Positions 1 to 64,000 of a stretch of DNA of 64,000 nt are shown here, one piece after another. Every line of letters starts with the position of its first letter. Position 1 is the stretch's first letter. The position numbers were made by a program, and so were the translations under genes. Origin of the DNA: a virus (lineage: Duplodnaviria; Caudoviricetes). Where the stretch lies: positions 32,001 to 96,000 of the IMG/VR virus record IMGVR_UViG_3300021387_003827; one strand, given 5' to 3'. The notes beneath the pieces are model-generated. The model was not told the origin of the DNA. It was given only the letters and a program-made list of their open reading frames with translations, and did not search any database.

Positions 1-2
1 GT

Positions 3-416
3 GGAAAAGAGAAACTTAATGATAGATTAGAGGAGGGTCTTATCGAGTTTGGAGAAGATCATAAAATATATCAATTCTTCCCAGAGTGGTTTAGATTTAA
101 TCATAAGATTCTTGGGGACACTGGCTTAAAGAATAATAGGAATCTAAGGCCGGAATATAGAAATAAAGGGCGTCTAGACAGGTGGAAAAACTTTGATGAA
201 GATGCCATGAGAATTATATCTAAGGAGGTATTTAAGAGATTTGAAGTTGGAAGAATATATACAGGAAAATATATCAAAACAGAAATGCAGAAGATATATG
301 ACCTCCTTGAGATAGAAAAGATGGCAAAAATAAAAGATATCTTTGAATATTTCGATATATCAAAATTCAATCTTAGAGAATCAGAATATAGAATTGTAAC
401 AAGAAAAACATTATGA
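3..416 (+). CDS. 5'-truncated protein carrying the C-terminal domain shared with the helicase-like (37824) and T5orf172 (39839) proteins
   Basis: Frame 3 is open from the window start. ...FPEWFRFNHKILGDTGLK...FEVGRIYTGKYIKTEMQKIYD...AKIKDIFEYFDI aligns by eye with ...IPLIYKNYYLTLGPERIK...ISIGDRYSNQELKELLRSLYE...PKASDIEKWFEI. Confidence 0.6.
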   Translation, partial: GKEKLNDRLEEGLIEFGEDHKIYQFFPEWFRFNHKILGDTGLKNNRNLRPEYRNKGRLDRWKNFDEDAMRIISKEVFKRFEVGRIYTGKYIKTEMQKIYDLLEIEKMAKIKDIFEYFDISKFNLRESEYRIVTRKTL

Positions 417-1480
417 AAGAAGACAAAAATTTCTTGGGGGATCTCATTAATGCAATATCCCCGTCAGGTTATGAAAAACTTGGAACCGATGTATTTGATA
501 AGTGGGTGGGAGAAACTACCCGGGCCAGACACATTCTCCGCGACAGAAACTATAACTCATTATGGTCTTTGGGGAACGGAGACATAAAAGTTCTTCTCAC
601 CGCACATATAGATGAGATCTCAGGCATAGTCCAAAGCATTGACGAGTCTGGTTTAGTGTCGATTATAAATGTCGGTGGAATGGATAGAAAGGTAGTTTAT
701 GGAAGTAGTGTATGTATTCTAAAGGATGATGACTCCTCTATAAACGGATACGTATGTCATAAACCAATCCATCTCCAGGAAAACGAAGAATATGAAAAAT
801 CTGACAAATTCAAGGATCTGAAAATAGATCTTGGTTGTGAAAGTAGAGAGGAGGTTCTCGCTCTTGGTGTTCATCCTGGTCTCAAGGTGGTGAATAGAAG
901 AGATTACGACATGGACTTTGGAAATAACAGACTTCGTGGAAATGCTCTTGACGATAAGAGTTGCTGCTATATTCTTGGTCAGGTTGGAAAGAAGTTGTCA
1001 TCCTTAGACCCAGAGCTTCCGATATTCAAGAAATATACATTCATCTTTGGTGTAGTTGGGTGCGAAGAAACTGGACTTGAGAATGCTAGAATAGTCGCTC
1101 AAAATATAAATCCTGACATATCTATAGATCTCGATGTTACCTTTGGAGGAAAGAGAGATGGTCTATGTCCCGAGGAAGATGGAGAGGCGGAACTTGGAAA
1201 AGGCTGTGTTATAATGTATGGCCCGGATAAGAATCCTTCAGTAACCAAGATTCTTCGGAGAGTGGCTGAAGAAAAGAAGATCCCATATCAAGAACAAGCT
1301 TCCCGGGCCGGAGGTACTAACACAGCATCCTTTAAGAATTTCTCTCTAAATTGTGCTTCTGCTCTTATTTCTATCCCCGACGCTAATATGCATCAGGTAA
1401 ATGAGATTGAAGACTGGAGAGATATAGATTCTGCCATTTCTCTACTCTATGAAACCCTTATATGTGGATACTTGGAGTAA
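413..1480 (+). CDS. M42 family (M20/M28 clan) metallo-aminopeptidase
   Basis: SPSGYE N-terminus; metal and catalytic motifs AHIDEI, ALDDK, EETGL, DLDVT, NMH; GGMD dimerisation-domain motif; GGTN. Confidence 0.9.
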   Translation: MKEDKNFLGDLINAISPSGYEKLGTDVFDKWVGETTRARHILRDRNYNSLWSLGNGDIKVLLTAHIDEISGIVQSIDESGLVSIINVGGMDRKVVYGSSVCILKDDDSSINGYVCHKPIHLQENEEYEKSDKFKDLKIDLGCESREEVLALGVHPGLKVVNRRDYDMDFGNNRLRGNALDDKSCCYILGQVGKKLSSLDPELPIFKKYTFIFGVVGCEETGLENARIVAQNINPDISIDLDVTFGGKRDGLCPEEDGEAELGKGCVIMYGPDKNPSVTKILRRVAEEKKIPYQEQASRAGGTNTASFKNFSLNCASALISIPDANMHQVNEIEDWRDIDSAISLLYETLICGYLE

Positions 1481-1696
1481 ATGATAAGGGTTAGAATATA
1501 TAAATCACATCTTATCTGGAAAAGAAGAGGATGGTTTGGTAAGTGGAAAGATGTTAAAGTATATAAAGAGGGTTTAGATCCAGAATTATATATAGTCGAG
1601 AACACTAAAGAAATAGAAGAAAAGGTACGAAATATAATGACTTGGGAAGATCTTAATAGTTTCGTTGGACCAGAATATAATATCAAAAAGATATGA
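1481..1696 (+). CDS. hypothetical protein
   Basis: 71 aa ORF tightly packed between neighbours (TAAATG and ATGA-type junctions). Confidence 0.6.
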   Translation: MIRVRIYKSHLIWKRRGWFGKWKDVKVYKEGLDPELYIVENTKEIEEKVRNIMTWEDLNSFVGPEYNIKKI

Positions 1697-2268
1697 AGAA
1701 TTTTCAAATTACAGACAAAGAAACAGGAAAAGTATATTGGATTTCTAGAGCTATGGCAGTTGCTGGAGTCATTTATGCGAAAGATAACTCTGGAAACTTA
1801 CACTTCCTCGTTGAGAAGAGAGGACCAGGTTGCCCAGATTATGTTGGATATAATGCACTTTGTTGTGGCTACTTAGATTGGGATGAGACCTTGGAAGAGG
1901 CTATGATTCGTGAGGCTTGGGAAGAAATGGGATTGAAAATAGATCCCACCCGAGATTCTATAGTTCCATTCTTCATCCAAGATAATCCTAAAGATAACTC
2001 TAGACAAAACGTTACCGTCCGATTTATGATTGAAGTTCCCTATGATTATATCGTGGAGGGACTCAAGAATGGAAGTATTAACGGAGATACAAAATCTAGA
2101 GGAGGCGAAGAGGGCGAGATTGAAGAAATTAATCTTATCTCTTTGGATGATCTTAAAGAACATAAGTGGGCTTGGAATCACGATGAAGTAATTAGATCTG
2201 TATCTGACATTCTCAACGATAAAGGAGGCGAGAAAGTTTGGAAATTAAAAAAGAAAAGAGGGAATTAA
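1693..2268 (+). CDS. Nudix hydrolase
   Basis: Nudix box GYLDWDETLEEAMIREAWEEMG. Confidence 0.92.
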   Translation: MKNFQITDKETGKVYWISRAMAVAGVIYAKDNSGNLHFLVEKRGPGCPDYVGYNALCCGYLDWDETLEEAMIREAWEEMGLKIDPTRDSIVPFFIQDNPKDNSRQNVTVRFMIEVPYDYIVEGLKNGSINGDTKSRGGEEGEIEEINLISLDDLKEHKWAWNHDEVIRSVSDILNDKGGEKVWKLKKKRGN

Positions 2269-2280
2269 ACCCTCTTTTTA
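2254..2280. terminator. bidirectional intrinsic terminator between convergent genes
   Basis: aaaagaggg-aattaaa-ccctctttt stem-loop with A and T tails. Confidence 0.7.
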
Positions 2281-2282
2281 TT

Positions 2283-2642
2283 TTATATAATATCAATATC
2301 TTCCTGAAATACATAATCTACAAGATCTTCAACTGTCGAGAATAGGTGAGAAGGACTTACAGTGAACTCTTTTATACCATAAAGAATTTCACTATCTTTC
2401 TGAACAACTCTATATACTACAAGACTATTATAATCTCCAATCTCTTTTACAAATACTTTAATACATTTACAATCGACTATTGTAAAAAATGTTTTTCCTA
2501 GATACCTAGATTCTAATGTTTCTCGCTGATCCTTGAGCTTGAGAAATTTATTTACGAAATCAACATCTTTTTCACAATAGTCGCGGAAGTCCTTCTTATA
2601 GTCGTCCTCTAGTAGAGATTCTATCCATTCAAATTCATCCAT
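2283..2642 (-). CDS. hypothetical protein
   Basis: 119 aa ORF that fills the gap between + strand genes; the only convincing minus-strand gene in the window. Confidence 0.65.
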   Translation of the reverse strand: MDEFEWIESLLEDDYKKDFRDYCEKDVDFVNKFLKLKDQRETLESRYLGKTFFTIVDCKCIKVFVKEIGDYNSLVVYRVVQKDSEILYGIKEFTVSPSHLFSTVEDLVDYVFQEDIDII

Positions 2643-2675
2643 ATCAATTATAAGATCTTCAACCCTTATTAATGT

Positions 2676-3026
2676 ATGAATGAGGAGCTTATAATAGATT
2701 CACTTTTACAAGTAGACTCTTTTGATAAAGCCGCATCCCTCTTAAGCAAAAAGTGGTACCCTCGATATAATAGATTGAAGAGAAAGCCAGAGAAAGACCT
2801 CTTCATGGCCACTTCCGTCACTGTGACATCTATTGGTATTGGTACTAGTACAGGCTGGCCTACGCCTATTAGAATAGAACTCGTAGTTCTTGGTTTCAAA
2901 ATTATTATAGTTCCTAAAGGTACCACAGTACGTACGAGTGGAGGAGATACTATAGTTACCTGGAATGAATTTAATCTGAAAGGAGCAGTAGATTATATTT
3001 ATGAATATTCTGGTAGAAAAAATTAA
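2676..3026 (+). CDS. hypothetical protein
   Basis: 116 aa ORF with ATG start and AT-rich leader. Confidence 0.6.
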   Translation: MNEELIIDSLLQVDSFDKAASLLSKKWYPRYNRLKRKPEKDLFMATSVTVTSIGIGTSTGWPTPIRIELVVLGFKIIIVPKGTTVRTSGGDTIVTWNEFNLKGAVDYIYEYSGRKN

Positions 3027-3321
3027 GAAAATCGATAGACCGATTGACGTATCATTTTTCACTAATTCGGTAATGCCTATATTTGATGAAGCTCTATCCT
3101 TTTATCTTAGGGCTTCAGAATGTCCACGGATAAATCAAATGAAGAGATTTCCCAAAATGTATTATGGAATAGGTGTGTATCTTTTTGAAGAATGTATAGA
3201 GATCTCTGTATGGGATAATATGCATCTTATAGGAATAATTAAGGTATATCCCACCAAAGACCCTAAGCCTGATTCTCCAAAGTCTATATTCGAAGCCTTA
3301 GATATTATCTCAGATGGATAG
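3001..3321 (+). CDS. hypothetical protein
   Basis: 106 aa ORF overlapping the previous gene and followed by a terminator. Confidence 0.6.
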   Translation: MNILVEKIKKIDRPIDVSFFTNSVMPIFDEALSFYLRASECPRINQMKRFPKMYYGIGVYLFEECIEISVWDNMHLIGIIKVYPTKDPKPDSPKSIFEALDIISDG

Positions 3322-3344
3322 TAAGTGGACCAGGATCTCAAACT

Positions 3345-3372
3345 AAAAGAAGGAATTTAAGCCTTCTTTTTT
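3345..3372 (+). terminator. intrinsic terminator
   Basis: aaaagaagg-aatttaag-ccttctttttt. Confidence 0.7.
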
Positions 3373-3374
3373 AA

Positions 3375-3473
3375 TTTTTTGGTTATTTTTGTCATTTTTT
3401 GCCATTTTTTAACGATTTTGAACGAAAAACACCCAATTTTAAAAGGAAATTTAATAGTTTTCCTTAATATATG
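3375..3473 (+). promoter_or_regulatory. conserved ~97 bp intergenic element, copy 1 (upstream of portal)
   Basis: Blocks ttttttggttatttttg, gaaaaacacccaatttt and aaatttaatagt-n-ttcctta recur with identical spacing at 37657-37755. Confidence 0.7.
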
Positions 3474-3499
3474 AAATAATACTTTAATTTTGATATAGT

Positions 3500-5203
3500 A
3501 TGAAAAGAAACGAGAACCTGATACAAAAAATCTTCGGAGCTACATCCGTCGGAAAAGGTGGAATGCCTCTTCGCTCCAATATATATGGAACAAGAGGATA
3601 TACCCCTATCGGACAGACTGGCTCTAGAATTTTTGATAATGAAAGAAACTCTCCGCTACTTGGAAACTATGCTGCCTCTAATACCTTAAGTGGATATTAC
3701 GAGAAGCTTAGTGAACTTAGGGGATATCAACTATTAGATATCTCAAAATTAGCGGTAAACTTCTTCTCTGACTATATCATAAACTTTCTTGCAGATGATT
3801 CAAACGGCTATCAGATTGCTTCTATCCTTAATGATGAGGGTGAAATAGATGAAGTCGTTTCCGAAAGAATTAATGATATTCTGTCCAAAGATATTCGTAT
3901 TTTTGACTATATCAAGGATCATATTCAAGATTATGTATTCTATGGAGACTATTATTCCATGCTTCTTGCCTCTAAAGACGATGAAGGACATACAAAGTTT
4001 AGAGTCGAAGAACTTTATGACCCAATTGCAGTAGTCGTTAAGAAAAAGAGGGGCAAAGATGGTGAGATGGATGAGGTGTTTCTAGCCAAAGGAGATGACG
4101 GTAGTGTATATGAGATTCCAAAAGAAGAAGTTATATACTTAGCCACCAATAATTTGAGATTAAAGAATGATATCTCGGGGAATTGGAAAGAAACCGCAAA
4201 ACCTAAATCTATAAAAGATCAGAAAAATCGCGAAAAAGTTCTCCTTAAAGAATCATTTTCTGCATCTGAACCACTATTTTACTCTCTAATCCTGAAAGTA
4301 AAGGAGCTCGTAGTAAAGGAGCTTCTTGTTTCTCTTATTAGTCTTAGAGATTTGTCTTCGGTTCAGATATTCCTTCTTCAATTTGATAAGTCCGTTCCCC
4401 TTGAAACTGCAGAAGAATTGTGTTCAAAGACTACAAAATTAGCTAATGCAACTAATGAAGTAGCCTCTTTCCTTACTTCTCAGTTTGATGTTGTGAGCTT
4501 TATTGAGAATACTTTGGTTCAGTCCGCTAAATTTGTTCCAGATTATAATTCGACAATTGGCGGAAAAAACGCTATGGTCCCTCTTGATAAGCTCTCTGAT
4601 AAGCTCTTAGACATTATGCAATCTATAGATACTTGTAGGAATAACGTCTTAGGGCCTCTTGGATTACCTTCTACCATTGTCGATTCTACGTCTGGCTCAA
4701 AGTGGCAAGTTCTCCAACAGTCTGAACGGGCTAATTCAAGAGTAGCATTCTTTATGGCTGGTATTAAGGACTCTGTCACTAGTCTTGTATGTAATATCTA
4801 TAAGATTATTTATGGAGAAGAATTAAATCCAAGTTGTGTAAAACTTCATATTGCAGAAAAAACGTCCGTCGAGTATAATAATCAAATTAACCAGTCTGAG
4901 TCTATAAATGGCCTCTTAAACGGTCTTACTCAGGTTATAAGTAATGCTCTCCAGACGTTAGAACAGGCTTCACCGCTGATTGATGCTAGGGCTTATCTTT
5001 CGTATATTCATAACTTACTTAAAGATATAGACCCCAACACCGAATCAATCATAACTAAGGATACAATGAATACTTATCTTAAGACCTTAGTCGCGAAGCT
5101 TAGAAATCAATATGAACAGCTAGGAATGAATCCAGAGGATATAATGTCTCTATTCCCAGATCCAGAGGAAGAAGAACAATCATCTAAACTAGAAAAATTA
5201 TGA
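3500..5203 (+). CDS. portal protein (T4 gp20-like)
   Basis: 567 aa, first gene of the head module ahead of protease, scaffold and MCP; DYVFYGDYY resembles the gp20 W/Y-V-D-G segment; helical C-terminal half. Confidence 0.65.
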   Translation: MKRNENLIQKIFGATSVGKGGMPLRSNIYGTRGYTPIGQTGSRIFDNERNSPLLGNYAASNTLSGYYEKLSELRGYQLLDISKLAVNFFSDYIINFLADDSNGYQIASILNDEGEIDEVVSERINDILSKDIRIFDYIKDHIQDYVFYGDYYSMLLASKDDEGHTKFRVEELYDPIAVVVKKKRGKDGEMDEVFLAKGDDGSVYEIPKEEVIYLATNNLRLKNDISGNWKETAKPKSIKDQKNREKVLLKESFSASEPLFYSLILKVKELVVKELLVSLISLRDLSSVQIFLLQFDKSVPLETAEELCSKTTKLANATNEVASFLTSQFDVVSFIENTLVQSAKFVPDYNSTIGGKNAMVPLDKLSDKLLDIMQSIDTCRNNVLGPLGLPSTIVDSTSGSKWQVLQQSERANSRVAFFMAGIKDSVTSLVCNIYKIIYGEELNPSCVKLHIAEKTSVEYNNQINQSESINGLLNGLTQVISNALQTLEQASPLIDARAYLSYIHNLLKDIDPNTESIITKDTMNTYLKTLVAKLRNQYEQLGMNPEDIMSLFPDPEEEEQSSKLEKL

Positions 5204-5499
5204 TTATACTAAGAGATAAATCATTCTCCGATAAGAAAGAAGATATCGGAAGAAAAGCCAGGAATACTGGTATTATAGCGGCTGGAACTGGTGCTGGGAT
5301 GTATGCACTTGGGAAACTTGGCGAGAAGGTAGGCAGAGGAAAAAGTAAGTATGCCGAAAGTCTAGCCAAGAAAGGACCTAAAGCTAAAACTGCCGGACTA
5401 ATTCTTGCTGGTTCTGGAGCTGTTCTTAGTGCCGCCGGTGAAATAAAACGTAGGAGAGATAAGAAAAAGAGCCATGATAATTCTAAGAAAGAAGACTAA
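5200..5499 (+). CDS. small basic Gly/Ala-rich membrane-type protein with KxFS leader (putative internal head/ejection protein)
   Basis: MIILRDKSFS leader; two hydrophobic Gly/Ala segments flanked by Lys/Arg. Confidence 0.6.
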   Translation: MIILRDKSFSDKKEDIGRKARNTGIIAAGTGAGMYALGKLGEKVGRGKSKYAESLAKKGPKAKTAGLILAGSGAVLSAAGEIKRRRDKKKSHDNSKKED

Positions 5500-5800
5500 G
5501 TCATTTTCTTTCGAGGAACAGGAGCAGATTACATCAAGGGAGCTTCAAATAGAGCAACTGAGGATGCAAAGGCAAATTCTGGAGACTCAAAAGCTCAAGG
5601 AAAAACTTAGGGCACAAGAGTCACAGCAGCGCTTAAAACAGCTCTCCCAGGCTCAAAAAGTTGAACAGAAGAGAGATATGGAGGAAGACAAAAATCAGAT
5701 TAAGGTCAGAAGGATCGAAGATGAAAATAATTCCCCCAAGAATGTAAGTCTCTATAAAACAAGATCTAAAGTAATCACTCCTATTCCGATGAGAGGATAA
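5474..5800 (+). CDS. coiled-coil protein with KxFS leader (putative head protein)
   Basis: MIILRKKTKSFS leader; Q/E/K/R heptad-rich body. Confidence 0.6.
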   Translation: MIILRKKTKSFSFEEQEQITSRELQIEQLRMQRQILETQKLKEKLRAQESQQRLKQLSQAQKVEQKRDMEEDKNQIKVRRIEDENNSPKNVSLYKTRSKVITPIPMRG

Positions 5801-5804
5801 TATT

Positions 5805-5939
5805 ATGAATGAAGAATTAAAAGAAAAGACGTTCGTGGAAGGATGTGAGAATGCTCCTAGCGAACTTTCTGAAAAGACATATAATCCATTACATAGTAGC
5901 GATGAAGAACTTTTTACGAAAAATTTTCTCCTGGGTTAG
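5805..5939 (+). CDS. 44 aa small ORF not in the ORF track
   Basis: MNEELKEKTFVEGCENAPSELSEKTYNPLHSSDEELFTKNFLLG*; starts 4 nt after the previous stop. Confidence 0.4.
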   Translation: MNEELKEKTFVEGCENAPSELSEKTYNPLHSSDEELFTKNFLLG

Positions 5940-6198
5940 AAGTCAGACATGGATTCCAGAGTGGTTAAGAGAGTCTAATCGAGAGAAGCACTTAGTTCTC
6001 GGAATTCCTTGTGGGTTCCTATCATTAATCTTTACCTTAGGCTGTGCATGTGGTCTTGAGACTAAAGACGTACAATATAATAATTGGGACTTTAAAGCTT
6101 GGGACTGGAAAGATTTTGGTGCTACAATGATTGGCGGCTTTATTGGCTTCCTCATTCGCTCTATTATCATACTTGTAATACTTTTAATCGTACATTAA
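5902..6198 (+). CDS. small integral membrane protein (likely start ATG 5902)
   Basis: MKNFLRKIFS...; two hydrophobic segments around a WDWKDFGAT motif. Confidence 0.6.
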   Translation: MKNFLRKIFSWVRSQTWIPEWLRESNREKHLVLGIPCGFLSLIFTLGCACGLETKDVQYNNWDFKAWDWKDFGATMIGGFIGFLIRSIIILVILLIVH

Positions 6199-6201
6199 TA
6201 T

Positions 6202-6873
6202 ATGGAAAGCAATCCCTTTGGCTCTGATGATTTAAGAAATAAAATCCTTGCCAAAGAAGGAAGGCTGGATATAGATAGTCAGAGTCAAGATAACGACGAT
6301 CTTATGGGGATTATATCTTCTGCCCCGGTTATTCCGAATAGCGCAAAGAATGTAATCCTGGACTCAAAAGCAATGGCCATAGCAAACCGGAAAGAAAAAG
6401 AAGGTGAAATTGCTGTGGCTATAACAGATATGCTTACGGACCTCAATGAACAGTATGACCTAGATTTGGATGGAATTAATATAAATAATTTCACACAAAC
6501 TCTAGCTAATGTCATTGATCCTAAGAAACGTGAGATACTTGAACTCTATGTCTCTGAAATAAGTAAATCTATAAAACCCGTCCTCTACTTGCATATTCTC
6601 CAAAGACTTATGTTAGTTATGGATAATGTTCTTAGTCCGGAAGTTCTGTTCTCAAATGAATTCTCAGCCCCTGACAAGGTTCTACTTCTTGAAAAGATTG
6701 TAGCTATGGCTGGAGAATTATCAGACGCCCTGGAAGAAATGAAAGTGGAGAATTCTGATGCCGTTCTTAAGAAGATAGCAGAAACAAAGAACGATGAGAA
6801 CTTAGAATCACCCGAGTCTAAGAAGATAATAGAGGAATTTATGTCAATGTTTAAAAAAGATAAAGGACTATGA
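6202..6873 (+). CDS. hypothetical helical protein in the head module
   Basis: 223 aa ORF coupled to its neighbours; no recognisable motif. Confidence 0.7.
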   Translation: MESNPFGSDDLRNKILAKEGRLDIDSQSQDNDDLMGIISSAPVIPNSAKNVILDSKAMAIANRKEKEGEIAVAITDMLTDLNEQYDLDLDGININNFTQTLANVIDPKKREILELYVSEISKSIKPVLYLHILQRLMLVMDNVLSPEVLFSNEFSAPDKVLLLEKIVAMAGELSDALEEMKVENSDAVLKKIAETKNDENLESPESKKIIEEFMSMFKKDKGL

Positions 6874-7283
6874 TTGTATATAGAAGTAAACTATTTACAG
6901 ATATAAACGAAGACATAGTAACGAGATATCTTGGTGTTCTGGGAGGTTTTATCTTTAAGGCCAAATCTTTACATTGGGCAGCCTCTGGAAAAGATATACA
7001 TGAATATCTTGATGATTTCTGGGAGATTATTTATAATTTCCAAGACACCGTAGCTGAGTGTTGGATGGGAATAAATGGCCAGCTTGGTCCGGATGATGTG
7101 ACCTTTGTTGCCGCCGAATCCCAAAACCCAAAGGATTTCATTAAAGAAGTTGAAGATAAGACCACTGATTTTTATGAACTTCTTCCACAAGATGACCCTC
7201 GATTTAAGGGACTTATCAGCGAAGTGGAGAATTTCATGCACGAGATAGAAAAATATAAGTATCTCTTTGGTCTTTGTATGTAA
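6870..7283 (+). CDS. Dps/ferritin-like four-helix-bundle protein with KxFT leader
   Basis: LHW...IHEYLDDFWE...QDTVAE matches the Dps HW-x-H-x-D/E ferroxidase pattern; MIVYRSKLFT leader. Confidence 0.75.
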   Translation: MIVYRSKLFTDINEDIVTRYLGVLGGFIFKAKSLHWAASGKDIHEYLDDFWEIIYNFQDTVAECWMGINGQLGPDDVTFVAAESQNPKDFIKEVEDKTTDFYELLPQDDPRFKGLISEVENFMHEIEKYKYLFGLCM

Positions 7284-7318
7284 AATAAAATAATGTCGGG
7301 AAACGTTATTTTTGGTAC

Positions 7319-7393
7319 AGTGCATTAGTTCAGCCAGGTTAGAATGCCACACTGTCACTGTGGATGTCACGGGTCCGAATCCCGTATGCACTG
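7319..7393 (+). tRNA. trnD: tRNA-Asp(GUC)
   Basis: Cloverleaf: acceptor AGTGCAT/ATGCACT, D stem GTTC/GAAT, anticodon stem CCACA/TGTGG with loop CT-GTC-AC, T stem ACGGG/CCCGT, discriminator G; CCA not encoded. Confidence 0.92.
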
Positions 7394-7453
7394 CTAAGAG
7401 TGTATGTGGGAGGCCCCGATGCGCCCACCTGCACTATAAAAAAAAAGATTCTT

Positions 7454-7483
7454 CCCTCTATATAGGGGAGTTTATATAGAGGG
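7454..7483. promoter_or_regulatory. 11 bp inverted repeat upstream of the protease gene (terminator or processing hairpin)
   Basis: ccctctatata-ggggagtt-tatatagaggg followed by atttt. Confidence 0.55.
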
Positions 7484-7518
7484 ATTTTCCCTGAAAGTAA
7501 TAATTCATTATACGAAAC

Positions 7519-8814
7519 ATGCGTTGTAAGGTAAAATTATTTAGCACCAATCCGACTGAATTAGCAGCGGATGGTAGTCATGTGCCTGCTTCGTCATTCC
7601 TTGAATATAGAAATAGTGATAATTACAAGAAGATGATTGCATCTAAGACTGGATGGGTTTCTGCCACTCATAGAGGTAGAGCTCTGTCTAATGCAACTAA
7701 TTCTGGACCAACTATCGCTAAATCTGTAGGCAGAAATGATATGAGCCTGCTTATGACTGAACATGGAGCTGAGCCTATATTTTATATTACGAGCTTAGAT
7801 CTAGAGAATGATGGGTGGGTATATGCATGGATAGAGTCCTTCCCACCCGAAAATATGGACGACAATGCTCTCCAAACTTATAAGAGATTAAAATATCTTA
7901 TAATGGCTGGGTGTCTTATCTCTACCAGTATGGTATGTCTTGCCTTCTGGTCTGAGGAACCCGGGTCAAAGAAGTCCATAGCTAAGAAGATTGTATCCAT
8001 TTCCGGACTTGATTTTACCACCGGTCCTTCTTGGGCTGATAGTGGTATTGTAGAATCCTATGATGATTCTGGAAATCTTATATCAAGCCTCAGTGAACAA
8101 CTTACCACGAAGAAATTTTCGGATATTCAACTAGATGATATCAAATTCGAGGAAGTAAAAGTTAAGATGTTCTCTGATGTTTCTGATATTCCTGGTGCCG
8201 CCGGTCTTCCTAAGTCTTCAAAGATTGATGGATCTTTCACTAGACTGGGAGCTAAGTCCTTCTCATACACTGGGACTTGTGGTGGTATCTGTGAGGTTGC
8301 AGAAGATGAGGAGGATAAAACATTCTCTGAACCAGAACAGAAGGAATTCACTCAGGCTCAAGTTAGAGAAAGACTTAGAGAGGCTAAAATGGGTGGTCCG
8401 AGAATGGAAATGAGACGTACAATTCTTTCCTATAAACAGCTTCTGAAACAAATGGGTGGAGTTGATAAGATGAATCCTGAGGATGTAAAAATTCTCAAAT
8501 CTCTCCTTACCTCCGATCTTCTCCGTATTGTGGGAAGTGTTTCAGATCAAATTGCAAGTGGAAAGAATATTAATACTCTCCTTGGTCTTAGCTCTTTAGG
8601 ATCTACGTTTAGGAAATATGGCCAAGCTCTTATGATGCCAATGAAACTCGGTATAAACGAGCTTAAGAGAAATGGATTTGTTACCAAAGCAAGATATCAG
8701 AAGCTTCAGGCTGCATATACTGATTTTGTTAATGCGGTAGTAGAAGATATTTTTGGTCCAAATCCTAGCCCAGTCATTAATGAAGACGAGAATCTAGAAG
8801 AAAATGAAGAATAA
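7519..8814 (+). CDS. prohead maturation protease (T4 gp21/HK97-type fold) with C-terminal extension
   Basis: Position before scaffold and MCP; candidate His (THRGR) and Ser (ISTSM); GLDFTTGPSW resembles the gp21 D-x-x-x-G-P-S segment. Confidence 0.75.
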   Translation: MRCKVKLFSTNPTELAADGSHVPASSFLEYRNSDNYKKMIASKTGWVSATHRGRALSNATNSGPTIAKSVGRNDMSLLMTEHGAEPIFYITSLDLENDGWVYAWIESFPPENMDDNALQTYKRLKYLIMAGCLISTSMVCLAFWSEEPGSKKSIAKKIVSISGLDFTTGPSWADSGIVESYDDSGNLISSLSEQLTTKKFSDIQLDDIKFEEVKVKMFSDVSDIPGAAGLPKSSKIDGSFTRLGAKSFSYTGTCGGICEVAEDEEDKTFSEPEQKEFTQAQVRERLREAKMGGPRMEMRRTILSYKQLLKQMGGVDKMNPEDVKILKSLLTSDLLRIVGSVSDQIASGKNINTLLGLSSLGSTFRKYGQALMMPMKLGINELKRNGFVTKARYQKLQAAYTDFVNAVVEDIFGPNPSPVINEDENLEENEE

Positions 8815-9448
8815 TATGGAAAAAAGAATTAAATTATTTTCTCGTCCTGAAGAAAGAAAGATTAAATTATTCTCGGCCGATAGTGAAGAGCTTGGATTTC
8901 AGAGGGTATTTTCTGAAACAACTGACCCTCTTGAACTTAAGCTCAAAGAATTTTCCGGCCGTGAGCTAGATCTTTCAGAGTATGAAAAGGAATTCAGCGA
9001 TTATGACCTTATCGAGAAAGGTTATGCTGAAAAATCTGAAAACTCTGTTAAAATTACATCTTCTGCATTCCCCATGTCTCGCCTATTCTCTACAATTACT
9101 ATAACTATTGCAGATGATTTAGGCCTAGATAAGGATATAGTTTGTGGAAAATGTAATAAAGAAGAGGTTATTTCCGGACTACATGAAAGACTAAGCCCAG
9201 CTGCTATCATGATTTTAAAACAGGCTCATGGTATTCCAGTTGAAGAAGATCAGAATACTTGGATAAAGGATTCTGGTATTGAGAAAGATATTGATTTTGA
9301 ATTTAAAGAGGATGACTCTAAACCCCTCCCCGAATTCAAAAGATTTCTTGAAGAAAGATATAACGACGCACCATCCGATATTCTTGATATCCTCAAAAAT
9401 AAAGGTATCATAAGAGTTGATGGCGAAGTGGTAAAAATTATAAAGTAA
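8804..9448 (+). CDS. prohead core protein with six [KR]xFS sites
   Basis: KLFS x2, RVFS, KEFS x2, RLFS in the first ~96 aa; lies between protease and scaffold. Confidence 0.6.
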   Translation: MKNNMEKRIKLFSRPEERKIKLFSADSEELGFQRVFSETTDPLELKLKEFSGRELDLSEYEKEFSDYDLIEKGYAEKSENSVKITSSAFPMSRLFSTITITIADDLGLDKDIVCGKCNKEEVISGLHERLSPAAIMILKQAHGIPVEEDQNTWIKDSGIEKDIDFEFKEDDSKPLPEFKRFLEERYNDAPSDILDILKNKGIIRVDGEVVKIIK

Positions 9449-9463
9449 ACTTATTATTAAATT

Positions 9464-11611
9464 ATGGTAACTAGACTTATGTCACGACTCTTCTCTGCCA
9501 CCGAGGAAAGAGATTCTGAACTTACCGAGCAGGTTGGTAATGATATCGAGGCCGCAAAGAAAAATGGTGTTGTCGATACTGAAGAGTTAAAGTTTGAAGA
9601 CAAAGGTGATGGCAAGGTTGCTATTACCGACAAAGAAAATGGCGAGGTGACTATGGCAGAGCTGAACCAGGAAGGTCAATATGAGCTTTATCCTGCCGAG
9701 CAGTCTGAGCAGATCGAGGGCTTTATCCACCCGGAAGGGGATGGTGTAACTCCTGGTGCTCAAGTTGGCGCTCCGGATGAGCATGCTGAAGACCACATGA
9801 CTGGTGAAGATGTTATAGCCCCCAATAAAGAAGATGGTGGCCTGAATCCTGAAGCTGGCCACGAAGCGAGAGTTGACGATTCTCAGAAGCCCGCAGAGGA
9901 TGTATGCCCTGAGTGTGGCAAAAACCCTTGTGAATGCGAGAAGGATGAGAAAGAGAAGGAATTTAGTGTTTCTACTGACAATGCTGCTGTTCTTCGTATC
10001 TTCTCCGATCAAGAATTCTGTGAGAGAATCTTCTCTGAGGTTATCGCTACCGAAGAAACCGCTAAGGTTGGTGATCTGAAGGTTGAAAAAGTTGCTGACG
10101 AGGACAATGCCGTTATCGTTACTTCTGAATCCACTGGTGATCAGGCTAAGGTTGTGGTTAATGAAGATGATCTTGATGTGTCTGAATTAGACAGTAAGGA
10201 ATTCTCTGATGATGAGGACGAAGATGATGAATGCAAGAATTGTCATGACGACGCTGCCTATGCTCTTAGAGTTGTTGGTGTTGACACTGACAATCACGTT
10301 CTTATCGACTCTCCTGTGTATGACGAACAGGCCGCTAATGACCTTGTAAATCGTCTTAATGAACTTGGCATTGAAGGTGTTCAGGTATTTGGAAGTGATG
10401 AAGAGGCTCGTGAATATGCTGCAGAACTTCTTAATAGTCTCGGCGTAGAGTCCGATGATGACATTGATGAGCCCGAAGAGGCTACATTCTCAGACACTGA
10501 CGAATATACCCTTTATACTACCCAGTTCTCTACTAACCAGACCTATACGAATGAAGCCCAAACTAAGTTCTTCTCCGAGAAAGAAAACATGACTGACTAT
10601 ATGGTTCGTCTGTTCTCTGAGGAAGCTAGTGAGGAAGCTATTGAGTCTGCTGTTGCCCAGGGTATTCCGATTGCCACTGAAAATGAAACCATCGTTCCTA
10701 TCGATGAAGCCACTGCTGTCATTGAAGATAAGGAGAATGGTGAATATACCTTAGCTGTTGTTAACGAAGATCACATTGAGGTTAATCCTATCGATGAGGA
10801 TTCTGCTAAAGGTATGATAGAGGAAAAGGATACTCCTAAGCCCGAAGTTGAGGAGGAAAAGGACTTCTCCGAAATGTATTGCAACGAAGCTCAGACTAAA
10901 TTCTTCTCCCTTGGTGAGCCTATGACCCAGTATATGGTTCGCCTGTTCTCTGATGTTTCCGATCAGGAGGATATTGAGAAGGCTATCGAGTCTGGTGATA
11001 AGGTTGAGACTGAGACCGAAATCATCACTCCTATCGATGAGAAGACCGTCGTGGTTGAAGATAAGGAGAATGGTGAATTTACTAAGGCAGTTCTTGATGA
11101 GGAAGACATTGACGTTAATCCTATTTCAGAGGCTGAGGCTGCTGAACTTCTCCCCGCAGAGAGCGACGTAAAAGTCGAAGTAGAGGAAGAGAAGAAAGAG
11201 GATTCTGACGACAAGCACGAGGAAGAGAAGAAAGAAGACGACGATGAAAAGAAGGAGGATGAGAAGAAATTCTCCGACCCTATGTCTAAGTTCTTCGCTG
11301 AGGTCTCTGGTGTTGCTGTAGATGCTCCTAAGACTGTTGAATTTATTGTGGATGAGAATGGTAATCCCGTTCGTCCGGTTGTAGCTGAGGCTGATTCTGA
11401 AGAAGCTACTCCCGTTGAGGCAATTGAAGATAAGGCCCTTGCTGCTGTTCAGTCCATTCAGGCTGCTGCCGCTGAAGCCCAAGCTCAAATCCTTAACGCA
11501 AAATCTGCTCCTGTAGAGAATCAAGAAGATCTCCAGGAAGCTACATTCTCTCAGAAAGAGAGTAATTCCAATGACATCGTTGTTTCTTGGATTAAAGGAA
11601 ACATGAGATAA
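9464..11611 (+). CDS. acidic scaffolding/prohead core polyprotein with internal repeats
   Basis: Very D/E-rich; directly upstream of MCP; highly-expressed codon bias; 11 [KR]xFS sites; repeated DKENGE domain. Confidence 0.75.
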   Translation: MVTRLMSRLFSATEERDSELTEQVGNDIEAAKKNGVVDTEELKFEDKGDGKVAITDKENGEVTMAELNQEGQYELYPAEQSEQIEGFIHPEGDGVTPGAQVGAPDEHAEDHMTGEDVIAPNKEDGGLNPEAGHEARVDDSQKPAEDVCPECGKNPCECEKDEKEKEFSVSTDNAAVLRIFSDQEFCERIFSEVIATEETAKVGDLKVEKVADEDNAVIVTSESTGDQAKVVVNEDDLDVSELDSKEFSDDEDEDDECKNCHDDAAYALRVVGVDTDNHVLIDSPVYDEQAANDLVNRLNELGIEGVQVFGSDEEAREYAAELLNSLGVESDDDIDEPEEATFSDTDEYTLYTTQFSTNQTYTNEAQTKFFSEKENMTDYMVRLFSEEASEEAIESAVAQGIPIATENETIVPIDEATAVIEDKENGEYTLAVVNEDHIEVNPIDEDSAKGMIEEKDTPKPEVEEEKDFSEMYCNEAQTKFFSLGEPMTQYMVRLFSDVSDQEDIEKAIESGDKVETETEIITPIDEKTVVVEDKENGEFTKAVLDEEDIDVNPISEAEAAELLPAESDVKVEVEEEKKEDSDDKHEEEKKEDDDEKKEDEKKFSDPMSKFFAEVSGVAVDAPKTVEFIVDENGNPVRPVVAEADSEEATPVEAIEDKALAAVQSIQAAAAEAQAQILNAKSAPVENQEDLQEATFSQKESNSNDIVVSWIKGNMR

Positions 11612-11636
11612 TTTAATAAAATATTTTATTATAGTA

Positions 11637-13082
11637 ATGAATAATTATAAGACTTATATGGAGCGTCCTGAAATGATGGAGGCTCTTATCAACAGCTCTG
11701 TTTCTGTTGATGATGCTAAAATTCGTTCTAACGAATATGCCAAGATGTTCTCTCGTAACGACGAGCTGAAAGACTTCTTCGGCCTTAGCAACTCTTCTAA
11801 TCTTCTGCAGAAGACCTTCTCTGGTTATGCAGAGACCCCTCTCATGAGCACTCAGTATTTCAATGCTTCTGTTGCTTCTTATGTTAGCTCCTTCGCTGGC
11901 TTTATGTCCATTGAAAGAGATTTCGATCAGCCTAACGGTCTGTTCTACTGGTTCGACGTTCTCGGTGTTACCGATATGCGTTCCGTTATTCCTAACCTCG
12001 GTCCGGATAACTACCAGGATATCAACACCATGGGTGGCTTCAAGTTCGATGTGAATGTTACCGCTTCTGCTTCCTTCTCTGCTCTTGTAGGTAGAAAGCT
12101 TATCCCTGGTACCGTTCGCGTGAAAGTGAAGACCGCTACTGACTCCTTCGAGCTTATCGATAACGGTCAGGGCGCTTTCATGGCTGTGTCTGGTAAGATC
12201 ACTGCTGGTACCCTGAATTATCTGGGTGGTCGTATCGAGTTCACCCTCGCTACTGCCCTCACCGGTGATGCCACCAAGGAATCCATCGTGATTGTTGGTA
12301 AGGAAGATGTTACTGGTACTCCTTCTAATACTAATGGTGCTTCTAATGCCCATGCTAACGATAAGAGATTCATTGCTAAGATGCAGCAGATTGGTCTCAG
12401 CACTGTTCCTGACATGCTGGTGGCTGAATACAATATCGCTGCTCTCGGTGCCATGAAGAAGGCCACTGGTTCTGATATGGCTACCTTCCTGTTCACCAAG
12501 CTGCGTGAGCTCTATACCAAGGCTATCAACTATAAGCTCGTTTCCACTCTTGAAGAGGGTTACGAAGGCGACGTTCTTGTCGATCTCGATCTGTCACAGA
12601 CCGCTATGACTGGTCAGTTCTATGACTATCAGTCCCGCATCAACCTCTTTGATGCTTATCTTGTGAACGTTGAAACCGCTCTGGCTTCTAAGGCTATCAA
12701 GGCTGTCTCCACCACTGCTTATGTGGCTGGTGTAAACGCTTGTAACCAGTTCACCAAGGGTCGTGGTATTGGTAAGTTCGAGAAGAACACCAAGATGACC
12801 TACATCAACGACCTCGCTGGTTGGTATGACGGCGTGCCCGTGCTCCGTTCCAACGATATCGCTGAGGAAAATGGTCATGGTGTATTCTATGCTATCCACA
12901 AGACCGCTGATGGTCAGATGGCTCCTCTTGCCCGTGGTATTTATATGCCTCTGACCGATACTCCTACCGTCGGTAACTACAACAACCCGACCCAGATGGC
13001 TTCTGGTATCTACTACCAGGAGGGTACCAAGTATCTTGCCCCTGAGCTCGTACAGAAGGTTGACTTCAAGCTCGGTCTCTAA
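11637..13082 (+). CDS. major capsid protein (T4 gp23-like, HK97 fold)
   Basis: 481 aa; strongest C-ending codon bias in the window; GIYMPLT...NPTQMASGI resembles the gp23 C-terminal YAPYVPL...P..F segment; followed by a terminator. Confidence 0.85.
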   Translation: MNNYKTYMERPEMMEALINSSVSVDDAKIRSNEYAKMFSRNDELKDFFGLSNSSNLLQKTFSGYAETPLMSTQYFNASVASYVSSFAGFMSIERDFDQPNGLFYWFDVLGVTDMRSVIPNLGPDNYQDINTMGGFKFDVNVTASASFSALVGRKLIPGTVRVKVKTATDSFELIDNGQGAFMAVSGKITAGTLNYLGGRIEFTLATALTGDATKESIVIVGKEDVTGTPSNTNGASNAHANDKRFIAKMQQIGLSTVPDMLVAEYNIAALGAMKKATGSDMATFLFTKLRELYTKAINYKLVSTLEEGYEGDVLVDLDLSQTAMTGQFYDYQSRINLFDAYLVNVETALASKAIKAVSTTAYVAGVNACNQFTKGRGIGKFEKNTKMTYINDLAGWYDGVPVLRSNDIAEENGHGVFYAIHKTADGQMAPLARGIYMPLTDTPTVGNYNNPTQMASGIYYQEGTKYLAPELVQKVDFKLGL

Positions 13083-13129
13083 AATTCTTGGGAAATAACT
13101 TCCCCTTAAGATAGAAGAATTTAAATCTT

Positions 13130-13183
13130 TGGGAGAAGAATCTACTATTGTCTTTGACTTTGGTGGGTCCTTCTCCCATTTTT
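13130..13183 (+). terminator. terminator after MCP
   Basis: tgggagaag...cttctccca long stem followed by a T tract. Confidence 0.7.
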
Positions 13184-13196
13184 ATTATAATATCTC

Positions 13197-13505
13197 ATGA
13201 CTACCTATAAGATAAAAAGATTTGGAATAACTATAACTCCCGGGGCCAAAGAGGTAGAAGCTGTTCCAGAAATGGTAACTCCTGCTCCAGCTCCCAATCT
13301 CCCTGCCGTAACTTCTCAAGCCCTAACCGGAACAGTAAGTAAGCCAGGCGCAGGTACAAAACCGGGAATGTTCCAAAATTTAGCTAATAGATGGAATAAC
13401 TTACCTACCGCAGGAAAAGTTGGTCTTGGTGCTGCCGCCGTTCTCGGTACTGGACTTGCTGTTCATGGATTAATGAAGAAAAAGAAGAAAAATAATGACC
13501 AATGA
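13197..13505 (+). CDS. small protein with KxFG leader and C-terminal Gly-zipper TM plus poly-Lys
   Basis: MTTYKIKRFG; KVGLGAAAVLGTGLAVHGLMKKKKK. Confidence 0.6.
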   Translation: MTTYKIKRFGITITPGAKEVEAVPEMVTPAPAPNLPAVTSQALTGTVSKPGAGTKPGMFQNLANRWNNLPTAGKVGLGAAAVLGTGLAVHGLMKKKKKNNDQ

Positions 13506-14574
13506 GATAATTTATAAAGGCTTAGAATTAAAGTCTCTTAAAGGATGTAAATATTTTAACGTAGTAGAGGGAACAACTACTTCTCTCGTTGAGGACACTA
13601 GGACATCAACATTGACCCTAACCTACATTCCAGGAAATACTTCTGAGTCTTTAGCAAATTTTCTCGGACTTAAGAGTTATGGGGACCCTAAAGAAATGAC
13701 CCCAACCGGAAAAGCGGTTAAATTCAAGGATGTTACTGTCTCACTTAATGGACTAGTCTTAAAGAAAATGACATATGATCCACACGTAATTCATATGGTT
13801 ATAGTACGAGACAGTGAATCAAGAGTTGTTCAGAACTATAATACTACAACATTAGTAATTTCTTCTGAAGACTATGAAAATGAGGATTTTATAAATTTCC
13901 TATTTTATTCAGGAAATCTTATATATCTCAAGGCAATAGGGAAAAAGCCTAAATGCTATAAGATAAGAAATTTTCCAAAAATCTTAGTCAAAGATAGTAA
14001 TCTGACGCTAGAATCAGACTCTAAGGTATCATATGTCCTTAGAAGATCTTATGATGATTATGTAATACGGGCGATTGACTATCAAAATCAATTTGTTCTT
14101 GAACTTAGAAGAATACTTGATGAATATGGGATAGAATTTGTGCGTTGGAATAAAGAGGAAACATTAACTAATACCTCTTATATATCATATCAATTTAATC
14201 AAACCCCAACGAGAATTCATCATCCCAACCGAGGAGAAGAAGATCGTGTAATGCAACATAGATTACCGGTGGACTTTACTCTTCGAACTCCAGATATGGT
14301 CATGTTTTTTGATTTCAAGAATAAATATAACAACGTCGACCTACTTACTAATTTTTGTGAATTTAGAACTTCCGATAGATATGGTGAAAGATGGACAGCT
14401 GCAGTAAAGTGGCAACAGATCACGGAAGATTTTAATCACAACTATCAACAAGACGATAATGCCAACTTTTCTTATCAATGTCAATTTAGGGCAGAACTAT
14501 ACTTTTATGAAGTATTAGATGAGAGATATAAATTCTTAGAAGAAATTCAATTAGAGTTGGATAATAGTTTATAA
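13495..14574 (+). CDS. virion structural protein, possibly tail terminator/neck
   Basis: 359 aa, beta-rich C-terminus (DFTLRT...YQCQFRAELYFY); position after MCP; function by synteny only. Confidence 0.45.
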   Translation: MTNEIIYKGLELKSLKGCKYFNVVEGTTTSLVEDTRTSTLTLTYIPGNTSESLANFLGLKSYGDPKEMTPTGKAVKFKDVTVSLNGLVLKKMTYDPHVIHMVIVRDSESRVVQNYNTTTLVISSEDYENEDFINFLFYSGNLIYLKAIGKKPKCYKIRNFPKILVKDSNLTLESDSKVSYVLRRSYDDYVIRAIDYQNQFVLELRRILDEYGIEFVRWNKEETLTNTSYISYQFNQTPTRIHHPNRGEEDRVMQHRLPVDFTLRTPDMVMFFDFKNKYNNVDLLTNFCEFRTSDRYGERWTAAVKWQQITEDFNHNYQQDDNANFSYQCQFRAELYFYEVLDERYKFLEEIQLELDNSL

Positions 14575-14575
14575 T

Positions 14576-14953
14576 ATGATAGAATTTAAGAAGAAAAAAT
14601 CTCTCGAACAGGATCTTATGCCAGATGCCATAAAGATGTTGAGAGATAGAAAAGTTTCATTTAATATAATAACTCCTGAAGAGGCTGACAAAGTATCCAA
14701 AGTAAACTCGAAGGCAATGGTTCTTATGTATTGCAAAAAGACAGAGGATGGATACTATCAAATACAGGTCAAAGATAAGGAGTTTTACGCTTATACAAGA
14801 AAGCTATTAAAAGATATTTTCAGAATGCGGCTTGTAAATGAAGATAAAAAAGAAAGAACGTTTACTGCCGAATGTGATCATAAAGGTCTTCTTGATGATT
14901 ATCTGGAAATTCTTGGATTAAAGTATGATTTATCCTTAGTCAAAAATGATTGA
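14576..14953 (+). CDS. putative internal head protein (leader MIEFKKKKS)
   Basis: Shares the MIEFK leader with 14946, 22351 and 22955. Confidence 0.55.
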   Translation: MIEFKKKKSLEQDLMPDAIKMLRDRKVSFNIITPEEADKVSKVNSKAMVLMYCKKTEDGYYQIQVKDKEFYAYTRKLLKDIFRMRLVNEDKKERTFTAECDHKGLLDDYLEILGLKYDLSLVKND

Positions 14954-15518
14954 ATTTAAGGAAAAACGCTTCTCTGAGTATGATGCTATGAGAAGCCTAT
15001 ATGTAGAATTGATGAAGTATGGTGATAGAAATAAATATAAAGTCATAGATCAATCACAACTTATTCCAATCCTAAAAGGAAATAATGTTGTTATTGAAAG
15101 ATTTGTCATATCTACTTCATTTCTACATAAAGATAAGTATAGAATGTACCTTAAGATAGGTGCTAAAGCTAAGATGCCGGATGATGTTCGCTTACCACAA
15201 CATGTCTATGATAAGAAACTTCTTGATGCTCAGATTAATATAACTCCTGCAATAAATGGAGAGAAGAAAGAGGAGAAGAAGTTTGCCTTTATCCAGAAAG
15301 AATTCGGAAAGGGTGGCGGCGGAAAGCCAACTATAAGCGGAAATTTATCATTCGGTGGAAATATAACCTACGACGTTAAGGAGCTCCTAGGGGATGCTGT
15401 AAAGTATGATAAAGAGGGCAGATCTCTAGTCCTTGAATTTAACTCTATACAGGATGCTATACGAGCGCTTAATATCCTTCCGTTCGGTTTGAATTATAAC
15501 ATTTATCTTCTGAATTAA
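14946..15518 (+). CDS. putative internal head protein with KxFS leader
   Basis: MIEFKEKRFS; internal KKFA and KEFG. Confidence 0.6.
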   Translation: MIEFKEKRFSEYDAMRSLYVELMKYGDRNKYKVIDQSQLIPILKGNNVVIERFVISTSFLHKDKYRMYLKIGAKAKMPDDVRLPQHVYDKKLLDAQINITPAINGEKKEEKKFAFIQKEFGKGGGGKPTISGNLSFGGNITYDVKELLGDAVKYDKEGRSLVLEFNSIQDAIRALNILPFGLNYNIYLLN

Positions 15519-15519
15519 C

Positions 15520-15729
15520 ATGATACTTAAGAGATTTTCATCTACCAAGATTTTAAATACTAATGCTCCCGGATTTATCAGAGGTAGAAAATATGACACT
15601 GACATGGATAGACTTGGAAGATTGGAAACCTCTGGTCAATTATCCAATGGTTTAGGAGAATTAGAGAAAGAAAAACGGAAGATGAAAGATGAATTAAATA
15701 AAGGAAGCTTATGGCAACGTACAGATTAA
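15520..15729 (+). CDS. small protein with KxFS leader
   Basis: MILKRFS; KYDTDMDRLGRL resembles KYDETDNLKRM of 17366. Confidence 0.55.
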   Translation: MILKRFSSTKILNTNAPGFIRGRKYDTDMDRLGRLETSGQLSNGLGELEKEKRKMKDELNKGSLWQRTD

Positions 15730-16064
15730 AGAGAAAATATTTTGGTACAGTCGGCGAAATAGGAAATGCTGCAGCCAATATAGTTGGTGGTACCGTCAAT
15801 GCTGCCAAAAATACCGCCGGAGCTGTCCTTGAAGGAACCGGTGGAGCAGTAAAGACAGTTAGTGGTCTTGCTGAACCTGTAGGTGCAGTTGGAGGTGGTG
15901 CTCTCGGTGCTGGACTTGGCCTTATTGGTGGTCCAGTTGGATCTCTTATTGGCGGAACTATCGGGTCAATGGTAGGAGGCGGAGCTGGAAAACTTGTGAA
16001 GACTACAGGAAAGGCAGTTGGGGAAGGACTCCAGACCGCCGGACAAGGAATGCAAGGTTATTAA
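15711..16064 (+). CDS. glycine-zipper membrane protein with KxFG leader
   Basis: MATYRLKRKYFG; GAVGGGALGAGLGLIGGPVGSLIGGTIGSMVGGGAG (GxxxG arrays). Confidence 0.7.
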   Translation: MATYRLKRKYFGTVGEIGNAAANIVGGTVNAAKNTAGAVLEGTGGAVKTVSGLAEPVGAVGGGALGAGLGLIGGPVGSLIGGTIGSMVGGGAGKLVKTTGKAVGEGLQTAGQGMQGY

Positions 16065-16068
16065 AGCT

Positions 16069-17364
16069 ATGATAAAGTTTGTACAAAAAGAATATGTTCT
16101 TCCTGCTCTTGGCGCTATGGCTTCAAGATTTCTAGCAACTCAAGGCGGTCAGTTGGTTGCTTCTGGGGTTGCTTCAGCTGCACCAATGGCCGGAGTAAGT
16201 GGCATTCTTGGTGCACAAGCAAATAAAACCGCAAAAGAACAGGGTCAAGAGATGATGGAGATGCAAAAGAGACAGATGGCAGAACAAAGAAAGATGTTGC
16301 AAAAACAGCTTGAAATTCAACAGCAGGCCGTCAATAAGGGTGTGTCTCCAACAGCTGAAATTAAGACTTTTGCTATAAATCCACAGACTCTAAAGAATAT
16401 TAAGGGTGCCGTTAAAGGGATTATTGATGTATCTCACTCAAATGGAAGAAATCTGACCAAGTCTGTAGTTCACGGATTAACCATGGGTGCAGGTATGGCA
16501 GGAGCTGGATACATCGCTAATAAGGCCATTGAAAAAGACGCCAAGAAGTCTGGGATTATATCTGATACTCCTGAAAGTGAAGAATCTAAGAAAAAGAGAA
16601 AGTCCAACTTAATAAAAGGTGCTGCTATTCTTGGAACTACGGCAGCCGCTCTTTATGGTGCAAGGAAAGGAAAACTTGGTGGTACTCTTCAAAATATGGT
16701 TTCTAAAGAAAACGTTGGAAAGCTTGGAGAATATGCAAAAGAGTCCGCCAAAGATGTTTTCAGCCCGATAAAGAAAGATGCTAAAACAGGAAAGAAATCC
16801 CTTAATGGTTCTGCGGCATTTACCTATGGAGTTGGTGCTGTTATGCCTGTAGTCGAATATAAAGCAAAAAAGAAGCAGATAGAAGAACAGGCTGAGAAGA
16901 CCTATGCAATTCCAGCAGGACTTGGAAAAGCTGCCCTAAAGAGGGTTGGTGTAGCGGCTGCAAAATATAAAGACCCACTGATTAAAGGAACTAAGTCTAT
17001 CGGACAATCAATTGGTAGATTCATTAAGGCCCCGATTACTAAAACTATGGATGGAATTAGTAAGTTATCCGGTGCTGGAATTAAAGAATCTAAAAGTTTT
17101 CTTAATGATGTCAAAGCCAAAGGGGTAAAGGAAAATAATCCAATACTCGAGAAATTAGGTGGACTAGGAAAACACCTCGATACCAATGAGAAAGGTAGAT
17201 TAAGTCTTAAAGGAAAGGCTCTTCTTGGTGGTGCCACTGTTGTAGGAAGTACAGTAATGTTTAAACCCTGGGAAATGGGTGAAAAGGCAGTAAAGAAAAC
17301 TCTTGAGACCGCTGATAAGAATGCATATGCTTATGAAAAGTCTCAGGAACAAGAAGTAAAATAA
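16069..17364 (+). CDS. basic amphipathic/Gly-Ala-rich putative polyprotein (likely start ATG 16069)
   Basis: MIKFVQKEYV leader; internal KTFA and KTYA; several hydrophobic Gly/Ala helices. Confidence 0.65.
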   Translation: MIKFVQKEYVLPALGAMASRFLATQGGQLVASGVASAAPMAGVSGILGAQANKTAKEQGQEMMEMQKRQMAEQRKMLQKQLEIQQQAVNKGVSPTAEIKTFAINPQTLKNIKGAVKGIIDVSHSNGRNLTKSVVHGLTMGAGMAGAGYIANKAIEKDAKKSGIISDTPESEESKKKRKSNLIKGAAILGTTAAALYGARKGKLGGTLQNMVSKENVGKLGEYAKESAKDVFSPIKKDAKTGKKSLNGSAAFTYGVGAVMPVVEYKAKKKQIEEQAEKTYAIPAGLGKAALKRVGVAAAKYKDPLIKGTKSIGQSIGRFIKAPITKTMDGISKLSGAGIKESKSFLNDVKAKGVKENNPILEKLGGLGKHLDTNEKGRLSLKGKALLGGATVVGSTVMFKPWEMGEKAVKKTLETADKNAYAYEKSQEQEVK

Positions 17365-17365
17365 T

Positions 17366-17788
17366 ATGGGAACTTTTAAGATAAAAAGAAAGTTTTTCTC
17401 TAAATATGACGAAACTGACAACCTGAAAAGAATGAAGGACTCCGACATTCTTGCTGAAAAGAAGAAAGAGTCTCCTTCTCTTATTCCTACTGCCAGAGCA
17501 GGTATTACTGGAGCTTTGGCTGGTGGTGCTGTTCTTGGAACTGCCGGGATGATAAAAGCAAAGAAAGCAGGTTCGTCCATATTAAAGGGAGGAAAGAAAG
17601 GAGCCATAGCTGGTGCCTTACTTGGAGCCGCTGCTCTCGGTGCTTCCGCACTTAAGAAACGCGAAAAAGAATCTGAGGATAATCATTTCTATAACAAGAG
17701 ATTAGAATATGCCCAGAAACAGGCGAAGAGGAGAGAGGCTAAGGACTGGAAAGAAAATATGACCCAAAGAGATGGGTATTCATATTAG
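17366..17788 (+). CDS. glycine-zipper membrane protein with KxFS leader
   Basis: MGTFKIKRKFFS; GITGALAGGAVLG and GAIAGALLGAAALG. Confidence 0.65.
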   Translation: MGTFKIKRKFFSKYDETDNLKRMKDSDILAEKKKESPSLIPTARAGITGALAGGAVLGTAGMIKAKKAGSSILKGGKKGAIAGALLGAAALGASALKKREKESEDNHFYNKRLEYAQKQAKRREAKDWKENMTQRDGYSY

Positions 17789-17794
17789 TAAACA

Positions 17795-18802
17795 ATGATG
17801 ATTACGTTTAGTGAAAAGAAATTTGGTAAGCTGGGGAAGGCTGCAAAAAAGGGCATTGAATCGATACAGAATGATCCAGCCAAACTAATTATACCTGCCC
17901 TAACTTCTACTCCAGGCGTTGCTTTAGGTCTAGCTAATTTGACGGTCAATAAAGATCGAAGAAAGAAAGATCGAGAGTTACGTCAAGCCCAGATTGAAGC
18001 TACAAATAAATTAGTTGAAGCACTGGAAAATGAAAATAGAGCTGAAGCCAAGAGCAGGGCTATTAAATTAAGAAGAGCCTATAAGAAACCTATAGCGGAT
18101 GACCAAGTTCCTGCTGCACTAGATCAAGTAAAAAATAAAGTATTGAAAGGAGAAGATATGATTTCTTTTAAGAAAAAAGACTTTAGTATTCTTTCTGATG
18201 CTGTTTCTGGAGCCGCTATTGGTGGTACCCTGGGAATGGGAGCTACACCAATTATACTCAAGAAGAAAGATAAGATCGTACTCGGGAAAAAGGGAACCAC
18301 TATAGATCTAGACGGTGTAGGAAAAGGAGCCGTAGGATTTGCCGCTGGAACCATAATTGGCGCTGCTCTTGGATTAGTTGTTGGCGGAATCAAAGAAACA
18401 GCTAAATTCATAAATAGAGCCAGGACTGTAGATAAGAGACTGATGCCAGGTATAATCGAGGATCTAAAGAAAGGTAATTTCAAAGAAGGAAAAGACTTCA
18501 CTAGAGATCCTAAGACTGCAAATGAGCTTAAAACAAGAGTTTGCGTTGTAGTTACGAAATATTCTGGCGATCTACGGATCCTCATTAATACAGTATCAGA
18601 TCAGAAATTATCACAGATAACTAAAGACTCTATTAAGAATATACCAAATTCTTCTGTGGTCAATGAAAAGGTCACAGATAGATATAATGATATTACAGTT
18701 TCTACTATTTCAGATTCTTCGGCAGATCCTGCATTAATCTCTGGAATAGCGGAAAGATTTATAAGAAACGGTTATCCAGTATATCTGGTTGAAGTTGGTT
18801 AA
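17795..18802 (+). CDS. two-unit Gly-zipper protein with N-terminal and internal leaders
   Basis: MMITFSEKKFG, plus internal in-frame MISFKKKDFS at 18158. Confidence 0.65.
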   Translation: MMITFSEKKFGKLGKAAKKGIESIQNDPAKLIIPALTSTPGVALGLANLTVNKDRRKKDRELRQAQIEATNKLVEALENENRAEAKSRAIKLRRAYKKPIADDQVPAALDQVKNKVLKGEDMISFKKKDFSILSDAVSGAAIGGTLGMGATPIILKKKDKIVLGKKGTTIDLDGVGKGAVGFAAGTIIGAALGLVVGGIKETAKFINRARTVDKRLMPGIIEDLKKGNFKEGKDFTRDPKTANELKTRVCVVVTKYSGDLRILINTVSDQKLSQITKDSIKNIPNSSVVNEKVTDRYNDITVSTISDSSADPALISGIAERFIRNGYPVYLVEVG

Positions 18803-18824
18803 AATTTATTATAGTATATAGAAT

Positions 18825-20990
18825 ATGGCAGAATGGAATGAAACTCTTGAGCCGTATATAAAAGTTCAGGAAAGAATCAAATCCGCAACGCAAAATCCTA
18901 CTACAGGAGATGAGCTCATTATTGGTGTTGCTATAGTGTCGGATGCTGGTTCTGGAGATCCTACCCTTGTTCGCGGTCAGAAGGAGTTTGTAGAAAAATT
19001 TGCTTCTCAAGAAGAAATAACCAGCGAATATCTATCATCGCTGGATAAATTATATGGGGACGGTACTTTAAATATCGCCTCTACTATGTGGGCTAACGCC
19101 TATAGACTTGCTGGATCCAATACTCTTTTGGTTACCAGAGCCACTAAGTCTGATAGCTCATATTTCACCAAACCTCTGTCTCCTGATCAGACTGTTGGTG
19201 GAAAGACCTTTATTCTCAAGGATGGAGAATTACTAGTTAGAGTGACTGGTTCAGCCGGAACTGGTGGAATTAAGTTTGTTATTGATGTAAATGGAGACTC
19301 TGCAGAACATGCCGGAACTGGCTGGTGTATTAATATATCTGACGTAGGAGTCTTTGGTAACCGCGTTGAAGATGCCGGCCCAGTATATGATTATCTAGCT
19401 ACCGATCTCCCTTCACTCGTAGAACAGTTAAACGAGACTTCTAAATTCTTCTCTCCAGACTATAAGTTCTATACGGATCTGGATGGCAAGACAACTCAAG
19501 AATGGAATGGTGTGAATCCTCTTGAAGTGAAGACTGTTCTCTTTAATGAATTATATATTGCCGCCAATATTCTTGACAAATCTGACCCAAGAATGGAAGA
19601 CGGTATGTATAATATGGTAGTAGCTGACTCTGATTGGCAGCTTACAACCCCTATTACTGAAAATATGGTTATAGACCTCAATGCTCTTGCCTCTGTGGAT
19701 TTCCCTGAGTATTATGTTATTAATGCATATAATTCAGCTACAGATCTGAAGGTGAGAATCAGACGGTTTAATCATGACGCAGTATCCTCTGTTGATGTTC
19801 CTGCTTCCACAGACCTTACGTCAGTCACAGCCTCACAATCACGACTCATAAGTGATTCTTATCTTGGGTCTGTTTCTGAAGATAAAGATTTCTACGAGGT
19901 TGCAATTCTTGATAAGAGTCTGTCCTCGACGGTTCTCTATTTTAACATAGGAACAAAAACTGGAAGAGGTGATATAACTGTAGATGAGCTTCAGGAGAAT
20001 ATGAAGATGCTTAGCTTTGTTCTTCCTGATGATATGGGTGATCTTGGTCTTAATTATTATGGAGACACCAGAGAAGGAAAGACCGATAAGCAAGAGATTC
20101 TCGTAAATGCTAAGGTTAATACGGACAGCAGTAAGATTCTCAATGTTACAGTAGATGATCTTAAGAAAGCCCTAGATCTTATCACCGAAGATGAGGTTTA
20201 TGTTACTGAGGGTCTTTCCGATCTTGGCTGTACAGATCTTACCTTCCAGAACTACATTGCTAATATCGCTATCAATGAAAATTACTTTATTCCTAACTCC
20301 ACAGTCAATAGTACAAACTATATGACTATTGGAAGTTTTGCAAAGAAGATTAATCGTGATAGTGAAAAGCAATATATGTCTGCACCTTGGGACATAGATA
20401 CTGCAACTCTCGGATTCAAATTTTATGCTAGTCCTTCTGTTCTATACTGGGAGACCGTATCAAAGAATAGAAGAAACAATAATGAATTTGCTTCTGTACT
20501 AGGTGAAACTACTGGTGTTGTGGGTTATCAGAGACCAGTAACCGAATTTAATAAAAAGACAAGACAGCTTCTTCTTACCAGAAAAGTCAATACTGTACTT
20601 TGGGATAATTCAATCTCTAACTGGTGTATGAATGATTGCTATACTACTCAATCTACAAATACCGTTGAAAATGAAGATGGTAATGCTAGATTAGTAATTC
20701 ATATCAGCAAGAATATTCCAGTCATTCTTAAGCAGTTTATTGGTAAGAAAATCAACGAGAAATTATGTTCTGATGTTGAAGGAGCTATTGGACATTGGTT
20801 CAAGATGTATATCCTACCTCTTGGAACTACTGTAGAAGCCTTTAATGTAGTTTGTAATTTTGATGCTGCTCTTGCCAGACAAAATAAGATAAAAGTTGTT
20901 GTTCAAGTAAGACTCCCCCGTGCTCTTAAGTTCATCGATGTTTACAACGACATCTATGATACCGGCATGGAGTTTGAGGTTGTTGAATAA
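18825..20990 (+). CDS. contractile tail sheath protein
   Basis: N-terminal PYIKVQE; C-terminal sheath signature ARLVIHI...LKQFIGKKIN...KIKVVVQVRLPRALKFIDV. Confidence 0.85.
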   Translation: MAEWNETLEPYIKVQERIKSATQNPTTGDELIIGVAIVSDAGSGDPTLVRGQKEFVEKFASQEEITSEYLSSLDKLYGDGTLNIASTMWANAYRLAGSNTLLVTRATKSDSSYFTKPLSPDQTVGGKTFILKDGELLVRVTGSAGTGGIKFVIDVNGDSAEHAGTGWCINISDVGVFGNRVEDAGPVYDYLATDLPSLVEQLNETSKFFSPDYKFYTDLDGKTTQEWNGVNPLEVKTVLFNELYIAANILDKSDPRMEDGMYNMVVADSDWQLTTPITENMVIDLNALASVDFPEYYVINAYNSATDLKVRIRRFNHDAVSSVDVPASTDLTSVTASQSRLISDSYLGSVSEDKDFYEVAILDKSLSSTVLYFNIGTKTGRGDITVDELQENMKMLSFVLPDDMGDLGLNYYGDTREGKTDKQEILVNAKVNTDSSKILNVTVDDLKKALDLITEDEVYVTEGLSDLGCTDLTFQNYIANIAINENYFIPNSTVNSTNYMTIGSFAKKINRDSEKQYMSAPWDIDTATLGFKFYASPSVLYWETVSKNRRNNNEFASVLGETTGVVGYQRPVTEFNKKTRQLLLTRKVNTVLWDNSISNWCMNDCYTTQSTNTVENEDGNARLVIHISKNIPVILKQFIGKKINEKLCSDVEGAIGHWFKMYILPLGTTVEAFNVVCNFDAALARQNKIKVVVQVRLPRALKFIDVYNDIYDTGMEFEVVE

Positions 20991-21008
20991 TATCTCCATT
21001 GTTCAAAG

Positions 21009-21073
21009 GGAGTGTCTGATAAAAAAAAAATAAAAAGAAAAATACAATTCGCTCCTCTTTTATCAGACACTCC
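21009..21073. repeat. perfect 16 bp inverted repeat with 33 nt A-rich loop after the sheath gene
   Basis: ggagtgtctgataaaa (21009-21024) / ttttatcagacactcc (21058-21073). Confidence 0.85.
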
Positions 21074-21089
21074 TAAATTTTAAAAGATT

Positions 21090-21824
21090 ATGCAAAAGAC
21101 CTTATTGAAAGATTTAAAAAAGAAGATATTTATAAGATCTTCTATGCTGGCGGTAAGCTCATTAGACGAAATATTTGGGCTTAATGATTATCTCTCACCA
21201 GATGAGGTCTTACTTGAAATAATAAAAAAGGCCTTAAGTGAGTTTGAGATATCTAACCCCCTCATTCTAGAGATGAAGGTATGTAAAGATCAAATGGGAA
21301 CCTGCTATGGAAGACAGGGATATTCAGAAATTAAGAGCAATTTTACACTTTACTTAGATTGCATGATATCTGAAGATCAAATTATTCTTGTTCCAACAGT
21401 TACCCCATACCTAAGACTTCTCAATAGTTATCCTGCTCCTGGGTCTTGGTATCCCGCTACAGACTATCAAGCACCATATCTTTTCACACAAGATATACCG
21501 TTTTATGGAGGTCAATTTTGGATAAGGGGAATTTGCTCCAGGCCGATTATTCCGGATTTTACACCGGATGGAAAGTTTAATGAGGCAAGTACAAAGAGCG
21601 CCATCTACTGGTTAAATATAGAAGAAGGAGCATTAGGAACTTATTTTATGGACCTCTGCATGGTTCATGTCTTAGATTATATCCGTCAACTCAAGGCATC
21701 TATTCAACTCCCCTCTATGTCTGTTGATGTGTTGGGAAATATAGATACAGCATATCAGGAGCTCAGAGCGAGGTGCGACCAATATCAATTACAATCTTCT
21801 TGGTACGGAGGACTACTAGTATGA
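21090..21824 (+). CDS. putative neck/head-tail adaptor protein (gp13-like)
   Basis: 244 aa; C-terminal helix plus IQLPSMSVD pattern reminiscent of gp13; synteny. Confidence 0.45.
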   Translation: MQKTLLKDLKKKIFIRSSMLAVSSLDEIFGLNDYLSPDEVLLEIIKKALSEFEISNPLILEMKVCKDQMGTCYGRQGYSEIKSNFTLYLDCMISEDQIILVPTVTPYLRLLNSYPAPGSWYPATDYQAPYLFTQDIPFYGGQFWIRGICSRPIIPDFTPDGKFNEASTKSAIYWLNIEEGALGTYFMDLCMVHVLDYIRQLKASIQLPSMSVDVLGNIDTAYQELRARCDQYQLQSSWYGGLLV

Positions 21825-22354
21825 TTATATTACGACAGAAAAATTATTCTTCACCTCTTACTAAGGCTCTCTATAGAAAGGAGAAACTCGTATCTGGTTT
21901 AAAGAAAGGTGCTGCCGGACTAAGAACCAACCTCACTAGGGCTGTTTCAAAGTCTCCTCTTAGTCCAAAAGTTATAGCCGCACAGGAACTGGAAAGAAAG
22001 GTAGCAATTGACGGAAAGGCGGCAAAACGGAGAGCCATTCAATCCAAAAATAAGATAGAGGCAGCCAAGAATTATATAGGAACATCTACGCCGGGACAGA
22101 TTGCTTCTGATGTAGTTGGGGAAGTAATAAGACGACCAGTATTCGTTGGTGGTGCGGTCGGTGGATATGCTCCTTTGGCTTATGGAGTATATGTCCCTTT
22201 TACAACTCCGACAGCTTTAGCATTAGAAGAAGGCGCTAGAAAAATAGTTCCTGGGTATGCGAAAGTTACAGACTCCTTATCTAAAGCATATAATAAAAGC
22301 GGAAAGAGAGTGGTTTCGAACCTAGTAGATTCAGCAACTAAAGCTATTGTATGA
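21821..22354 (+). CDS. basic protein with KxYS leader (likely start ATG 21821)
   Basis: MIILRQKNYS; hydrophobic VFVGGAVGGYAPLAYGV segment. Confidence 0.6.
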   Translation: MIILRQKNYSSPLTKALYRKEKLVSGLKKGAAGLRTNLTRAVSKSPLSPKVIAAQELERKVAIDGKAAKRRAIQSKNKIEAAKNYIGTSTPGQIASDVVGEVIRRPVFVGGAVGGYAPLAYGVYVPFTTPTALALEEGARKIVPGYAKVTDSLSKAYNKSGKRVVSNLVDSATKAIV

Positions 22355-22962
22355 TAGAGTTTAAAGAAAAGATATTTTCCATAGAAAGTGGAAATTTTGA
22401 AGGAACTAAAAGAATTCCCAAGAAAGGAAAAGAAATTCTACATAAACTCCTATCTGGTGTCGATGCTGGGTCTGGTCTAAAGGGATTTCTCAGCAGTGGA
22501 GATGAAGTTTATAAATCTTCTAATTTCTGGGATAAGATTCAAGATTTTAATTCTTGGATTAAAGCTACTGCAGAAAACAGCCTCTTCAACTCCGGGAGAA
22601 AAAAGAAGTTTAACTCTTTTGATATAATTTCTGCATTAAGGGGAAAAATAGATATTAATAAAGACCCAAAAGACTATGTCGTATCAGCGTATAGTTTTGG
22701 CAATTCATTAATACTATTTATAAATAAGCCTAAGAAGAAAGAATTATCAAAATTAAATGACATATTAAGTAATTATTGTTTTGAACATAAGGATACAGAT
22801 TATGCGTCTGAAAGAGTTGACAAAAATACATACGTTGTTGATGTATATGTTCCGAAAGATGCCTCTATAGACTTAATTTCTGATATTATCGATGATGATT
22901 TCAAGGTAAACATAATTACTGGATCAAAATTTATAAGTAAAGGTCGACAAGTATATGATTGA
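22351..22962 (+). CDS. putative internal head protein with KxFS leader, paralogue of 22955
   Basis: MIEFKEKIFS; LSKLNDILSNYC matches LEKVDNTLDYYC in 22955. Confidence 0.6.
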   Translation: MIEFKEKIFSIESGNFEGTKRIPKKGKEILHKLLSGVDAGSGLKGFLSSGDEVYKSSNFWDKIQDFNSWIKATAENSLFNSGRKKKFNSFDIISALRGKIDINKDPKDYVVSAYSFGNSLILFINKPKKKELSKLNDILSNYCFEHKDTDYASERVDKNTYVVDVYVPKDASIDLISDIIDDDFKVNIITGSKFISKGRQVYD

Positions 22963-24184
22963 ATTTATACAGAAGGAATTTACTCTGCAAGAGGGTCATT
23001 ATACTGGACCTAAGGATCAGGATAAATTACCCGGAGCTGTAGAAATTATAGGAAAAAGCGCGTTAGGTGGAGCTTTAGCGGGTTCTGCTGTCGGCGCAAT
23101 TCTAAAGGATACTACTGCCCTTGAAGGAGCAATTCAGGGTGGAAAATATGGAGCTCTTGCCGGCGTAATTCTTAAAGTATTTTTAAACTATCTTCATAAA
23201 CCAATGTCAAAAGTCAAGTTTCAGGAGGTAGATAGAAAGATACGTAAAGAATTTGGTATATATCGTGCTGCCGGAATTACTGTAGGAGACTCCATAAGTA
23301 ATAGAAAAGATGTTTCAGAGAAGTTTAGCTTCAATGATAGAAACGTTACGAACTATAAAATAACCATAACAGTACAAAATGATCAAGTGACTATGTATAC
23401 CTTTGGTCTTTCTGACAAAGATCTTGAAAAGGTAGATAATACCCTTGATTATTATTGTAAGAAATACTTTGGGATGAAATATAGCGCCTCTCTTTTATCT
23501 CAAAAAATGAATTCTTATGCCGTAACTATAGTCTTCACCAATTATCAAGTTATATCTAATTTCATTATGGAACTTTCCAATGAATTAGAGACGAAGATAA
23601 ATCTTATGGACAATGATGCTATAGTAGCTGGCAGACTTCAAGATGAAGAGGGAGAGGAGGATCAGAGAAATTTTAGTGTAGCCGAATTTGGAAAAAATGA
23701 TATTATAAAGATTCTTTCCGGCTCTGGGATATCTTTTATAAAGAATCTTACAAGAGGGAAAGGACTTGGGACGAGTATTTCCTGCGCTCTTCTTGAAATA
23801 TTATCAGGTTCGGCTAGAAAATTAACCAAAGATGAAATGGTTAAAGCAGGAATAAAGGCGCCTAGAGAAGCTTTCGGAAATAAGTATCTCTATGACACTC
23901 TTTTAAAACTTCATTATATTGACGGATTTAATTTCGTTTCTGGAGAAAAGAATTTCGACAATAATATGTCTATGATTGAAGGACTTTTTGTAGTAACTTC
24001 CTCCAAGAAAGATGATGTCTCTAAGATAGATAAATTATACTGGGGAAGTGGAAGAAATAAAATAAATAGGTCTAAGAATGGTGATGTTATTGTCTGGACA
24101 CATTCAATCCAAAGCCGAGTGGAATTCGAGTTCCTCTTAAAGAAATTAATGTCGTCTGGTATAAAATTTAATATATTTGAATAA
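22955..24184 (+). CDS. Gly-zipper-containing putative internal head protein with KxFT leader
   Basis: MIEFIQKEFT; GGALAGSAVGA; internal acidic linker ending RNFS. Confidence 0.6.
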   Translation: MIEFIQKEFTLQEGHYTGPKDQDKLPGAVEIIGKSALGGALAGSAVGAILKDTTALEGAIQGGKYGALAGVILKVFLNYLHKPMSKVKFQEVDRKIRKEFGIYRAAGITVGDSISNRKDVSEKFSFNDRNVTNYKITITVQNDQVTMYTFGLSDKDLEKVDNTLDYYCKKYFGMKYSASLLSQKMNSYAVTIVFTNYQVISNFIMELSNELETKINLMDNDAIVAGRLQDEEGEEDQRNFSVAEFGKNDIIKILSGSGISFIKNLTRGKGLGTSISCALLEILSGSARKLTKDEMVKAGIKAPREAFGNKYLYDTLLKLHYIDGFNFVSGEKNFDNNMSMIEGLFVVTSSKKDDVSKIDKLYWGSGRNKINRSKNGDVIVWTHSIQSRVEFEFLLKKLMSSGIKFNIFE

Positions 24185-24185
24185 T

Positions 24186-24551
24186 ATGATAATCAAAAGA
24201 GAAAAAAATTTCTCTAAAATAGTATCTGATAAAATTTCTGCAAAACTAGATCGTGACGGTATTCTTGATTATGAGGTTTCTGATAAGATCTCAGATGATA
24301 GCATATCTATAAGTTCTGATCTTTCAAATGTAGAAGTGTTTATCCCAATTGATCTAGAATATTCTCAGTATCCGATAGATGATATTCTTAGAAAAGTGGC
24401 CCCTTATCTTAGGAGCACTACGAATCTAGAAAGAGACATCTATATTCTCAGGGTACAAGGAAAAATGACAGAGGATCAATATTATAAATTTGTCAAGGGT
24501 ATTATAAAATCTGAAGAATTCATAACTATCCTTGAGAAAGATTTTATTTGA
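24186..24551 (+). CDS. putative internal head protein with KxFS leader (likely start ATG 24186)
   Basis: MIIKREKNFS. Confidence 0.55.
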   Translation: MIIKREKNFSKIVSDKISAKLDRDGILDYEVSDKISDDSISISSDLSNVEVFIPIDLEYSQYPIDDILRKVAPYLRSTTNLERDIYILRVQGKMTEDQYYKFVKGIIKSEEFITILEKDFI

Positions 24552-24565
24552 TATAATAGAGAATC

Positions 24566-25003
24566 ATGGCAAGCGAAGATATGGCCTCTAAAAGTTTGGA
24601 TAGGGCAAATAAGCTCTATTCAATAGGCATGAAGCAAATTAAATTACAGCTTAAGCTCCAAGGTACCGACTTCATTGTACTCCGCCCAAAGAATAATTCT
24701 AAGTGGAAACAAGTATTCGGAGGTACATATTCTTCCTCTAGTACTCTTGAAAACGATTACGAGCAATTCTCAACAAGACTAATCGTAAATCTTAATGAAT
24801 TTCGAGATGTATGGAATCGAAATAGAGATATAATAGAATCTTATAGTCCTGACGGATCTCTTGAGGTTGGAGATGAACTTCAATACACAAGGGACAAAAG
24901 GACATTTAGATTTAAGATCTCTATGAAGCAGGCCTATTCTGAGGTAGCAGATGTATTATATGTATATACGCTATCAAGTATAATTGAAACGCTAGATGAG
25001 TAA
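24566..25003 (+). CDS. putative head-closure/neck protein
   Basis: 145 aa beta-rich, LEVGDELQY...FRFKI typical of head-tail joining proteins; synteny. Confidence 0.45.
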   Translation: MASEDMASKSLDRANKLYSIGMKQIKLQLKLQGTDFIVLRPKNNSKWKQVFGGTYSSSSTLENDYEQFSTRLIVNLNEFRDVWNRNRDIIESYSPDGSLEVGDELQYTRDKRTFRFKISMKQAYSEVADVLYVYTLSSIIETLDE

Positions 25004-27540
25004 TGGCTAAAAGCAGTAAAATTCCTGGTTATGAACAATTGACCAGACCAGAAGAAATATCTGCTCTATCTAAATATCTAAAAGCAAGAAGGGAGGACTT
25101 AGATTCCAAAACAGAGCTTGGTGAGGATAATTTAGAAGTCCCTGGAAGAAAGACCGGTAAAATTCCACATATTGACCGTCTTCCAGATAGCTACGAAAAT
25201 CTTAAGGTCTCTAAAGATACAAAACTTTCTAATACAAAGATCAACTTAGAGAACCAAGAGAATCTATCACTATCTAATGTCAGACTTAATGTTATGGACA
25301 ATGAGAAAGAAGGTATAGGAACTCTTGATTCTTCTAGAGTTGGTCTTCTTTCTTCATCTAAGAAAGACATTAACACTCTAGAAACGAAAGCTGAAAAATT
25401 AGAAAGTGATGGAAAGAGTGTAGAGCTAGGGAATAAAAGAGCGGAACTTGAAAATCCAGATAAAGATTTAAAACTATCGGGAAATAAAGAAGAATTACAT
25501 AATACAAAAAATAGTCTAGGATTATCGGGAAAGAGAGAAAAATTAATATCATCGAAAACTGGGAATCCGGAAGATCTATATGGTTCAGTACTAGGGGCTC
25601 CTGAAAATCAAAGTGGTGAGCCAGAAGAACTTTACGACTCTGTTCTTACTCCAGATATAGAACCAGAAGACAAAATAGAAGGCCTGGAAAACGATATTAT
25701 AAAACCAGACATAGAACCAGAGAAAGACTCAAGGCTTGAAGAGGGCAACTCAGAAAGAGTACCGGGGACTAAGAAGGAAGATATAGATAGTCTGGAATCA
25801 TCGAGATTAGATATAGAACCAGAAGACAAAATAGAAGACCTGGAAAACGATATTATAAAAGGACCTAGTGAATTAGATGTAGAACTAGAAGATTTCATAG
25901 ATATAATAAAAAATAGTGATAAAGACATATCACTTTATGATAAATTAATTAATCTTCTAGACTCTAATGGAAATGATATTAGTGAGTGGGAAGAAAAAAT
26001 AAAAGCACTTGTATCTACATATCTTAGCGATGATAATAAGATTTCTCCAGAAAAAGCTGCAGAATATGAGGCTAAACTAGAAAATACACTAAAGGTCTTA
26101 TCTATCGGTGGAAGTAATACCCTAAAAGACCTTCCAGATCCCAAAAATAGAGCATACCTTGAAGATATCTTTGGTCTTAGTAAATGGCTTGTTAAAAAAG
26201 GAAACTCAGAAAGAGTACCGGGGACTAAACTTCCGTCAGGTAGTAGTATAGTTAGTTATGGAAATGGAAATAATTATCTTCGATGGCTGGCTGAACAAAC
26301 TGCTACGGTTGGTGGTGTAACTAATCCTGTTTTTGGTGGAAAGACAAAAGAATTTCTAATCGAAGAAACTATAGCCGCACTTGTTATAGGTAGGGATAAA
26401 CTTGAGAGACTATCAAAAACAAATAGAGATAGACTTCCCGGAGACGACAACTGGGCCATCACATCTCTAGTACAAGGTGGAGTATCTGGCCTAATTGACT
26501 CTTCGCTAAATAAAGGAAAGCAAGTATTAAAGGACTTTGCTGGAAGAATATTAAAGAGTGGAGAGACTGGACCAAAACCGTCATATAATAGGCCAAAAGC
26601 GGGTCAAGTTGGTAAAAATAAAGAGTATTCCTTCTCTGGGGAAGATGAAAGTGGTACTATAATATTCAAAGATTCTTATGGATCCGGTGAGGGAATAAAA
26701 ACCACCCTCAAGGACCTTTGTGGATATTCTGGAGAGGTGGAATCTCTTGCCAAGGTTGTATCAGAATTAACCAAAGAAGGGTCTCTAATTACAACATGGA
26801 ATAAAGAAGACAGTCTAAAACTTACTTTGGATTCAAATTCTTTCTGGGAAGTTATTATTGAACCATATTGTGGAAAACTAAATGGTGGAATTTCTTATCT
26901 ACCGGCAATACAAGAGATAAATGCTATAAATAGTAAGACTCACGGCGTAAAGACGAGATACAATAAGTGGATACCATTTTCATCCTTTGAACTTTCCAAG
27001 TCTAAGGTAAATACAAAATCCGTTGGCTTATATGATGGAGAGATTGTATTCCCAGTATCTATGGAGTTTACAAATGAATTCAGATTAAATATAATTGACG
27101 ATCAGTATAAATCATGGAGAACATATTTCCAAAGATGTGCTGATGCTGCAATATATAATTCTGAACCTCATGGAAGTAATTATTATAGTTCTCCTGGGGA
27201 ATATATAACCGGAATAGATAAGACAAATATATTTCCTGCCTTCTATCAAAATATAACTTTTAGAATAAGAGTATATATAATGACTCCACAATTTTCTACA
27301 ATAAGAAAGTTTGATCTTTTATGTGTACTTCGAGATTTTATAGAAGAATTTAGTGGTGATATAGATGCTGGTGCTGGTGATCTTAGTGTTGCCTTTTCTA
27401 TAGTAGGTGAAAATCCGACAGACAGTGAAACACCGGGAATAAAGGTTCCGTTTGATACGACTAGATATCCCATACTCGCATCTGCCCTTAGTATTTTATC
27501 AAATGCTCCATCATTGACCGGCGGAGGAATAATAGGATAG
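25003..27540 (+). CDS. tail/baseplate protein with repetitive acidic N-terminal half and tube-like C-terminal domain
   Basis: Repeats DIEPEDKIExLENDIIK and GNSERVPGTK; C-terminal EFRLNIIDDQYKSWRTYF resembles tube-fold proteins. Confidence 0.5.
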   Translation: MAKSSKIPGYEQLTRPEEISALSKYLKARREDLDSKTELGEDNLEVPGRKTGKIPHIDRLPDSYENLKVSKDTKLSNTKINLENQENLSLSNVRLNVMDNEKEGIGTLDSSRVGLLSSSKKDINTLETKAEKLESDGKSVELGNKRAELENPDKDLKLSGNKEELHNTKNSLGLSGKREKLISSKTGNPEDLYGSVLGAPENQSGEPEELYDSVLTPDIEPEDKIEGLENDIIKPDIEPEKDSRLEEGNSERVPGTKKEDIDSLESSRLDIEPEDKIEDLENDIIKGPSELDVELEDFIDIIKNSDKDISLYDKLINLLDSNGNDISEWEEKIKALVSTYLSDDNKISPEKAAEYEAKLENTLKVLSIGGSNTLKDLPDPKNRAYLEDIFGLSKWLVKKGNSERVPGTKLPSGSSIVSYGNGNNYLRWLAEQTATVGGVTNPVFGGKTKEFLIEETIAALVIGRDKLERLSKTNRDRLPGDDNWAITSLVQGGVSGLIDSSLNKGKQVLKDFAGRILKSGETGPKPSYNRPKAGQVGKNKEYSFSGEDESGTIIFKDSYGSGEGIKTTLKDLCGYSGEVESLAKVVSELTKEGSLITTWNKEDSLKLTLDSNSFWEVIIEPYCGKLNGGISYLPAIQEINAINSKTHGVKTRYNKWIPFSSFELSKSKVNTKSVGLYDGEIVFPVSMEFTNEFRLNIIDDQYKSWRTYFQRCADAAIYNSEPHGSNYYSSPGEYITGIDKTNIFPAFYQNITFRIRVYIMTPQFSTIRKFDLLCVLRDFIEEFSGDIDAGAGDLSVAFSIVGENPTDSETPGIKVPFDTTRYPILASALSILSNAPSLTGGGIIG
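25653..25860 (+). repeat. 52 bp direct repeat with one mismatch (25653-25704 / 25809-25860)
   Basis: agatatagaaccagaagacaaaatagaag(g/a)cctggaaaacgatattataaaa. Confidence 0.9.
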
Positions 27541-27554
27541 GGAGGATATAAGCT

Positions 27555-28931
27555 ATGTACATGAAATTAGGAAATACAAGAATAAATTATACCACTAACC
27601 CTATTAATGACTTCTTAATCTTTGGAGGAATTGTAGACTCTGAAATAGGACCGGGAAAACCAAAATTAATCCGGACAGTTCAGGAGTTAGAATGTTACTT
27701 TGGGAAAGACTTTGATGAATATAACTTCTATTGTGAGCTTTTATCCTATAGCAATGTTTCACTTTATCTGGCAAGTACATCAGAGAGAAACAGAACATTT
27801 GAGACGATAGAAATAGATGGAGAGAGCTATGACAAAAGATCTGATATCTATCAAGCAACTAATTTTGCTGGGTTTAAATTCATTAATAAATCTGTCGGAT
27901 CAGTTGAAGAAGGTATATATGTAGTTGATTCAAAAATTGGTGTTAGAATTGAAGTTCTTGGCAATAATGTTTTTAGATTCACAATTACACGGTTTGGATA
28001 TGAAGAAGTTTTTGAGGGAAGTGTAGATAATATTCCTGGGAAGAATAGAATTGATTATATGATCTCTCAAAAATCTAATCTTATATCATGCGAACTTATA
28101 GATAAAACACAATTACCGGGGGAAGATGTTTCTAAAGATCTTTTTATAGATGGAAATGGTTTATACTTAATATCAATTTCTGAAGATGGAGAAGAAACAA
28201 GAGTATTTGGAATATCGGATAAAATAATCACTTCATCTTATGCAGCCCTCTTAGAAGAGATGTTTTCAGAAGATGAAGATAATATATATGTAGATTATCT
28301 ATTACTTCCTAGGTTAGGTAATATAGTTATAAATAAACTTATAAAAATAGCAAGTAATTTTAATTTTCAGGCTCTCATAGATGTTCCTGGAGATTATACT
28401 ACAACAGAAGACGGGGATAATCGACTTATATATTTCTACTCTTCCGGAAATCTACTCTATAATGGGTGGGCTAGACCTGGATACTATACCTTTCTTAGGG
28501 GTATTATAAATGGTATATTCTCTTGGTCTGGAAATGACATCTCTTATGTTCCACCAGAGGATACAGAAACACTAGAGAACAATCATATAAACTTTCTTAC
28601 TTCAAATAACTATAAATATTTCTTTAGGAAATACTTTAACATGGGAACTGGAACGACAATATGGAAAAGATTTGCTATAGGAAAAATTTATAGAGAACTG
28701 ATGAAGAATAAATGGAATTATCTTGGGAAAAAGGACACGGATGCTTTAACCGAAGATAATATCCGAACAATCTTAGATAGAATCGTTAGTTACTTCCCAA
28801 TCATTAGTTCAATAGATATAGAAGAACTAAACATAGATTCACGAAATAATAAGCTAAGCCTTACACTACGAACTGAGGTAGATGACTTGGCGGATAATGA
28901 TATAGAATTAGATATAACTATTAATTATTAA
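27555..28931 (+). CDS. second, divergent tail sheath-like protein
   Basis: N-terminal SEIGPGKPKLIRTVQELECYFG sheath motif; sheath-like C-terminus; directly upstream of the tube gene. Confidence 0.6.
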   Translation: MYMKLGNTRINYTTNPINDFLIFGGIVDSEIGPGKPKLIRTVQELECYFGKDFDEYNFYCELLSYSNVSLYLASTSERNRTFETIEIDGESYDKRSDIYQATNFAGFKFINKSVGSVEEGIYVVDSKIGVRIEVLGNNVFRFTITRFGYEEVFEGSVDNIPGKNRIDYMISQKSNLISCELIDKTQLPGEDVSKDLFIDGNGLYLISISEDGEETRVFGISDKIITSSYAALLEEMFSEDEDNIYVDYLLLPRLGNIVINKLIKIASNFNFQALIDVPGDYTTTEDGDNRLIYFYSSGNLLYNGWARPGYYTFLRGIINGIFSWSGNDISYVPPEDTETLENNHINFLTSNNYKYFFRKYFNMGTGTTIWKRFAIGKIYRELMKNKWNYLGKKDTDALTEDNIRTILDRIVSYFPIISSIDIEELNIDSRNNKLSLTLRTEVDDLADNDIELDITINY

Positions 28932-28935
28932 CTTT

Positions 28936-29523
28936 ATGGCAACAGTAACTGACCTTGTTCGTGGTAATAAGGGCCGTATGAGCTTTATTGATTACAACTC
29001 AACCTATAGAGACAATAACAAAGAGTTTCTTAGGGGTGATATGTGGGAATTTCAGTTTGTAAATCCACCTAGAATTGTATACTATCCTGGTGACGATATT
29101 GTAAATGCTAGACTAAATAGTGTACAAGTAGCTATTGATAACTCTGTGAATGGGTTTGAAAAGAGAATGAGGGGAAATTATGTCATTCGTCAGCAGACAG
29201 GACAGAATACCTCTGGTTCCTTATCCTTAGCTTTTATTGATAGAGAGGATCAAGCTATCTCTTATTGGATTGACGACTGGAGACAAAAAATTTCTGATCG
29301 TGATACAAAATATTCCTTCAGAAAGGACGATCTTGTATGCGACTGCAGAATGATTATAACCAATTCTTCAAGAATTGACGTAAGAACGCTTGATTTCTAT
29401 AATTGTGTTATTATGGACGGTACCCTAGATGAAAGTGGTGCTGACGTAGATGGTACTGATAGAGCAGACGTTCAGCTACAACTTGCTTTCGAACATTACG
29501 AGAGAAGTTGGGATAATCTTTAA
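28936..29523 (+). CDS. tail tube protein (T4 gp19-like)
   Basis: 195 aa; SLSLAFIDRED...ISYWIDDW...LDFYNC...QLQLAFEHY tube pattern. Confidence 0.75.
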   Translation: MATVTDLVRGNKGRMSFIDYNSTYRDNNKEFLRGDMWEFQFVNPPRIVYYPGDDIVNARLNSVQVAIDNSVNGFEKRMRGNYVIRQQTGQNTSGSLSLAFIDREDQAISYWIDDWRQKISDRDTKYSFRKDDLVCDCRMIITNSSRIDVRTLDFYNCVIMDGTLDESGADVDGTDRADVQLQLAFEHYERSWDNL

Positions 29524-29590
29524 TTTCTAACATAGAGGGGATTATGGAAAATATAATCCCAGATCCCCTCTCTCTTTAATTAAAAAAAAT

Positions 29591-30349
29591 ATGGAAATAT
29601 TAGCATCAACACTACCCTCCGGAGGATATGGCTACAGTTTCCCGTCTATCTCTATTCGCCCTATGACATTTCGCGAAATAGTAGAATACGTAGAAAATGT
29701 TCCCTCTGACCCACTGGAAAAATACTTATTTGATATACGGCTTCTTACCAGAGAGGACGAAAATATCATGGACTGCTATGTAATGGACCTGGACTTTCTG
29801 ATTTTCTTCAAGAAACTTATTACAGTATCCAAAGACATGGTATATACTATATCTACTAAATGTCCTAAATGTGGTAAAGAAATAAAAACACAAATTTCAC
29901 TATCAGAAGATATTCACTTTAAGCAAATAGATGAACAGGTTATGAATGGGGCCTATATTACTCTTGGAGGGCATAAATATGAAACCATTGTACCTACAGT
30001 CCGAGATTTCCTTAAAGTATTTGAAAAATATCTTAGATTCAGAAAAATAGAAGATTTGAAATTAATTAAGACTATTTCTCTGATTAAAGATTTTGAGAAA
30101 AATGGTAACCAGATAGAAAAAGATGTTCTGGGAGCCACACATGAAGATGTTACTCTCCTTCTTGCATTACGAGAGTTATACTTTGATAGACTTGAACCAA
30201 TCACTCTTTATTGCCCAGATTGTGATAAAGAATTAAATAATGAAGAAAGGAGGGGTATGGCAGTAAGTGTTGAGTCGCTTATTGTCGACTTCTTTCGAGA
30301 CCTCTGTAACAATTCCCCAATTGATGGAGATAAAATTCTTTTTAAATAA
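29591..30349 (+). CDS. baseplate hub assembly/tail chaperone (T4 gp26-like)
   Basis: LPSGG...ISIRPMTFRE N-terminus, CPKC and CPDC zinc knuckles, ending in DFF. Confidence 0.7.
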   Translation: MEILASTLPSGGYGYSFPSISIRPMTFREIVEYVENVPSDPLEKYLFDIRLLTREDENIMDCYVMDLDFLIFFKKLITVSKDMVYTISTKCPKCGKEIKTQISLSEDIHFKQIDEQVMNGAYITLGGHKYETIVPTVRDFLKVFEKYLRFRKIEDLKLIKTISLIKDFEKNGNQIEKDVLGATHEDVTLLLALRELYFDRLEPITLYCPDCDKELNNEERRGMAVSVESLIVDFFRDLCNNSPIDGDKILFK

Positions 30350-30596
30350 GTTCATAAAGATTAATAATATTGAAGATTATACTTTGGCTTCTATAGACGA
30401 AATGAGAGATACCTATGATCGATTCCTAGAGAAAACAGAAGGTGTTGATCCAGACTATCCATATCTTCGTTTAGGACAAGGAGAAAAAGGTAAAGTCTTA
30501 GGAACTAGAGGAACCAATATATACTCAGTCATTGGAGAGGGAGAAAGTAAAGAGGATGTATATGATAGAATAAGAAATAACCATGGCAGACAATAG
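30324..30596 (+). CDS. small tail assembly protein (gp51-like position; likely start ATG 30324)
   Basis: Overlaps the gp26-like gene and precedes the tape-measure-like gene. Confidence 0.45.
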   Translation: MEIKFFLNKFIKINNIEDYTLASIDEMRDTYDRFLEKTEGVDPDYPYLRLGQGEKGKVLGTRGTNIYSVIGEGESKEDVYDRIRNNHGRQ

Positions 30597-33444
30597 GAAA
30601 GGGGCTAATGATCTTGAGGAATATCAGCAGGCCCAAAATCAATTACTTGCTATACAGGCGGAACAGAGTAAGAATTTAGCTACCGCACGTGCTAATAATG
30701 AAGCAGATAGACAGCAAATTAATACTGTCGCTCAAGCAGGGATGGTGGCCGCTCAAGATGCCAATTTCAACCCTGCCACTAATAATATATTGGGTAGATA
30801 TGGACTCCAAAAACCAAGAACTGTATCTACCCAAGGAAGAAGTGTTCAAACCACTCCTCAAAATATAACAGTAAATAATTATTATAACAATACAACAAAC
30901 TATCCAATCCCAGGGCGAGAGTTAGCCTTTAGAAGCCCACAACAACAGAACAATCTAGCTTCGTTTAAATCGTGGATCTCTGGTGTATTCTCACGACAAA
31001 ATGAACAGGCTGCACTTAGAGAAAGAGAATACAACAAGAAAGAAAGGTCCCTTGCCAGAGATGCAAATCGGGTAATGAGGAAAATGGAAGAAGTTGGAAA
31101 AAGTGTTGGACGAGCTCTAGATCCAAGACGTGCAGCAGATAATCCAAAAAATCAAATAATGACGTTCCTCAAGCTCTTCGGTATTTATGAGATTGTTAAA
31201 AACTGGGATAAAATTCTAGATACTATAAATAAGATTGAAAATAGAATATCCTCCCTAATTGGATATGACGGAGAAAGGCTTGAGATCAGGAATGGAACCC
31301 TATATAAAGCCCTTGTCCATTATACCGGGGGAAAAGAAGGCGACACTCTTAGTAAATCTCTTAAAGGTTTACTTACCGATGAAAAAACTGGTATCTTCGG
31401 TCTAATAAAACAATACTTTAATGGACTTATAGAAGAGAGAAAAGCAGCCGTAAGTACTGTCGATAGACCTGAGATAGTGAGAAATAAAATGGGTCTACCT
31501 GATATAGGGGGAACTATAACCAACATCGCTAATTATCTTGGTGATATCTTAAATGCTCTGATCGGTGGTGCTTCGGGGGTTAAGAAAATAGCAGCCAAGA
31601 ATATTCAAAGATCAGCGGACGAAATATATGACACAGAAAGAGAGAAAGATAAATCCTCCTATGGCAGATATACTTCGGGAGCAAACTTCGCTGGAAAAGT
31701 GGATAGATCTTTAAAAGGGAATACAGATCTTGGTGATGCAAATGTTACTCTCCCGTATGGACTTGGAAGACAGACGTACCTAGATTCAAGAATTGACCTA
31801 GACTCTTCTGGAAACTTAAATTCTACACATGCCTCTTTAGCACAATCTGGAGCACTTGTAACTGCTCTTAATGATGCAAAGAAATCTGGAAATATTAAGA
31901 CCTCTGTGGTTCTCTCAGGATTTGATAGGCTTAAGACTTATGCCAAAACTCATAATGGAGCTGTGGTAGATGAAGAATTCTTAAAGAATTATTATGGGGG
32001 AACAGATATCGGGTCGGAGAGATGGTTTAAACTCGTTGCAGTTCCAAAGGAAGAAAAAGATTATTCTAGGTTAGGACAATACCCGACAGATATATCGTGG
32101 GGAGATGTGGCTGGAGATTGGTATAAAATGAAAATGCTTCCGGAGCTCTATGAGAAATTTAGATCCCTAGGTATAAATAACTATACACTAAAACTAGTCC
32201 CTGCCAAAGATAGAAACGATAAGGGACTAGATCTTGGAGATGGATATGGTGGTATTTATAAGTTCTATACCCTATCATCAAATGACATAGACCAGCTTGT
32301 ATCTAAGTTTACAGGAAATAATGATACAAGAGTTGACTTGACTAATAAAAATTTCTCTGAGTCTATGGTATCCGCTCTAAATAGAGAAGTTATTGCCGGG
32401 AGATATGACAGAGACGCTTTATCCCCTACCCATAATCTTGACATAGATCAAACATTCAGAGATTATGAGTATGTCCAAGGTGTTCATAATAATCTTCAGA
32501 CAGAATTTGATGAAAACATGGATAATGCTCAATTTAAGGAAGCTTGGAAAAATATTAAAACCGGCTACTATGAGAGAATGCCACATACAAATTCAGATAG
32601 AGAGTTCTTTAATGCATACTACGGACCGACGGTAGATTATCTCAAGAGAAATGGAATGTCTCAGGAAAATGCAGAAGAATTTGCCCTTCAGCTTATAAGT
32701 CACTGGGCAATGGAAACCGGCAATGGTAAGCATATGTCCGCCAACTTCAACATGGGAAATATTCATGCTGGGGAGAATTGGAAAGGAGAAAGTGTAGCTG
32801 GAACTGATACCGTAGCTGGAAAGGGAACTGCCCGATATAACACCTACTTCCGGAAATATAGAAGCCTTGATGAATATCTCGACGATAGTATGAAGCTCTT
32901 GTCCAACTCTAACTATAATTATATAAATAGAGGAGAGAATGGACTAAGCTTCAGAAATGGAATGGGACCTGAAGATTACTTTGAAGCTCTCCAGGTAAGA
33001 AGTAAGTACCATTGGGCTGGAAAATGGAACGGGGATAATTGGAGAAAAAATTACCTAGGAAAATTTAGAACAGTCCGAGATGAATTGGCAGAGGAAAGAG
33101 CAGCCAGGAAAGCCCAGTATGTTCCAAGCCCCTATATAGACCAGGAGGGTAAATCTGTTCCATTCATGTGGGGAGATAGATTTATGTATAACCCGGCGAC
33201 ATTCTCTTCTGTCGGTTCTAGTGTATTACTTCCAACTCCAGAAGATATTACCTCTGGAACTAAGACTATGAGAACAAGAGCCAGTGTTGAGGAGGCTATG
33301 AAAAATATGCCAGAAACTCTAAATGATATCAGGAGCGCATTAATAGCCCAAGGACAGGTAAGCACACAATACTACGAAGACGAAACACAATTACTATCCG
33401 AGATGCTTGCAAAATTGGGTAGAAGAAAAGGAGATAATGAATGA
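30583..33444 (+). CDS. tape-measure/hub-like tail protein with GH73 glucosaminidase (FlgJ-like) domain
   Basis: Coiled-coil N-terminus; HWAMETGNG...NFNMGNIHA...FRKYRSLDE...HWA glucosaminidase motifs (~32600-33100). Confidence 0.75.
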   Translation: MADNRKGANDLEEYQQAQNQLLAIQAEQSKNLATARANNEADRQQINTVAQAGMVAAQDANFNPATNNILGRYGLQKPRTVSTQGRSVQTTPQNITVNNYYNNTTNYPIPGRELAFRSPQQQNNLASFKSWISGVFSRQNEQAALREREYNKKERSLARDANRVMRKMEEVGKSVGRALDPRRAADNPKNQIMTFLKLFGIYEIVKNWDKILDTINKIENRISSLIGYDGERLEIRNGTLYKALVHYTGGKEGDTLSKSLKGLLTDEKTGIFGLIKQYFNGLIEERKAAVSTVDRPEIVRNKMGLPDIGGTITNIANYLGDILNALIGGASGVKKIAAKNIQRSADEIYDTEREKDKSSYGRYTSGANFAGKVDRSLKGNTDLGDANVTLPYGLGRQTYLDSRIDLDSSGNLNSTHASLAQSGALVTALNDAKKSGNIKTSVVLSGFDRLKTYAKTHNGAVVDEEFLKNYYGGTDIGSERWFKLVAVPKEEKDYSRLGQYPTDISWGDVAGDWYKMKMLPELYEKFRSLGINNYTLKLVPAKDRNDKGLDLGDGYGGIYKFYTLSSNDIDQLVSKFTGNNDTRVDLTNKNFSESMVSALNREVIAGRYDRDALSPTHNLDIDQTFRDYEYVQGVHNNLQTEFDENMDNAQFKEAWKNIKTGYYERMPHTNSDREFFNAYYGPTVDYLKRNGMSQENAEEFALQLISHWAMETGNGKHMSANFNMGNIHAGENWKGESVAGTDTVAGKGTARYNTYFRKYRSLDEYLDDSMKLLSNSNYNYINRGENGLSFRNGMGPEDYFEALQVRSKYHWAGKWNGDNWRKNYLGKFRTVRDELAEERAARKAQYVPSPYIDQEGKSVPFMWGDRFMYNPATFSSVGSSVLLPTPEDITSGTKTMRTRASVEEAMKNMPETLNDIRSALIAQGQVSTQYYEDETQLLSEMLAKLGRRKGDNE

Positions 33445-34643
33445 AAGAAAATAATTTATCAGGATGGTATTATGACCTCCAACGAGATAATGAAATAACC
33501 TCTGTAAAACTTCTAGCCAATACTTATAAAAGTAATGAGAAGAGAAAGAAGAATGTGTTTACAACTGACTCTGATGGGAATAAAATCTTTGCCACAGAGG
33601 GAGGAAGCAATAATACACTACTTTTCGAAGAAGAAGGAACAGGGGAGAATATTTGGAAAAAAGCCGTAGATGCGAAGGGAGAAAATCCGGAATGGTGGGA
33701 AGAAGATTCTGATGGATATAATAAACTTCTCTGTAAGTCCATTATATCTGAGGATTTTAATATATCTACTACCAACTCTTGGACTGACTTCGGAGGCGAT
33801 CCACTAGGTGCTGCATGGGAAGGAATAGCTAAACCTTTGGCACCATACGCTACTATGTTTAAAGATGCTCTAAATTCTTTGGTAGAAAAACAAAATATCA
33901 GGAAATCAAATGGGGCGGAAGAAGGTAAAGTTGCATCTCTCATGTCAAAGGCAACAGAATTAATGTCTACCTTCTCGAATAATAATTCCTTAAGTGAGTA
34001 CCTCAATAAATCTTTGGTTGTACAAGGAACAAGATTTACATATTATTCTGGAACAGGCATCTCATTTAATAACCTAGGAATGAGATTTACAATATTCCCG
34101 CGATATGACGAGAATGGAAAATTTATGTCAGTCCTGGATCAGATTGGAGATATTTTACCATATATCGTCGGAAGATTTGTACCATTTCATATAAGTGATA
34201 CTCAAACAGCCTCTTTAGTACAGAAATTTGTTGGAAATACAGCTATAAAAGATGTAGAGGCTTTTGTATCCCAATATGTAAATTGGCAAGAACCTCCTGG
34301 TGGATTTATGGCTAAGAATAAAGATGTAGATCAGACTGGTATAACTGATGCAGATTCTCCTCAATTTGGAACTCTTAAATTAAAAATAGGTGGACTCTAT
34401 GCCATAACTAATCTAGTCTGTGCAGATGCGTCTCTTACTTTTTCCAAGCAAATGGTAAAAGGTCCAAGCAGTGAAACCCCCTTAACACCACTCTACTGTG
34501 ATGTTAACCTCATGCTTAAGCCTGCCACTAAGTATTCCGATAAGTCCTTAATGAGATTTATAAATGGAAAGGCTATGGAAGGTGATCAGAATAGTATAAA
34601 GAAAAGATTAAAAGATGGCCTAGATGCAGCCAAGAAGAACTAA
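33441..34643 (+). CDS. baseplate/tube initiator (gp48/gp54-like)
   Basis: LKLKIGGLYAITNLVC...SLTFS...PLYCDVNLMLKP pattern; synteny. Confidence 0.55.
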   Translation: MKENNLSGWYYDLQRDNEITSVKLLANTYKSNEKRKKNVFTTDSDGNKIFATEGGSNNTLLFEEEGTGENIWKKAVDAKGENPEWWEEDSDGYNKLLCKSIISEDFNISTTNSWTDFGGDPLGAAWEGIAKPLAPYATMFKDALNSLVEKQNIRKSNGAEEGKVASLMSKATELMSTFSNNNSLSEYLNKSLVVQGTRFTYYSGTGISFNNLGMRFTIFPRYDENGKFMSVLDQIGDILPYIVGRFVPFHISDTQTASLVQKFVGNTAIKDVEAFVSQYVNWQEPPGGFMAKNKDVDQTGITDADSPQFGTLKLKIGGLYAITNLVCADASLTFSKQMVKGPSSETPLTPLYCDVNLMLKPATKYSDKSLMRFINGKAMEGDQNSIKKRLKDGLDAAKKN

Positions 34644-34645
34644 CT

Positions 34646-34951
34646 ATGTATAGAAAAAATAATACCATAGTTGGATCTAAAAATGAATTAGGGAATTATG
34701 TAGAGGGCGCTGATATCTACAACTCCGCCCTCTTATCCCTAATCGATGATCCAAATATACCTAAATCTCTATATACAATTACAATATATGAATACAGACC
34801 AGATCTCATAGCAAGAGAGTTTTATGGGTCTGAAGAATATCTTGGAATTCTTGTATATCAGGTTGGGATAGGCCTAGAGAATTATGTTAAAGGCACCGTT
34901 CTTAAGCTTATTCCTAAAGAAACTATTGATTTATTTATAAAGAATATATAA
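34646..34951 (+). CDS. baseplate wedge LysM-like protein (gp53/gpX-like)
   Basis: YRPDLIAREFYGS...GTVLKLIP. Confidence 0.75.
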   Translation: MYRKNNTIVGSKNELGNYVEGADIYNSALLSLIDDPNIPKSLYTITIYEYRPDLIAREFYGSEEYLGILVYQVGIGLENYVKGTVLKLIPKETIDLFIKNI

Positions 34952-34952
34952 T

Positions 34953-35969
34953 ATGAAAAGTAATTCGTACGATATCTCCATTGATATAAGCCCTTGGACT
35001 TCTTGTGGATATTCTCTTAAGGAATTAAAACTAGTGGAGAAGATCGGCGGGGAACTTTCAAGTGGAGAGGCTGAATTTTTCATAGAAGATCTTACCTCAA
35101 ATAATGTTCTTTCACTATTAACAGATCTTAATACGGGGTCTATAACTCTTCGAAATGATAAAGAAGGTGGAATACAGTATGAGGATATTCCATTCTTTAT
35201 AACTTCCAGGGATTGGATTGAAAACCACCTTAAGATAGAATTCATATGTATTCCAGATCACCTCTTCTATGACGAATTTATAACAACAAGTTTTGAAGAT
35301 ATCAACGCAGCCTTAGGAATGTTATATCCTGGAAAAGCAAATATAGAGTCGACAAGTGATATAAATAATGGAATTCCTATCCTTCAGGCATATGAAAGTA
35401 ATTATAATCTTTGCACTAGGTTATGTCTTTCCTTTAAACATGATACTATCTTTGGTTATGGATGGGATGGATTATTTATAAAAGATATTCCTGGAGAACC
35501 TAAATATTCTGTTATGTCTGGTCTTGGAAATATGAGTATAATATCTCCATACTCCTTGAAATATTCTTATATCTTAAATACAGAACCTAAGGATATGGAA
35601 ATGGATACAGAAAATTCCAAGAGCATGCTTATAAATTATGAAGGCAAGGAACACTATATAATGGGAACAGACTATTATCATCTTGTCGAAAATTATGTAT
35701 GGAATAAGAGATTTTATGACGTAGGATTTAATTCCTCCATAAAACTTAAAGGAACTGATATGCCTTCTTATAGACTAGGAGATGTTGTTGAAGTTGGAAA
35801 TACAAAAGACGATCAAAAACTTCCATTCACAAAATTCCTGGTGGCCTCGAATGAATTATATTACTCCTTGCCAGAAAATAAAGATAGAGATGAATCCGGA
35901 TTAAAATTTTCCTGGACATCTGAGTTCTTTGGTCTGGATAAGGGAAAATGGAATGAAAACGAAGAATGA
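34953..35969 (+). CDS. baseplate hub protein (gp27/gpD-like)
   Basis: Between the LysM-like and spike genes; YRLGDVVEV...FLVAS C-terminal pattern. Confidence 0.6.
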   Translation: MKSNSYDISIDISPWTSCGYSLKELKLVEKIGGELSSGEAEFFIEDLTSNNVLSLLTDLNTGSITLRNDKEGGIQYEDIPFFITSRDWIENHLKIEFICIPDHLFYDEFITTSFEDINAALGMLYPGKANIESTSDINNGIPILQAYESNYNLCTRLCLSFKHDTIFGYGWDGLFIKDIPGEPKYSVMSGLGNMSIISPYSLKYSYILNTEPKDMEMDTENSKSMLINYEGKEHYIMGTDYYHLVENYVWNKRFYDVGFNSSIKLKGTDMPSYRLGDVVEVGNTKDDQKLPFTKFLVASNELYYSLPENKDRDESGLKFSWTSEFFGLDKGKWNENEE

Positions 35970-36544
35970 TTAATCCAGTATTTTATGTCGGGAGAATAAA
36001 AGAAGTTATAGACCCGAAAATATATATAGTCTCCGTAGAAGTTCCAGGTATCTTCGAGGAACTTAAAGCATTCCCAAGAAAGGGGCAACTAGATGAACCT
36101 AAACCTGGTGATCCCGTTGTACTTCTTGGCCTTGATCCTCTCTATAATTCCTACTATCTATGGGAAGGACTTAAAGAAACTGAATTTAGAGGAATACGTG
36201 TGGCTGGAAAAGAAATTACCTGGGACGAAGATAAGATAATGATTGGTGTATATAGTGGAGAAAACGAAGAGGATGGTAGTGAGGTTGATCCAGATAAAGC
36301 AATGATAACCCTAGATAAAGATGGGAACATAAAAATCAATGCTACGGCTGATGTTAATATAGAAGTCCAAGGAACAACCACACTGAAATCTACAAAAACT
36401 ATAATAAAGGGTCCGGGAAAACTTACAATCGAAAACGGTACAGTAATTCCAGATCCTTCCGGTGGACCATTTGTAGCAACTAAAGTAACACCGCCTCAAG
36501 GATCTCCGCTACCATCTGGAAATTCAATAATACTTGGAGGATAA
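35966..36544 (+). CDS. baseplate central spike (gp5/gpV OB-fold plus beta-helix)
   Basis: VGRIKEVID...VSVEVPG...EPKPGDPVVL OB-fold; ITLDKDGNIKINATADVNIEV beta repeats. Confidence 0.7.
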   Translation: MINPVFYVGRIKEVIDPKIYIVSVEVPGIFEELKAFPRKGQLDEPKPGDPVVLLGLDPLYNSYYLWEGLKETEFRGIRVAGKEITWDEDKIMIGVYSGENEEDGSEVDPDKAMITLDKDGNIKINATADVNIEVQGTTTLKSTKTIIKGPGKLTIENGTVIPDPSGGPFVATKVTPPQGSPLPSGNSIILGG

Positions 36545-36547
36545 GAT

Positions 36548-37270
36548 ATGGGACTAATAGATGGACTAAAGGAAGCCGTACTTAAAGAAATAGCGGACAA
36601 TCTCTTACCTTCGGTGGATATAAAAGATAAGTTTAGGGATTGGGATTCACTTTCCCCAGAACTTAAAGATGAATTTCTGGAGGACGAAGAGACAATAAAC
36701 TCAAACATAGAAGATCAAAAGGAACAGGTTATAAAAGGAATGGAACCGAAATGGAATAACCTGTCGTCCTCTTTAAATCTTCTTGTAAATTCTTCAACAC
36801 AATTTGTAACAAGGCTGGCAATGGTTCCTACGGCAATTATATCAACAACTCCCGTAGGTCCTGGTGTAGCGGCTGGAGCAATACCACAGGCAATAGCACA
36901 ATTAAAAAGTGATGGAGAGACTGTTGGAAAAGCTTATGATGATACTAAAAACTCTCTCTCTGAAATTCTTGGAGGTTATAGTGGGGATAGTACGATTATA
37001 ACCGACCTTAAGACCACCATAAGTACTCTCCTTGGAACTGCAGCAATAGCCTTAGCGGTTGTAGGAATTTCGAAGGATGGAGTTGAAGCACAGGAGCCAG
37101 AAGTACAAAGTCCTGTTGCTCTTCCTGAATACAAGGCCGGCGATTGTAAAAATTACCGGGAGATAGAACAGGAAGATCCGGTAGAATGTGAAAATTGTGA
37201 AAACTATAATGCTTTAAATCCTTCAGGGACGCGGGCATGTAATAATTGTACCCGCTATGAAAAAAGATAG
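36548..37270 (+). CDS. hypothetical protein with hydrophobic helices and Cys-rich C-terminus
   Basis: CKNY...CENCENY...CNNCTRY. Confidence 0.6.
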   Translation: MGLIDGLKEAVLKEIADNLLPSVDIKDKFRDWDSLSPELKDEFLEDEETINSNIEDQKEQVIKGMEPKWNNLSSSLNLLVNSSTQFVTRLAMVPTAIISTTPVGPGVAAGAIPQAIAQLKSDGETVGKAYDDTKNSLSEILGGYSGDSTIITDLKTTISTLLGTAAIALAVVGISKDGVEAQEPEVQSPVALPEYKAGDCKNYREIEQEDPVECENCENYNALNPSGTRACNNCTRYEKR

Positions 37271-37512
37271 TGGGATGGCTTATGGAGAGTGAAATTTCCA
37301 TAGGTCTCAAGTTGAAAACGCAGAGACTTGGGAGACGAAATCAAGATGAAACCCGAAGAAAAGCTGAGCGTTAGCGAAGTCTTTTCGAGTGGTTGAATAT
37401 TGATGAGTATCCTTAGGTAAAACAAAATCGAACCCCACCTCCATTTCATTCCGGTGGGCTCCGTTAAAGAAAAGAAATTGTGTGAAAGATATATAAATTA
37501 TTTTAAGAACAG

Positions 37513-37588
37513 CTGGCCCGAACCACAACTAACCCCGGAACGGAACGTTAGTGGAGTGGAGGGGTGTATGTTGGGGTGAAGGGGCCAG
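37513..37588. other. long GC-rich imperfect stem-loop within a ~550 bp non-coding region
   Basis: ctggccc..caac..acccc pairs with ggggt..gttg..gggccag around ggaacggaacgttagtggagtgga. Confidence 0.6.
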
Positions 37589-37656
37589 GTGTAATAAAAA
37601 ATAGTGACTTTACTTATATAAAGGTAATTTTTGTGGGTGTCAAAAAAAATTGTGAC

Positions 37657-37755
37657 TTTTTTGGTTATTTTTGGACATTTTCGCAGAAAATGGACAAAAA
37701 TGTTAGAAAAACACCCAATTTTGCAGATAAATTTAATAGTATTCCTTATATATAG
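37657..37755 (+). promoter_or_regulatory. conserved ~97 bp intergenic element, copy 2 (upstream of helicase-like gene)
   Basis: Same three blocks at the same offsets (0, +49, +72) as 3375-3473. Confidence 0.7.
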
Positions 37756-37758
37756 TAG

Positions 37759-37791
37759 AGGATGCTTCGCCTCCCAAGTGTGAAGCATCCT
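37759..37791 (+). promoter_or_regulatory. leader hairpin before the helicase-like gene
   Basis: aggatgcttcgc-ctcccaagt-gtgaagcatcct. Confidence 0.6.
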
Positions 37792-37823
37792 GAGATAAAA
37801 TATTATTAAATTTATTATAATGT

Positions 37824-39842
37824 ATGATTAAATCTACAATTAATGTACCTAGAGGAATTAGATACATTAGCGAATGGCAAAATTTTAATATACCAGAAAA
37901 AATTTGCATCTTAAACAAAACTCTTACTGGATGTGGTTTCACCGAGTGGGTAATAACTAGTAATGAAAATGTAGTTTTATGTTCTCCCCGTAAAATCCTC
38001 CTAGAAAACAAAGAAGAACAACATCCTGAAGTATTCTATTTTAAGAATGAATTAGATTATGACATAAGAGTTGACAAGGATCTCACAAAAGAGTACTATA
38101 AGAAATACGATCAAATTCCTACTCCTCCAGCCGATGCACAAGAAAGGTTGGAAAATATGAAACAAGGCCTGAAGAATTATTGTTATTCTAGGATGATGAA
38201 GGGCCTACCAATAAAGATCCTTGTTACCTACGACTCCTTCAGAATTGTAAAGGAAGTGCTTAAGACTTCGTTACCAGATGTATATTTTAACATCTATATC
38301 GACGAGTTCCAGAGTATTTTCACGGACTCACGCTTTAAATCATCTACGGAAATTGTCTTTTTATCTCATCTTCAAGGCCTGGATAAAGTATGTTTTGTAT
38401 CCGCCACACCAATGATAGATAAATACCTGGAGATGTTGGATGAATTTAAAGATCTCCCATACTTTGAACTTGACTGGGGAGCGGAGGAACAATCTAGAAT
38501 CATAAAGCCGAATCTTGAGATTAAGGCCATCAATGGATCAATAACTTCCTATGTAAAAGCTATTACGGATAAATATTTGTCAGGAAATTTTGACAAGGCA
38601 ACATATAGAGATGAATCCGGAAGGATAGTTGAAATAGAGTCCAAAGAAGCTGTTATCTATGTAAATTCGGTAAAGAATATTTGTGATATAATCCGAAAAT
38701 GTGGGTTAAATATAAATAATACTAACGTTCTCTGTGCTAGAACCCCTGAAAATGAAAAGGATATAAAGAAAGCATTTGGACTTAAGGGGAAAGGCGTATC
38801 AGGAATAGGAAAAGTGCCGCTGAGGGGAGAACCTAGAAAAATGTTTACCCTTTGTACTAGGACCGTCTATCTTGGAGCTGACTTTTATTCCCCATGTGCC
38901 CAGAGTTTCATATTCTCTGATGCTAATATAGACTGTCTTTCGGTTGATATTACTACAGACCTTCCTCAGATTTTGGGACGACAAAGATTAGAAAGTAATC
39001 CTTGGAAAAATTCTGCCAGGTTATATTATAAGACTTTGGCAACAGATAAAGCTATAACTCAAGATGACTTCAACAATCACATTCAAAAGAAAGTTAGTGA
39101 TACAAATGATCTTCTGTCCCTCTATAATAGATCTGTAGGTAGTGAAAAATCTACTTTAGCTGAAAGATGTTTACACCTGGTTAAGAGTATGAATTATAGG
39201 TTAGATTATTTGGCCGTCAATGAAAGGGCTGGAAATGTTTTGGTTCCTGTCTTTAATAACCTTGTCCTTGTTTCAGAGCTTAGAACTTTCGAAATACAAC
39301 AGATAGAATATAAGGATAGATTCTCGGTTTTCAGTACAATAGTGAATAATGATCTTCTTGTTTTTGAAGAGAAGATAGACTCATTTGTAACTAAGTTTAA
39401 TTCTCTCATCCTATTTACTGATAAGATGAAGTATGTTTGTGATACATGTGAAGTATTAGGCGAAGATGAGGCTGACAGGTTTATTAATTCTATTCCATTG
39501 ATATATAAGAATTATTATCTAACTTTAGGACCTGAACGAATAAAAACATTCTCGTATCGAAAGGCATATCTTGAGGCTGAATATAGCAAACAATTTCAGC
39601 AGCAGAATACTATAACTGATCTTGATACTTTGATCTATTCTAGAATATCAATTGGAGATAGATATAGCAACCAAGAGCTTAAAGAATTGCTTAGGTCTTT
39701 ATATGAAATTGCTTCTTATCCTGCCAATCCAAAAGCTAGCGATATAGAAAAATGGTTTGAGATAAGGCCTTGTCAAATTACTAATAAAACGACAGGAAAG
39801 AAGGACCATGGCTTTGAAATTATAAAAAAGAAAGACAAATGA
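37824..39842 (+). CDS. SF2 helicase-like protein (origin-binding-protein-like) with degenerate Walker A
   Basis: Motif I TGCGFT (no Lys), Ia SPRKILL, II DEFQ, III SATP, V YLGADF, VI QILGRQR. Confidence 0.75.
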   Translation: MIKSTINVPRGIRYISEWQNFNIPEKICILNKTLTGCGFTEWVITSNENVVLCSPRKILLENKEEQHPEVFYFKNELDYDIRVDKDLTKEYYKKYDQIPTPPADAQERLENMKQGLKNYCYSRMMKGLPIKILVTYDSFRIVKEVLKTSLPDVYFNIYIDEFQSIFTDSRFKSSTEIVFLSHLQGLDKVCFVSATPMIDKYLEMLDEFKDLPYFELDWGAEEQSRIIKPNLEIKAINGSITSYVKAITDKYLSGNFDKATYRDESGRIVEIESKEAVIYVNSVKNICDIIRKCGLNINNTNVLCARTPENEKDIKKAFGLKGKGVSGIGKVPLRGEPRKMFTLCTRTVYLGADFYSPCAQSFIFSDANIDCLSVDITTDLPQILGRQRLESNPWKNSARLYYKTLATDKAITQDDFNNHIQKKVSDTNDLLSLYNRSVGSEKSTLAERCLHLVKSMNYRLDYLAVNERAGNVLVPVFNNLVLVSELRTFEIQQIEYKDRFSVFSTIVNNDLLVFEEKIDSFVTKFNSLILFTDKMKYVCDTCEVLGEDEADRFINSIPLIYKNYYLTLGPERIKTFSYRKAYLEAEYSKQFQQQNTITDLDTLIYSRISIGDRYSNQELKELLRSLYEIASYPANPKASDIEKWFEIRPCQITNKTTGKKDHGFEIIKKKDK

Positions 39843-40840
39843 TCTACCTTATTGAAGTAACGTATTATATCAAGGAAACCGGAGGAATTTTAGATCTTCT
39901 TAAAATTGGATTTACAGATAATAGTTCTAGAAGAATGTTAGCTTATAAATACCATAACCCTGGATTTAAACAGCTAGGGAAAATAGAAGACGGAACATTA
40001 CAAGACGAGACCAATCTACACTATCATTTCAGGAAGTATAAGTATCCTGATTTTGGAAATGAATGGTTTTTATATAATGATGAAATTGTCGAATTCTTTA
40101 AGACTCATAAAACATCTGAGTCTTTATACTACGACATAGATATAGAGCCAGAGGTAGATAAGAGGTATAGAGGGGACATACTTCAGGAGGGGATTAGGTT
40201 ATTAAATCGTGCCTATAATATTTTGGGTGTCGAGTTTAATGTTAATATTGACGAAGATATTTATAAGAAAGCTCAGGATTATTTAAGCCGGGTTCCCAAA
40301 GATATCAAGGAATTAAAGAAATTCATTGAAGAAGATTATAATATTACTTTCTCGGAGGAAGATTTTATATTAGACGATAGATTACAAAATATTATCAATG
40401 AATTTAACTCATTTCCTCAGTTTACAGATAAGATGAAGTATTTGTGTGATCTTTCTGAAGATCCTGAATTTGATAAGATCCTAGACTCTGTTCCGATATT
40501 ATACAAGAGCTACTATATTATCTTAGGACCTGAACGAATAAAAACATACTCATATAGGAGAGCTTATCTTGAGGCTGAGTATAATGTAAAGATTGGCAAA
40601 GAATGTACAATAGATGAGCTTACTTGCCTAGTTTATTCTACGATAGAGGTGGGGAAAAGATATAGTAACCAGGAACTTAAAGAGGCATTAAGATCTCTAT
40701 ATGAATCCATCTCTTATCCCGCTAATCCTAAAGCAACTGATATAGAAAAGTGGTTTGAAGTAAGGACCTGTCGAATTATTAATAAAGAAACAGGAAAGCG
40801 GGATTATGGATTCAAGATATTAAGAAAGAAAGATTTATGA
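39839..40840 (+). CDS. T5orf172/GIY-YIG-superfamily endonuclease with C-terminal domain shared with the adjacent helicase
   Basis: IYLI...LKIGFT...RR...Y..HNP...E..LH..F...EWF. Confidence 0.75.
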   Translation: MIYLIEVTYYIKETGGILDLLKIGFTDNSSRRMLAYKYHNPGFKQLGKIEDGTLQDETNLHYHFRKYKYPDFGNEWFLYNDEIVEFFKTHKTSESLYYDIDIEPEVDKRYRGDILQEGIRLLNRAYNILGVEFNVNIDEDIYKKAQDYLSRVPKDIKELKKFIEEDYNITFSEEDFILDDRLQNIINEFNSFPQFTDKMKYLCDLSEDPEFDKILDSVPILYKSYYIILGPERIKTYSYRRAYLEAEYNVKIGKECTIDELTCLVYSTIEVGKRYSNQELKEALRSLYESISYPANPKATDIEKWFEVRTCRIINKETGKRDYGFKILRKKDL

Positions 40841-41166
40841 TTTACTTACTGTCGAGCGGAAGAACTACAACACGTCTGGAATATTATGTGCTCGATTTAT
40901 TTAAAATTTACTTAACTGTCTACCCCGATGATATTCCAGGCGCTCCATCGATAGGGTTTGATTATATTATACAGGACACAAGAAAATCAGATCTTGTGGA
41001 TGCTGTAAGAAATAAAGTTTCAGGATTAGTGTCAAAGATATCTTCAAGAATTAATGACAGAGCGGAGATAACTATAGACTCCATTGAAATCCTGGATGAA
41101 ACAAAAGCAAGAATTACCGTAACCATAAATAAATTGGTTACAGATTCTATAGACTACAATTTATGA
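40837..41166 (+). CDS. baseplate gp25-like protein
   Basis: IPGAPSIGFD motif, 109 aa, precedes the gp6-like gene. Confidence 0.65.
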   Translation: MIYLLSSGRTTTRLEYYVLDLFKIYLTVYPDDIPGAPSIGFDYIIQDTRKSDLVDAVRNKVSGLVSKISSRINDRAEITIDSIEILDETKARITVTINKLVTDSIDYNL

Positions 41167-42614
41167 AAACATTACAAGAATACAAGGATATTTATTCTGG
41201 TATTGCTTCCGAACTTGGAATAAGGGGAGACAGCGTTGAAGTATTGGTCGGATTACTGGCTAATGCTTCTTATATTTCTGAGGTTGAGAATGCTGTGTAT
41301 ATGAGGGAAGCATCATTAGGTAAGGCCACACTCTCTAATTCAAAGATTCAGAAATGTATGGATCAGATGTACTCGGTGTATCGTGGTGCTTGTCCAAGAA
41401 TTATACTTCATGTCAGATTTAAAACCTCTACAACCATTAAAAGATACGATGAAATAGTGTCTTCAAATAATTTCAAGGTATATTTTGATCTGGCCTGGAA
41501 TGGAAATGAGGAGCCGGAAAGTGGAGTACCTCTGTTGGAGAATTTTACCTTAGATATGATTCAACCTTCTCCTATGTCAGATTATTATATCTTAGGGTTT
41601 ATAGCTCCAAAGGTAGAAGAGATATCAGGATTTACATTATCTCCCACCCAGTTCTTTGTATCTACATCTGCCGACCAGGTTAATCTCTCGGCCGACATGT
41701 ATCTGATAGATGATAACTCTAAGGAAAGTATTGACGTAACAAGATCTTTCGGAGAGCATGTAAGAAGTGAGGGGAAGACTGTATTTGATCTTACGACTAC
41801 TTCTTTTGGATCAAGATTATATTTCACCCCTGGAGGAGATTCTAAGACATACACAGCACGATATTTTGTATATTCTCTTCTCTCTGATTATAATCCTGCG
41901 GAGCTTAGGAAAATTAAAATCAAAGATACGGACTCAATTCCTATTTCAGATTCAGATCCTTGGGCTTCTCGAAGAGGTGGTGTGGAAACAGAAAATGGTA
42001 TAGTTTTCATAGATTCCACACAAAGGGATTCTATGGACCAAATTCACTATCTCGCATCAAAGCAAAGATATACAAACCAAGTTATAAGGTCTAATTCGGA
42101 TATTTCAACTGTCCTAAAGAATGATGAAACAATAGGAAAATATATAAAACAGGTGACTTATCGTTTTGAATCGTCCCCTACACAAAGTGTTCTAAGTATA
42201 TATTATGTTCCATCTGAGGAGGGTGAAATTCCTGAAGAGAAAAAGGAAGAGTGGATAGCAGATGATTCTAAGAAGGCATATTTTGTTACTAATGATATAC
42301 GCTTGGAGACTGGAGATGAATACAAAGCTCAATTTAATATAAACCTTGTGATATATCGAGATCAATCGGCTGGTACAATTGGCGAAGATGTGTCAAAGAT
42401 ACTCAGACAATACGAAGATAAATTTGATATTGACTTTGATATCTTAGAAGAAGAAATTAAGGCTCATATATCAAAAATCTCTGCTGTCAAGAGTATTAAA
42501 GATTATTCCGTTCAATATTTTCATTCCGGGGCGCTATCTCCAAAACCAAATATCGGTGCTACAATTCCACCATATTTTGAAATTGAACTTAGATTAAATA
42601 TGATATTGTCATGA
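41163..42614 (+). CDS. baseplate wedge protein (gp6/gpJ-like)
   Basis: VLVGLLANASY...EASLGKATLSNS...YSVYRG N-terminal gp6 pattern. Confidence 0.75.
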   Translation: MKTLQEYKDIYSGIASELGIRGDSVEVLVGLLANASYISEVENAVYMREASLGKATLSNSKIQKCMDQMYSVYRGACPRIILHVRFKTSTTIKRYDEIVSSNNFKVYFDLAWNGNEEPESGVPLLENFTLDMIQPSPMSDYYILGFIAPKVEEISGFTLSPTQFFVSTSADQVNLSADMYLIDDNSKESIDVTRSFGEHVRSEGKTVFDLTTTSFGSRLYFTPGGDSKTYTARYFVYSLLSDYNPAELRKIKIKDTDSIPISDSDPWASRRGGVETENGIVFIDSTQRDSMDQIHYLASKQRYTNQVIRSNSDISTVLKNDETIGKYIKQVTYRFESSPTQSVLSIYYVPSEEGEIPEEKKEEWIADDSKKAYFVTNDIRLETGDEYKAQFNINLVIYRDQSAGTIGEDVSKILRQYEDKFDIDFDILEEEIKAHISKISAVKSIKDYSVQYFHSGALSPKPNIGATIPPYFEIELRLNMILS

Positions 42615-43126
42615 TAAAGATATATGTACCCAAGCATCTTAGAAATCTTGAGATAGTAGATCAGATGTGTAGGATGATAGATGAATATGTTTCTAGGGGA
42701 GATCAAGATAGTGGGGAAGATAGTTTTAGTGATTATAATTCATATCTCTCCTCTGATCCCGTTCTAGAATTTATTGACTATATATATCCAGAGTCTGATA
42801 ACAGGGAAGATGAGATTATGTATCTGACTAATTATTTTTACTGTCTTAAGGGAACTCGTGAGGTTATAGATTCTATGTCTAAATATCTCCCACTTGAAGT
42901 AGAGGGTACATATTCGGTATCATCTCTTACATTAAGAATAGTTCCCTCAGGCATTACTGTAGATCAGACACGATTTAGGGAGCTTCTTAATGAGTTTCTT
43001 AGAAGTCTTTTATACTTTGGTGAAATTCAATCTGAGGCTGCATCTGTTCCATTAGATATAGACAGCACTATTGAAAAGGTAGTATATGTTTATGAGTTAA
43101 CAAGTTGGAAAGAATATAAATTATGA
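42611..43126 (+). CDS. baseplate wedge protein (gp7/gpI-like)
   Basis: FYCLKGTREVI motif; follows the gp6-like gene. Confidence 0.6.
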   Translation: MIKIYVPKHLRNLEIVDQMCRMIDEYVSRGDQDSGEDSFSDYNSYLSSDPVLEFIDYIYPESDNREDEIMYLTNYFYCLKGTREVIDSMSKYLPLEVEGTYSVSSLTLRIVPSGITVDQTRFRELLNEFLRSLLYFGEIQSEAASVPLDIDSTIEKVVYVYELTSWKEYKL

Positions 43127-44721
43127 CGATTACTGAATTTGGTAATTATAATAGTATACGTAAAATTGAATTCTATGATTCAAATTCTGCCTGGCTGTCT
43201 ACTCAATTCTACTGTGGAACTCTAGATTCTGGCCTTATTGATTTCATAGAATACAAGTATATATATCATCCGGAAAGAGGTGATATATTAAACAAAATTG
43301 ATCTTCCATCACTTCTTCCACAAAATAGCAGTGATATAGAAAATTTTGATATTCCAGAAGAAGAGGCAGAGAAATTGAATTATATATTTCCAACGGAGTC
43401 TTCAGGAAATATTGACTATAATTTATTCTTTGGTTCTATAGATAAAGTCGAGCAGAAATTATATATCATTAGGGTTTCCGGAAAAGTAAAAATAATGAAA
43501 CTCTATAATGAGAGGCTTGAACATTTCGGAACCATAGAGTTTTCTCCTTTTAGTGATAGAGATGGATATTTTTCCTCACGACTTCTTCTTATAATTCAAA
43601 CTCCGACAGAACTTAGTGTTGAGAATCTTGGATATGACTTATGGATATATCGATCTTTAGATTCAGAGCAAAATAAAAAGAATTATGATGTTGCAATGAA
43701 TGATCTTGGCCCTGAATCTATTCTCTATAATCCAAAGAACACAGATATTATGTTTGATGCCACTTCTGATACTCTTCTTGGACTTAGGAAATCAACATCA
43801 TCTCCAATTCTTGATATGAAAAAGGTTCTATATATGAAGAGTACGTGGAAGCCTTGGTTTGTATATAAGAAAGGGGAGAAAGTAGAGTATAATGGAGAGG
43901 AGTGGATTTCATTAGATGACAATAATAACGAGACTCCAGATTATTCTTCTAAGTGGGTTTTATCATCTAGGGCAGGGAATCCATTAAATTATAGAATTCT
44001 TGTATCTACTTCTCCATATAATGCATCCAAAGTTGAACCATCCGGATATATAACCATGGAGCAAGGAGAAAAAGTAAGAATAGAAGTATCAGAGTATACA
44101 GCATATATATTCTCAGGACTATATTCTGCCGGACAAAAATTAACAGAGGGTGTGGATTATGTTTCTGGTATTGAGGAAAAGAGTGGAAATAGATATTATA
44201 TTGTAAATACTCCTCCCTCCGCCAATCTTATATTTAAGTATACAGAGAATCCAGACATTCATGTTACAAGAGAGTATACCGTAATAAAAAATGATGTGGC
44301 AGAATCATATACAACATCCCACGATATAGAAGTTCCAAGAGAATATTCTGTATCTAGAATATTGGCAGTATATACTCTTCCAGATGATTCAGAGAGAGAA
44401 GAAAATATAAATACGTCAGAACCAGTACGATATCTAGACGAATATGATCCAGGGTTTGCATATATTTCTGTAAGCATGAGAATTGTCCTTACCGGTAAAG
44501 TATGTACTGTTATACTTGAAACGCCTGACGAATTTATAGTAGATGCTCCCATACAATATATACAATATGGTGGAGATGTTACATTCAGATTATATTCTCA
44601 TACCGGAAGAGTGCCACAACTTCAATCTACCTTAGCTACATTGAGTGGACCAGATTCTGAGGGAATATATACGGTCTCTGCTACAAGAATAATGAATGAC
44701 TTAACTATTAAGGTTGTATAA
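43123..44721 (+). CDS. baseplate/fibre protein with CBM5/12-like and Ig-like repeats
   Basis: WKPWFVYKKGEKVEYNGEEWISL...KW carbohydrate-binding-like motif. Confidence 0.5.
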   Translation: MTITEFGNYNSIRKIEFYDSNSAWLSTQFYCGTLDSGLIDFIEYKYIYHPERGDILNKIDLPSLLPQNSSDIENFDIPEEEAEKLNYIFPTESSGNIDYNLFFGSIDKVEQKLYIIRVSGKVKIMKLYNERLEHFGTIEFSPFSDRDGYFSSRLLLIIQTPTELSVENLGYDLWIYRSLDSEQNKKNYDVAMNDLGPESILYNPKNTDIMFDATSDTLLGLRKSTSSPILDMKKVLYMKSTWKPWFVYKKGEKVEYNGEEWISLDDNNNETPDYSSKWVLSSRAGNPLNYRILVSTSPYNASKVEPSGYITMEQGEKVRIEVSEYTAYIFSGLYSAGQKLTEGVDYVSGIEEKSGNRYYIVNTPPSANLIFKYTENPDIHVTREYTVIKNDVAESYTTSHDIEVPREYSVSRILAVYTLPDDSEREENINTSEPVRYLDEYDPGFAYISVSMRIVLTGKVCTVILETPDEFIVDAPIQYIQYGGDVTFRLYSHTGRVPQLQSTLATLSGPDSEGIYTVSATRIMNDLTIKVV

Positions 44722-44723
44722 AT

Positions 44724-45653
44724 ATGAAAATCAATAATACAAGTGTCCAGGGAATATTTAAATATAACCCTTCCTTGGAATATGAAACCGGAGACTTTGT
44801 TATCCTCGAAGACAATACATTATGGGTAGCTAAGAAGGATGTTCCAGTCGGTGGTGATAAAGATGAGTACTTCGAACCATACCTTTCATCTAAAGTCTTG
44901 ACTATGGAAGAATATCAGGATGAGGAGAAAGATGGATTTATGAGTGCAGCCCTAGCGTATGAAGTTCTTGAATCAATGATGTTTGGGGTTACAACAACTG
45001 GTCTTAGTAATCCGCTGGAGTATAATCATCTATCTCCAGACGAACTTATGACTAGGAAAAATATAAACAACGCTATTGTTCATTTTCCAAGATCTACGTT
45101 TAAAAGTATTCTCTCAGAACAGGAGGGAAGTGATATTTTCATTCATCAGTATGCTTATAAGGTGGCATCTACGGGGAATACTATTAAAGTACAAGTAATG
45201 ATTGATCCGGAAGAGAGGACGATTCGACTTAGATCATATCTTGATAATCAAATAACTCCATGGACAGCATCATTAACCTCCACAACAAAAGAATTGGCAG
45301 AGATGGTAGAGGCTATTCAAACCTATTATACGGCCAGAGTGGAGGAACTTGATAATATTGTCAGGAGGTTTGATGATTATATATTACTTCAGAAGATTAA
45401 TGCCTCTGGTGTGGGGACTGGACAAGTAACTGGGACATTTAACGGTGACTACTATATAATGTTAACGTATACACCAGAAGGATCCTCAGTCTCAGAACAG
45501 TATAGCTTAGTTGTTGATACCTCATATATTCAGTCAAATCCGCTTTATATTCAAACCGGACCACTTCTTGTAAAAATAACTACCTCTTCAATAATGGTTT
45601 CTGGTCCGGCAACGGGTTCTTCGATTATATCGGGGGTATATTCAATTAATTAG
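44724..45653 (+). CDS. putative tail fibre-associated protein
   Basis: YNPSLEYETGDFVIL..NTLWVA CBM-like N-terminus. Confidence 0.5.
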   Translation: MKINNTSVQGIFKYNPSLEYETGDFVILEDNTLWVAKKDVPVGGDKDEYFEPYLSSKVLTMEEYQDEEKDGFMSAALAYEVLESMMFGVTTTGLSNPLEYNHLSPDELMTRKNINNAIVHFPRSTFKSILSEQEGSDIFIHQYAYKVASTGNTIKVQVMIDPEERTIRLRSYLDNQITPWTASLTSTTKELAEMVEAIQTYYTARVEELDNIVRRFDDYILLQKINASGVGTGQVTGTFNGDYYIMLTYTPEGSSVSEQYSLVVDTSYIQSNPLYIQTGPLLVKITTSSIMVSGPATGSSIISGVYSIN

Positions 45654-45655
45654 TT

Positions 45656-46429
45656 ATGAGACTTACGGCAATAAATACTGAGAATACTGACATAAATATA
45701 AAAGAGAAAGATTTATATATAGGCGAAGAAAATCTTATTCATTCCCCATTGTCTATCTTCCGACCTATCCGAAAATCTGAATTTAAAAACCTTCTTCGCT
45801 CTCGGGCATGGAATAAAGATATGTGCGTTGTATATAGTGATGGTGCATATTATCTGGGAATTTACAGAGACGGCTATTTTCCCTCTGGAGATATAGACTA
45901 TTTCAGTGAAGAGGAGATAGAAAAGGCTAAGGAATTTAAGATTGAGAGGGAGGATAGTTCTGATGATACCTATACCGGGAAGATTAAGGATGCATATGCT
46001 GAGATTCTTGGTGGAAAATATGGTAAAGACGATGACGATGGAAATCTTGATCCAAAGGAAGATTACTCGGAGGCAGAACAATTTATTAGTACCTGGTCCG
46101 ACCGGCAATATATTCGTCCGATAACCCAAGAATCTTATGTCAATTATATAAATCTTAACCCGTACATTCTCTTAGGACCTGGGATATATTGTGATGCATT
46201 TATATCAATCCTATATTCCATTGGGGGAGAGGTATGTCAGAGAAATAACTTAATGTCTATATATTCATGTGATTCTTCTGGTGAATTATCTATAAAGAAT
46301 ACATGTAATAGTATAGGTTCAGATATTAGAGTAGATTTTATGAATGGTGTTTTACAAGCTAATTCATTACATAATAAAATCGAAGAGTGTGTAATAAATC
46401 GATGTAGATTAATATATGGAAGAAAATAA
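45656..46429 (+). CDS. hypothetical protein in the tail module
   Basis: 257 aa ORF within the operon. Confidence 0.6.
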   Translation: MRLTAINTENTDINIKEKDLYIGEENLIHSPLSIFRPIRKSEFKNLLRSRAWNKDMCVVYSDGAYYLGIYRDGYFPSGDIDYFSEEEIEKAKEFKIEREDSSDDTYTGKIKDAYAEILGGKYGKDDDDGNLDPKEDYSEAEQFISTWSDRQYIRPITQESYVNYINLNPYILLGPGIYCDAFISILYSIGGEVCQRNNLMSIYSCDSSGELSIKNTCNSIGSDIRVDFMNGVLQANSLHNKIEECVINRCRLIYGRK

Positions 46430-47840
46430 CGTATCTCAGGGATATTATACTTATATCCTTGGAACAGTAGAAGAAATAAACCAGTGTCTTAGGATTGCAG
46501 TATATAATCGGAGAGCGTTTGACCAGATATCACTATACAATATAAACGAAATATATAATAGTCTGGGGGATGCTAAAATAGAATTAACCAGGAATGATAT
46601 ATCGTCTCCCTTCGAATATATAATTGGTGACCTAGAAAGTGGATTTAATGTTATAATATATCTTTCCGAGTATTCAATTCCTCTAGGATATACTGAATTT
46701 TATAGTGATCAAGGCACTGAATTTAGCGTAAATATTACTATAGGGCTACAGGATACTATTTCTGTTCAAGATAATGTTACTATAAATTTAGATCTTTCAA
46801 AGTACCTGCGGGGAACTGGAGATACATATAGACAATTTACCGGAAAGACTTTTAAAAGTATTTCAGACATTCTTGAAGAAAAGATTAAGAAAGACTTTAT
46901 TTATACGTCGGATCTTACAAATCATAAAAATATAATATATCAGGGTATAAGATCTAGTATAAATAATGAACTTTATGGTCTATATATAACAAGAGATGTA
47001 GATATAGATCCTAAGAAAATTGGATATAATAACTATAACTTTGGATTTAAGGGAAATGATATTGTTCTTTATTCTTGGACTTCTGAGGGGAAATATAGGG
47101 CTACTTCATTAACTAAGAATGATATTTTCGGTAATCCTCTACAATATTCTGCCGGAGAGTATACAGGAGATATTCAATATATGTCCGGTAGATATATCAT
47201 TGGGAACGACAGAATTTATAATTATCTGACGAAAGAGGAGACCTTGGGAGAATATATAATTGACCAACAGGATTGGACAGGAAAGGTAATCAAACATCCC
47301 GACTCTCTTGAATCTTATGAAGAAGTTATAGTAGATATTCCAGATCTTAAGAATATCTATATAGATCTTAAAACATTTATGAGCTATCAAACATTAAAAA
47401 TACATAGAAAAATTGGATCTTGGTGGATTTTAGAGCATACAGAAAGAGGTAGAAAAGCTTATGCAGTGACCGATTCTCGTGCCCTGATTTATATGACAAA
47501 AGAGGAAGTTTCTAATCTCTTTGTTATAAACTCAGGATCACTTCTTGTTAAAAATCAAGATACGTATAATTTATATATGATAGATAGCCCAGGATATTAT
47601 ATAACAGAATCTACAAAAAAATATATGAAAAATTCAAGTGGTTCATGGCAGCTTCCAAAGTACGTAAAATCTAAAAGCTTGCTCCAAGATCCATTTGAAA
47701 TAAAAGTTGGTGATGATCTATATAAGACTATGTTGTTTAATTATAGAATCGGACCGTATATAAACACAGTTCCTAATTTTATAGGCTCGATGTGTGGAGT
47801 ATTATTTTATAAAGAGGGTGATAATTTATTCTACTTATGA
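46416..47840 (+). CDS. hypothetical beta-rich protein in the tail module
   Basis: 474 aa ORF, Tyr/Ile-rich. Confidence 0.6.
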   Translation: MEENNVSQGYYTYILGTVEEINQCLRIAVYNRRAFDQISLYNINEIYNSLGDAKIELTRNDISSPFEYIIGDLESGFNVIIYLSEYSIPLGYTEFYSDQGTEFSVNITIGLQDTISVQDNVTINLDLSKYLRGTGDTYRQFTGKTFKSISDILEEKIKKDFIYTSDLTNHKNIIYQGIRSSINNELYGLYITRDVDIDPKKIGYNNYNFGFKGNDIVLYSWTSEGKYRATSLTKNDIFGNPLQYSAGEYTGDIQYMSGRYIIGNDRIYNYLTKEETLGEYIIDQQDWTGKVIKHPDSLESYEEVIVDIPDLKNIYIDLKTFMSYQTLKIHRKIGSWWILEHTERGRKAYAVTDSRALIYMTKEEVSNLFVINSGSLLVKNQDTYNLYMIDSPGYYITESTKKYMKNSSGSWQLPKYVKSKSLLQDPFEIKVGDDLYKTMLFNYRIGPYINTVPNFIGSMCGVLFYKEGDNLFYL

Positions 47841-50800
47841 TATCAGTAAATCTTTTAAAAGAAAATGAGCTCTTAGAGGTAGACGACGTTATTACTCTAA
47901 GAAGCTATAATACCGAAACTGGGGTAAGTAAAAAACCTTTATCCGGGGTTTGGAATGGTGAGAAAAAAGAATTAACCTTGTGTATTCATGGATCTGTAAC
48001 TCCTGTTGAGGATACAAAATGGATAAAAATCTATGATACAAAAGACGAAGAGTTTTTAAGAATAGAGAGTTCAGAAAATATAAATCTTGTCAATATTAAT
48101 CTTTTTACTATAACGCTCGGAACTGGAAAAGGGAGAATAGAATTTGAAAATGAATCGGAGAATAAGAAATTTCTAGAGGACTTTGGAACTGCTCTTGGAG
48201 ACAACTTATATATTCCCTATGATAATCCTGAATCCCACTTGGCCCTGAAGAAACCAGCCTATAGATACTACAGAATTGAAAGTGTGTCTTCTCCGGAAAT
48301 GACTCTTGGATTTAAGCACTTAGATCCACGTACCGGAGAAGTGAAAGATCAATATATTTTACGAACATACTCAAATCTTGAAATAACTTGTGAAGGAGCG
48401 GAAGGTGATATTAGATTAGGACTTCCGATAGAGGGTGGAGTTATAGATATTCAAGGAACTGCAGAATATACAGATTATCTTATCATAGATGGTAAGATAA
48501 AAAATGTTGTTGGAACAGGGATTCTTAGTATATCCGAAATTCCTTCTTTTAGAATTTCCGAGGTATCTAATAATGGATTTAGATATAAGACCCACGGGAC
48601 AAGATTGGAATATTTATTTCCAGAGGATGGAATAAAGAGGCCCGTTCTTGTTATCCGAGGTACTGTGATGTATGAAGACATAAATGGAGACCCTATCACA
48701 GTTTCTTCTGATACTATGACCTTGTATCAAACTAAGGCTATCTCAATGTGGGAAATAAGAAATTCTACGACGGATTTCTATAATAGTTCTGAGACGACCT
48801 ATAATGAGGAGAGTAGCTATGTTAAGGATGGGTTGCGTGTGTATATTTTCCAATGGGATTCTTACTCAAATAATGATACCCACTCCTTTGATATATGTAT
48901 AAATCTTCAGCCTAAAACTCCAAAGATAACTTATAGTATTGATTCAAGGTATGGTTCTTCAGAATCCGCCGAAGATATATTCAATGAGTGGTTTAAAGTT
49001 GAATGTGGAGAGTGGGAAGATCCAGAAGGACAGAGACATTTCGAACTCCCTGTTACAATTACCGCACGGAAAAATTGGACAGGAGATACTAAACCATATT
49101 GGGCACCGTATTATAATGATAAAGGTCTTCTTGTCAAGGTTTCAATTGAGATAGAAGATATTGGTACGGAATCCTTCTATGTAATTATGTCTCCAAACCC
49201 TAATGTAACATATTCATCAACTTGGTATGCAAAAGATAATAAATTCTATACCAGTAATCCAACTACAATAACCGCCGAGCTTAGTGAAACAGTACAGTTA
49301 GAAGACGTATCAGAGTATTATGTGGGAATCACTGGGTCTACGCAGAAATATTCATACTGGAGAGTTTTATCAGCGGCCGGAGATACAGATTATTCGGTTA
49401 AGAATGACTACAATGAATATGCTTGGGGAAGTATTCCAGGTACTCAACCTCCATTTAGTGTGGGTGAAAAAATAAATCTTCTTCACTTGATCTGGGGAAA
49501 TGAAACTGGTATTAAGGATTATAAGATTATACTTGGTTTATATACAGATGTACAAGAAGCTAATCATGTTAAATATTATCACCCTGAGACATACAGCTGT
49601 ACACATTGGGATCTTATTGGCTCTACACCAACGCAGAGAATAACAATACAGAAAAGATTTGAAAATAGTATAGTTGAAGTAAAATCCTATGACTCTTCTT
49701 ATATGGATTATGGAAGAGGCGGTATAATAGCTTCGTCAGGTAGGTTTGATTTTGGTGAGGTAGGACTAAGACACATCACTTTTTCTACTAATACAGACTT
49801 TATTCTATCGGCAGAAGTTGCATCTGACATAGATACTACATATGATGGAAATGATTTCCAATATATGAAGGATAGGATTGAGTTTGTTTATATAGATCCA
49901 GTAACGGGAGAAGAATCAAGTGAAGTAACTTTAACAGAGGAAGAAAAGTCTAGTCTTTCTCCAGAAAATCCGACCGTAGATAAAGTAGTTACTGTAAGGT
50001 TTAAGTATAATTTATCTGCAAGATTTCCCAAAAGTGATTATTGGGACGAAAGTCCAGAAGTATATTATAAAAAATTTGGTTGGCTTTATATAAAAACAGA
50101 GTTATCTGGAACTTGGAATACTTTTAAGAAATTTGATCTCTGGTGGAAATGGATAAAACCAGAATATAGAATAGTTAATGGAGATGGGTTTATGAGAATC
50201 TATGGCACATCTTTCTCCAGGGAAACCGAGTTTTCCGGCTACACTCCTGGTGGTGGTACTTCATATGTAACTGCAAGGAATAACCATAATGATGAAATTA
50301 GATTTTATTCAAATGTAACTCCAAAGATTATTTATGTAGATAAATCTCCCGAAGGGTATCCAGAAGGAAATTTTGTACAGGGAGTTCTTAAGATAGAAAA
50401 CTTAAGAAGTTCGGATAAGTCTTTATACTCATACTCAGATTATTCAGTAAACTATAATTATTCATATTCAACTGCTTCTGTTCCTACAGCTATTCAAAAC
50501 TTTAAAGATGCATTCCCAAAAATTGTGGCCGGTCTTAGTCCAATTCCAATAACTGCCTTTGGATCTGTTCGTTTCTTATCAATGTGGGGTAGAGATGGTA
50601 CGGACTTCATATCAAATTATCTCTATGTTGTACCAAAACCCATAGAATTTATAATACACGATGAAGTTAGTACTCACATGGAATCCGGAAAGATAGTAGC
50701 GTATCTTGGCATCGCCAGTGGATATCCGGGAGGGGAAACTGGTATTTGGGCAGAATATGGTAAGAGCGACTTTGAAGTTCTTGAGTCAATGATAGATGAT

Positions 50801-52642
50801 CAAACAGGAGGTATAGAACTCGTAGATAGTGTACGATATAATGGTATTACTAATGGTATAGAGCCAGAGTTTGTGGCTTCTGAAGACAGAAATTATTATG
50901 CTAAAGTATCGTATAATCTTCATGGAATAAAGAAGGATGGAGTAAATAAATTAACAACCGACAATGGAACGCCAGAATTTTTATCTCAGGATCAACTTGA
51001 TGACCTGACTGGTTCTTCTTCTGGTATTTTCTACATATATCCTCCAAAGCGTCCCTTAGATATATATACAAATGATTATGGTGGAAACTATACTATCTTA
51101 AGTCCAGGAGAATTTACGTATATTGTCCAACCAAAAGTAGCGTTAAACATGGTTGGGTATACGTGGAGATATCCCATGACTGAAACTGGAACCGTGGTGG
51201 GATTTGGTGATTATACTTATGAGAATTTTCAACTTCAATGTAATACGCCGCCACATGAGAACGTGTTTAGTGTAGGTCCTGCCACGATTGTAACTCCTTT
51301 TGGACAAATTTCTGGAGATTATGGTCTTGGTCCTCTTGATCCGGATAGTGAAGTCTTAGATACCTTTAAGTATGAGTATGATGATCCAGATTCGAAAGGG
51401 TCTGCTAAAGCTGTGATTTCCGCCGAGCTTAATTATGTTTATCATGACCCTCATGGTTGGGATACAGAGGTTTCTGGTACTGCGACGGGTATATATAGAA
51501 TACCTCATATTTATGATTCATTACAGGTAACCTCCTCAAGCATACTTATACCAACTGGTGTATATCTTGGAAATATAGATACCACCACGGGGAGAAATGT
51601 TGTTACTGTCAATGTTCCAGCGACGGATTATAGGTGTAGTATTACTGTTTCTAATCTTCTCTTAGATCAGGGATATAGAAAGGATACTCCTATGTATCCA
51701 TATATGACTTCTGATTATGAAGGAACTATTATCCAGAGACCTACCGAAAATAATTTTGTAGTTAATTTTGGCCTTAATACAACGACCCAGGAAAGAGTAA
51801 TTAATCTTCTGATCAAGTCTTATTATCAAGAATCTCTAGGGTATGGTTCTGAATTATTGATAAAGATAGTACAAGCCCCAGGTGGGAATATAGAGGATAG
51901 ATATAAATTCCTCTCCACTGGCCACTTTTATGATACTACAAACGACGATATTGTACAAGAATTGTCTATAAATGTAGACCCCGTTGATTTTCCTGGAACA
52001 GAGGCAATTGTAGATCTTGACGGAAATAGTCTTAGAAACTCCATTAGTACTGTCGGATCTGTAGCAACTCTTACGATATATGATATGAAAGTGGAGGAAA
52101 ATATGTCTGCTTCGCCTAGAAATCATACCCTTACTATTCAAGGATCTTCAGACGAACCAATCATAATTAACTTAGAACAAGGATATTTCTCCGTTGGTGT
52201 TGTAGAAGGAACATCTCTTGATAATGGTACTTTCAATATATTATCTTCGGATGACTACCATTTTAATACCAGAGAAGTAGATGCCAGATCTAGTAATGAG
52301 GATCGTCTCGTATATCTCATAGGATTTAAGTGGAATGATGCTAAAGGATCAAGAGAGGGAGTGTTTTCAGATCGTTCTTTATGGGAGGTATCACATTCTT
52401 GGTGGAGCATAACCCCTGAGGATAGTCTTTATAATTATGAAACATTAGTTATAAAAGATGATACTACTTATGAAGATCCAGGCATAGAGAATATATATAC
52501 AGCAAAAGAAGATTTTATATCTCAAAATATTGATTTTTATGTAAATACTTGGCTCAGTATTAGATGGCCATATCTAATTGATGGTTCTGTATTGAGTGTA
52601 AATAAAAACCTAAACTTTAGTTATATTAAGAAGAATGGATGA
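47837..52642 (+). CDS. large tail fibre/adhesin-like protein with C-terminal BACON-like Ig domains
   Basis: 1601 aa; VVNFGLNTTTQERVINLLI...IKIVQ and EENMSASPRNHTLTI...INLEQ match the BACON N-x-x-x-x-x-R...Q pattern. Confidence 0.6.
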   Translation: MISVNLLKENELLEVDDVITLRSYNTETGVSKKPLSGVWNGEKKELTLCIHGSVTPVEDTKWIKIYDTKDEEFLRIESSENINLVNINLFTITLGTGKGRIEFENESENKKFLEDFGTALGDNLYIPYDNPESHLALKKPAYRYYRIESVSSPEMTLGFKHLDPRTGEVKDQYILRTYSNLEITCEGAEGDIRLGLPIEGGVIDIQGTAEYTDYLIIDGKIKNVVGTGILSISEIPSFRISEVSNNGFRYKTHGTRLEYLFPEDGIKRPVLVIRGTVMYEDINGDPITVSSDTMTLYQTKAISMWEIRNSTTDFYNSSETTYNEESSYVKDGLRVYIFQWDSYSNNDTHSFDICINLQPKTPKITYSIDSRYGSSESAEDIFNEWFKVECGEWEDPEGQRHFELPVTITARKNWTGDTKPYWAPYYNDKGLLVKVSIEIEDIGTESFYVIMSPNPNVTYSSTWYAKDNKFYTSNPTTITAELSETVQLEDVSEYYVGITGSTQKYSYWRVLSAAGDTDYSVKNDYNEYAWGSIPGTQPPFSVGEKINLLHLIWGNETGIKDYKIILGLYTDVQEANHVKYYHPETYSCTHWDLIGSTPTQRITIQKRFENSIVEVKSYDSSYMDYGRGGIIASSGRFDFGEVGLRHITFSTNTDFILSAEVASDIDTTYDGNDFQYMKDRIEFVYIDPVTGEESSEVTLTEEEKSSLSPENPTVDKVVTVRFKYNLSARFPKSDYWDESPEVYYKKFGWLYIKTELSGTWNTFKKFDLWWKWIKPEYRIVNGDGFMRIYGTSFSRETEFSGYTPGGGTSYVTARNNHNDEIRFYSNVTPKIIYVDKSPEGYPEGNFVQGVLKIENLRSSDKSLYSYSDYSVNYNYSYSTASVPTAIQNFKDAFPKIVAGLSPIPITAFGSVRFLSMWGRDGTDFISNYLYVVPKPIEFIIHDEVSTHMESGKIVAYLGIASGYPGGETGIWAEYGKSDFEVLESMIDDQTGGIELVDSVRYNGITNGIEPEFVASEDRNYYAKVSYNLHGIKKDGVNKLTTDNGTPEFLSQDQLDDLTGSSSGIFYIYPPKRPLDIYTNDYGGNYTILSPGEFTYIVQPKVALNMVGYTWRYPMTETGTVVGFGDYTYENFQLQCNTPPHENVFSVGPATIVTPFGQISGDYGLGPLDPDSEVLDTFKYEYDDPDSKGSAKAVISAELNYVYHDPHGWDTEVSGTATGIYRIPHIYDSLQVTSSSILIPTGVYLGNIDTTTGRNVVTVNVPATDYRCSITVSNLLLDQGYRKDTPMYPYMTSDYEGTIIQRPTENNFVVNFGLNTTTQERVINLLIKSYYQESLGYGSELLIKIVQAPGGNIEDRYKFLSTGHFYDTTNDDIVQELSINVDPVDFPGTEAIVDLDGNSLRNSISTVGSVATLTIYDMKVEENMSASPRNHTLTIQGSSDEPIIINLEQGYFSVGVVEGTSLDNGTFNILSSDDYHFNTREVDARSSNEDRLVYLIGFKWNDAKGSREGVFSDRSLWEVSHSWWSITPEDSLYNYETLVIKDDTTYEDPGIENIYTAKEDFISQNIDFYVNTWLSIRWPYLIDGSVLSVNKNLNFSYIKKNG

Positions 52643-53339
52643 GAATAAGATAACATTTATTGATAAGATATCCGATATCATTATCAAGATAGATCAATCC
52701 GTCGGCTTCAAAAATCTTCTTAGGTATGTTGTTCTCATATTGGTGTTGTTTGGAATATTTAATTTCAAAGCAATTGTCAAAGGGGGTATAGAGCTCGTCC
52801 AGGAAATTTCGGATGAGCTACATACTGAAAGATTAGAAAGACGTGATGAATTATTAAAGGACCTAGCACCTATCCTTCAAGAATATCGAGCGGCTACCGG
52901 AGCGGATAGGATATTATATTTTGAATATCATAACTCTAAGGAAAACTTAGTTGGTATTCCATTCAAGTATCTTGATCTGGTATTGCAAAACTCTCGGTAT
53001 GGGATTAGTCTTGTTTCAGAGTCCAGGTTCAAGGATGTAAATATTGGAATTATTAGCCCAATTTATGAAGGAATTAAGACGGGCGACGTAATCTATAGGA
53101 TGAACATGGAAGACGAATCTTTCCATTTTAAATACCCAGGAACATATGAGCTCTTTGACTCTGACGTATCTCAAGCCTTTATATCAATCCCCGGTATAAC
53201 CCAACCCGTCGGAATGATTATCTTAGAGTGGAAAAGAGATATGAATGAAGAAGACGTTCGCTGGGTAGAAGAATATTCATACGGACACAGTGGATACATC
53301 TCAAGAATAAATGGACTAATAATGTCTATGAGCTATTGA
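52635..53339 (+). CDS. holin-like protein (single N-terminal TM plus soluble domain, T4 T-like architecture)
   Basis: TM YVVLILVLFGIF; GADRILYFEYHNS GAF-like domain. Confidence 0.55.
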   Translation: MDENKITFIDKISDIIIKIDQSVGFKNLLRYVVLILVLFGIFNFKAIVKGGIELVQEISDELHTERLERRDELLKDLAPILQEYRAATGADRILYFEYHNSKENLVGIPFKYLDLVLQNSRYGISLVSESRFKDVNIGIISPIYEGIKTGDVIYRMNMEDESFHFKYPGTYELFDSDVSQAFISIPGITQPVGMIILEWKRDMNEEDVRWVEEYSYGHSGYISRINGLIMSMSY

Positions 53340-53342
53340 TAA

Positions 53343-53376
53343 TTGGGGTATGAGAAATATAAAACTTGTACCCCAA
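53343..53376 (+). terminator. stem-loop after the holin-like gene
   Basis: ttggggtatgag...cttgtaccccaa; no T tail on the + strand. Confidence 0.45.
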
Positions 53377-53396
53377 AAATATAAAGAAGTTAATTT

Positions 53397-54479
53397 ATGG
53401 CAACGACTATTAAGATATCTAGAAGCGCAAGTATAGAGGAATCAAGAGATGTTGCGCTAATTCGTCTTGATAAACATATAGAGCATCATCCAGGTCAGCC
53501 AGTTGAAGTATTATATCGTACAGAGACTAATACAATAGATTCCATAGTAGCTATTGGAGTTAAAGATGGATATGGTAGAGACTGTTACAGCATACTAGCT
53601 TCCAGAGGTGAAGTTGTAGTAAATGATGTTCTTTATGAATTAGAAGATGTATCAGAACTTATAAATGGTGGAAGATACATTGTTCTAGATAATAATGTCT
53701 GGAAACTGGAACTCTTAGGAGATGATGGGGTAATAAGGAATATAATCCCATTAGAGGATATTTCAGACGTTATGATATATAAAAATCTCCGTGACGGCTA
53801 TAATTGGTACTGGAGAGATAATATATTAAAGAGGGAAGATTCTTTTTATACAGATGAACAATTAACTGAAAAAGTACAAAATATGATAGATGAAAGTTCT
53901 TATGTAGATTTCTCAGTGATGTATTACGGAGAAACTAATTTATATGCACCTGACACAATTGTTACATCTCCGAAATTTATTGTAAAGCTGTCTGTAGGGT
54001 CTCATGACTACTTAGACAGAGCCACAATAAAGGTTTCTTCGTCAGAACATGAAGAAGAGGAAATTAAGTCTATAGAAGGAAATATACTCACACTATATGG
54101 TTCCTTTGATAAAGATGTTACATTTACATTTACAGTAAATTATTACGGAGTTACTTATACAGCTACGAGTGAGATTAGATTTATGAAGATGGCCAGATAT
54201 GGAAGTATTCATGATGGAGAAGATGTTCCTGAATATAATGATCTCTCGTTGAAGGTTGTATATTTTGATCCTAAGGTTGGAATAGATCTATCATATGATC
54301 TTCAGGATGCAAAAAGTCTGTTGATTGTTCCTGGTGATATTTCATTTAAGCGAATTCTTGATGAAAATAGCCTAGATTATATCTACGATTATACTTCCTA
54401 TAGTATGAATGGGTATACAATATATCTAAAGAAAACATCAACAACTATAAACAATTTTAAACAAGTATTTATTATATGA
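53397..54479 (+). CDS. hypothetical structural protein
   Basis: 360 aa ORF coupled to the next gene. Confidence 0.6.
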   Translation: MATTIKISRSASIEESRDVALIRLDKHIEHHPGQPVEVLYRTETNTIDSIVAIGVKDGYGRDCYSILASRGEVVVNDVLYELEDVSELINGGRYIVLDNNVWKLELLGDDGVIRNIIPLEDISDVMIYKNLRDGYNWYWRDNILKREDSFYTDEQLTEKVQNMIDESSYVDFSVMYYGETNLYAPDTIVTSPKFIVKLSVGSHDYLDRATIKVSSSEHEEEEIKSIEGNILTLYGSFDKDVTFTFTVNYYGVTYTATSEIRFMKMARYGSIHDGEDVPEYNDLSLKVVYFDPKVGIDLSYDLQDAKSLLIVPGDISFKRILDENSLDYIYDYTSYSMNGYTIYLKKTSTTINNFKQVFII

Positions 54480-57400
54480 GTGAAAAACAACTTAAAGGAA
54501 CTAATGTAGCATCGCCTATAATGCCGTTCTCCTCTGAAGATACCTACCCCACACATGAAGCTAAATATGGTAAAGGTGGTTTCAGAACAGTAGAGACCAT
54601 AGCTGAGAGGGATGCTATTCCCGAAGCCAGGAGAGAGGAAGGAATGCTTGTTTATGTTGTTAATGATCCTGAAAATATTAACACATATCAGTATTTAAAT
54701 TCTACCTGGCAAAAATCAAAAATAGGGGCTGGAGTTGAGAAAGTTCAAACCATAGAAGAAAGGGAAGAACTAAAGTCTGAGATTGGTGACTTAGTTTATG
54801 TCGAATCTGAGGGACAAGTCTTTATTAAGCTGTCTGAAGATGATTGGAGACCTATGTCCTTCGGAATTCCAATCTTCACTAAAGAGATTGCAGATAAACT
54901 AGAAGACATAGACAAACTTCCTGATGACTATATAACAATCCCAGACCCCGACGAACTTTCTCAAACGACTGATAAAACTGAATACGAGTCAACGGGAAAT
55001 GGATATTACTTAGATATAATCTTCTCCACTCTTAGGTCACTTCAGGCTGAGGTTGCTAAATTAAGAAACTCTTTCAACTATGGAATGTATTCTTATACTG
55101 GAAAAGAGACTGCAATGTCAAGAGTTGTAGGATCATATACAGCCCCAGAAGAAGAACCATTATGGGCAGTAGAAGAAGCAGACCTAAGCATTGTAACTGG
55201 AGTATATGTCGACCTTAATGATAATAATAGTTTAATTCCTAGTGAAAACGTTAAAGTAGGAGACAACTATCTTATTATAAATGGTGCTGCGTCTTGGTAT
55301 GATCCCCCGACTGGTTATGCAGAAGTATCAGATCCTAAACTTTTCCTATATCTAACTACTTCAAGTACGAATATTCAAATAGTATTTTCTAAAATTTCAG
55401 ATAGTGCTAGTAGACTTACATTAGATCTTTCCCAACTTGGACTTAAACAGTACGAGAATGGAAGATACAATATAATGATCTGTCTGGCAAGAAAAGTGGC
55501 TGATACTGGAGAATATTATGGAGAAAACTATGTTTGGGTAAGTGTAGGAAATTATACTACCGGGGAAAATGAGAATATGGGCTATTGGAATACGACAACC
55601 AATAAGCTTCAGCCTGGAATATTTAGAATAGATGATAGATATAGCTTCTATTCTGTAACCTTTAACGATCAAAATTTATATAAATTTGATGGATATTCGA
55701 AGTATCAGGATTTTTCTATTCAGGTAGATCCAGTTACTCCGACGGATGATAAATATAAATATAGAGTTGCTCATATTACTATCCGCTCAGTTAAGAATGA
55801 AACTGAACTACAGGATATAAAAGATCAACTACCAGCTAATGAATTAATTTACAATGAAACAACTGGAGTTCTTTGGATAAAAACTTCTTCTGGAAGTGTA
55901 AAGCCTATTTCTGGCTCCGGTGGACAAGATGATAAAGGTATGGAAAAAAGTGAAATCATTGAATGGCTTGCTCAAAATGGTATTATTGTTACTTCAGATG
56001 GATCAGAGAGTGTTAAACTTAATGATATTGCTGACATAACTTTCATACACCAGGAAACTGACCGAGCCTTTAAATTTACCGTTGATAGCGAAGGAAATTT
56101 AGTAAGCGAAGAAATTCCTAAGGACACAATAGAAGATAGAATGAGAGCTGCTAATTTCACGCTATCCACTGAAACTGTTAACTTTACTAATATAAGAGGC
56201 CTTGTCGGTTCTCTTGGATTACAGGAACAGCATACGGAAAATCCATCTAGTCAAATTGCGGAGAATAAGGATATAGGTCTTTACGCTGACCGAGTAAAGA
56301 TATCGGCTATATATGCTCCTTATTCCCAGGATCAGCCTAGTTATGGATGTTCCCACGCTTACATTGAATTAGAAAATACCGGAAATAAAGATCTCCCTCT
56401 TGATGGATTCTACTTACACTATGCAACCGGAACTTGTGCAACAGAATCTACTGGTACAGACTTTGTTTCTGTATATAGACTTGCTCTTCATGGTGCCATT
56501 CCAGCAGGAGGAACCTATCTAATTCGTGGTAAAAAATATGCTGATTATGATCAAGCCAATACATTCATTAAAGTAAGAACCTTTGATCAGGAGTGGTTTG
56601 TTAATGGAGATCTTATCGACCTTACTCAGAATCAAAATAATACTTTCCTTCTTACTTATGGACTTCCAGATGTTAGCTATTCCACGGTATTGGTGAAGAC
56701 AAATCAGGATACAAAAACTAATACAAATTTCCCGTATTATTACCACCCGAATTATGTCGACTCTGTATCAATTGGAGCTCACGTAACTTCTAAAGCTGCT
56801 AATGCTTGGGTTGGTACTGGTATGAAGTTATTTGATCCTAAGTGTGGCGTATATAGTTCTCCGGTTGATGTTATTTTCAAGAATACATTTGAACTTGATC
56901 CTGCAAAACAGGCTTATCAGAGTCTTAATAAAACAGACTCCTCCAGAGGAAGAAATGAGAATGTTCAGGACTATCAGTATGTTCTTCTTTCAAAAGATGT
57001 CATCGAATTTCCAAAAACCGAAGAGACATTCCCTATAGAGCATTATACTCCTATGGCTTCTTGGCAGCATAAAAATGTTTGCACTGATAAAACGAAGCTT
57101 GATAAAGAAAAGCCCAATATGGTTACTGCATCTTATGGTATTGATATGTATAAAACTAGGTGCTTTAACTGGATTTCTTGTGGTGCTTTCGACGAGTATA
57201 TTTGGATAAGACCTCAGGGATCCTCTTCATGGTCTGCCAGATTTGAGAGCTATAAGGATGGAACTGAGAATGATTATGTTGGCACCTCTGGAATGACTAA
57301 ACGTGTATTTGGTACTTTCTACAATAAGACCGTGGGAGATGAGAACTATCCTATCCAAAAGGTTATCTATAATAGGATGTTCGGTACTTTCCCGGCAGAT

Positions 57401-59233
57401 GGTACTAAATATACCTCTCACAAGTGTATTATAAATGTAGTGCCGGAAGCCGCTGAAACTGGAAAGACGGTGTACGAGTATATAGTTGGTAGGGCAGACA
57501 AGAATATGAATCCTGATCCGGAACATACTTCTTCTATTCAGACATTTACTCTATACTCTAAAGAATATACTCCGAGAATATTCCAAACAACTGACCAACA
57601 AGGATTCCATTGGGTAGAATATCAGTGTTGGGCTGCGGCGGCCGAGGAATTGAACAAAACTATAACTGAAACCTGTAACAGTATTAATGATCCAATTGAT
57701 GCACATAATCAAGAGGCACTAGAATACAATACGGCGCATGCAGAAGAAATTGCAAACGGAGAATTACAGCCGATGGAGTTTCAGACTGGAAAAATCTTTC
57801 CTGTCCTAATAAACACTGGCGACATGACTCAGAATGGTACAAGAATTAACGAGTGGTTTGACTATTATAATGCCGGCCACTGTTTATTCGATCATCTTGA
57901 GCAAACCAATTTAGTGGGGAATAATGACCTGTGTAATACCGATCCCGAAATGCTGGGGACTGGTGATGATAATGGTAAGTCTAATGGATATTATTTCCAT
58001 GTATTCTATTGTTATGAAATAGATGAGAGCATACTCCCCATTATATCCAATACGTATGCTACCAAATATGTTCCTTCTCTATATTATATCCAAGATAAGT
58101 CTTATAGATTTGTCATGCTTAATACAGAGATAACTGCAATTAACTGTAGAAACTGGTTCAAGCAGGTTAAGAATGATGCAAATGGTAATCCAGCTACGGT
58201 TAATGTGTATACTGGCTGGACGATTAAGAATTCTGGTGCTGCCGATAATTCTGTAGTGTACGATAATTCTTTCAAAACCGTTTACACTATGATTTATGAA
58301 ATGCTTGATGCACCAGACTATAATATTATCCCTGCCTGCCACGAAATGCCATTTACTGTTGTTACTAATGCCAACCTTATGACTGTTTCCTCTGGTTCCG
58401 TCGGTAATCAAGATATAGACAGAAGCCTTAAGGAGTCTCAGTCTGGATCTTTGGTTGGGTGTCACTGCAATAGAATGGGATACATGGATGTTAAGGGTAT
58501 CTACTGGTTAAGTAGATTGTTTGAACATTTTGGTATTAAGCTATGTATTGGTGGTCATAAACATACCTATGCATGCACCAACCCTCTTCGTGAGTTCTAC
58601 TATTATACTTCTGGGGATCAGCTAGTAAGCTCCTTGAATGGACCTATGCCCATGACTAATACCCTAGAAAACGATACTGCAGTATGGGTGACAGATATTT
58701 ATGCAGACCCTAGTAATCCAAACCACTTCGGCATAGATTACACTACGGGAGACTCGCTTGAATTTAATACTACAAAATTCCCGCTAATGTCCTCATCAGT
58801 AAGTGGCATTACGAGAACTTCTGCGGTATATTATCCATACTATGGTGTTCCTTCGCTTACCGGTGGCGTTGTTTACTTTATGTGTCAAGCAACCGGATAT
58901 AAGCTTAAATCTAATAAGGAGTTACCATCTCCTGAACAAAGGTTTTCTTATGTAATTCCTAAAACTAATGTTACTAGCTCAGGTGATAAACCGAATGCTA
59001 ATCAACAGAGGCCAATGTTTGCAGAAATAAAGTTAAATGGATCTAATTCTTATACCATCTATCTTTATAGAATTGAAAACATTATGAACGGAACTAATCT
59101 ATTCTCTCAGGTTGATCATTCCAATGCACCAGCTTCTTATCGTTGGTTAAAGGGAGATGAGGCACAGGGAACAGAACTTCCAATCTATGGTAACTGGAAT
59201 TATACTACCAAAACCGCATTAATAGAAATATAA
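54476..59233 (+). CDS. giant multidomain protein: lamin-tail-like domain, FN3-like domain and calcineurin-like (purple-acid-phosphatase-type) metallophosphoesterase
   Basis: YIELENTGNKDLPLDGFYLHY (LTD); metallophosphoesterase motifs TDQQG, TGDMTQNG, VGNND, CHEMPF, GGHKHTY. Confidence 0.8.
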   Translation: MSEKQLKGTNVASPIMPFSSEDTYPTHEAKYGKGGFRTVETIAERDAIPEARREEGMLVYVVNDPENINTYQYLNSTWQKSKIGAGVEKVQTIEEREELKSEIGDLVYVESEGQVFIKLSEDDWRPMSFGIPIFTKEIADKLEDIDKLPDDYITIPDPDELSQTTDKTEYESTGNGYYLDIIFSTLRSLQAEVAKLRNSFNYGMYSYTGKETAMSRVVGSYTAPEEEPLWAVEEADLSIVTGVYVDLNDNNSLIPSENVKVGDNYLIINGAASWYDPPTGYAEVSDPKLFLYLTTSSTNIQIVFSKISDSASRLTLDLSQLGLKQYENGRYNIMICLARKVADTGEYYGENYVWVSVGNYTTGENENMGYWNTTTNKLQPGIFRIDDRYSFYSVTFNDQNLYKFDGYSKYQDFSIQVDPVTPTDDKYKYRVAHITIRSVKNETELQDIKDQLPANELIYNETTGVLWIKTSSGSVKPISGSGGQDDKGMEKSEIIEWLAQNGIIVTSDGSESVKLNDIADITFIHQETDRAFKFTVDSEGNLVSEEIPKDTIEDRMRAANFTLSTETVNFTNIRGLVGSLGLQEQHTENPSSQIAENKDIGLYADRVKISAIYAPYSQDQPSYGCSHAYIELENTGNKDLPLDGFYLHYATGTCATESTGTDFVSVYRLALHGAIPAGGTYLIRGKKYADYDQANTFIKVRTFDQEWFVNGDLIDLTQNQNNTFLLTYGLPDVSYSTVLVKTNQDTKTNTNFPYYYHPNYVDSVSIGAHVTSKAANAWVGTGMKLFDPKCGVYSSPVDVIFKNTFELDPAKQAYQSLNKTDSSRGRNENVQDYQYVLLSKDVIEFPKTEETFPIEHYTPMASWQHKNVCTDKTKLDKEKPNMVTASYGIDMYKTRCFNWISCGAFDEYIWIRPQGSSSWSARFESYKDGTENDYVGTSGMTKRVFGTFYNKTVGDENYPIQKVIYNRMFGTFPADGTKYTSHKCIINVVPEAAETGKTVYEYIVGRADKNMNPDPEHTSSIQTFTLYSKEYTPRIFQTTDQQGFHWVEYQCWAAAAEELNKTITETCNSINDPIDAHNQEALEYNTAHAEEIANGELQPMEFQTGKIFPVLINTGDMTQNGTRINEWFDYYNAGHCLFDHLEQTNLVGNNDLCNTDPEMLGTGDDNGKSNGYYFHVFYCYEIDESILPIISNTYATKYVPSLYYIQDKSYRFVMLNTEITAINCRNWFKQVKNDANGNPATVNVYTGWTIKNSGAADNSVVYDNSFKTVYTMIYEMLDAPDYNIIPACHEMPFTVVTNANLMTVSSGSVGNQDIDRSLKESQSGSLVGCHCNRMGYMDVKGIYWLSRLFEHFGIKLCIGGHKHTYACTNPLREFYYYTSGDQLVSSLNGPMPMTNTLENDTAVWVTDIYADPSNPNHFGIDYTTGDSLEFNTTKFPLMSSSVSGITRTSAVYYPYYGVPSLTGGVVYFMCQATGYKLKSNKELPSPEQRFSYVIPKTNVTSSGDKPNANQQRPMFAEIKLNGSNSYTIYLYRIENIMNGTNLFSQVDHSNAPASYRWLKGDEAQGTELPIYGNWNYTTKTALIEI

Positions 59234-59245
59234 TATTAATTTATA

Positions 59246-62200
59246 ATGAGACATAAAGGTCAGAAAATTATCACAGACAAAGACATAGAAATGACTGGTG
59301 AAGGATTCCAGGGAGAAGAACTCTCTGGGGTCCTATCCGGCCATGAAGATCGTCTGGATATGCTTGAAAGTAATCTTAAATGGATTTATAAAAATGGCGC
59401 CGTTGGAACTGGCGGCGGTGGCGGAGGCGGCGGAAGCACTACCTCCTGGAAAGTTGTTGTGTCTAGAGGAGATACTGGCCAAACTATAGTCAATGGTAGT
59501 ACAATTAACTTCTCTGGGCCCGGCAACTACACCATCAAAGTCCAAGTATATGGTGGTGGAACTAGTACCTTCAAGGTTACCTATTCATGGGTTAACTCTA
59601 GAGGCGCTCAAACCAAAAATGTTGTTATTTCTAGAGACGAATCCTTTCTATCACAGGAGTCTCTATTGCTTGATACTAATGGCTCTTTCAGTATTGTTAT
59701 ATTGAATCAGGATACACAAGAGCCCATAACATACAATGTAGATTATGTTGTAACTTCTTATGTCTTTAATCTGTATTATGTATATGCAGATGACAAGACT
59801 AGGTATACCCCCAGTAATAATACTATATTTATGGCTGATGTTAAGACTAAAGGACTTATGGCAGCTTTAGATTATAGTGTATCGGTTGGAATTACTGCTT
59901 CTTCATATTCCTTCACTGATTGGGATGGAAATACTATAAGCAGCCTTAACCTTGGAGAGGATTACCAGATTAAAGAGAAGACAGCAAGTATAATCTATCT
60001 CCCTCTTTGTGAGGATATTATAGCATTTTTGTCAGACAATGAAAATGCTAAATATAAACAATTCTCTTTACGAATAAATCTTTTGCTTGAGGGTAATACA
60101 AAAACTGAAGATATAGAGCCGATGTATCTTAGAGATAATCTGATTCCCGCTGACATGTATCTTAAGGTTACTACTTCTGGTGGTGGTCTTTTCGATAGTA
60201 GTCAGCTTACCCCTGGTGTAGACCCTTCAACAGGTCAGCCAATCATAATTAATAATTATCCAGAGGAATCCAGATTTGCTTTAGGTACGGCAGCATTTCA
60301 GCTCACGCCATACTACAATTCTTTAAAGCCCACACGAACTTATGTACTTCAAGTTTTCCTAGATGATGTACAACTTGGGAACTTGGACGTTACTACGCTT
60401 AAGGATCAAAGTACTCAGGCAGTGTCTATTCCTCTTACTTCTAGTGGTGAGCATAGGTTGAGATTTAGAATTACAGCCGAGGGCGTATCTTATTCAGTGG
60501 AGTATTATCTCTTTGTAAAGGAGTCAACTTCTTCCTTTACTTGGTATCCTCTTCAGAGAGTATCCCCCGAATATACTTCCTATTATAGGAGATATTTCGG
60601 TGTTGAGGCCGTATCTGGAATTAGTCAGGAGGAGACTGTATCAATGACAGTAAACTCTGATCAAAAGACTTATACGTTTACTTCAGCAGCCGCTTCTTCG
60701 TATAATGATTATGATCAGCTACTTTGCGTCGGTTTACAATTTACTACAATTAATGATATTGAAAGCCCTATATGTTCCTTTAATATAGGAAATACATATG
60801 AGCAAGCAATATTCATTTATCAAGATAAAGTTGTAATTTCTTCTGCAAGTTCTATAACTGATTTTAAGAAGATTCAAGGAAGCTCTAGAGAGATATTCTT
60901 CCCTAAGGTGGATAAACTGGATGATACTAATCCTACAAACTATCATCTTATTTCAATTTATAAAAGATTGGAGTATAGGGAGGGTGGAAACTATTGGAAA
61001 GGTATTTATATATTCATCGATGGTGTTCTTGAGGGAGTGTTTAAAGAGTTTACTACTGTTCATGACCGTTATAGTGGAATAACCTTCTATCCAAATAATT
61101 ATTACTCCAATCTCTTTGAGTCCACTTGCTTCCGTCACGTGTCAGGAAGTGATGAATTAACTTATCTAACGGACCATGACATCCTCGGATATTACTATAC
61201 CTACTATGAGAAGCTTCTTGGTGGTAATATATCCGATAAAGAGATTGCACTCTATGACGCATTTGGATCTTTCAGAATAGGAAGTGATAACTATGTCTAT
61301 ACTAACGACACTACGATAAGAAATATTGCTCTTAATTCGGATGTTCCTGTCCTAATGATGACCTACACCGACAATGAAGGAAGAATTAATCCTACTATTG
61401 GTGGATGGAATCAGGATAACTTTAAAATCTGGATGGAGAAGTCTTATTCTGAAAATGCAAACATAGAGATACTTCCTGTCACCGTAGAATGGTCCCCTGG
61501 TGGTCAAGATATTAGAACCATAACTAAACAAGGTCAGGCAAATGCTGCTCAGTTTAAGATTACACCTCAAGGTTCATCTACCCTTGGTTATAGGTGTAAG
61601 AACTGGGAACTTTATGCGCCAGATGCTTCCGATAATACGAAAAAATGTCTGTATTCTCCGAACTTCAATCCGACAGATACTACAACATTTTTACCGGAGG
61701 AATCATTCACTCTAAAAGCTGATGTTGTAGACTCTAGTCATACGAATAATAATGCCATCGCTTCCTTCGTAAATGATGTAAGCACTCCATTCTTAAGATC
61801 AAGACAGGAGGGGATGTATAAAGACTACATTAAGAATTGTCTGTCTGGTTTTCCTGTTCTTGTATTCTTGCATTCACGATATAAGACAGCAGCCGAATCA
61901 GAGAGCGCCGATAACGAAAACTTCTACTTCCTTGGTATTTATAACTTCAACTTAGGTAGAAAATCATACTACAATCTTGGATATAGTGATAATAATAATC
62001 TTAGGTATTTACATCTAACTCAAGGATTTAATATTTATGAAATTTCCGAAACTGACAACACTCTCCTTAATGGAGTTGAAGTAGCTGAGATTCAAGGTAA
62101 TAATAAATACTTTGACTTCTCTCAGTACGACCCGACCATCTTATTCCAAAGAAACGAGGGAGATATTACGTACATGTTTGGAGATGCTGTTACGATTAGC

Positions 62201-64000
62201 GAGGATAGATGGACAAGAAACCTAGAGAAACTTGTAGAACAAACATCTAAAGCTGGAGGTTATACATTTAATCAGGTTGGTAAGAGATTCTCAACCACCA
62301 TAGATGATAACTATGGATACAATGATGGCTATTCTGCAGTTGATGGAAGTGGTATTCCTAAAAATCAAGTTCCAAATTATAAATTTCAAGCAAAACGTAT
62401 TAATGAAGGTGGTATAACTAGGTATGAATTCACCGAAAAAGAAGCTGGCTCTGAAAGTGATCTGACAGACCTTATTCTTGGCGATACCAGTGAAGAAGTA
62501 CAAGAGTTTACCCCCACGCTGGATTATACTAGCTTGTGTGAGTATTATACTATCTGTATGGCATTTGGTTTGGTTGACTCTGTTCAGAAAAACCTTAACA
62601 TTAAAACTTGGAATGCTGACGAAGAATATCCACTCTGGTATCTTGCATTCTATGATATGGATACTTGTCTTGGTGTATCTAACTCTGGTTCTAGGATTTC
62701 TTACTTTGCCTTCTCGGATTATTGGACATCTTCTTTAGATGAGAACAATAGATTGGGAGAGACTATAATATATCGTGACTATTCTCCTGTAGAAAGCGGC
62801 GTTAGCGAAGATTCTGGTAGCTCATATTATGATACTCCCTCTTCTTATATCTTTGCGGTTGCCAAATATGCATATAGCGTTCTTCCAGAGGCTTTACGAA
62901 AAGATCTAATCCGCCACCCCTCTAATCTCTGGGGTGCATGGAGAAATGGAACTAGAGTAACCCACCCAATTACTGCTATAGATAAGCAAAAAGGTTGTTT
63001 AAGTAGCTCTAATTACTTCCTTGAAACATATTATACTCACCATCTTAAGAATGTTCCTCAGGCTGCATTTAATTTTAATTATAGATATAAATATTTAGTT
63101 ATTTCTCCTGATGCACAAAACCAATTTGATAATACCAATTTCCCTAAGTTTTATGGAAAAAAGGTAGCATATACTAAAGACTGGCTTGATGGTAGATTTC
63201 ATATTCTTGATGCCTATTTCAACATTAACTCCGTAAATGATGTAATGAATGTTATAGGTGATACTCAAATCCTAGCTCCATCTACGAGCAGTGAGTATAA
63301 AGATTCAAGTAATACTGATATTTATGTTCTTAAGGATATCTTTTCTAGTAATGCTCAAGGTAACCAATACGCCAACTTGAATTATGACGTAACCATTAAA
63401 GCAAGGCCGTATTCCCCTTTAATTGCTGTGGGAACTAATGCAACTCATAGATATATTTTCCCAAGTGTGGCTAATGATTGTATAGTTAATCTTAGCTCTT
63501 CAGGAAACCAATATGTTCTATTTGGTGGCTCTTCTTTGTGGACCGAGCTTAGCACTGTTAATCCATTCATAACTTCGACAGCTGCTCTTAATATTGATTC
63601 AAGTTATTTTACTAACCTTTCTGGTAATGGTGGAACTTGTAGAACTTGGAGTATTAAGACACCAGCTCTCCGTACAATATCGCTTACCAATAATGCAAAC
63701 TATACCGGAGAATTAAGATTTGAATCTACGGATACAAGTAGTAATTTCCCTAACCTGCAGACAATAAATATATCTGGTACGGCCCTTGAACTTATTATAG
63801 CTAAAGCATCTCCTACAACTATTATTGCGAATAATATGAGGGGAGGTAAATTAAATATAATCAATGTTTCAACCCTTACCAATGTGTCTGTTTCTGGAAC
63901 ACTTGACTCAATTACTGTTCCAGCCTGGAAAAAGAATATTACTTTCCCTACAACTAGTGGTAGTACACTAAACTGTAGAGAGATATCTGTTACAAATGAT
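59246..64000 (+). CDS. giant 3'-truncated protein with CotH-kinase-like domain and LRR/beta-helix-like C-terminal region (missing from the ORF track)
   Basis: Frame 2 from ATG 59246 (MRHKGQKIITDKD...) read at several points without a stop and assumed open to the window end; QGSSTLGYRCKNW, FTLKADVVDSSH, FLGIYNFN, GLVDSVQKN, WYLAFYDMDTCLG. Confidence 0.8.
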   Translation, partial: MRHKGQKIITDKDIEMTGEGFQGEELSGVLSGHEDRLDMLESNLKWIYKNGAVGTGGGGGGGGSTTSWKVVVSRGDTGQTIVNGSTINFSGPGNYTIKVQVYGGGTSTFKVTYSWVNSRGAQTKNVVISRDESFLSQESLLLDTNGSFSIVILNQDTQEPITYNVDYVVTSYVFNLYYVYADDKTRYTPSNNTIFMADVKTKGLMAALDYSVSVGITASSYSFTDWDGNTISSLNLGEDYQIKEKTASIIYLPLCEDIIAFLSDNENAKYKQFSLRINLLLEGNTKTEDIEPMYLRDNLIPADMYLKVTTSGGGLFDSSQLTPGVDPSTGQPIIINNYPEESRFALGTAAFQLTPYYNSLKPTRTYVLQVFLDDVQLGNLDVTTLKDQSTQAVSIPLTSSGEHRLRFRITAEGVSYSVEYYLFVKESTSSFTWYPLQRVSPEYTSYYRRYFGVEAVSGISQEETVSMTVNSDQKTYTFTSAAASSYNDYDQLLCVGLQFTTINDIESPICSFNIGNTYEQAIFIYQDKVVISSASSITDFKKIQGSSREIFFPKVDKLDDTNPTNYHLISIYKRLEYREGGNYWKGIYIFIDGVLEGVFKEFTTVHDRYSGITFYPNNYYSNLFESTCFRHVSGSDELTYLTDHDILGYYYTYYEKLLGGNISDKEIALYDAFGSFRIGSDNYVYTNDTTIRNIALNSDVPVLMMTYTDNEGRINPTIGGWNQDNFKIWMEKSYSENANIEILPVTVEWSPGGQDIRTITKQGQANAAQFKITPQGSSTLGYRCKNWELYAPDASDNTKKCLYSPNFNPTDTTTFLPEESFTLKADVVDSSHTNNNAIASFVNDVSTPFLRSRQEGMYKDYIKNCLSGFPVLVFLHSRYKTAAESESADNENFYFLGIYNFNLGRKSYYNLGYSDNNNLRYLHLTQGFNIYEISETDNTLLNGVEVAEIQGNNKYFDFSQYDPTILFQRNEGDITYMFGDAVTISEDRWTRNLEKLVEQTSKAGGYTFNQVGKRFSTTIDDNYGYNDGYSAVDGSGIPKNQVPNYKFQAKRINEGGITRYEFTEKEAGSESDLTDLILGDTSEEVQEFTPTLDYTSLCEYYTICMAFGLVDSVQKNLNIKTWNADEEYPLWYLAFYDMDTCLGVSNSGSRISYFAFSDYWTSSLDENNRLGETIIYRDYSPVESGVSEDSGSSYYDTPSSYIFAVAKYAYSVLPEALRKDLIRHPSNLWGAWRNGTRVTHPITAIDKQKGCLSSSNYFLETYYTHHLKNVPQAAFNFNYRYKYLVISPDAQNQFDNTNFPKFYGKKVAYTKDWLDGRFHILDAYFNINSVNDVMNVIGDTQILAPSTSSEYKDSSNTDIYVLKDIFSSNAQGNQYANLNYDVTIKARPYSPLIAVGTNATHRYIFPSVANDCIVNLSSSGNQYVLFGGSSLWTELSTVNPFITSTAALNIDSSYFTNLSGNGGTCRTWSIKTPALRTISLTNNANYTGELRFESTDTSSNFPNLQTINISGTALELIIAKASPTTIIANNMRGGKLNIINVSTLTNVSVSGTLDSITVPAWKKNITFPTTSGSTLNCREISVTND

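Follow-up and report, generated by a model that had tools for sequence, protein, structure and literature searches.

Some 40 unrelated, mostly small proteins of an uncultured virus have in common an N-terminal leader of about 10 residues, and because this tag ends in a motif apparently cut by the phage's own protease, the carriers most likely enter the capsid and are shortened inside it, in a T4-like manner but by another cutting rule. The source is an uncultured gut jumbo phage of an abundant clade, likely kin of the Jug phages of Bacteroides/Phocaeicola. The phage record, IMGVR_UViG_3300021387_003827, is 183 kb long (CheckV 49%, i.e. perhaps half a genome), and the window is the stretch of 64,000 nucleotides at its positions 32,001 to 96,000. 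The carriers amount to about one fifth of the ORFs in the record and are encoded in two blocks adjoining head genes. The second block lies outside the window and consists of about 21 minus-strand genes (genome 5.4-26.2 kb), whose products start MII[LK]RQ[KR]x[FY]S, a very uniform MIILRQK flavour of the leader. The genes in the window are listed below by window position.

3500..5203, plus strand: 567-aa protein, position and size of which suggest a portal; QKIFG at residues 9-13
5200..5499, plus strand: carrier, 99 aa, MIILRDKSFS; basic, Gly/Ala-rich
5474..5800, plus strand: carrier, 108 aa, MIILRKKTKSFS; leader of varying length in 6/6 orthologues found
5902..6198, plus strand: weak carrier, 98 aa, MKNFLRKIFS; two hydrophobic segments
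6870..7283, plus strand: carrier, 137 aa, MIVYRSKLFT; the leader precedes a ferritin/Dps-like four-helix domain
7519..8814, plus strand: 431-aa candidate prohead protease; gp21-like fold of the N-domain
8804..9448, plus strand: acidic 214-aa core protein, start probably 8816; 7 [KR]x[FY][SA] sites, two of them tandem and N-terminal
9464..11611, plus strand: very acidic scaffold-like protein of 715 aa; repeats of EKEFSE and YMxRLFSE modules supply about 13 sites
11637..13082, plus strand: putative major capsid protein, by position and a weak tblastn match; AKMFS at residues 35-39, QKTFS at 58-62
13197..13505, plus strand: carrier, 102 aa, MTTYKIKRFG
14576..14953, plus strand: 125-aa protein whose start, MIEFKKKKSL, has just the leader's first half and lacks the Phe-Ser cut site
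14946..15518, plus strand: carrier, 190 aa, MIEFKEKRFS; second site, QKEFG, in a disordered loop
15520..15729, plus strand: carrier, 69 aa, short leader MILKRFS; leader of 7-11 residues in 13/13 orthologues
15711..16064, plus strand: carrier, 117 aa, MATYRLKRKYFG; 42% Gly+Ala
16069..17364, plus strand: 431-aa protein, leader-like MIKFVQKEYV with an atypical residue after Tyr, then a hydrophobic stretch
17366..17788, plus strand: carrier, 140 aa, MGTFKIKRKFFS
17795..18802, plus strand: carrier, 334-335 aa, (M)MITFSEKKFG; 9/13 orthologues have the canonical [KR]x[FY][SG] of the leader at residues 1-10
18825..20990, plus strand: tail sheath without leader (negative control); PHROG 23 tail sheath, E 2e-6
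21821..22354, plus strand: carrier, 177 aa, MIILRQKNYS; starts at an ATG inside the longest ORF
22351..22962, plus strand: carrier, 203 aa, MIEFKEKIFS
22955..24184, plus strand: carrier, 409 aa, MIEFIQKEFT
24186..24551, plus strand: carrier, 121 aa, MIIKREKNFS

The leader has the consensus MI(I/x)(L/F)(R/K)(Q/E)Kx(F/Y)S, in which the C-terminal part is [KR]-x-[FY]-[S/G/T/A] (S most often, G, T or A less) and the Phe/Tyr is exactly residue 9 in 25 carriers. A preliminary description of this DNA had listed 14 such N-termini and spoken of more than a dozen cargo proteins; all 14 are present at their positions, and the set proved to be larger. A weight matrix of six columns, trained on the leaders themselves, gave 36 matches in the first 30 residues of 212 ORFs, compared with a mean of 1.5 and a maximum of 6 in shuffled proteins. 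The motif is not equally frequent away from the head blocks, since a loose regular expression applied at the called starts matched 29/56 ORFs in the two blocks vs 6/156 elsewhere (Fisher p 1e-14). Three leaders (16069, 21821 and 24186) begin at an ATG inside the longest ORF, and further leader-like starts in the range are found at 5902 (MKNFLRKIFS), 7519 (MRCKVKLFS), 8816 (MEKRIKLFS) and 9464/9479 (...MSRLFS). Many non-carrier genes of the phage also start MI, often with an ATGA stop-start overlap, so that the conservation of Ile at leader position 2 is in part a genome-wide habit.

Comparison of the carriers beyond residue 13 detected only four weak pairs, and the carriers are therefore not paralogues. 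Selection on the leader acts at the peptide level, because synonymous codons are in use for its Ile, Leu, Arg, Gln and Lys residues, and its Ser is encoded by both TCN and AGY. Orthologues down to 62% capsid-protein identity keep the leader, with positions 3 and 8 drifting freely, and in a complete 353-kb relative the leader ORFs, about 24 in number, are confined to the region at 252-294 kb that surrounds the head genes. Whether a gene has the leader or not is a stable property of that gene. Among the homologous clusters listed for the 14946 protein, a site occurs in the first 14 residues in 120/120 (113 with MIxF[RK]QKxFSE and seven with a MSTYRLKRKVF flavour), while orthologues of the sheath (MAQW... 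in 11/11), 13495 and 21090 have none. In orthologues of 17366 the flavour switches and [KR]x[FY][ST] is kept in most; those of 16069 have V, F, S or N after MIxFRQKxF; and in 5902 the leader was absent from the 2/2 orthologues found. The preliminary description had sheath, tube, neck and baseplate genes lacking the leader interleaved with the carriers; this stands for the sheath, which is the one interleaved gene that could be identified.

Structure and family searches assigned no carrier to a fold or family that would place it in the head. The 6870 protein matched PHROG 3636 (E 4e-7), PHROG 858 (E 1e-6) and, below the Pfam cut-off, DUF5856 (E 5e-6). In the predicted structure of the 14946 protein the leader is unstructured and confidence is low at residues 92-145, and a structure search with this model found no known fold; the ESM Atlas model of the 22955 protein is of low confidence, with no named relatives. 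Because four carriers (21821-24551) are encoded downstream of the sheath, the T4 precedent is the only ground for proposing a head location for them.

The [KR]-x-[FY]-[S/G/T/A] motif is most likely the cut site of the head protease, since such sites recur in the linker of the 7519 protein, in the acidic proteins and in the capsid protein N-terminus, and since the 7519 N-domain has a predicted gp21-type fold with invariant His and Ser. Residues 1-190 of this protein form the N-domain and residues 195-285 a linker that contains five K-x-F-S/T sites; a C-terminal helical domain follows. An AlphaFold model of residues 1-200 (pLDDT 92.8) found T4 gp21 (5jbl) as its best Foldseek match (E 1e-3); VIA aligned it with 5jbl_A over 132 residues (Z 11.7, rmsd 2.9), followed by 27 herpesvirus protease entries (Z 6.1-9.8), the first unrelated entry scoring 4.3. 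No match to PF03420 (Peptidase_S77) was detected in the record at E up to 10, and the 7519 protein has no Pfam match of any kind; the model thus assigns it to the T4 gp21 type (MEROPS S77) at the level of fold only. Each of 64 homologues retains H51, R54, D74 and S137, of which H51 and S137 are the candidate catalytic His and Ser; in a weak hhalign alignment with T4 gp21 (14% probability) H51 falls on His85 and S137 one position from Ser140. Four of the linker sites are kept in 14/14 relatives while their flanks vary, and homologues at 25-30% identity display a run of K-x-F/Y-S sites after the domain and have neighbour genes that start MSKDKKFS and MTKTFS. Not every motif match need be cut, because the KLFS at the N-terminus of the 7519 protein itself falls in a confidently modelled beta-strand.

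The same sites accumulate in the adjoining genes, of which the portal and capsid identities rely on position and one weak tblastn match. The putative portal (no match in Pfam, PHROG or PDB) has a K-x-F-G site near the N-terminus in 4/6 orthologues found. The 214-aa protein contains 6 internal sites vs 0.58 expected (P 3e-5) and the 715-aa protein (net charge -0.20 per residue) 12 vs 2.1 expected (P 2e-6); enrichment over background in the proteins with conserved sites is 5- to 18-fold (P 2e-6 to 3e-5), and the 7 and about 13 sites of these two proteins are conserved across 14 relatives with varying flanks. In the putative capsid protein (partial tblastn match, E 5e-6, with a protein annotated as putative major capsid protein), AKMFS and QKTFS are the only two regular-expression sites beyond residue 20, and K36, F38, S39, K59, F61 and S62 are invariant in 8 aligned sequences. 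The gene order (putative portal, small leader proteins at 5200-7283, protease, acidic 8804 and 9464, capsid protein) equals that of T4 genes 20-67-68-21-22-23, i.e. portal, small core proteins, protease, scaffold and capsid protein.

We consider it probable that the leader is a two-part propeptide, cut by the gp21-fold protease, whose first half docks basic cargo onto an acidic prohead core. The N-domain of the 7519 protein would act as maturation protease and recognise [KR]-x-[FY]-small residue; if the P3-x-P1 rule of the protease family is a guide, the bond cut is probably the one that joins Phe/Tyr to the small residue. The acidic scaffold-like proteins, riddled with sites, would be chopped into short peptides, the protease would release itself through its own linker sites, and the capsid propeptide would be removed at the sites in the first 62 residues. 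The M-I-x-[F/L]-[R/K]-[Q/E] half most likely docks the carrier onto the acidic core, and by this docking the approximately 40 carriers, mostly small and basic, would be built into the prohead and then freed by cleavage, to remain in the head alongside the DNA.

An unlikely but still appreciable alternative is that the leader is a cleavage site only, i.e. a short propeptide whose extra residues reflect subsite preference for N-terminal substrates, the carriers reaching the prohead by charge or through their mature domains. Internal sites do share the positions that are strongest in the leader (K at P3, F/Y at P1, S at P1'), leader length ranges from 7 to 12 residues among orthologues, and basic carriers could associate with an acidic scaffold in the absence of an address (mature parts are net basic in 75% of carriers vs 20% of other ORFs, p 7e-11, a contrast that equally favours the docking proposed above). 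The leaders, however, carry 1.3-2.6 bits at each of P8-P4 vs 0.4-0.7 bits at 25 internal sites, the conserved I2, F/L4, R/K5 and Q/E6 being missing from the latter. Cleavage alone also leaves unexplained the 14576 family, in which 13/13 orthologues start M-[IV]-x-F-[RK]-x-K and 0/13 have the canonical [FY]-[STGA] after it. These two observations point to an address-plus-cleavage tag in two parts, like the T4 capsid-targeting sequence. The T4 analogy of the preliminary description holds in its core (a gp21/assemblin-fold protease in the module, recurring conserved sites and extra leader positions), while cleavage and its exact bond, packaging, address and ejection are parts that we infer.

It is much less probable that the leader is an uncleaved tag or expression element, acting on translation initiation or, within the mature protein, in membrane or DNA binding. 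The A/T-rich codons after the ATG, the widespread MI starts with ATGA overlaps described above and the apparently uncleavable 14576 and 16069 variants could be read in this way, but synonymous variation at every conserved residue, TCN and AGY serines included, rules out a nucleotide-level signal; moreover, the last four residues are the very motif that occurs over and over in the scaffold, in the linker of the protease and at the N-terminus of the capsid protein, and the leader is absent from 150/156 ORFs outside the two blocks.

Cleavage of the tag by a host or another phage protease, in which case the carriers could be neck or tail proteins because such processing would not be tied to the prohead interior, is at least as improbable. 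It would suit the several carriers among neck and tail genes and the resemblance of a Phe-then-small cut to the Phe|Ala site of L27 and of the capsid and scaffold of staphylococcal phage 80alpha, which are cut by the host protease Prp (PMC5744158, PMC9405229). A second protease may also be encoded elsewhere, since the record is perhaps half a genome, and full-size relatives encode a canonical ClpP, some 130-140 kb away from the head genes; ClpP, however, is a processive degrader and not site-specific. No Prp (PF04327), S78 or ClpP family match was obtained in the record, and the phage has a gp21-fold protease of its own, with the invariant His and Ser intact and sites in its own linker. The L27 extension is not known from the Bacteroidota. 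The related Jug phages have Bacteroides or Phocaeicola as predicted hosts (PMC12880540).

Least probable of all is a functionless remnant of duplication or cassette recombination, as the clustering of the genes and the uniform minus-strand block might suggest, given that similarity beyond residue 13 is not detectable and that the leader persists, positions 3 and 8 drifting, down to 62% capsid-protein identity.

If the two-part tag is correct, sequence could directly reveal the arsenal that the uncultured phages of this clade package and possibly inject, work on Bacteroidota phages would have a portable tag for packaging, and a gp21-fold protease with aromatic specificity would be added to those known. 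We propose more tentatively, with a little under even confidence, that in this gut jumbo phage clade a modular tag, made of a hydrophobic-basic address and a separable K-x-F/Y|S release site, loads a fifth of the record's proteome, release-dead variants staying tethered or uncut. The proposed cargo includes the ferritin/Dps-like protein and dozens of basic ORFans.

Among known systems, Prp likewise cuts a short N-terminal extension after Phe before a small residue (L27, 80alpha capsid and scaffold; PMC5744158), but it is a host cysteine protease and its site context is LNLQFF vs K at P3 here. Herpesvirus assemblin has its fold in common with the 7519 N-domain; it is joined to a C-terminal part of scaffold type and frees itself by cutting at sites of its own, as the 7519 protein would. 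Its cut falls at Ala|Ser, where a small residue follows; the present sites differ in the aromatic before the proposed cut and the basic P3, in a phage system with many small cargo substrates. In phiKZ, 201phi2-1 and SPN3US (gp175, gp245), as proposed here, a diverged gp21-type protease serves many head proteins and sites are redundant in scaffold-like regions (PMC9026906, PMC10052503). Those proteases process ejection proteins as well as head proteins, but they cut after Glu (S/A/G-x-E) and remove long and variable propeptides, in contrast to the uniform tag of about 10 residues described here. The closest parallel is the T4 capsid-targeting sequence (MKTYQEFIAE, on IPI-III and Alt, removed by gp21), which is also an N-terminal tag of about 10 residues on unrelated, mostly basic proteins, and in which targeting and processing determinants are separable and located in different halves (PMC9026906). 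Both tags would end in the cut motif of the phage's own protease, and in both phages this motif recurs in scaffold, capsid protein and protease. The leader, as the preliminary description had it, is distinct in sequence, with nothing but the initial Met in common with MKTYQEFIAE; its carriers number about 40 vs a handful in T4, its protease is fused to a linker and C-terminal domain unlike that of T4, and the rule suggested by the motif is basic-x-aromatic followed by a small residue ([KR]-x-[FY]-[SAGT]) instead of L/I-x-Glu.

The preliminary description quoted 14 N-termini sharing a leader of about 10 residues (consensus MI(I/x)(L/F)(R/K)(Q/E)Kx(F/Y)S), all of which were found where it had placed them, and the set proved bigger than it claimed: 19 genes in 5200-24551 start with a full or partial leader, and a second block outside the window (minus strand, genome 5.4-26.2 kb) adds about 21 more genes, nearly all with leaders of the form MII[LK]RQ[KR]x[FY]S. 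The signal also held against background. A weight matrix built from the leaders and run over the first 30 residues of 212 ORFs gave 36 matches versus a mean of 1.5 in shuffled proteins, and a loose pattern, compared at called starts, was present in 29 of the 56 ORFs of the two blocks versus 6 of 156 others (p 1e-14), one of these six being the putative portal, which adjoins the block. The aromatic residue is exactly residue 9 in 25 carriers. In a complete 353-kb relative, the roughly 24 leader ORFs are confined to the stretch surrounding its head genes (252-294 kb), and the few matches in its other 310 kb are chance-like.

A nucleotide-level signal (promoter, ribosome site, downstream box) was ruled out as the source of this likeness, because each conserved leader residue is encoded by several synonymous codons, with Ser drawn from both TCN and AGY, and no common motif was seen upstream of the carrier genes; scans for promoters and terminators found no more than chance would give. 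Paralogy of the carriers was ruled out by all-against-all BLAST of the proteins minus their first 13 residues, which left four weak pairs only, so that diverse proteins share one tag. As judged from orthologues, having a leader is a stable trait of given genes. The protein starting at 14946 has the predicted cut motif [KR]-x-[FY]-[S/G/T/A] within its first 14 residues in 120 of 120 homologous clusters listed (starts as called by others): 113 begin MIxF[RK]QKxFSE, in which positions 3 and 8 alone are free, and the other 7 are of the MSTYRLKRKVF flavour. In orthologues of the carriers 15520 and 17366 the tag spans 7-12 residues and varies in flavour, most keeping a hydrophobic-basic start and [KR]x[FY][ST], and the leader is never present in orthologues of the sheath or of the genes at 13495 and 21090.

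The leader appears to be more than a cut site. Over 25 canonical leaders, positions P8 to P4 (Ile2, Ile3, Leu/Phe4, Arg5 and Gln/Glu6) hold 2.6, 1.3, 1.5, 2.1 and 2.3 bits, the Ile2 signal being in part a genome-wide habit, as many other genes also start MI; at 25 internal sites the same positions hold only 0.4-0.7 bits. Among relatives, the 125-aa protein 14576 starts with M-[IV]-x-F-[RK]-x-K in all 13, and the canonical aromatic-then-small dipeptide follows this half-leader in none of them. In mutants of the T4 capsid-targeting sequence (CTS), targeting depends mainly on residues 4 and 7 and processing on residues 8 and 10, and an uncleavable variant is still packaged (PMC9026906); the same architecture of targeting and processing parts looks present in the leader described here.

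Internal matches to the weight matrix pointed to genes just upstream of the capsid gene. The features of this region and of the stretch before it are as follows.

413-1480: M42 aminopeptidase of the TET/FrvX type (Pfam E 2e-56), just upstream of the head module
1693-2268: NUDIX hydrolase, just upstream of the head module
3500 onward, plus strand: putative portal, 567 aa
6870-7283, plus strand: leader-bearing protein with a ferritin/Dps-like domain (DUF5856)
7519-8814, plus strand: candidate protease, 431 aa
8804 onward, plus strand: acidic protein, 214 aa
9464 onward, plus strand: very acidic scaffold-like protein, 715 aa
11637 onward, plus strand: putative capsid protein

A perfect 14-bp inverted repeat (window 7451-7484), terminator-like on both strands, separates the 6870 gene from the protease gene.

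Orthologues from 13 diverse relatives were aligned with the proteins of this phage. The linker of the 431-aa protein, otherwise variable, has four [KR]-x-[FY]-[ST] sites in all 14 sequences, plus one more in this phage. Conserved sites number seven in the 214-aa protein and about thirteen in the 715-aa protein, where they are set in repeated EKEFSE and YMxRLFSE modules. Relative to tail and replication genes (0.30 sites per 100 residues), the sites in the head-core proteins are 5- to 18-fold enriched (P 2e-6 to 3e-5). In the putative capsid protein, two regex sites lie past residue 20 and end at residues 39 and 62; their key residues are invariant in 8 aligned sequences, and their position is comparable to that of the propeptide removed from T4 gp23.

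The 431-aa protein has homologues in 153 clusters among 1.84 billion representatives, and the invariant residues of its N-domain include His51, Arg54, Asp74 and Ser137. A model of this domain from 64 sequences (pLDDT 92.8) gave the T4 capsid assembly protease gp21 as top Foldseek match, followed by herpesvirus proteases, and VIA-align placed it on 5jbl_A with Z 11.7 (rmsd 2.9, 132 residues), ahead of 27 herpesvirus protease entries at Z 6.1-9.8 and a drop to 4.3. In a weak profile alignment to gp21 (14% probability), His51 coincides with His85, and Ser137 lies a single position away from Ser140; His85 and Ser140 are the catalytic residues of the T4 enzyme. Pfam S77 has no match in the record, and the protein therefore belongs with the gp21 family at the fold level only; phmmer searches of PDB with the protease, the putative portal and the capsid protein gave no match. 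A complex prediction pairing the protease domain with aligned leaders, run without controls, returned a score of 0.16 (mark 0.32) and counts neither for nor against their binding. Homologues at only 25-30% identity have a run of K-x-F/Y-S sites directly after the protease domain, and on two distant contigs the genes next to the protease homologue start MSKDKKFS and MTKTFS; the cut rule thus appears to be a trait of the whole protease family and not of this genome alone.

Of other possible proteases, Prp/L27-type processing, prompted by the predicted Phe-then-small cut, was put aside on the lack of a Prp gene in the record and on the hosts predicted for the Jug phages (PMC12880540), and the S77, S78 and ClpP families were dropped for want of a match, the record encoding no S78, ClpP or Prp member. 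Full-size relatives do encode a canonical ClpP (G001:193841-194374, E 9e-66; G002:135532-136083, E 2e-50), which lies some 130-140 kb away from the head genes.

The carriers are small (median 167 aa), and minus the tag 75% of them are net basic, a figure that is 20% for the remaining ORFs (p 7e-11). The 715-aa scaffold-like protein, in turn, is strongly acidic (-0.20 per residue), and this mirrors the basic internal proteins and acidic core of T4. About 45 proteins scanned against Pfam and PHROG returned almost nothing, and nearly all carriers have no family match, one exception being the 6870 protein with its DUF5856 domain. In a distant relative, a 472-aa DUF5856 protein has 7 K-x-F/Y-S sites (L082:5880-7298). 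Such a protein is a candidate for a ferritin-like cargo within an HK97-type shell and recalls the cargo of encapsulins. ESM Atlas look-ups of the carriers 22955 and 14946 were uninformative. In a model of 14946 (14946-15518, pLDDT 66.7) the leader is unstructured and an alpha/beta domain is split by a low-confidence loop (residues 92-145); the fold matches no known one (best Z 5.8, Foldseek E >0.4) and places the protein neither in head nor in neck. A conserved second site, FxQKxFxGGG, lies in this loop between the domain halves, and the carrier may therefore be cut in two. Comparison by hhalign of ortholog alignments for 13 window proteins with single T4 sequences gp13-gp24 gave none at >=20% probability, an insensitive test, since the PHROG-supported sheath also failed against gp18. 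By analogy with T4 internal proteins, the carriers may be packaged proteins that bind DNA or counter host defences.

The window covers bases 32001-96000 of an IMG/VR phage record (182,986 bp, direct terminal repeats, 49% complete by CheckV), which may be half a genome or a truly smaller relative. Matches to its capsid protein, at 62-81% identity, occur on 79 viral contigs, of which many measure 350-400 kb; relatives with 71-81% capsid identity are 353-402 kb long, and a 355-kb contig has a 98%-identical copy of the M42 peptidase, whose homologues yielded nothing usable on host taxonomy. The group is common in gut metagenomes and about 90% unannotated, and none of the relatives found is cultured. 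After the baseplate region come three giant ORFs (1601, 1585 and 2605 aa; window 47837-52642, 54476-59233 and 59246 onward), all without the leader. Size and habitat fit the Jug (jumbo gut) phages, 360-402 kb, with Bacteroides or Phocaeicola as predicted hosts (PMC12880540), to which this phage would be akin. The Jug paper reports divergent or fragmented prohead-protease genes and does not describe the leader or the cleavage rule (PMC12880540); in line with such fragmentation, the protease gene of a 363-kb relative is apparently split into two ORFs about 210 nt apart (L001:5170-5400 and 5613-6596).

Together with the tag, the sites, the protease and the nature of the carriers, the gene order (putative portal, small leader proteins, protease, acidic core proteins, capsid protein), which matches T4 genes 20-67-68-21-22-23, is best read as a prohead core system in the style of T4 whose cut rule is new: basic P3, aromatic P1 (Phe/Tyr) and small P1'. 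In this system the leader would act as the tag for capsid targeting and release. We infer that the carriers are addressed to the head by the leader, cleaved at this exact bond and ejected; head location is least certain for the four carriers downstream of the sheath. That the oligopeptide-degrading M42 aminopeptidase might recycle scaffold fragments, predicted to be roughly 10-100 residues long, is pure speculation. With the rule so plainly legible in the substrates, the processed head proteome would be predictable from sequence alone, with about 40 proteins here and about 24 in the complete 353-kb relative. Given a cultured host-phage pair, the tag could be put to use as a handle for packaging.

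Neither the motif nor the leader turned up in the literature searched. In herpesvirus assemblins the cut falls after alanine. The T4 CTS and extensive processing in phiKZ and SPN3US heads are well described, and the experimentally characterised gp21-type proteases of these three phages cut after Glu (PMC9026906, PMC5694885, PMC10052503). In contrast to this Glu before the cut, the rule predicted here is basic-x-aromatic and, if true, would widen the known specificity of the ancient gp21/assemblin protease fold.

Follow-up and report, generated by a model that had tools for sequence, protein, structure and literature searches.

The helicase-like and nuclease genes

The window, a 64,000-nucleotide stretch of the 183-kb genome of a large phage from gut or rumen, carries on its plus strand a gene for a 672-aa helicase-like protein (37824-39842) followed directly by a gene for a 333-aa T5orf172 protein (39839-40840). 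The core of the helicase-like protein (residues 1-510, 37824..39353) is predicted to be of the SF2 type from its fold and its invariant motifs. Foldseek matched it to WRN, BLM, Brr2 and the HSV-1 OBP at E values of 1e-8 to 1e-10 with a probability of 1.0, and DEFQ, SATP and QILGRQR, corresponding to SF2 motifs II, III and VI of two RecA-like domains, are invariant in the alignment. The G-K-[ST] of a Walker A motif is absent, as all 50 aligned sequences have T-G-C-G-F-T with no lysine; an invariant lysine (K32) lies seven residues upstream. Like the herpesvirus UL9 origin-binding protein (9hgi_B, Foldseek E 1e-8), the protein has an SF2 core followed by a C-terminal predicted DNA-binding domain, although UL9 is one of hundreds of SF2 matches, shows no sequence relationship to it, and differs in that the Walker A lysine is absent here. 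Its homologues number more than 4,652, and Pfam has no family for any of them. Searches of Pfam, PHROGs, PADLOC and PDB sequences with the protein and with its tail gave nothing usable, and the only leads from an Atlas search, one Pox_D5 cluster and one BT4734-like_N cluster, were below threshold.

Upstream of the helicase-like gene is a non-coding block (37271..37823, plus strand) with no ORF and no Rfam match, the Rfam search having covered 36500-41500. Hairpins abound in its GC-richer part (37271-37600), direct repeats lie in an AT-rich part (37588-37659), and some 30 nt ahead of the ATG there is a short GC hairpin (37759-37791). Predicted folding is stronger in the sense direction (-101 kcal/mol, z -4.56) than in the antisense direction (-76.6, z -2.6). 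Every paralog examined is preceded by a block of similar style, of 400-650 nt, but the genome's three blocks have essentially no 7-mers in common except GCTTCGC, and no shared iterons. Cumulative GC skew is uninformative as an origin test because it is dominated by gene orientation. A Mantel-type test of upstream block against tail, given the helicase core, was likewise uninformative (partial r 0.01, p 0.39) because the distance measure for non-coding DNA is poor.

The mobile core of the T5orf172 gene (39839..40363, plus strand) encodes a GIY-YIG-like nuclease domain (residues 1-97) and a helical linker (108-167). Residues 11-85 match PF10544 (T5orf172) at 22.5 bits (cut-off 20) and PF13455 (MUG113) at 23.4 bits (cut-off 22.3); these scores barely exceed the thresholds, and homologues reach more, e.g. 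32.5 bits. Y3, K22-I23-G24, R32, Y36 and E75 do not vary across 49 homologues and include the Tyr, Arg and Glu expected of a GIY-YIG core, and the model of residues 1-96 has a b-b-a-b-a topology with pLDDT around 90. Foldseek with the whole 333-aa model returned noise only, and no GIY-YIG chain was listed by the whole-model fold searches because the helical linker dominated the lists.

Downstream, the nuclease stop overlaps (ATGA) the start of a 109-aa gene (40837..41166, plus strand). The sequence-only reading had called this gene gp25-like and placed it in a baseplate operon, but no profile library names the flanking genes, and the 483-aa flank protein, used as a query for related loci, brought up none.

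A C-terminal domain common to both proteins

The helicase-like and T5orf172 proteins have in common a C-terminal domain of about 160 aa, here called Cdom, encoded at 39354..39842 in the helicase-like gene (residues 511-672) and at 40364..40840 in the nuclease gene (residues 176-333), both on the plus strand. That the two proteins have highly similar ends had been noticed from the sequence, and pairwise BLASTP bears this out, with 92 of 160 positions (58%) identical between helicase-like residues 512-671 and T5orf172 residues 176-332 (E 1e-62). The proposed identity at the DNA level is also present. The 24-mer TTAGGACCTGAACGAATAAAAACA is present in two copies only, at 39525-39548, where it encodes LGPERIKT, and at 40523-40546, both on the plus strand; shuffled sequences are expected to contain no such repeat. 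Synonymous-site conservation over 56 dereplicated tail-coding copies showed codon use at background, with no family-wide constraint at the DNA level, and we therefore read the 24-nt identity as local, probably a conversion patch.

A third, divergent copy had been proposed to end at position 416. The ORF ending there is only weakly similar to the two Cdom proteins by BLASTP (E 2e-4 and 0.002), but the Cdom HMM finds it (E 1.9e-11), over the winged-helix half only; the stretch 3..416 on the plus strand is the 3' end of a gene for a 291-aa protein (genome 31541-32416). We considered the 291-aa protein as a second T5orf172 gene product and dropped the idea because the nuclease-core HMM gives no match to its N-terminus. 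The whole genome has five Cdom genes, encoding three helicase-like paralogs and two short proteins; two of the copies lie outside the window, both on helicase-like paralogs, and these other two paralogs have no nuclease gene.

The Cdom has no Pfam family. In the AlphaFold2 model the helicase-like tail is a helical bundle followed by H-b-H-H-b-b at residues 600-669, and DSSP assigns this winged-helix topology, with a basic wing, in the predicted tails of both proteins; the wing reads NKETGKRDYGFKILRKK. The predicted fold agrees with the earlier assignment of the shared domain as DNA-binding, a helical bundle with a winged helix being a common DNA-binding type, and the Cdom is a probable DNA-binding domain.

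Variation among related loci

Related loci, all of them metagenome assemblies, were used for comparison. Contig L011 is 96% identical in nucleotide sequence over 19.7 kb and lacks exactly the 998-nt nuclease gene; its helicase-like gene runs straight into the 109-aa gene, the stop of one overlapping the start of the other. A set of 80 IMG/VR helicase loci was fetched by a helicase profile, blind to the nuclease, and a T5orf172-plus-Cdom gene abuts the helicase stop in 26 of these (with two tandem nuclease genes in one locus and a split copy in another) and is absent from 54. Presence and absence at one precise site with intact flanks is seen in the window (W) against L011 and in four more pairs, and one nuclease-free allele, L066, has an HNH_3 endonuclease gene in the same slot. 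The T5orf172 gene is an optional and probably mobile insert. This was missed in the sequence-only reading, as was the repeated re-assortment of the shared domain by recombination between tandem copies.

The pair of genes had also been described as interrupting an operon. The flanking genes are indeed contiguous in the distant relative L100, which has no helicase gene at all. Homologues of the 109-aa gene lie upstream of the 483-aa gene in L098-L100, and because a helicase-like gene sits just upstream of the 109-aa homologue in two other relatives, L098 and L099, the helicase module is an old resident of this spot, with only the T5orf172 gene a recent indel.

Exchange of tails is evident in allele pairs. 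In L045/L070, L055/L066 and L060/L039 the nuclease-free helicase tail is 97-100% identical in nucleotide sequence to the sibling's nuclease tail, whereas the nuclease-bearing sibling's helicase tail is only 50-93% identical. The pairs W/L011 and L033/L036 have the opposite junction, and in L033/L036 the two alleles have one and the same helicase tail while the nuclease tail is foreign. Nucleotide identity jumps across the nuclease gene in four of the five pairs, e.g. from 91.8% upstream to 99.7% downstream. A block of helicase tail plus nuclease core is 100% identical between L043 and L050, with nuclease tails 67-78% identical and an unrelated downstream flank. L055 and L060 have helicase cores 89% identical but nuclease cores only 39% identical, which indicates that their nucleases arrived in separate invasions. 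Nuclease and helicase lineages are incongruent and identical elements occur in different backgrounds, a pattern of horizontal spread.

In a tree of 61 Cdom rows, the helicase and nuclease copies are as intermingled as chance would make them: the label changes 17 times, and 17.6 +/- 1.7 times when labels are shuffled. The nuclease tail of the window clusters with local helicase tails and not with the tails of other nucleases (SH-aLRT 100), and local capture or exchange is for that reason taken to be real; the earlier proposal that the nuclease captured the domain of its helicase-like neighbor is in this part supported by the grouping and by the homology of the tails. The helicase-like proteins of the window and L011 differ at 11 residues, 10 of them within residues 604-664, in the last 70 residues, although the roughly 100 nucleotide differences are spread over the whole gene. 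Eight of the 11 fall in the wing, at codons 647-664 (39762..39815, plus strand), and at six of these eight positions the window's nuclease tail has the L011 residue. This hot spot and the identity jumps both put sequence divergence beside the insertion point, as is typical of freestanding homing endonuclease genes. The suggestion that both window proteins target the same site is doubtful, since no more than 58% of positions match between their tails and the wing is just where these differ, and an origin-binding role for the helicase-like protein, like an origin at 37270-37820, would be speculative.

The full-length nuclease architecture is preserved in 49 homologues at 27-40% identity, and core and tail are in a single reading frame in 29 of 32 Cdom-bearing downstream genes. 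Among the nuclease proteins the winged-helix half, with a mean pairwise identity of 44%, comes close in conservation to the nuclease domain, with 53%. All three homologues that were looked up individually lie 3' of a gene for a 681-703-aa helicase-like protein by blastp, in other neighborhoods.

Probable mobility, tail exchange and known systems

Alleles with and without the gene, independent invasions, tails exchanged at nucleotide identities of up to 100%, conserved catalytic-type residues and wing-clustered differences are all observed, and in our judgment the 333-aa gene is probably a mobile nuclease gene of the homing type, freestanding and with a modular tail that can be swapped, its activity being predicted from sequence. 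It belongs to the T5orf172 (GIY-YIG-like) family and would specialize in the 3' ends of helicase-like genes carried by a group of large phages of Bacteroidota type. In its product a helical linker joins the N-terminal nuclease domain to a C-terminal tail of helical bundle and winged helix, and the two tail-coding segments are tandem direct repeats around the nuclease core. Recombination between these repeats, and also with the lone tail of a nuclease-free allele, would then move the core in and out and swap tails, with the frequent outcome that the nuclease has the tail of the nuclease-free allele (in the window, its wing) and its own helicase has a diverged tail. The enzyme would presumably cut alleles that lack the nuclease gene, whether within the helicase gene, close to it, or at a site recognized by the helicase tail as well, and repair from the nuclease-bearing genome would copy the gene in. 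No cleavage or recognition site was identified, and no family-wide DNA conservation was found within the tail-coding region. The allele pairs appear compatible with insertion and deletion alike, and recombination between the repeats alone could explain loss of the nuclease with no nuclease activity.

It is possible, though we would put it only tentatively, that the nuclease family owns no fixed DNA-binding domain, and that each invasion takes the tail of the resident helicase and supplies a replacement. If so, the nuclease would automatically be aimed at the DNA target of the uninvaded helicase, possibly a replication origin, while its own genome switches specificity; this would amount to a self-retargeting homing or exclusion system acting on the multi-copy initiator modules of jumbo phages.

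The closest experimental comparison is ICP1 Odn (gp88), the origin-directed nuclease described by Barth, Nguyen and Seed (2021; PMC8263062), a T5orf172 nuclease with the origin-binding domain of the PLE initiator, whose target it therefore shares; it cuts the PLE origin and has a chimeric origin from HEG-like genes. Here too a T5orf172 nuclease shares its DNA-binding-type domain with another protein, and Odn may be taken as an experimental precedent for a nuclease capturing another protein's binding domain. In Odn, however, the RepA_N-type DNA-binding domain is N-terminal, T5orf172 is C-terminal, and the donor is the satellite PLE (PMC8263062). The order is reversed here, the tail is an unnamed helical bundle with a winged helix and not of the RepA_N type, and the domain comes from the helicase-like gene next door, in the phage itself or in its siblings. 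The exchange seen here is recurrent, while Odn's was a single event, and origin binding is only hypothetical here. As for the donor being an initiator, its SF2 fold matches many helicases, HSV OBP among these, and the three upstream blocks have no iterons in common.

By analogy with Odn, the helicase-type tail could direct the nuclease to the helicase site of rivals, e.g. an origin in the upstream hairpin block, where cutting would harm co-infecting nuclease-free siblings and mobility would be secondary. The exact nuclease-free tail on the nuclease in three pairs, and the L011 wing residues on the window's nuclease, are what such a weapon would have, and in the same three pairs the divergence takes in all of the upstream sequence, hairpin block and helicase gene alike, which would fit a far-upstream cut repaired from the donor genome. 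We nevertheless consider this reading unlikely, as crossover positions alone yield the same patterns, the foreign nuclease tail in L033/L036 beside identical helicase tails goes against it, and neither GC skew nor the nearly disjoint 7-mers of the three blocks help it.

A second precedent comes from the mORFs of fungal mitochondria, known in Allomyces atp6 and in Glomus atp6, atp9, cox2 and nad3 (PMC3630166 and references therein). An mORF consists of an endonuclease ORF and a foreign copy of the 3' part of its target gene, so that the host gene ends in the imported part, while the native 3' part has been pushed downstream and nearly matches that of element-free relatives; in Glomus the native 3' end is not in the mRNA for atp6 and cox2 but is for atp9 and nad3 (PMC3630166). 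The same layout, with imported 3' part, endonuclease ORF and a native 3' part matching element-free alleles, is complete in L045, L055, L060 and the L043/L050 block, although in the window only some 55 nt of the wing follow it. In the fungi the displaced part is often a respiratory-gene remnant that is not expressed; here it is read in frame as the tail of the nuclease, is of a nucleic-acid-binding type, occurs with both junction types, and is found in phages.

The likeness to the Allomyces and Glomus hybrids allows that the nuclease "tail" is just the displaced native helicase 3' end, read in frame and functionless in the nuclease, with re-supply from functional helicase genes keeping such tails intact-looking. 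This strikes us as quite improbable, given that the nuclease core and linker have no other DNA-binding module, that frame and full-length architecture are kept as described above, and that the window's nuclease tail is 42% diverged from its neighbor yet intact, with the key positions of the family conserved. That helicase and nuclease cooperate on one site via the same tail, e.g. in origin nicking or nuclease-helicase processing, is hardly credible: the ATGA overlap of the two genes suggests coupled translation and the pairing recurs across many neighborhoods, but the nuclease is dispensable, being missing from 54 of 80 helicase loci, from the 96%-identical sibling and from beside the genome's other two helicase paralogs, a different endonuclease family can fill the same slot, and the two lineages are incongruent.

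The mobile, tail-swapping nuclease that we favor also resembles other homing enzymes. In I-TevI and the Seg-type enzymes of T4-like phages, an N-terminal GIY-YIG-type domain is followed by a linker and a C-terminal DNA-binding domain; these enzymes are freestanding and spread by break repair with co-conversion of flanks. Their DNA-binding modules are zinc fingers, NUMODs and HTHs, and are not copies of a neighboring gene's product. The window's nuclease has the same order of catalytic domain, linker and C-terminal predicted DNA-binding domain, but its tail is a copy of a domain of the neighboring gene. The putative T5orf172-family HEGs of phages (Barth, Dunham and Seed 2023; PMC10448857) are likewise freestanding, patchily distributed, beside important genes and at nucleotide-identity boundaries, with modular, recombining DNA-binding regions. 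Most of these carry CapR, DUF723 or DUF4397 zinc-finger modules, unlike the nuclease here, and in none is a tail described as being shared and exchanged with an SF2 helicase-like gene beside it.

The window system could be regarded as a phage variant of devices already described in cholera phage ICP1 and in fungal mitochondria, joining the hitherto separate literatures on phage T5orf172 HEGs and Odn and on mORFs. It would be a natural, repeatedly sampled case of mobile nucleases gaining or changing target specificity by trading a binding module with a neighboring gene. The helicase-like family, with more than 4,600 clusters, is a very large one that has no name and occurs in several copies in jumbo phages, and the borrowed tail of the nuclease may provide a handle on the DNA that these proteins recognize. 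Swappable winged-helix tails with natural variants, such as the eight-residue wing difference between the window and L011, could serve as parts for programmable nucleases.

An optional insert behind helicase-like genes

In the window, about 550 nt of non-coding DNA (37271-37823) precede a helicase-like ORF of 672 aa (37824-39842), whose stop overlaps (ATGA) the start of a 333-aa ORF for a nuclease of the GIY-YIG-like T5orf172 family (39839-40840); a 109-aa ORF lies directly 3' of the latter, with the same stop/start overlap. L011, a contig from another sample, matches the window at 96% nucleotide identity over 19.7 kb and in gene order, except that its helicase stop leads straight into the 109-aa gene, the window having 998 extra bases. 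The nuclease gene is an optional insert. Both the 109-aa and the T5orf172 proteins start with MIYL (ATGATYTACYT; 40837-40850 and 39839-39852), which leaves an 11-nt microhomology at each end of the 998-nt insert.

We fetched 80 IMG/VR loci by the helicase-like protein profile alone and found a gene with the shared C-terminal domain (hereafter the tail) abutting the helicase stop in 26 of them, its N-terminus nearly always T5orf172. At one of these (L059:5510-6579) the nuclease gene is split, probably by a frameshift, into a 208-aa core ORF and a 148-aa tail ORF. A further locus, reached from a nuclease homologue, carries a tandem pair of T5orf172-plus-tail genes 3' of the helicase gene (L017:3706-5844). 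Three nuclease homologues, looked up independently, each lie in unrelated neighbourhoods behind a gene for 681-703 aa that is helicase-like by blastp, and one contig on record carries a 98%-identical copy of the window's nuclease protein. The nuclease-free allele L066 encodes, directly 3' of its helicase-like gene and in the slot of the T5orf172 gene, a 443-aa protein with two HNH_3 motifs (5542-6873; Pfam E 3e-14), and thus two endonuclease families use one insertion spot.

The helicase module itself is, as far as comparison of distant loci indicates, old at the window position, because L098 (2727-4820) and L099 (4448-6462), both distant relatives, also have a helicase-like gene just 5' of the 109-aa homologue, split in L099 into 291 + 401 aa. 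In L100 the flanking genes are contiguous and the helicase-like gene is absent. The flank proteins of these three loci are only about 40% identical to those of the window.

The shared tail and the proteins that carry it

The sequence-only reading had proposed that the helicase-like and nuclease genes share a duplicated C-terminal domain, with DNA-level identity near 39524 and 40524 and a divergent copy ending at 416, and all of this was confirmed. Over their C-terminal ~160 residues the two proteins share 58% identity (E 1e-62); the 24-mer quoted there has exact copies at 39525 and 40523 and no others; and the ORF that stops at 416 encodes the end of a 291-aa protein in which the tail profile matches the winged-helix half (E 1.9e-11), T5orf172 being undetectable at its N-terminus. 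A whole-genome search gave five tail genes, namely three helicase-like paralogs (672, 695 and 682 aa, 37-51% identical to one another by BLASTP) and the two short proteins of 333 and 291 aa. The tail profile matched 2,228 clusters at 50% identity, with the domain in the C-terminal half in all matches listed, mostly at the extreme end; most of these proteins have either about 330-350 aa, with a T5orf172 N-terminus, or 670-700 aa, and are helicase-like.

For the 333-aa protein, scores lie just above the Pfam thresholds of T5orf172 and MUG113, and Y3, KIG22-24, R32, Y36 and E75 are invariant in its 49 full-length homologues. In its model (pLDDT 86.9) an alpha/beta domain (1-96) leads through a helical linker (108-167) to the tail, a helical bundle (180-251) followed by an H-b-H-H-b-b unit (258-330).

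The 672-aa protein has no match in Pfam, PHROG, PADLOC or PDB sequences; its AF2 model (pLDDT 81.6) matches the SF2 helicases WRN, BLM and Brr2 with probability 1.0. Motifs II (DEFQ), III (SATP) and VI (QILGRQR) are invariant in the family, while Walker A reads TGCGFT, lacking the lysine, in 50/50 aligned members. The P-loop NK..TGCGFTE (residues 31-41; window 37824-39353) is invariant and non-canonical, with phenylalanine in the lysine position and an invariant lysine seven residues before it. The family comprises more than 4,652 clusters, none of them named, on contigs of up to about 400 kb.

That reading had further supposed that the nuclease captured the DNA-binding domain of an origin-binding protein and so could target the same site. 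This is partly supported: the sharing of the tail stands, while an origin-binding role would be a possibility, HSV-1 OBP being one among many SF2 matches of the 672-aa model and cumulative GC skew, considered as an origin signal, tracking gene strand.

Exchange of tails between helicase-like and nuclease genes

We compared five orthologous pairs of loci in which the nuclease gene is present in one member and absent in the other, and found two classes of junction. In window/L011 and L033/L036, the sibling's helicase tail is that of the nuclease-free helicase, and the insert reads nuclease core plus foreign tail. In L045/L070, L055/L066 and L060/L039, it is the sibling's nuclease tail that the nuclease-free helicase tail matches (97-100% nucleotide identity), its identity to the sibling's helicase tail being only 50-93%; the insert is foreign tail, stop and nuclease core, placed 5' of the resident tail. 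Nucleotide identity jumps across the nuclease gene in four of the five pairs. Between L043 and L050, a 100%-identical block covers exactly the helicase tail and nuclease core, the nuclease tails being 67-78% identical and the downstream flanks unrelated. L055 and L060 are 89% identical in their helicase cores and 39% in their nuclease cores.

A tree of 61 tails, of which nuclease genes supplied 21, shows 17 changes of the helicase/nuclease label, where shuffled labels give 17.6 +/- 1.7; hence nuclease tails form no lineage of their own. The window's nuclease tail clusters with local helicase tails (window and L011; SH-aLRT 100), and for its core the highest identity to another in the set is about 52%.

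The window and L011 helicases differ at only 11 of 672 residues, with about 100 nucleotide differences spread over the gene. Ten of the 11 fall within residues 604-664, eight of them in the wing (647-664); at six of these wing differences L011, the nuclease-free allele, matches the window's nuclease tail, by which the window repeats in miniature what the second class of pairs shows. The window's nuclease carries the version of the nuclease-free allele, and its companion helicase a changed one; a short conversion tract, a specificity switch or both may lie behind this signature.

The window gene is a putative mobile T5orf172 nuclease that trades its winged-helix tail with helicase-like genes. 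The simplest account is a homing-type mobile nuclease whose core is flanked by the tail-coding segments as a diverged pair of direct repeats; crossovers within them would give insertion, deletion and tail shuffling. Three points argue for a function of the tail within the nuclease rather than for a mere read-through remnant: the core and linker contain no other binding module; core and tail are in frame in 29 of 32 tail-bearing downstream genes; and the winged-helix half is conserved nearly like the nuclease domain (mean pairwise identity 44% versus 53%). The tail-coding region was also searched for motif conservation at the DNA level, and none was found.

This system combines features of three others. 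Odn of phage ICP1 is a T5orf172 nuclease with the origin-binding RepA_N domain of a satellite's initiator, and cuts that origin (PMC8263062); T5orf172 homing endonuclease genes have modular, recombining binding regions and are located at genetic exchange boundaries (PMC10448857); and mobile endonuclease ORFs of fungal mitochondria import a foreign 3' part of their target gene, the native part remaining downstream (PMC3630166). Here, however, the domain type and domain order are different, the donor is the adjacent helicase-like gene, and the displaced part serves as the nuclease's tail.

Upstream blocks and other observations

A hairpin-rich non-coding block of 400-650 nt lies in front of every helicase-like paralog (window 37271-37823; genome 133350-133964 and, on the minus strand, 182566-182986; also in L009, L012, L015 and L017). 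The window block folds better than shuffles (z -4.56 sense, -2.6 antisense); it had no Rfam match, and almost no words are common to the blocks. Local GC reaches 0.58 against 0.36 for the genome, and long hairpins, their loops rich in C/T and with G/A-rich partners downstream, are followed by an AT-rich part and, 30-60 nt 5' of the ATG, a short GC hairpin. Between L043 and L045, a unit made up of the helicase gene, the nuclease gene and ~400 nt of the block before them can be aligned, with boundaries near 3080/6560 and unrelated flanks on either side, which suggests that the entire module is duplicated or moved as a cassette.

The record, of which the window covers bases 32001-96000, has 182,986 bp, 36% GC and 88-bp direct terminal repeats. 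In the region genome 31420-32416 (window 1-416), the start of the 291-aa tail gene is exactly the main strand switch of the genome and also the minimum of cumulative GC skew, at about 31 kb. Among the genes of these phages is one for a TonB-dependent-receptor-like protein (at genome 246-2270, beyond the window, and at L012:6489-8468, with Pfam Plug and TonB_dep_Rec on record for the latter), which fits Bacteroidota hosts.
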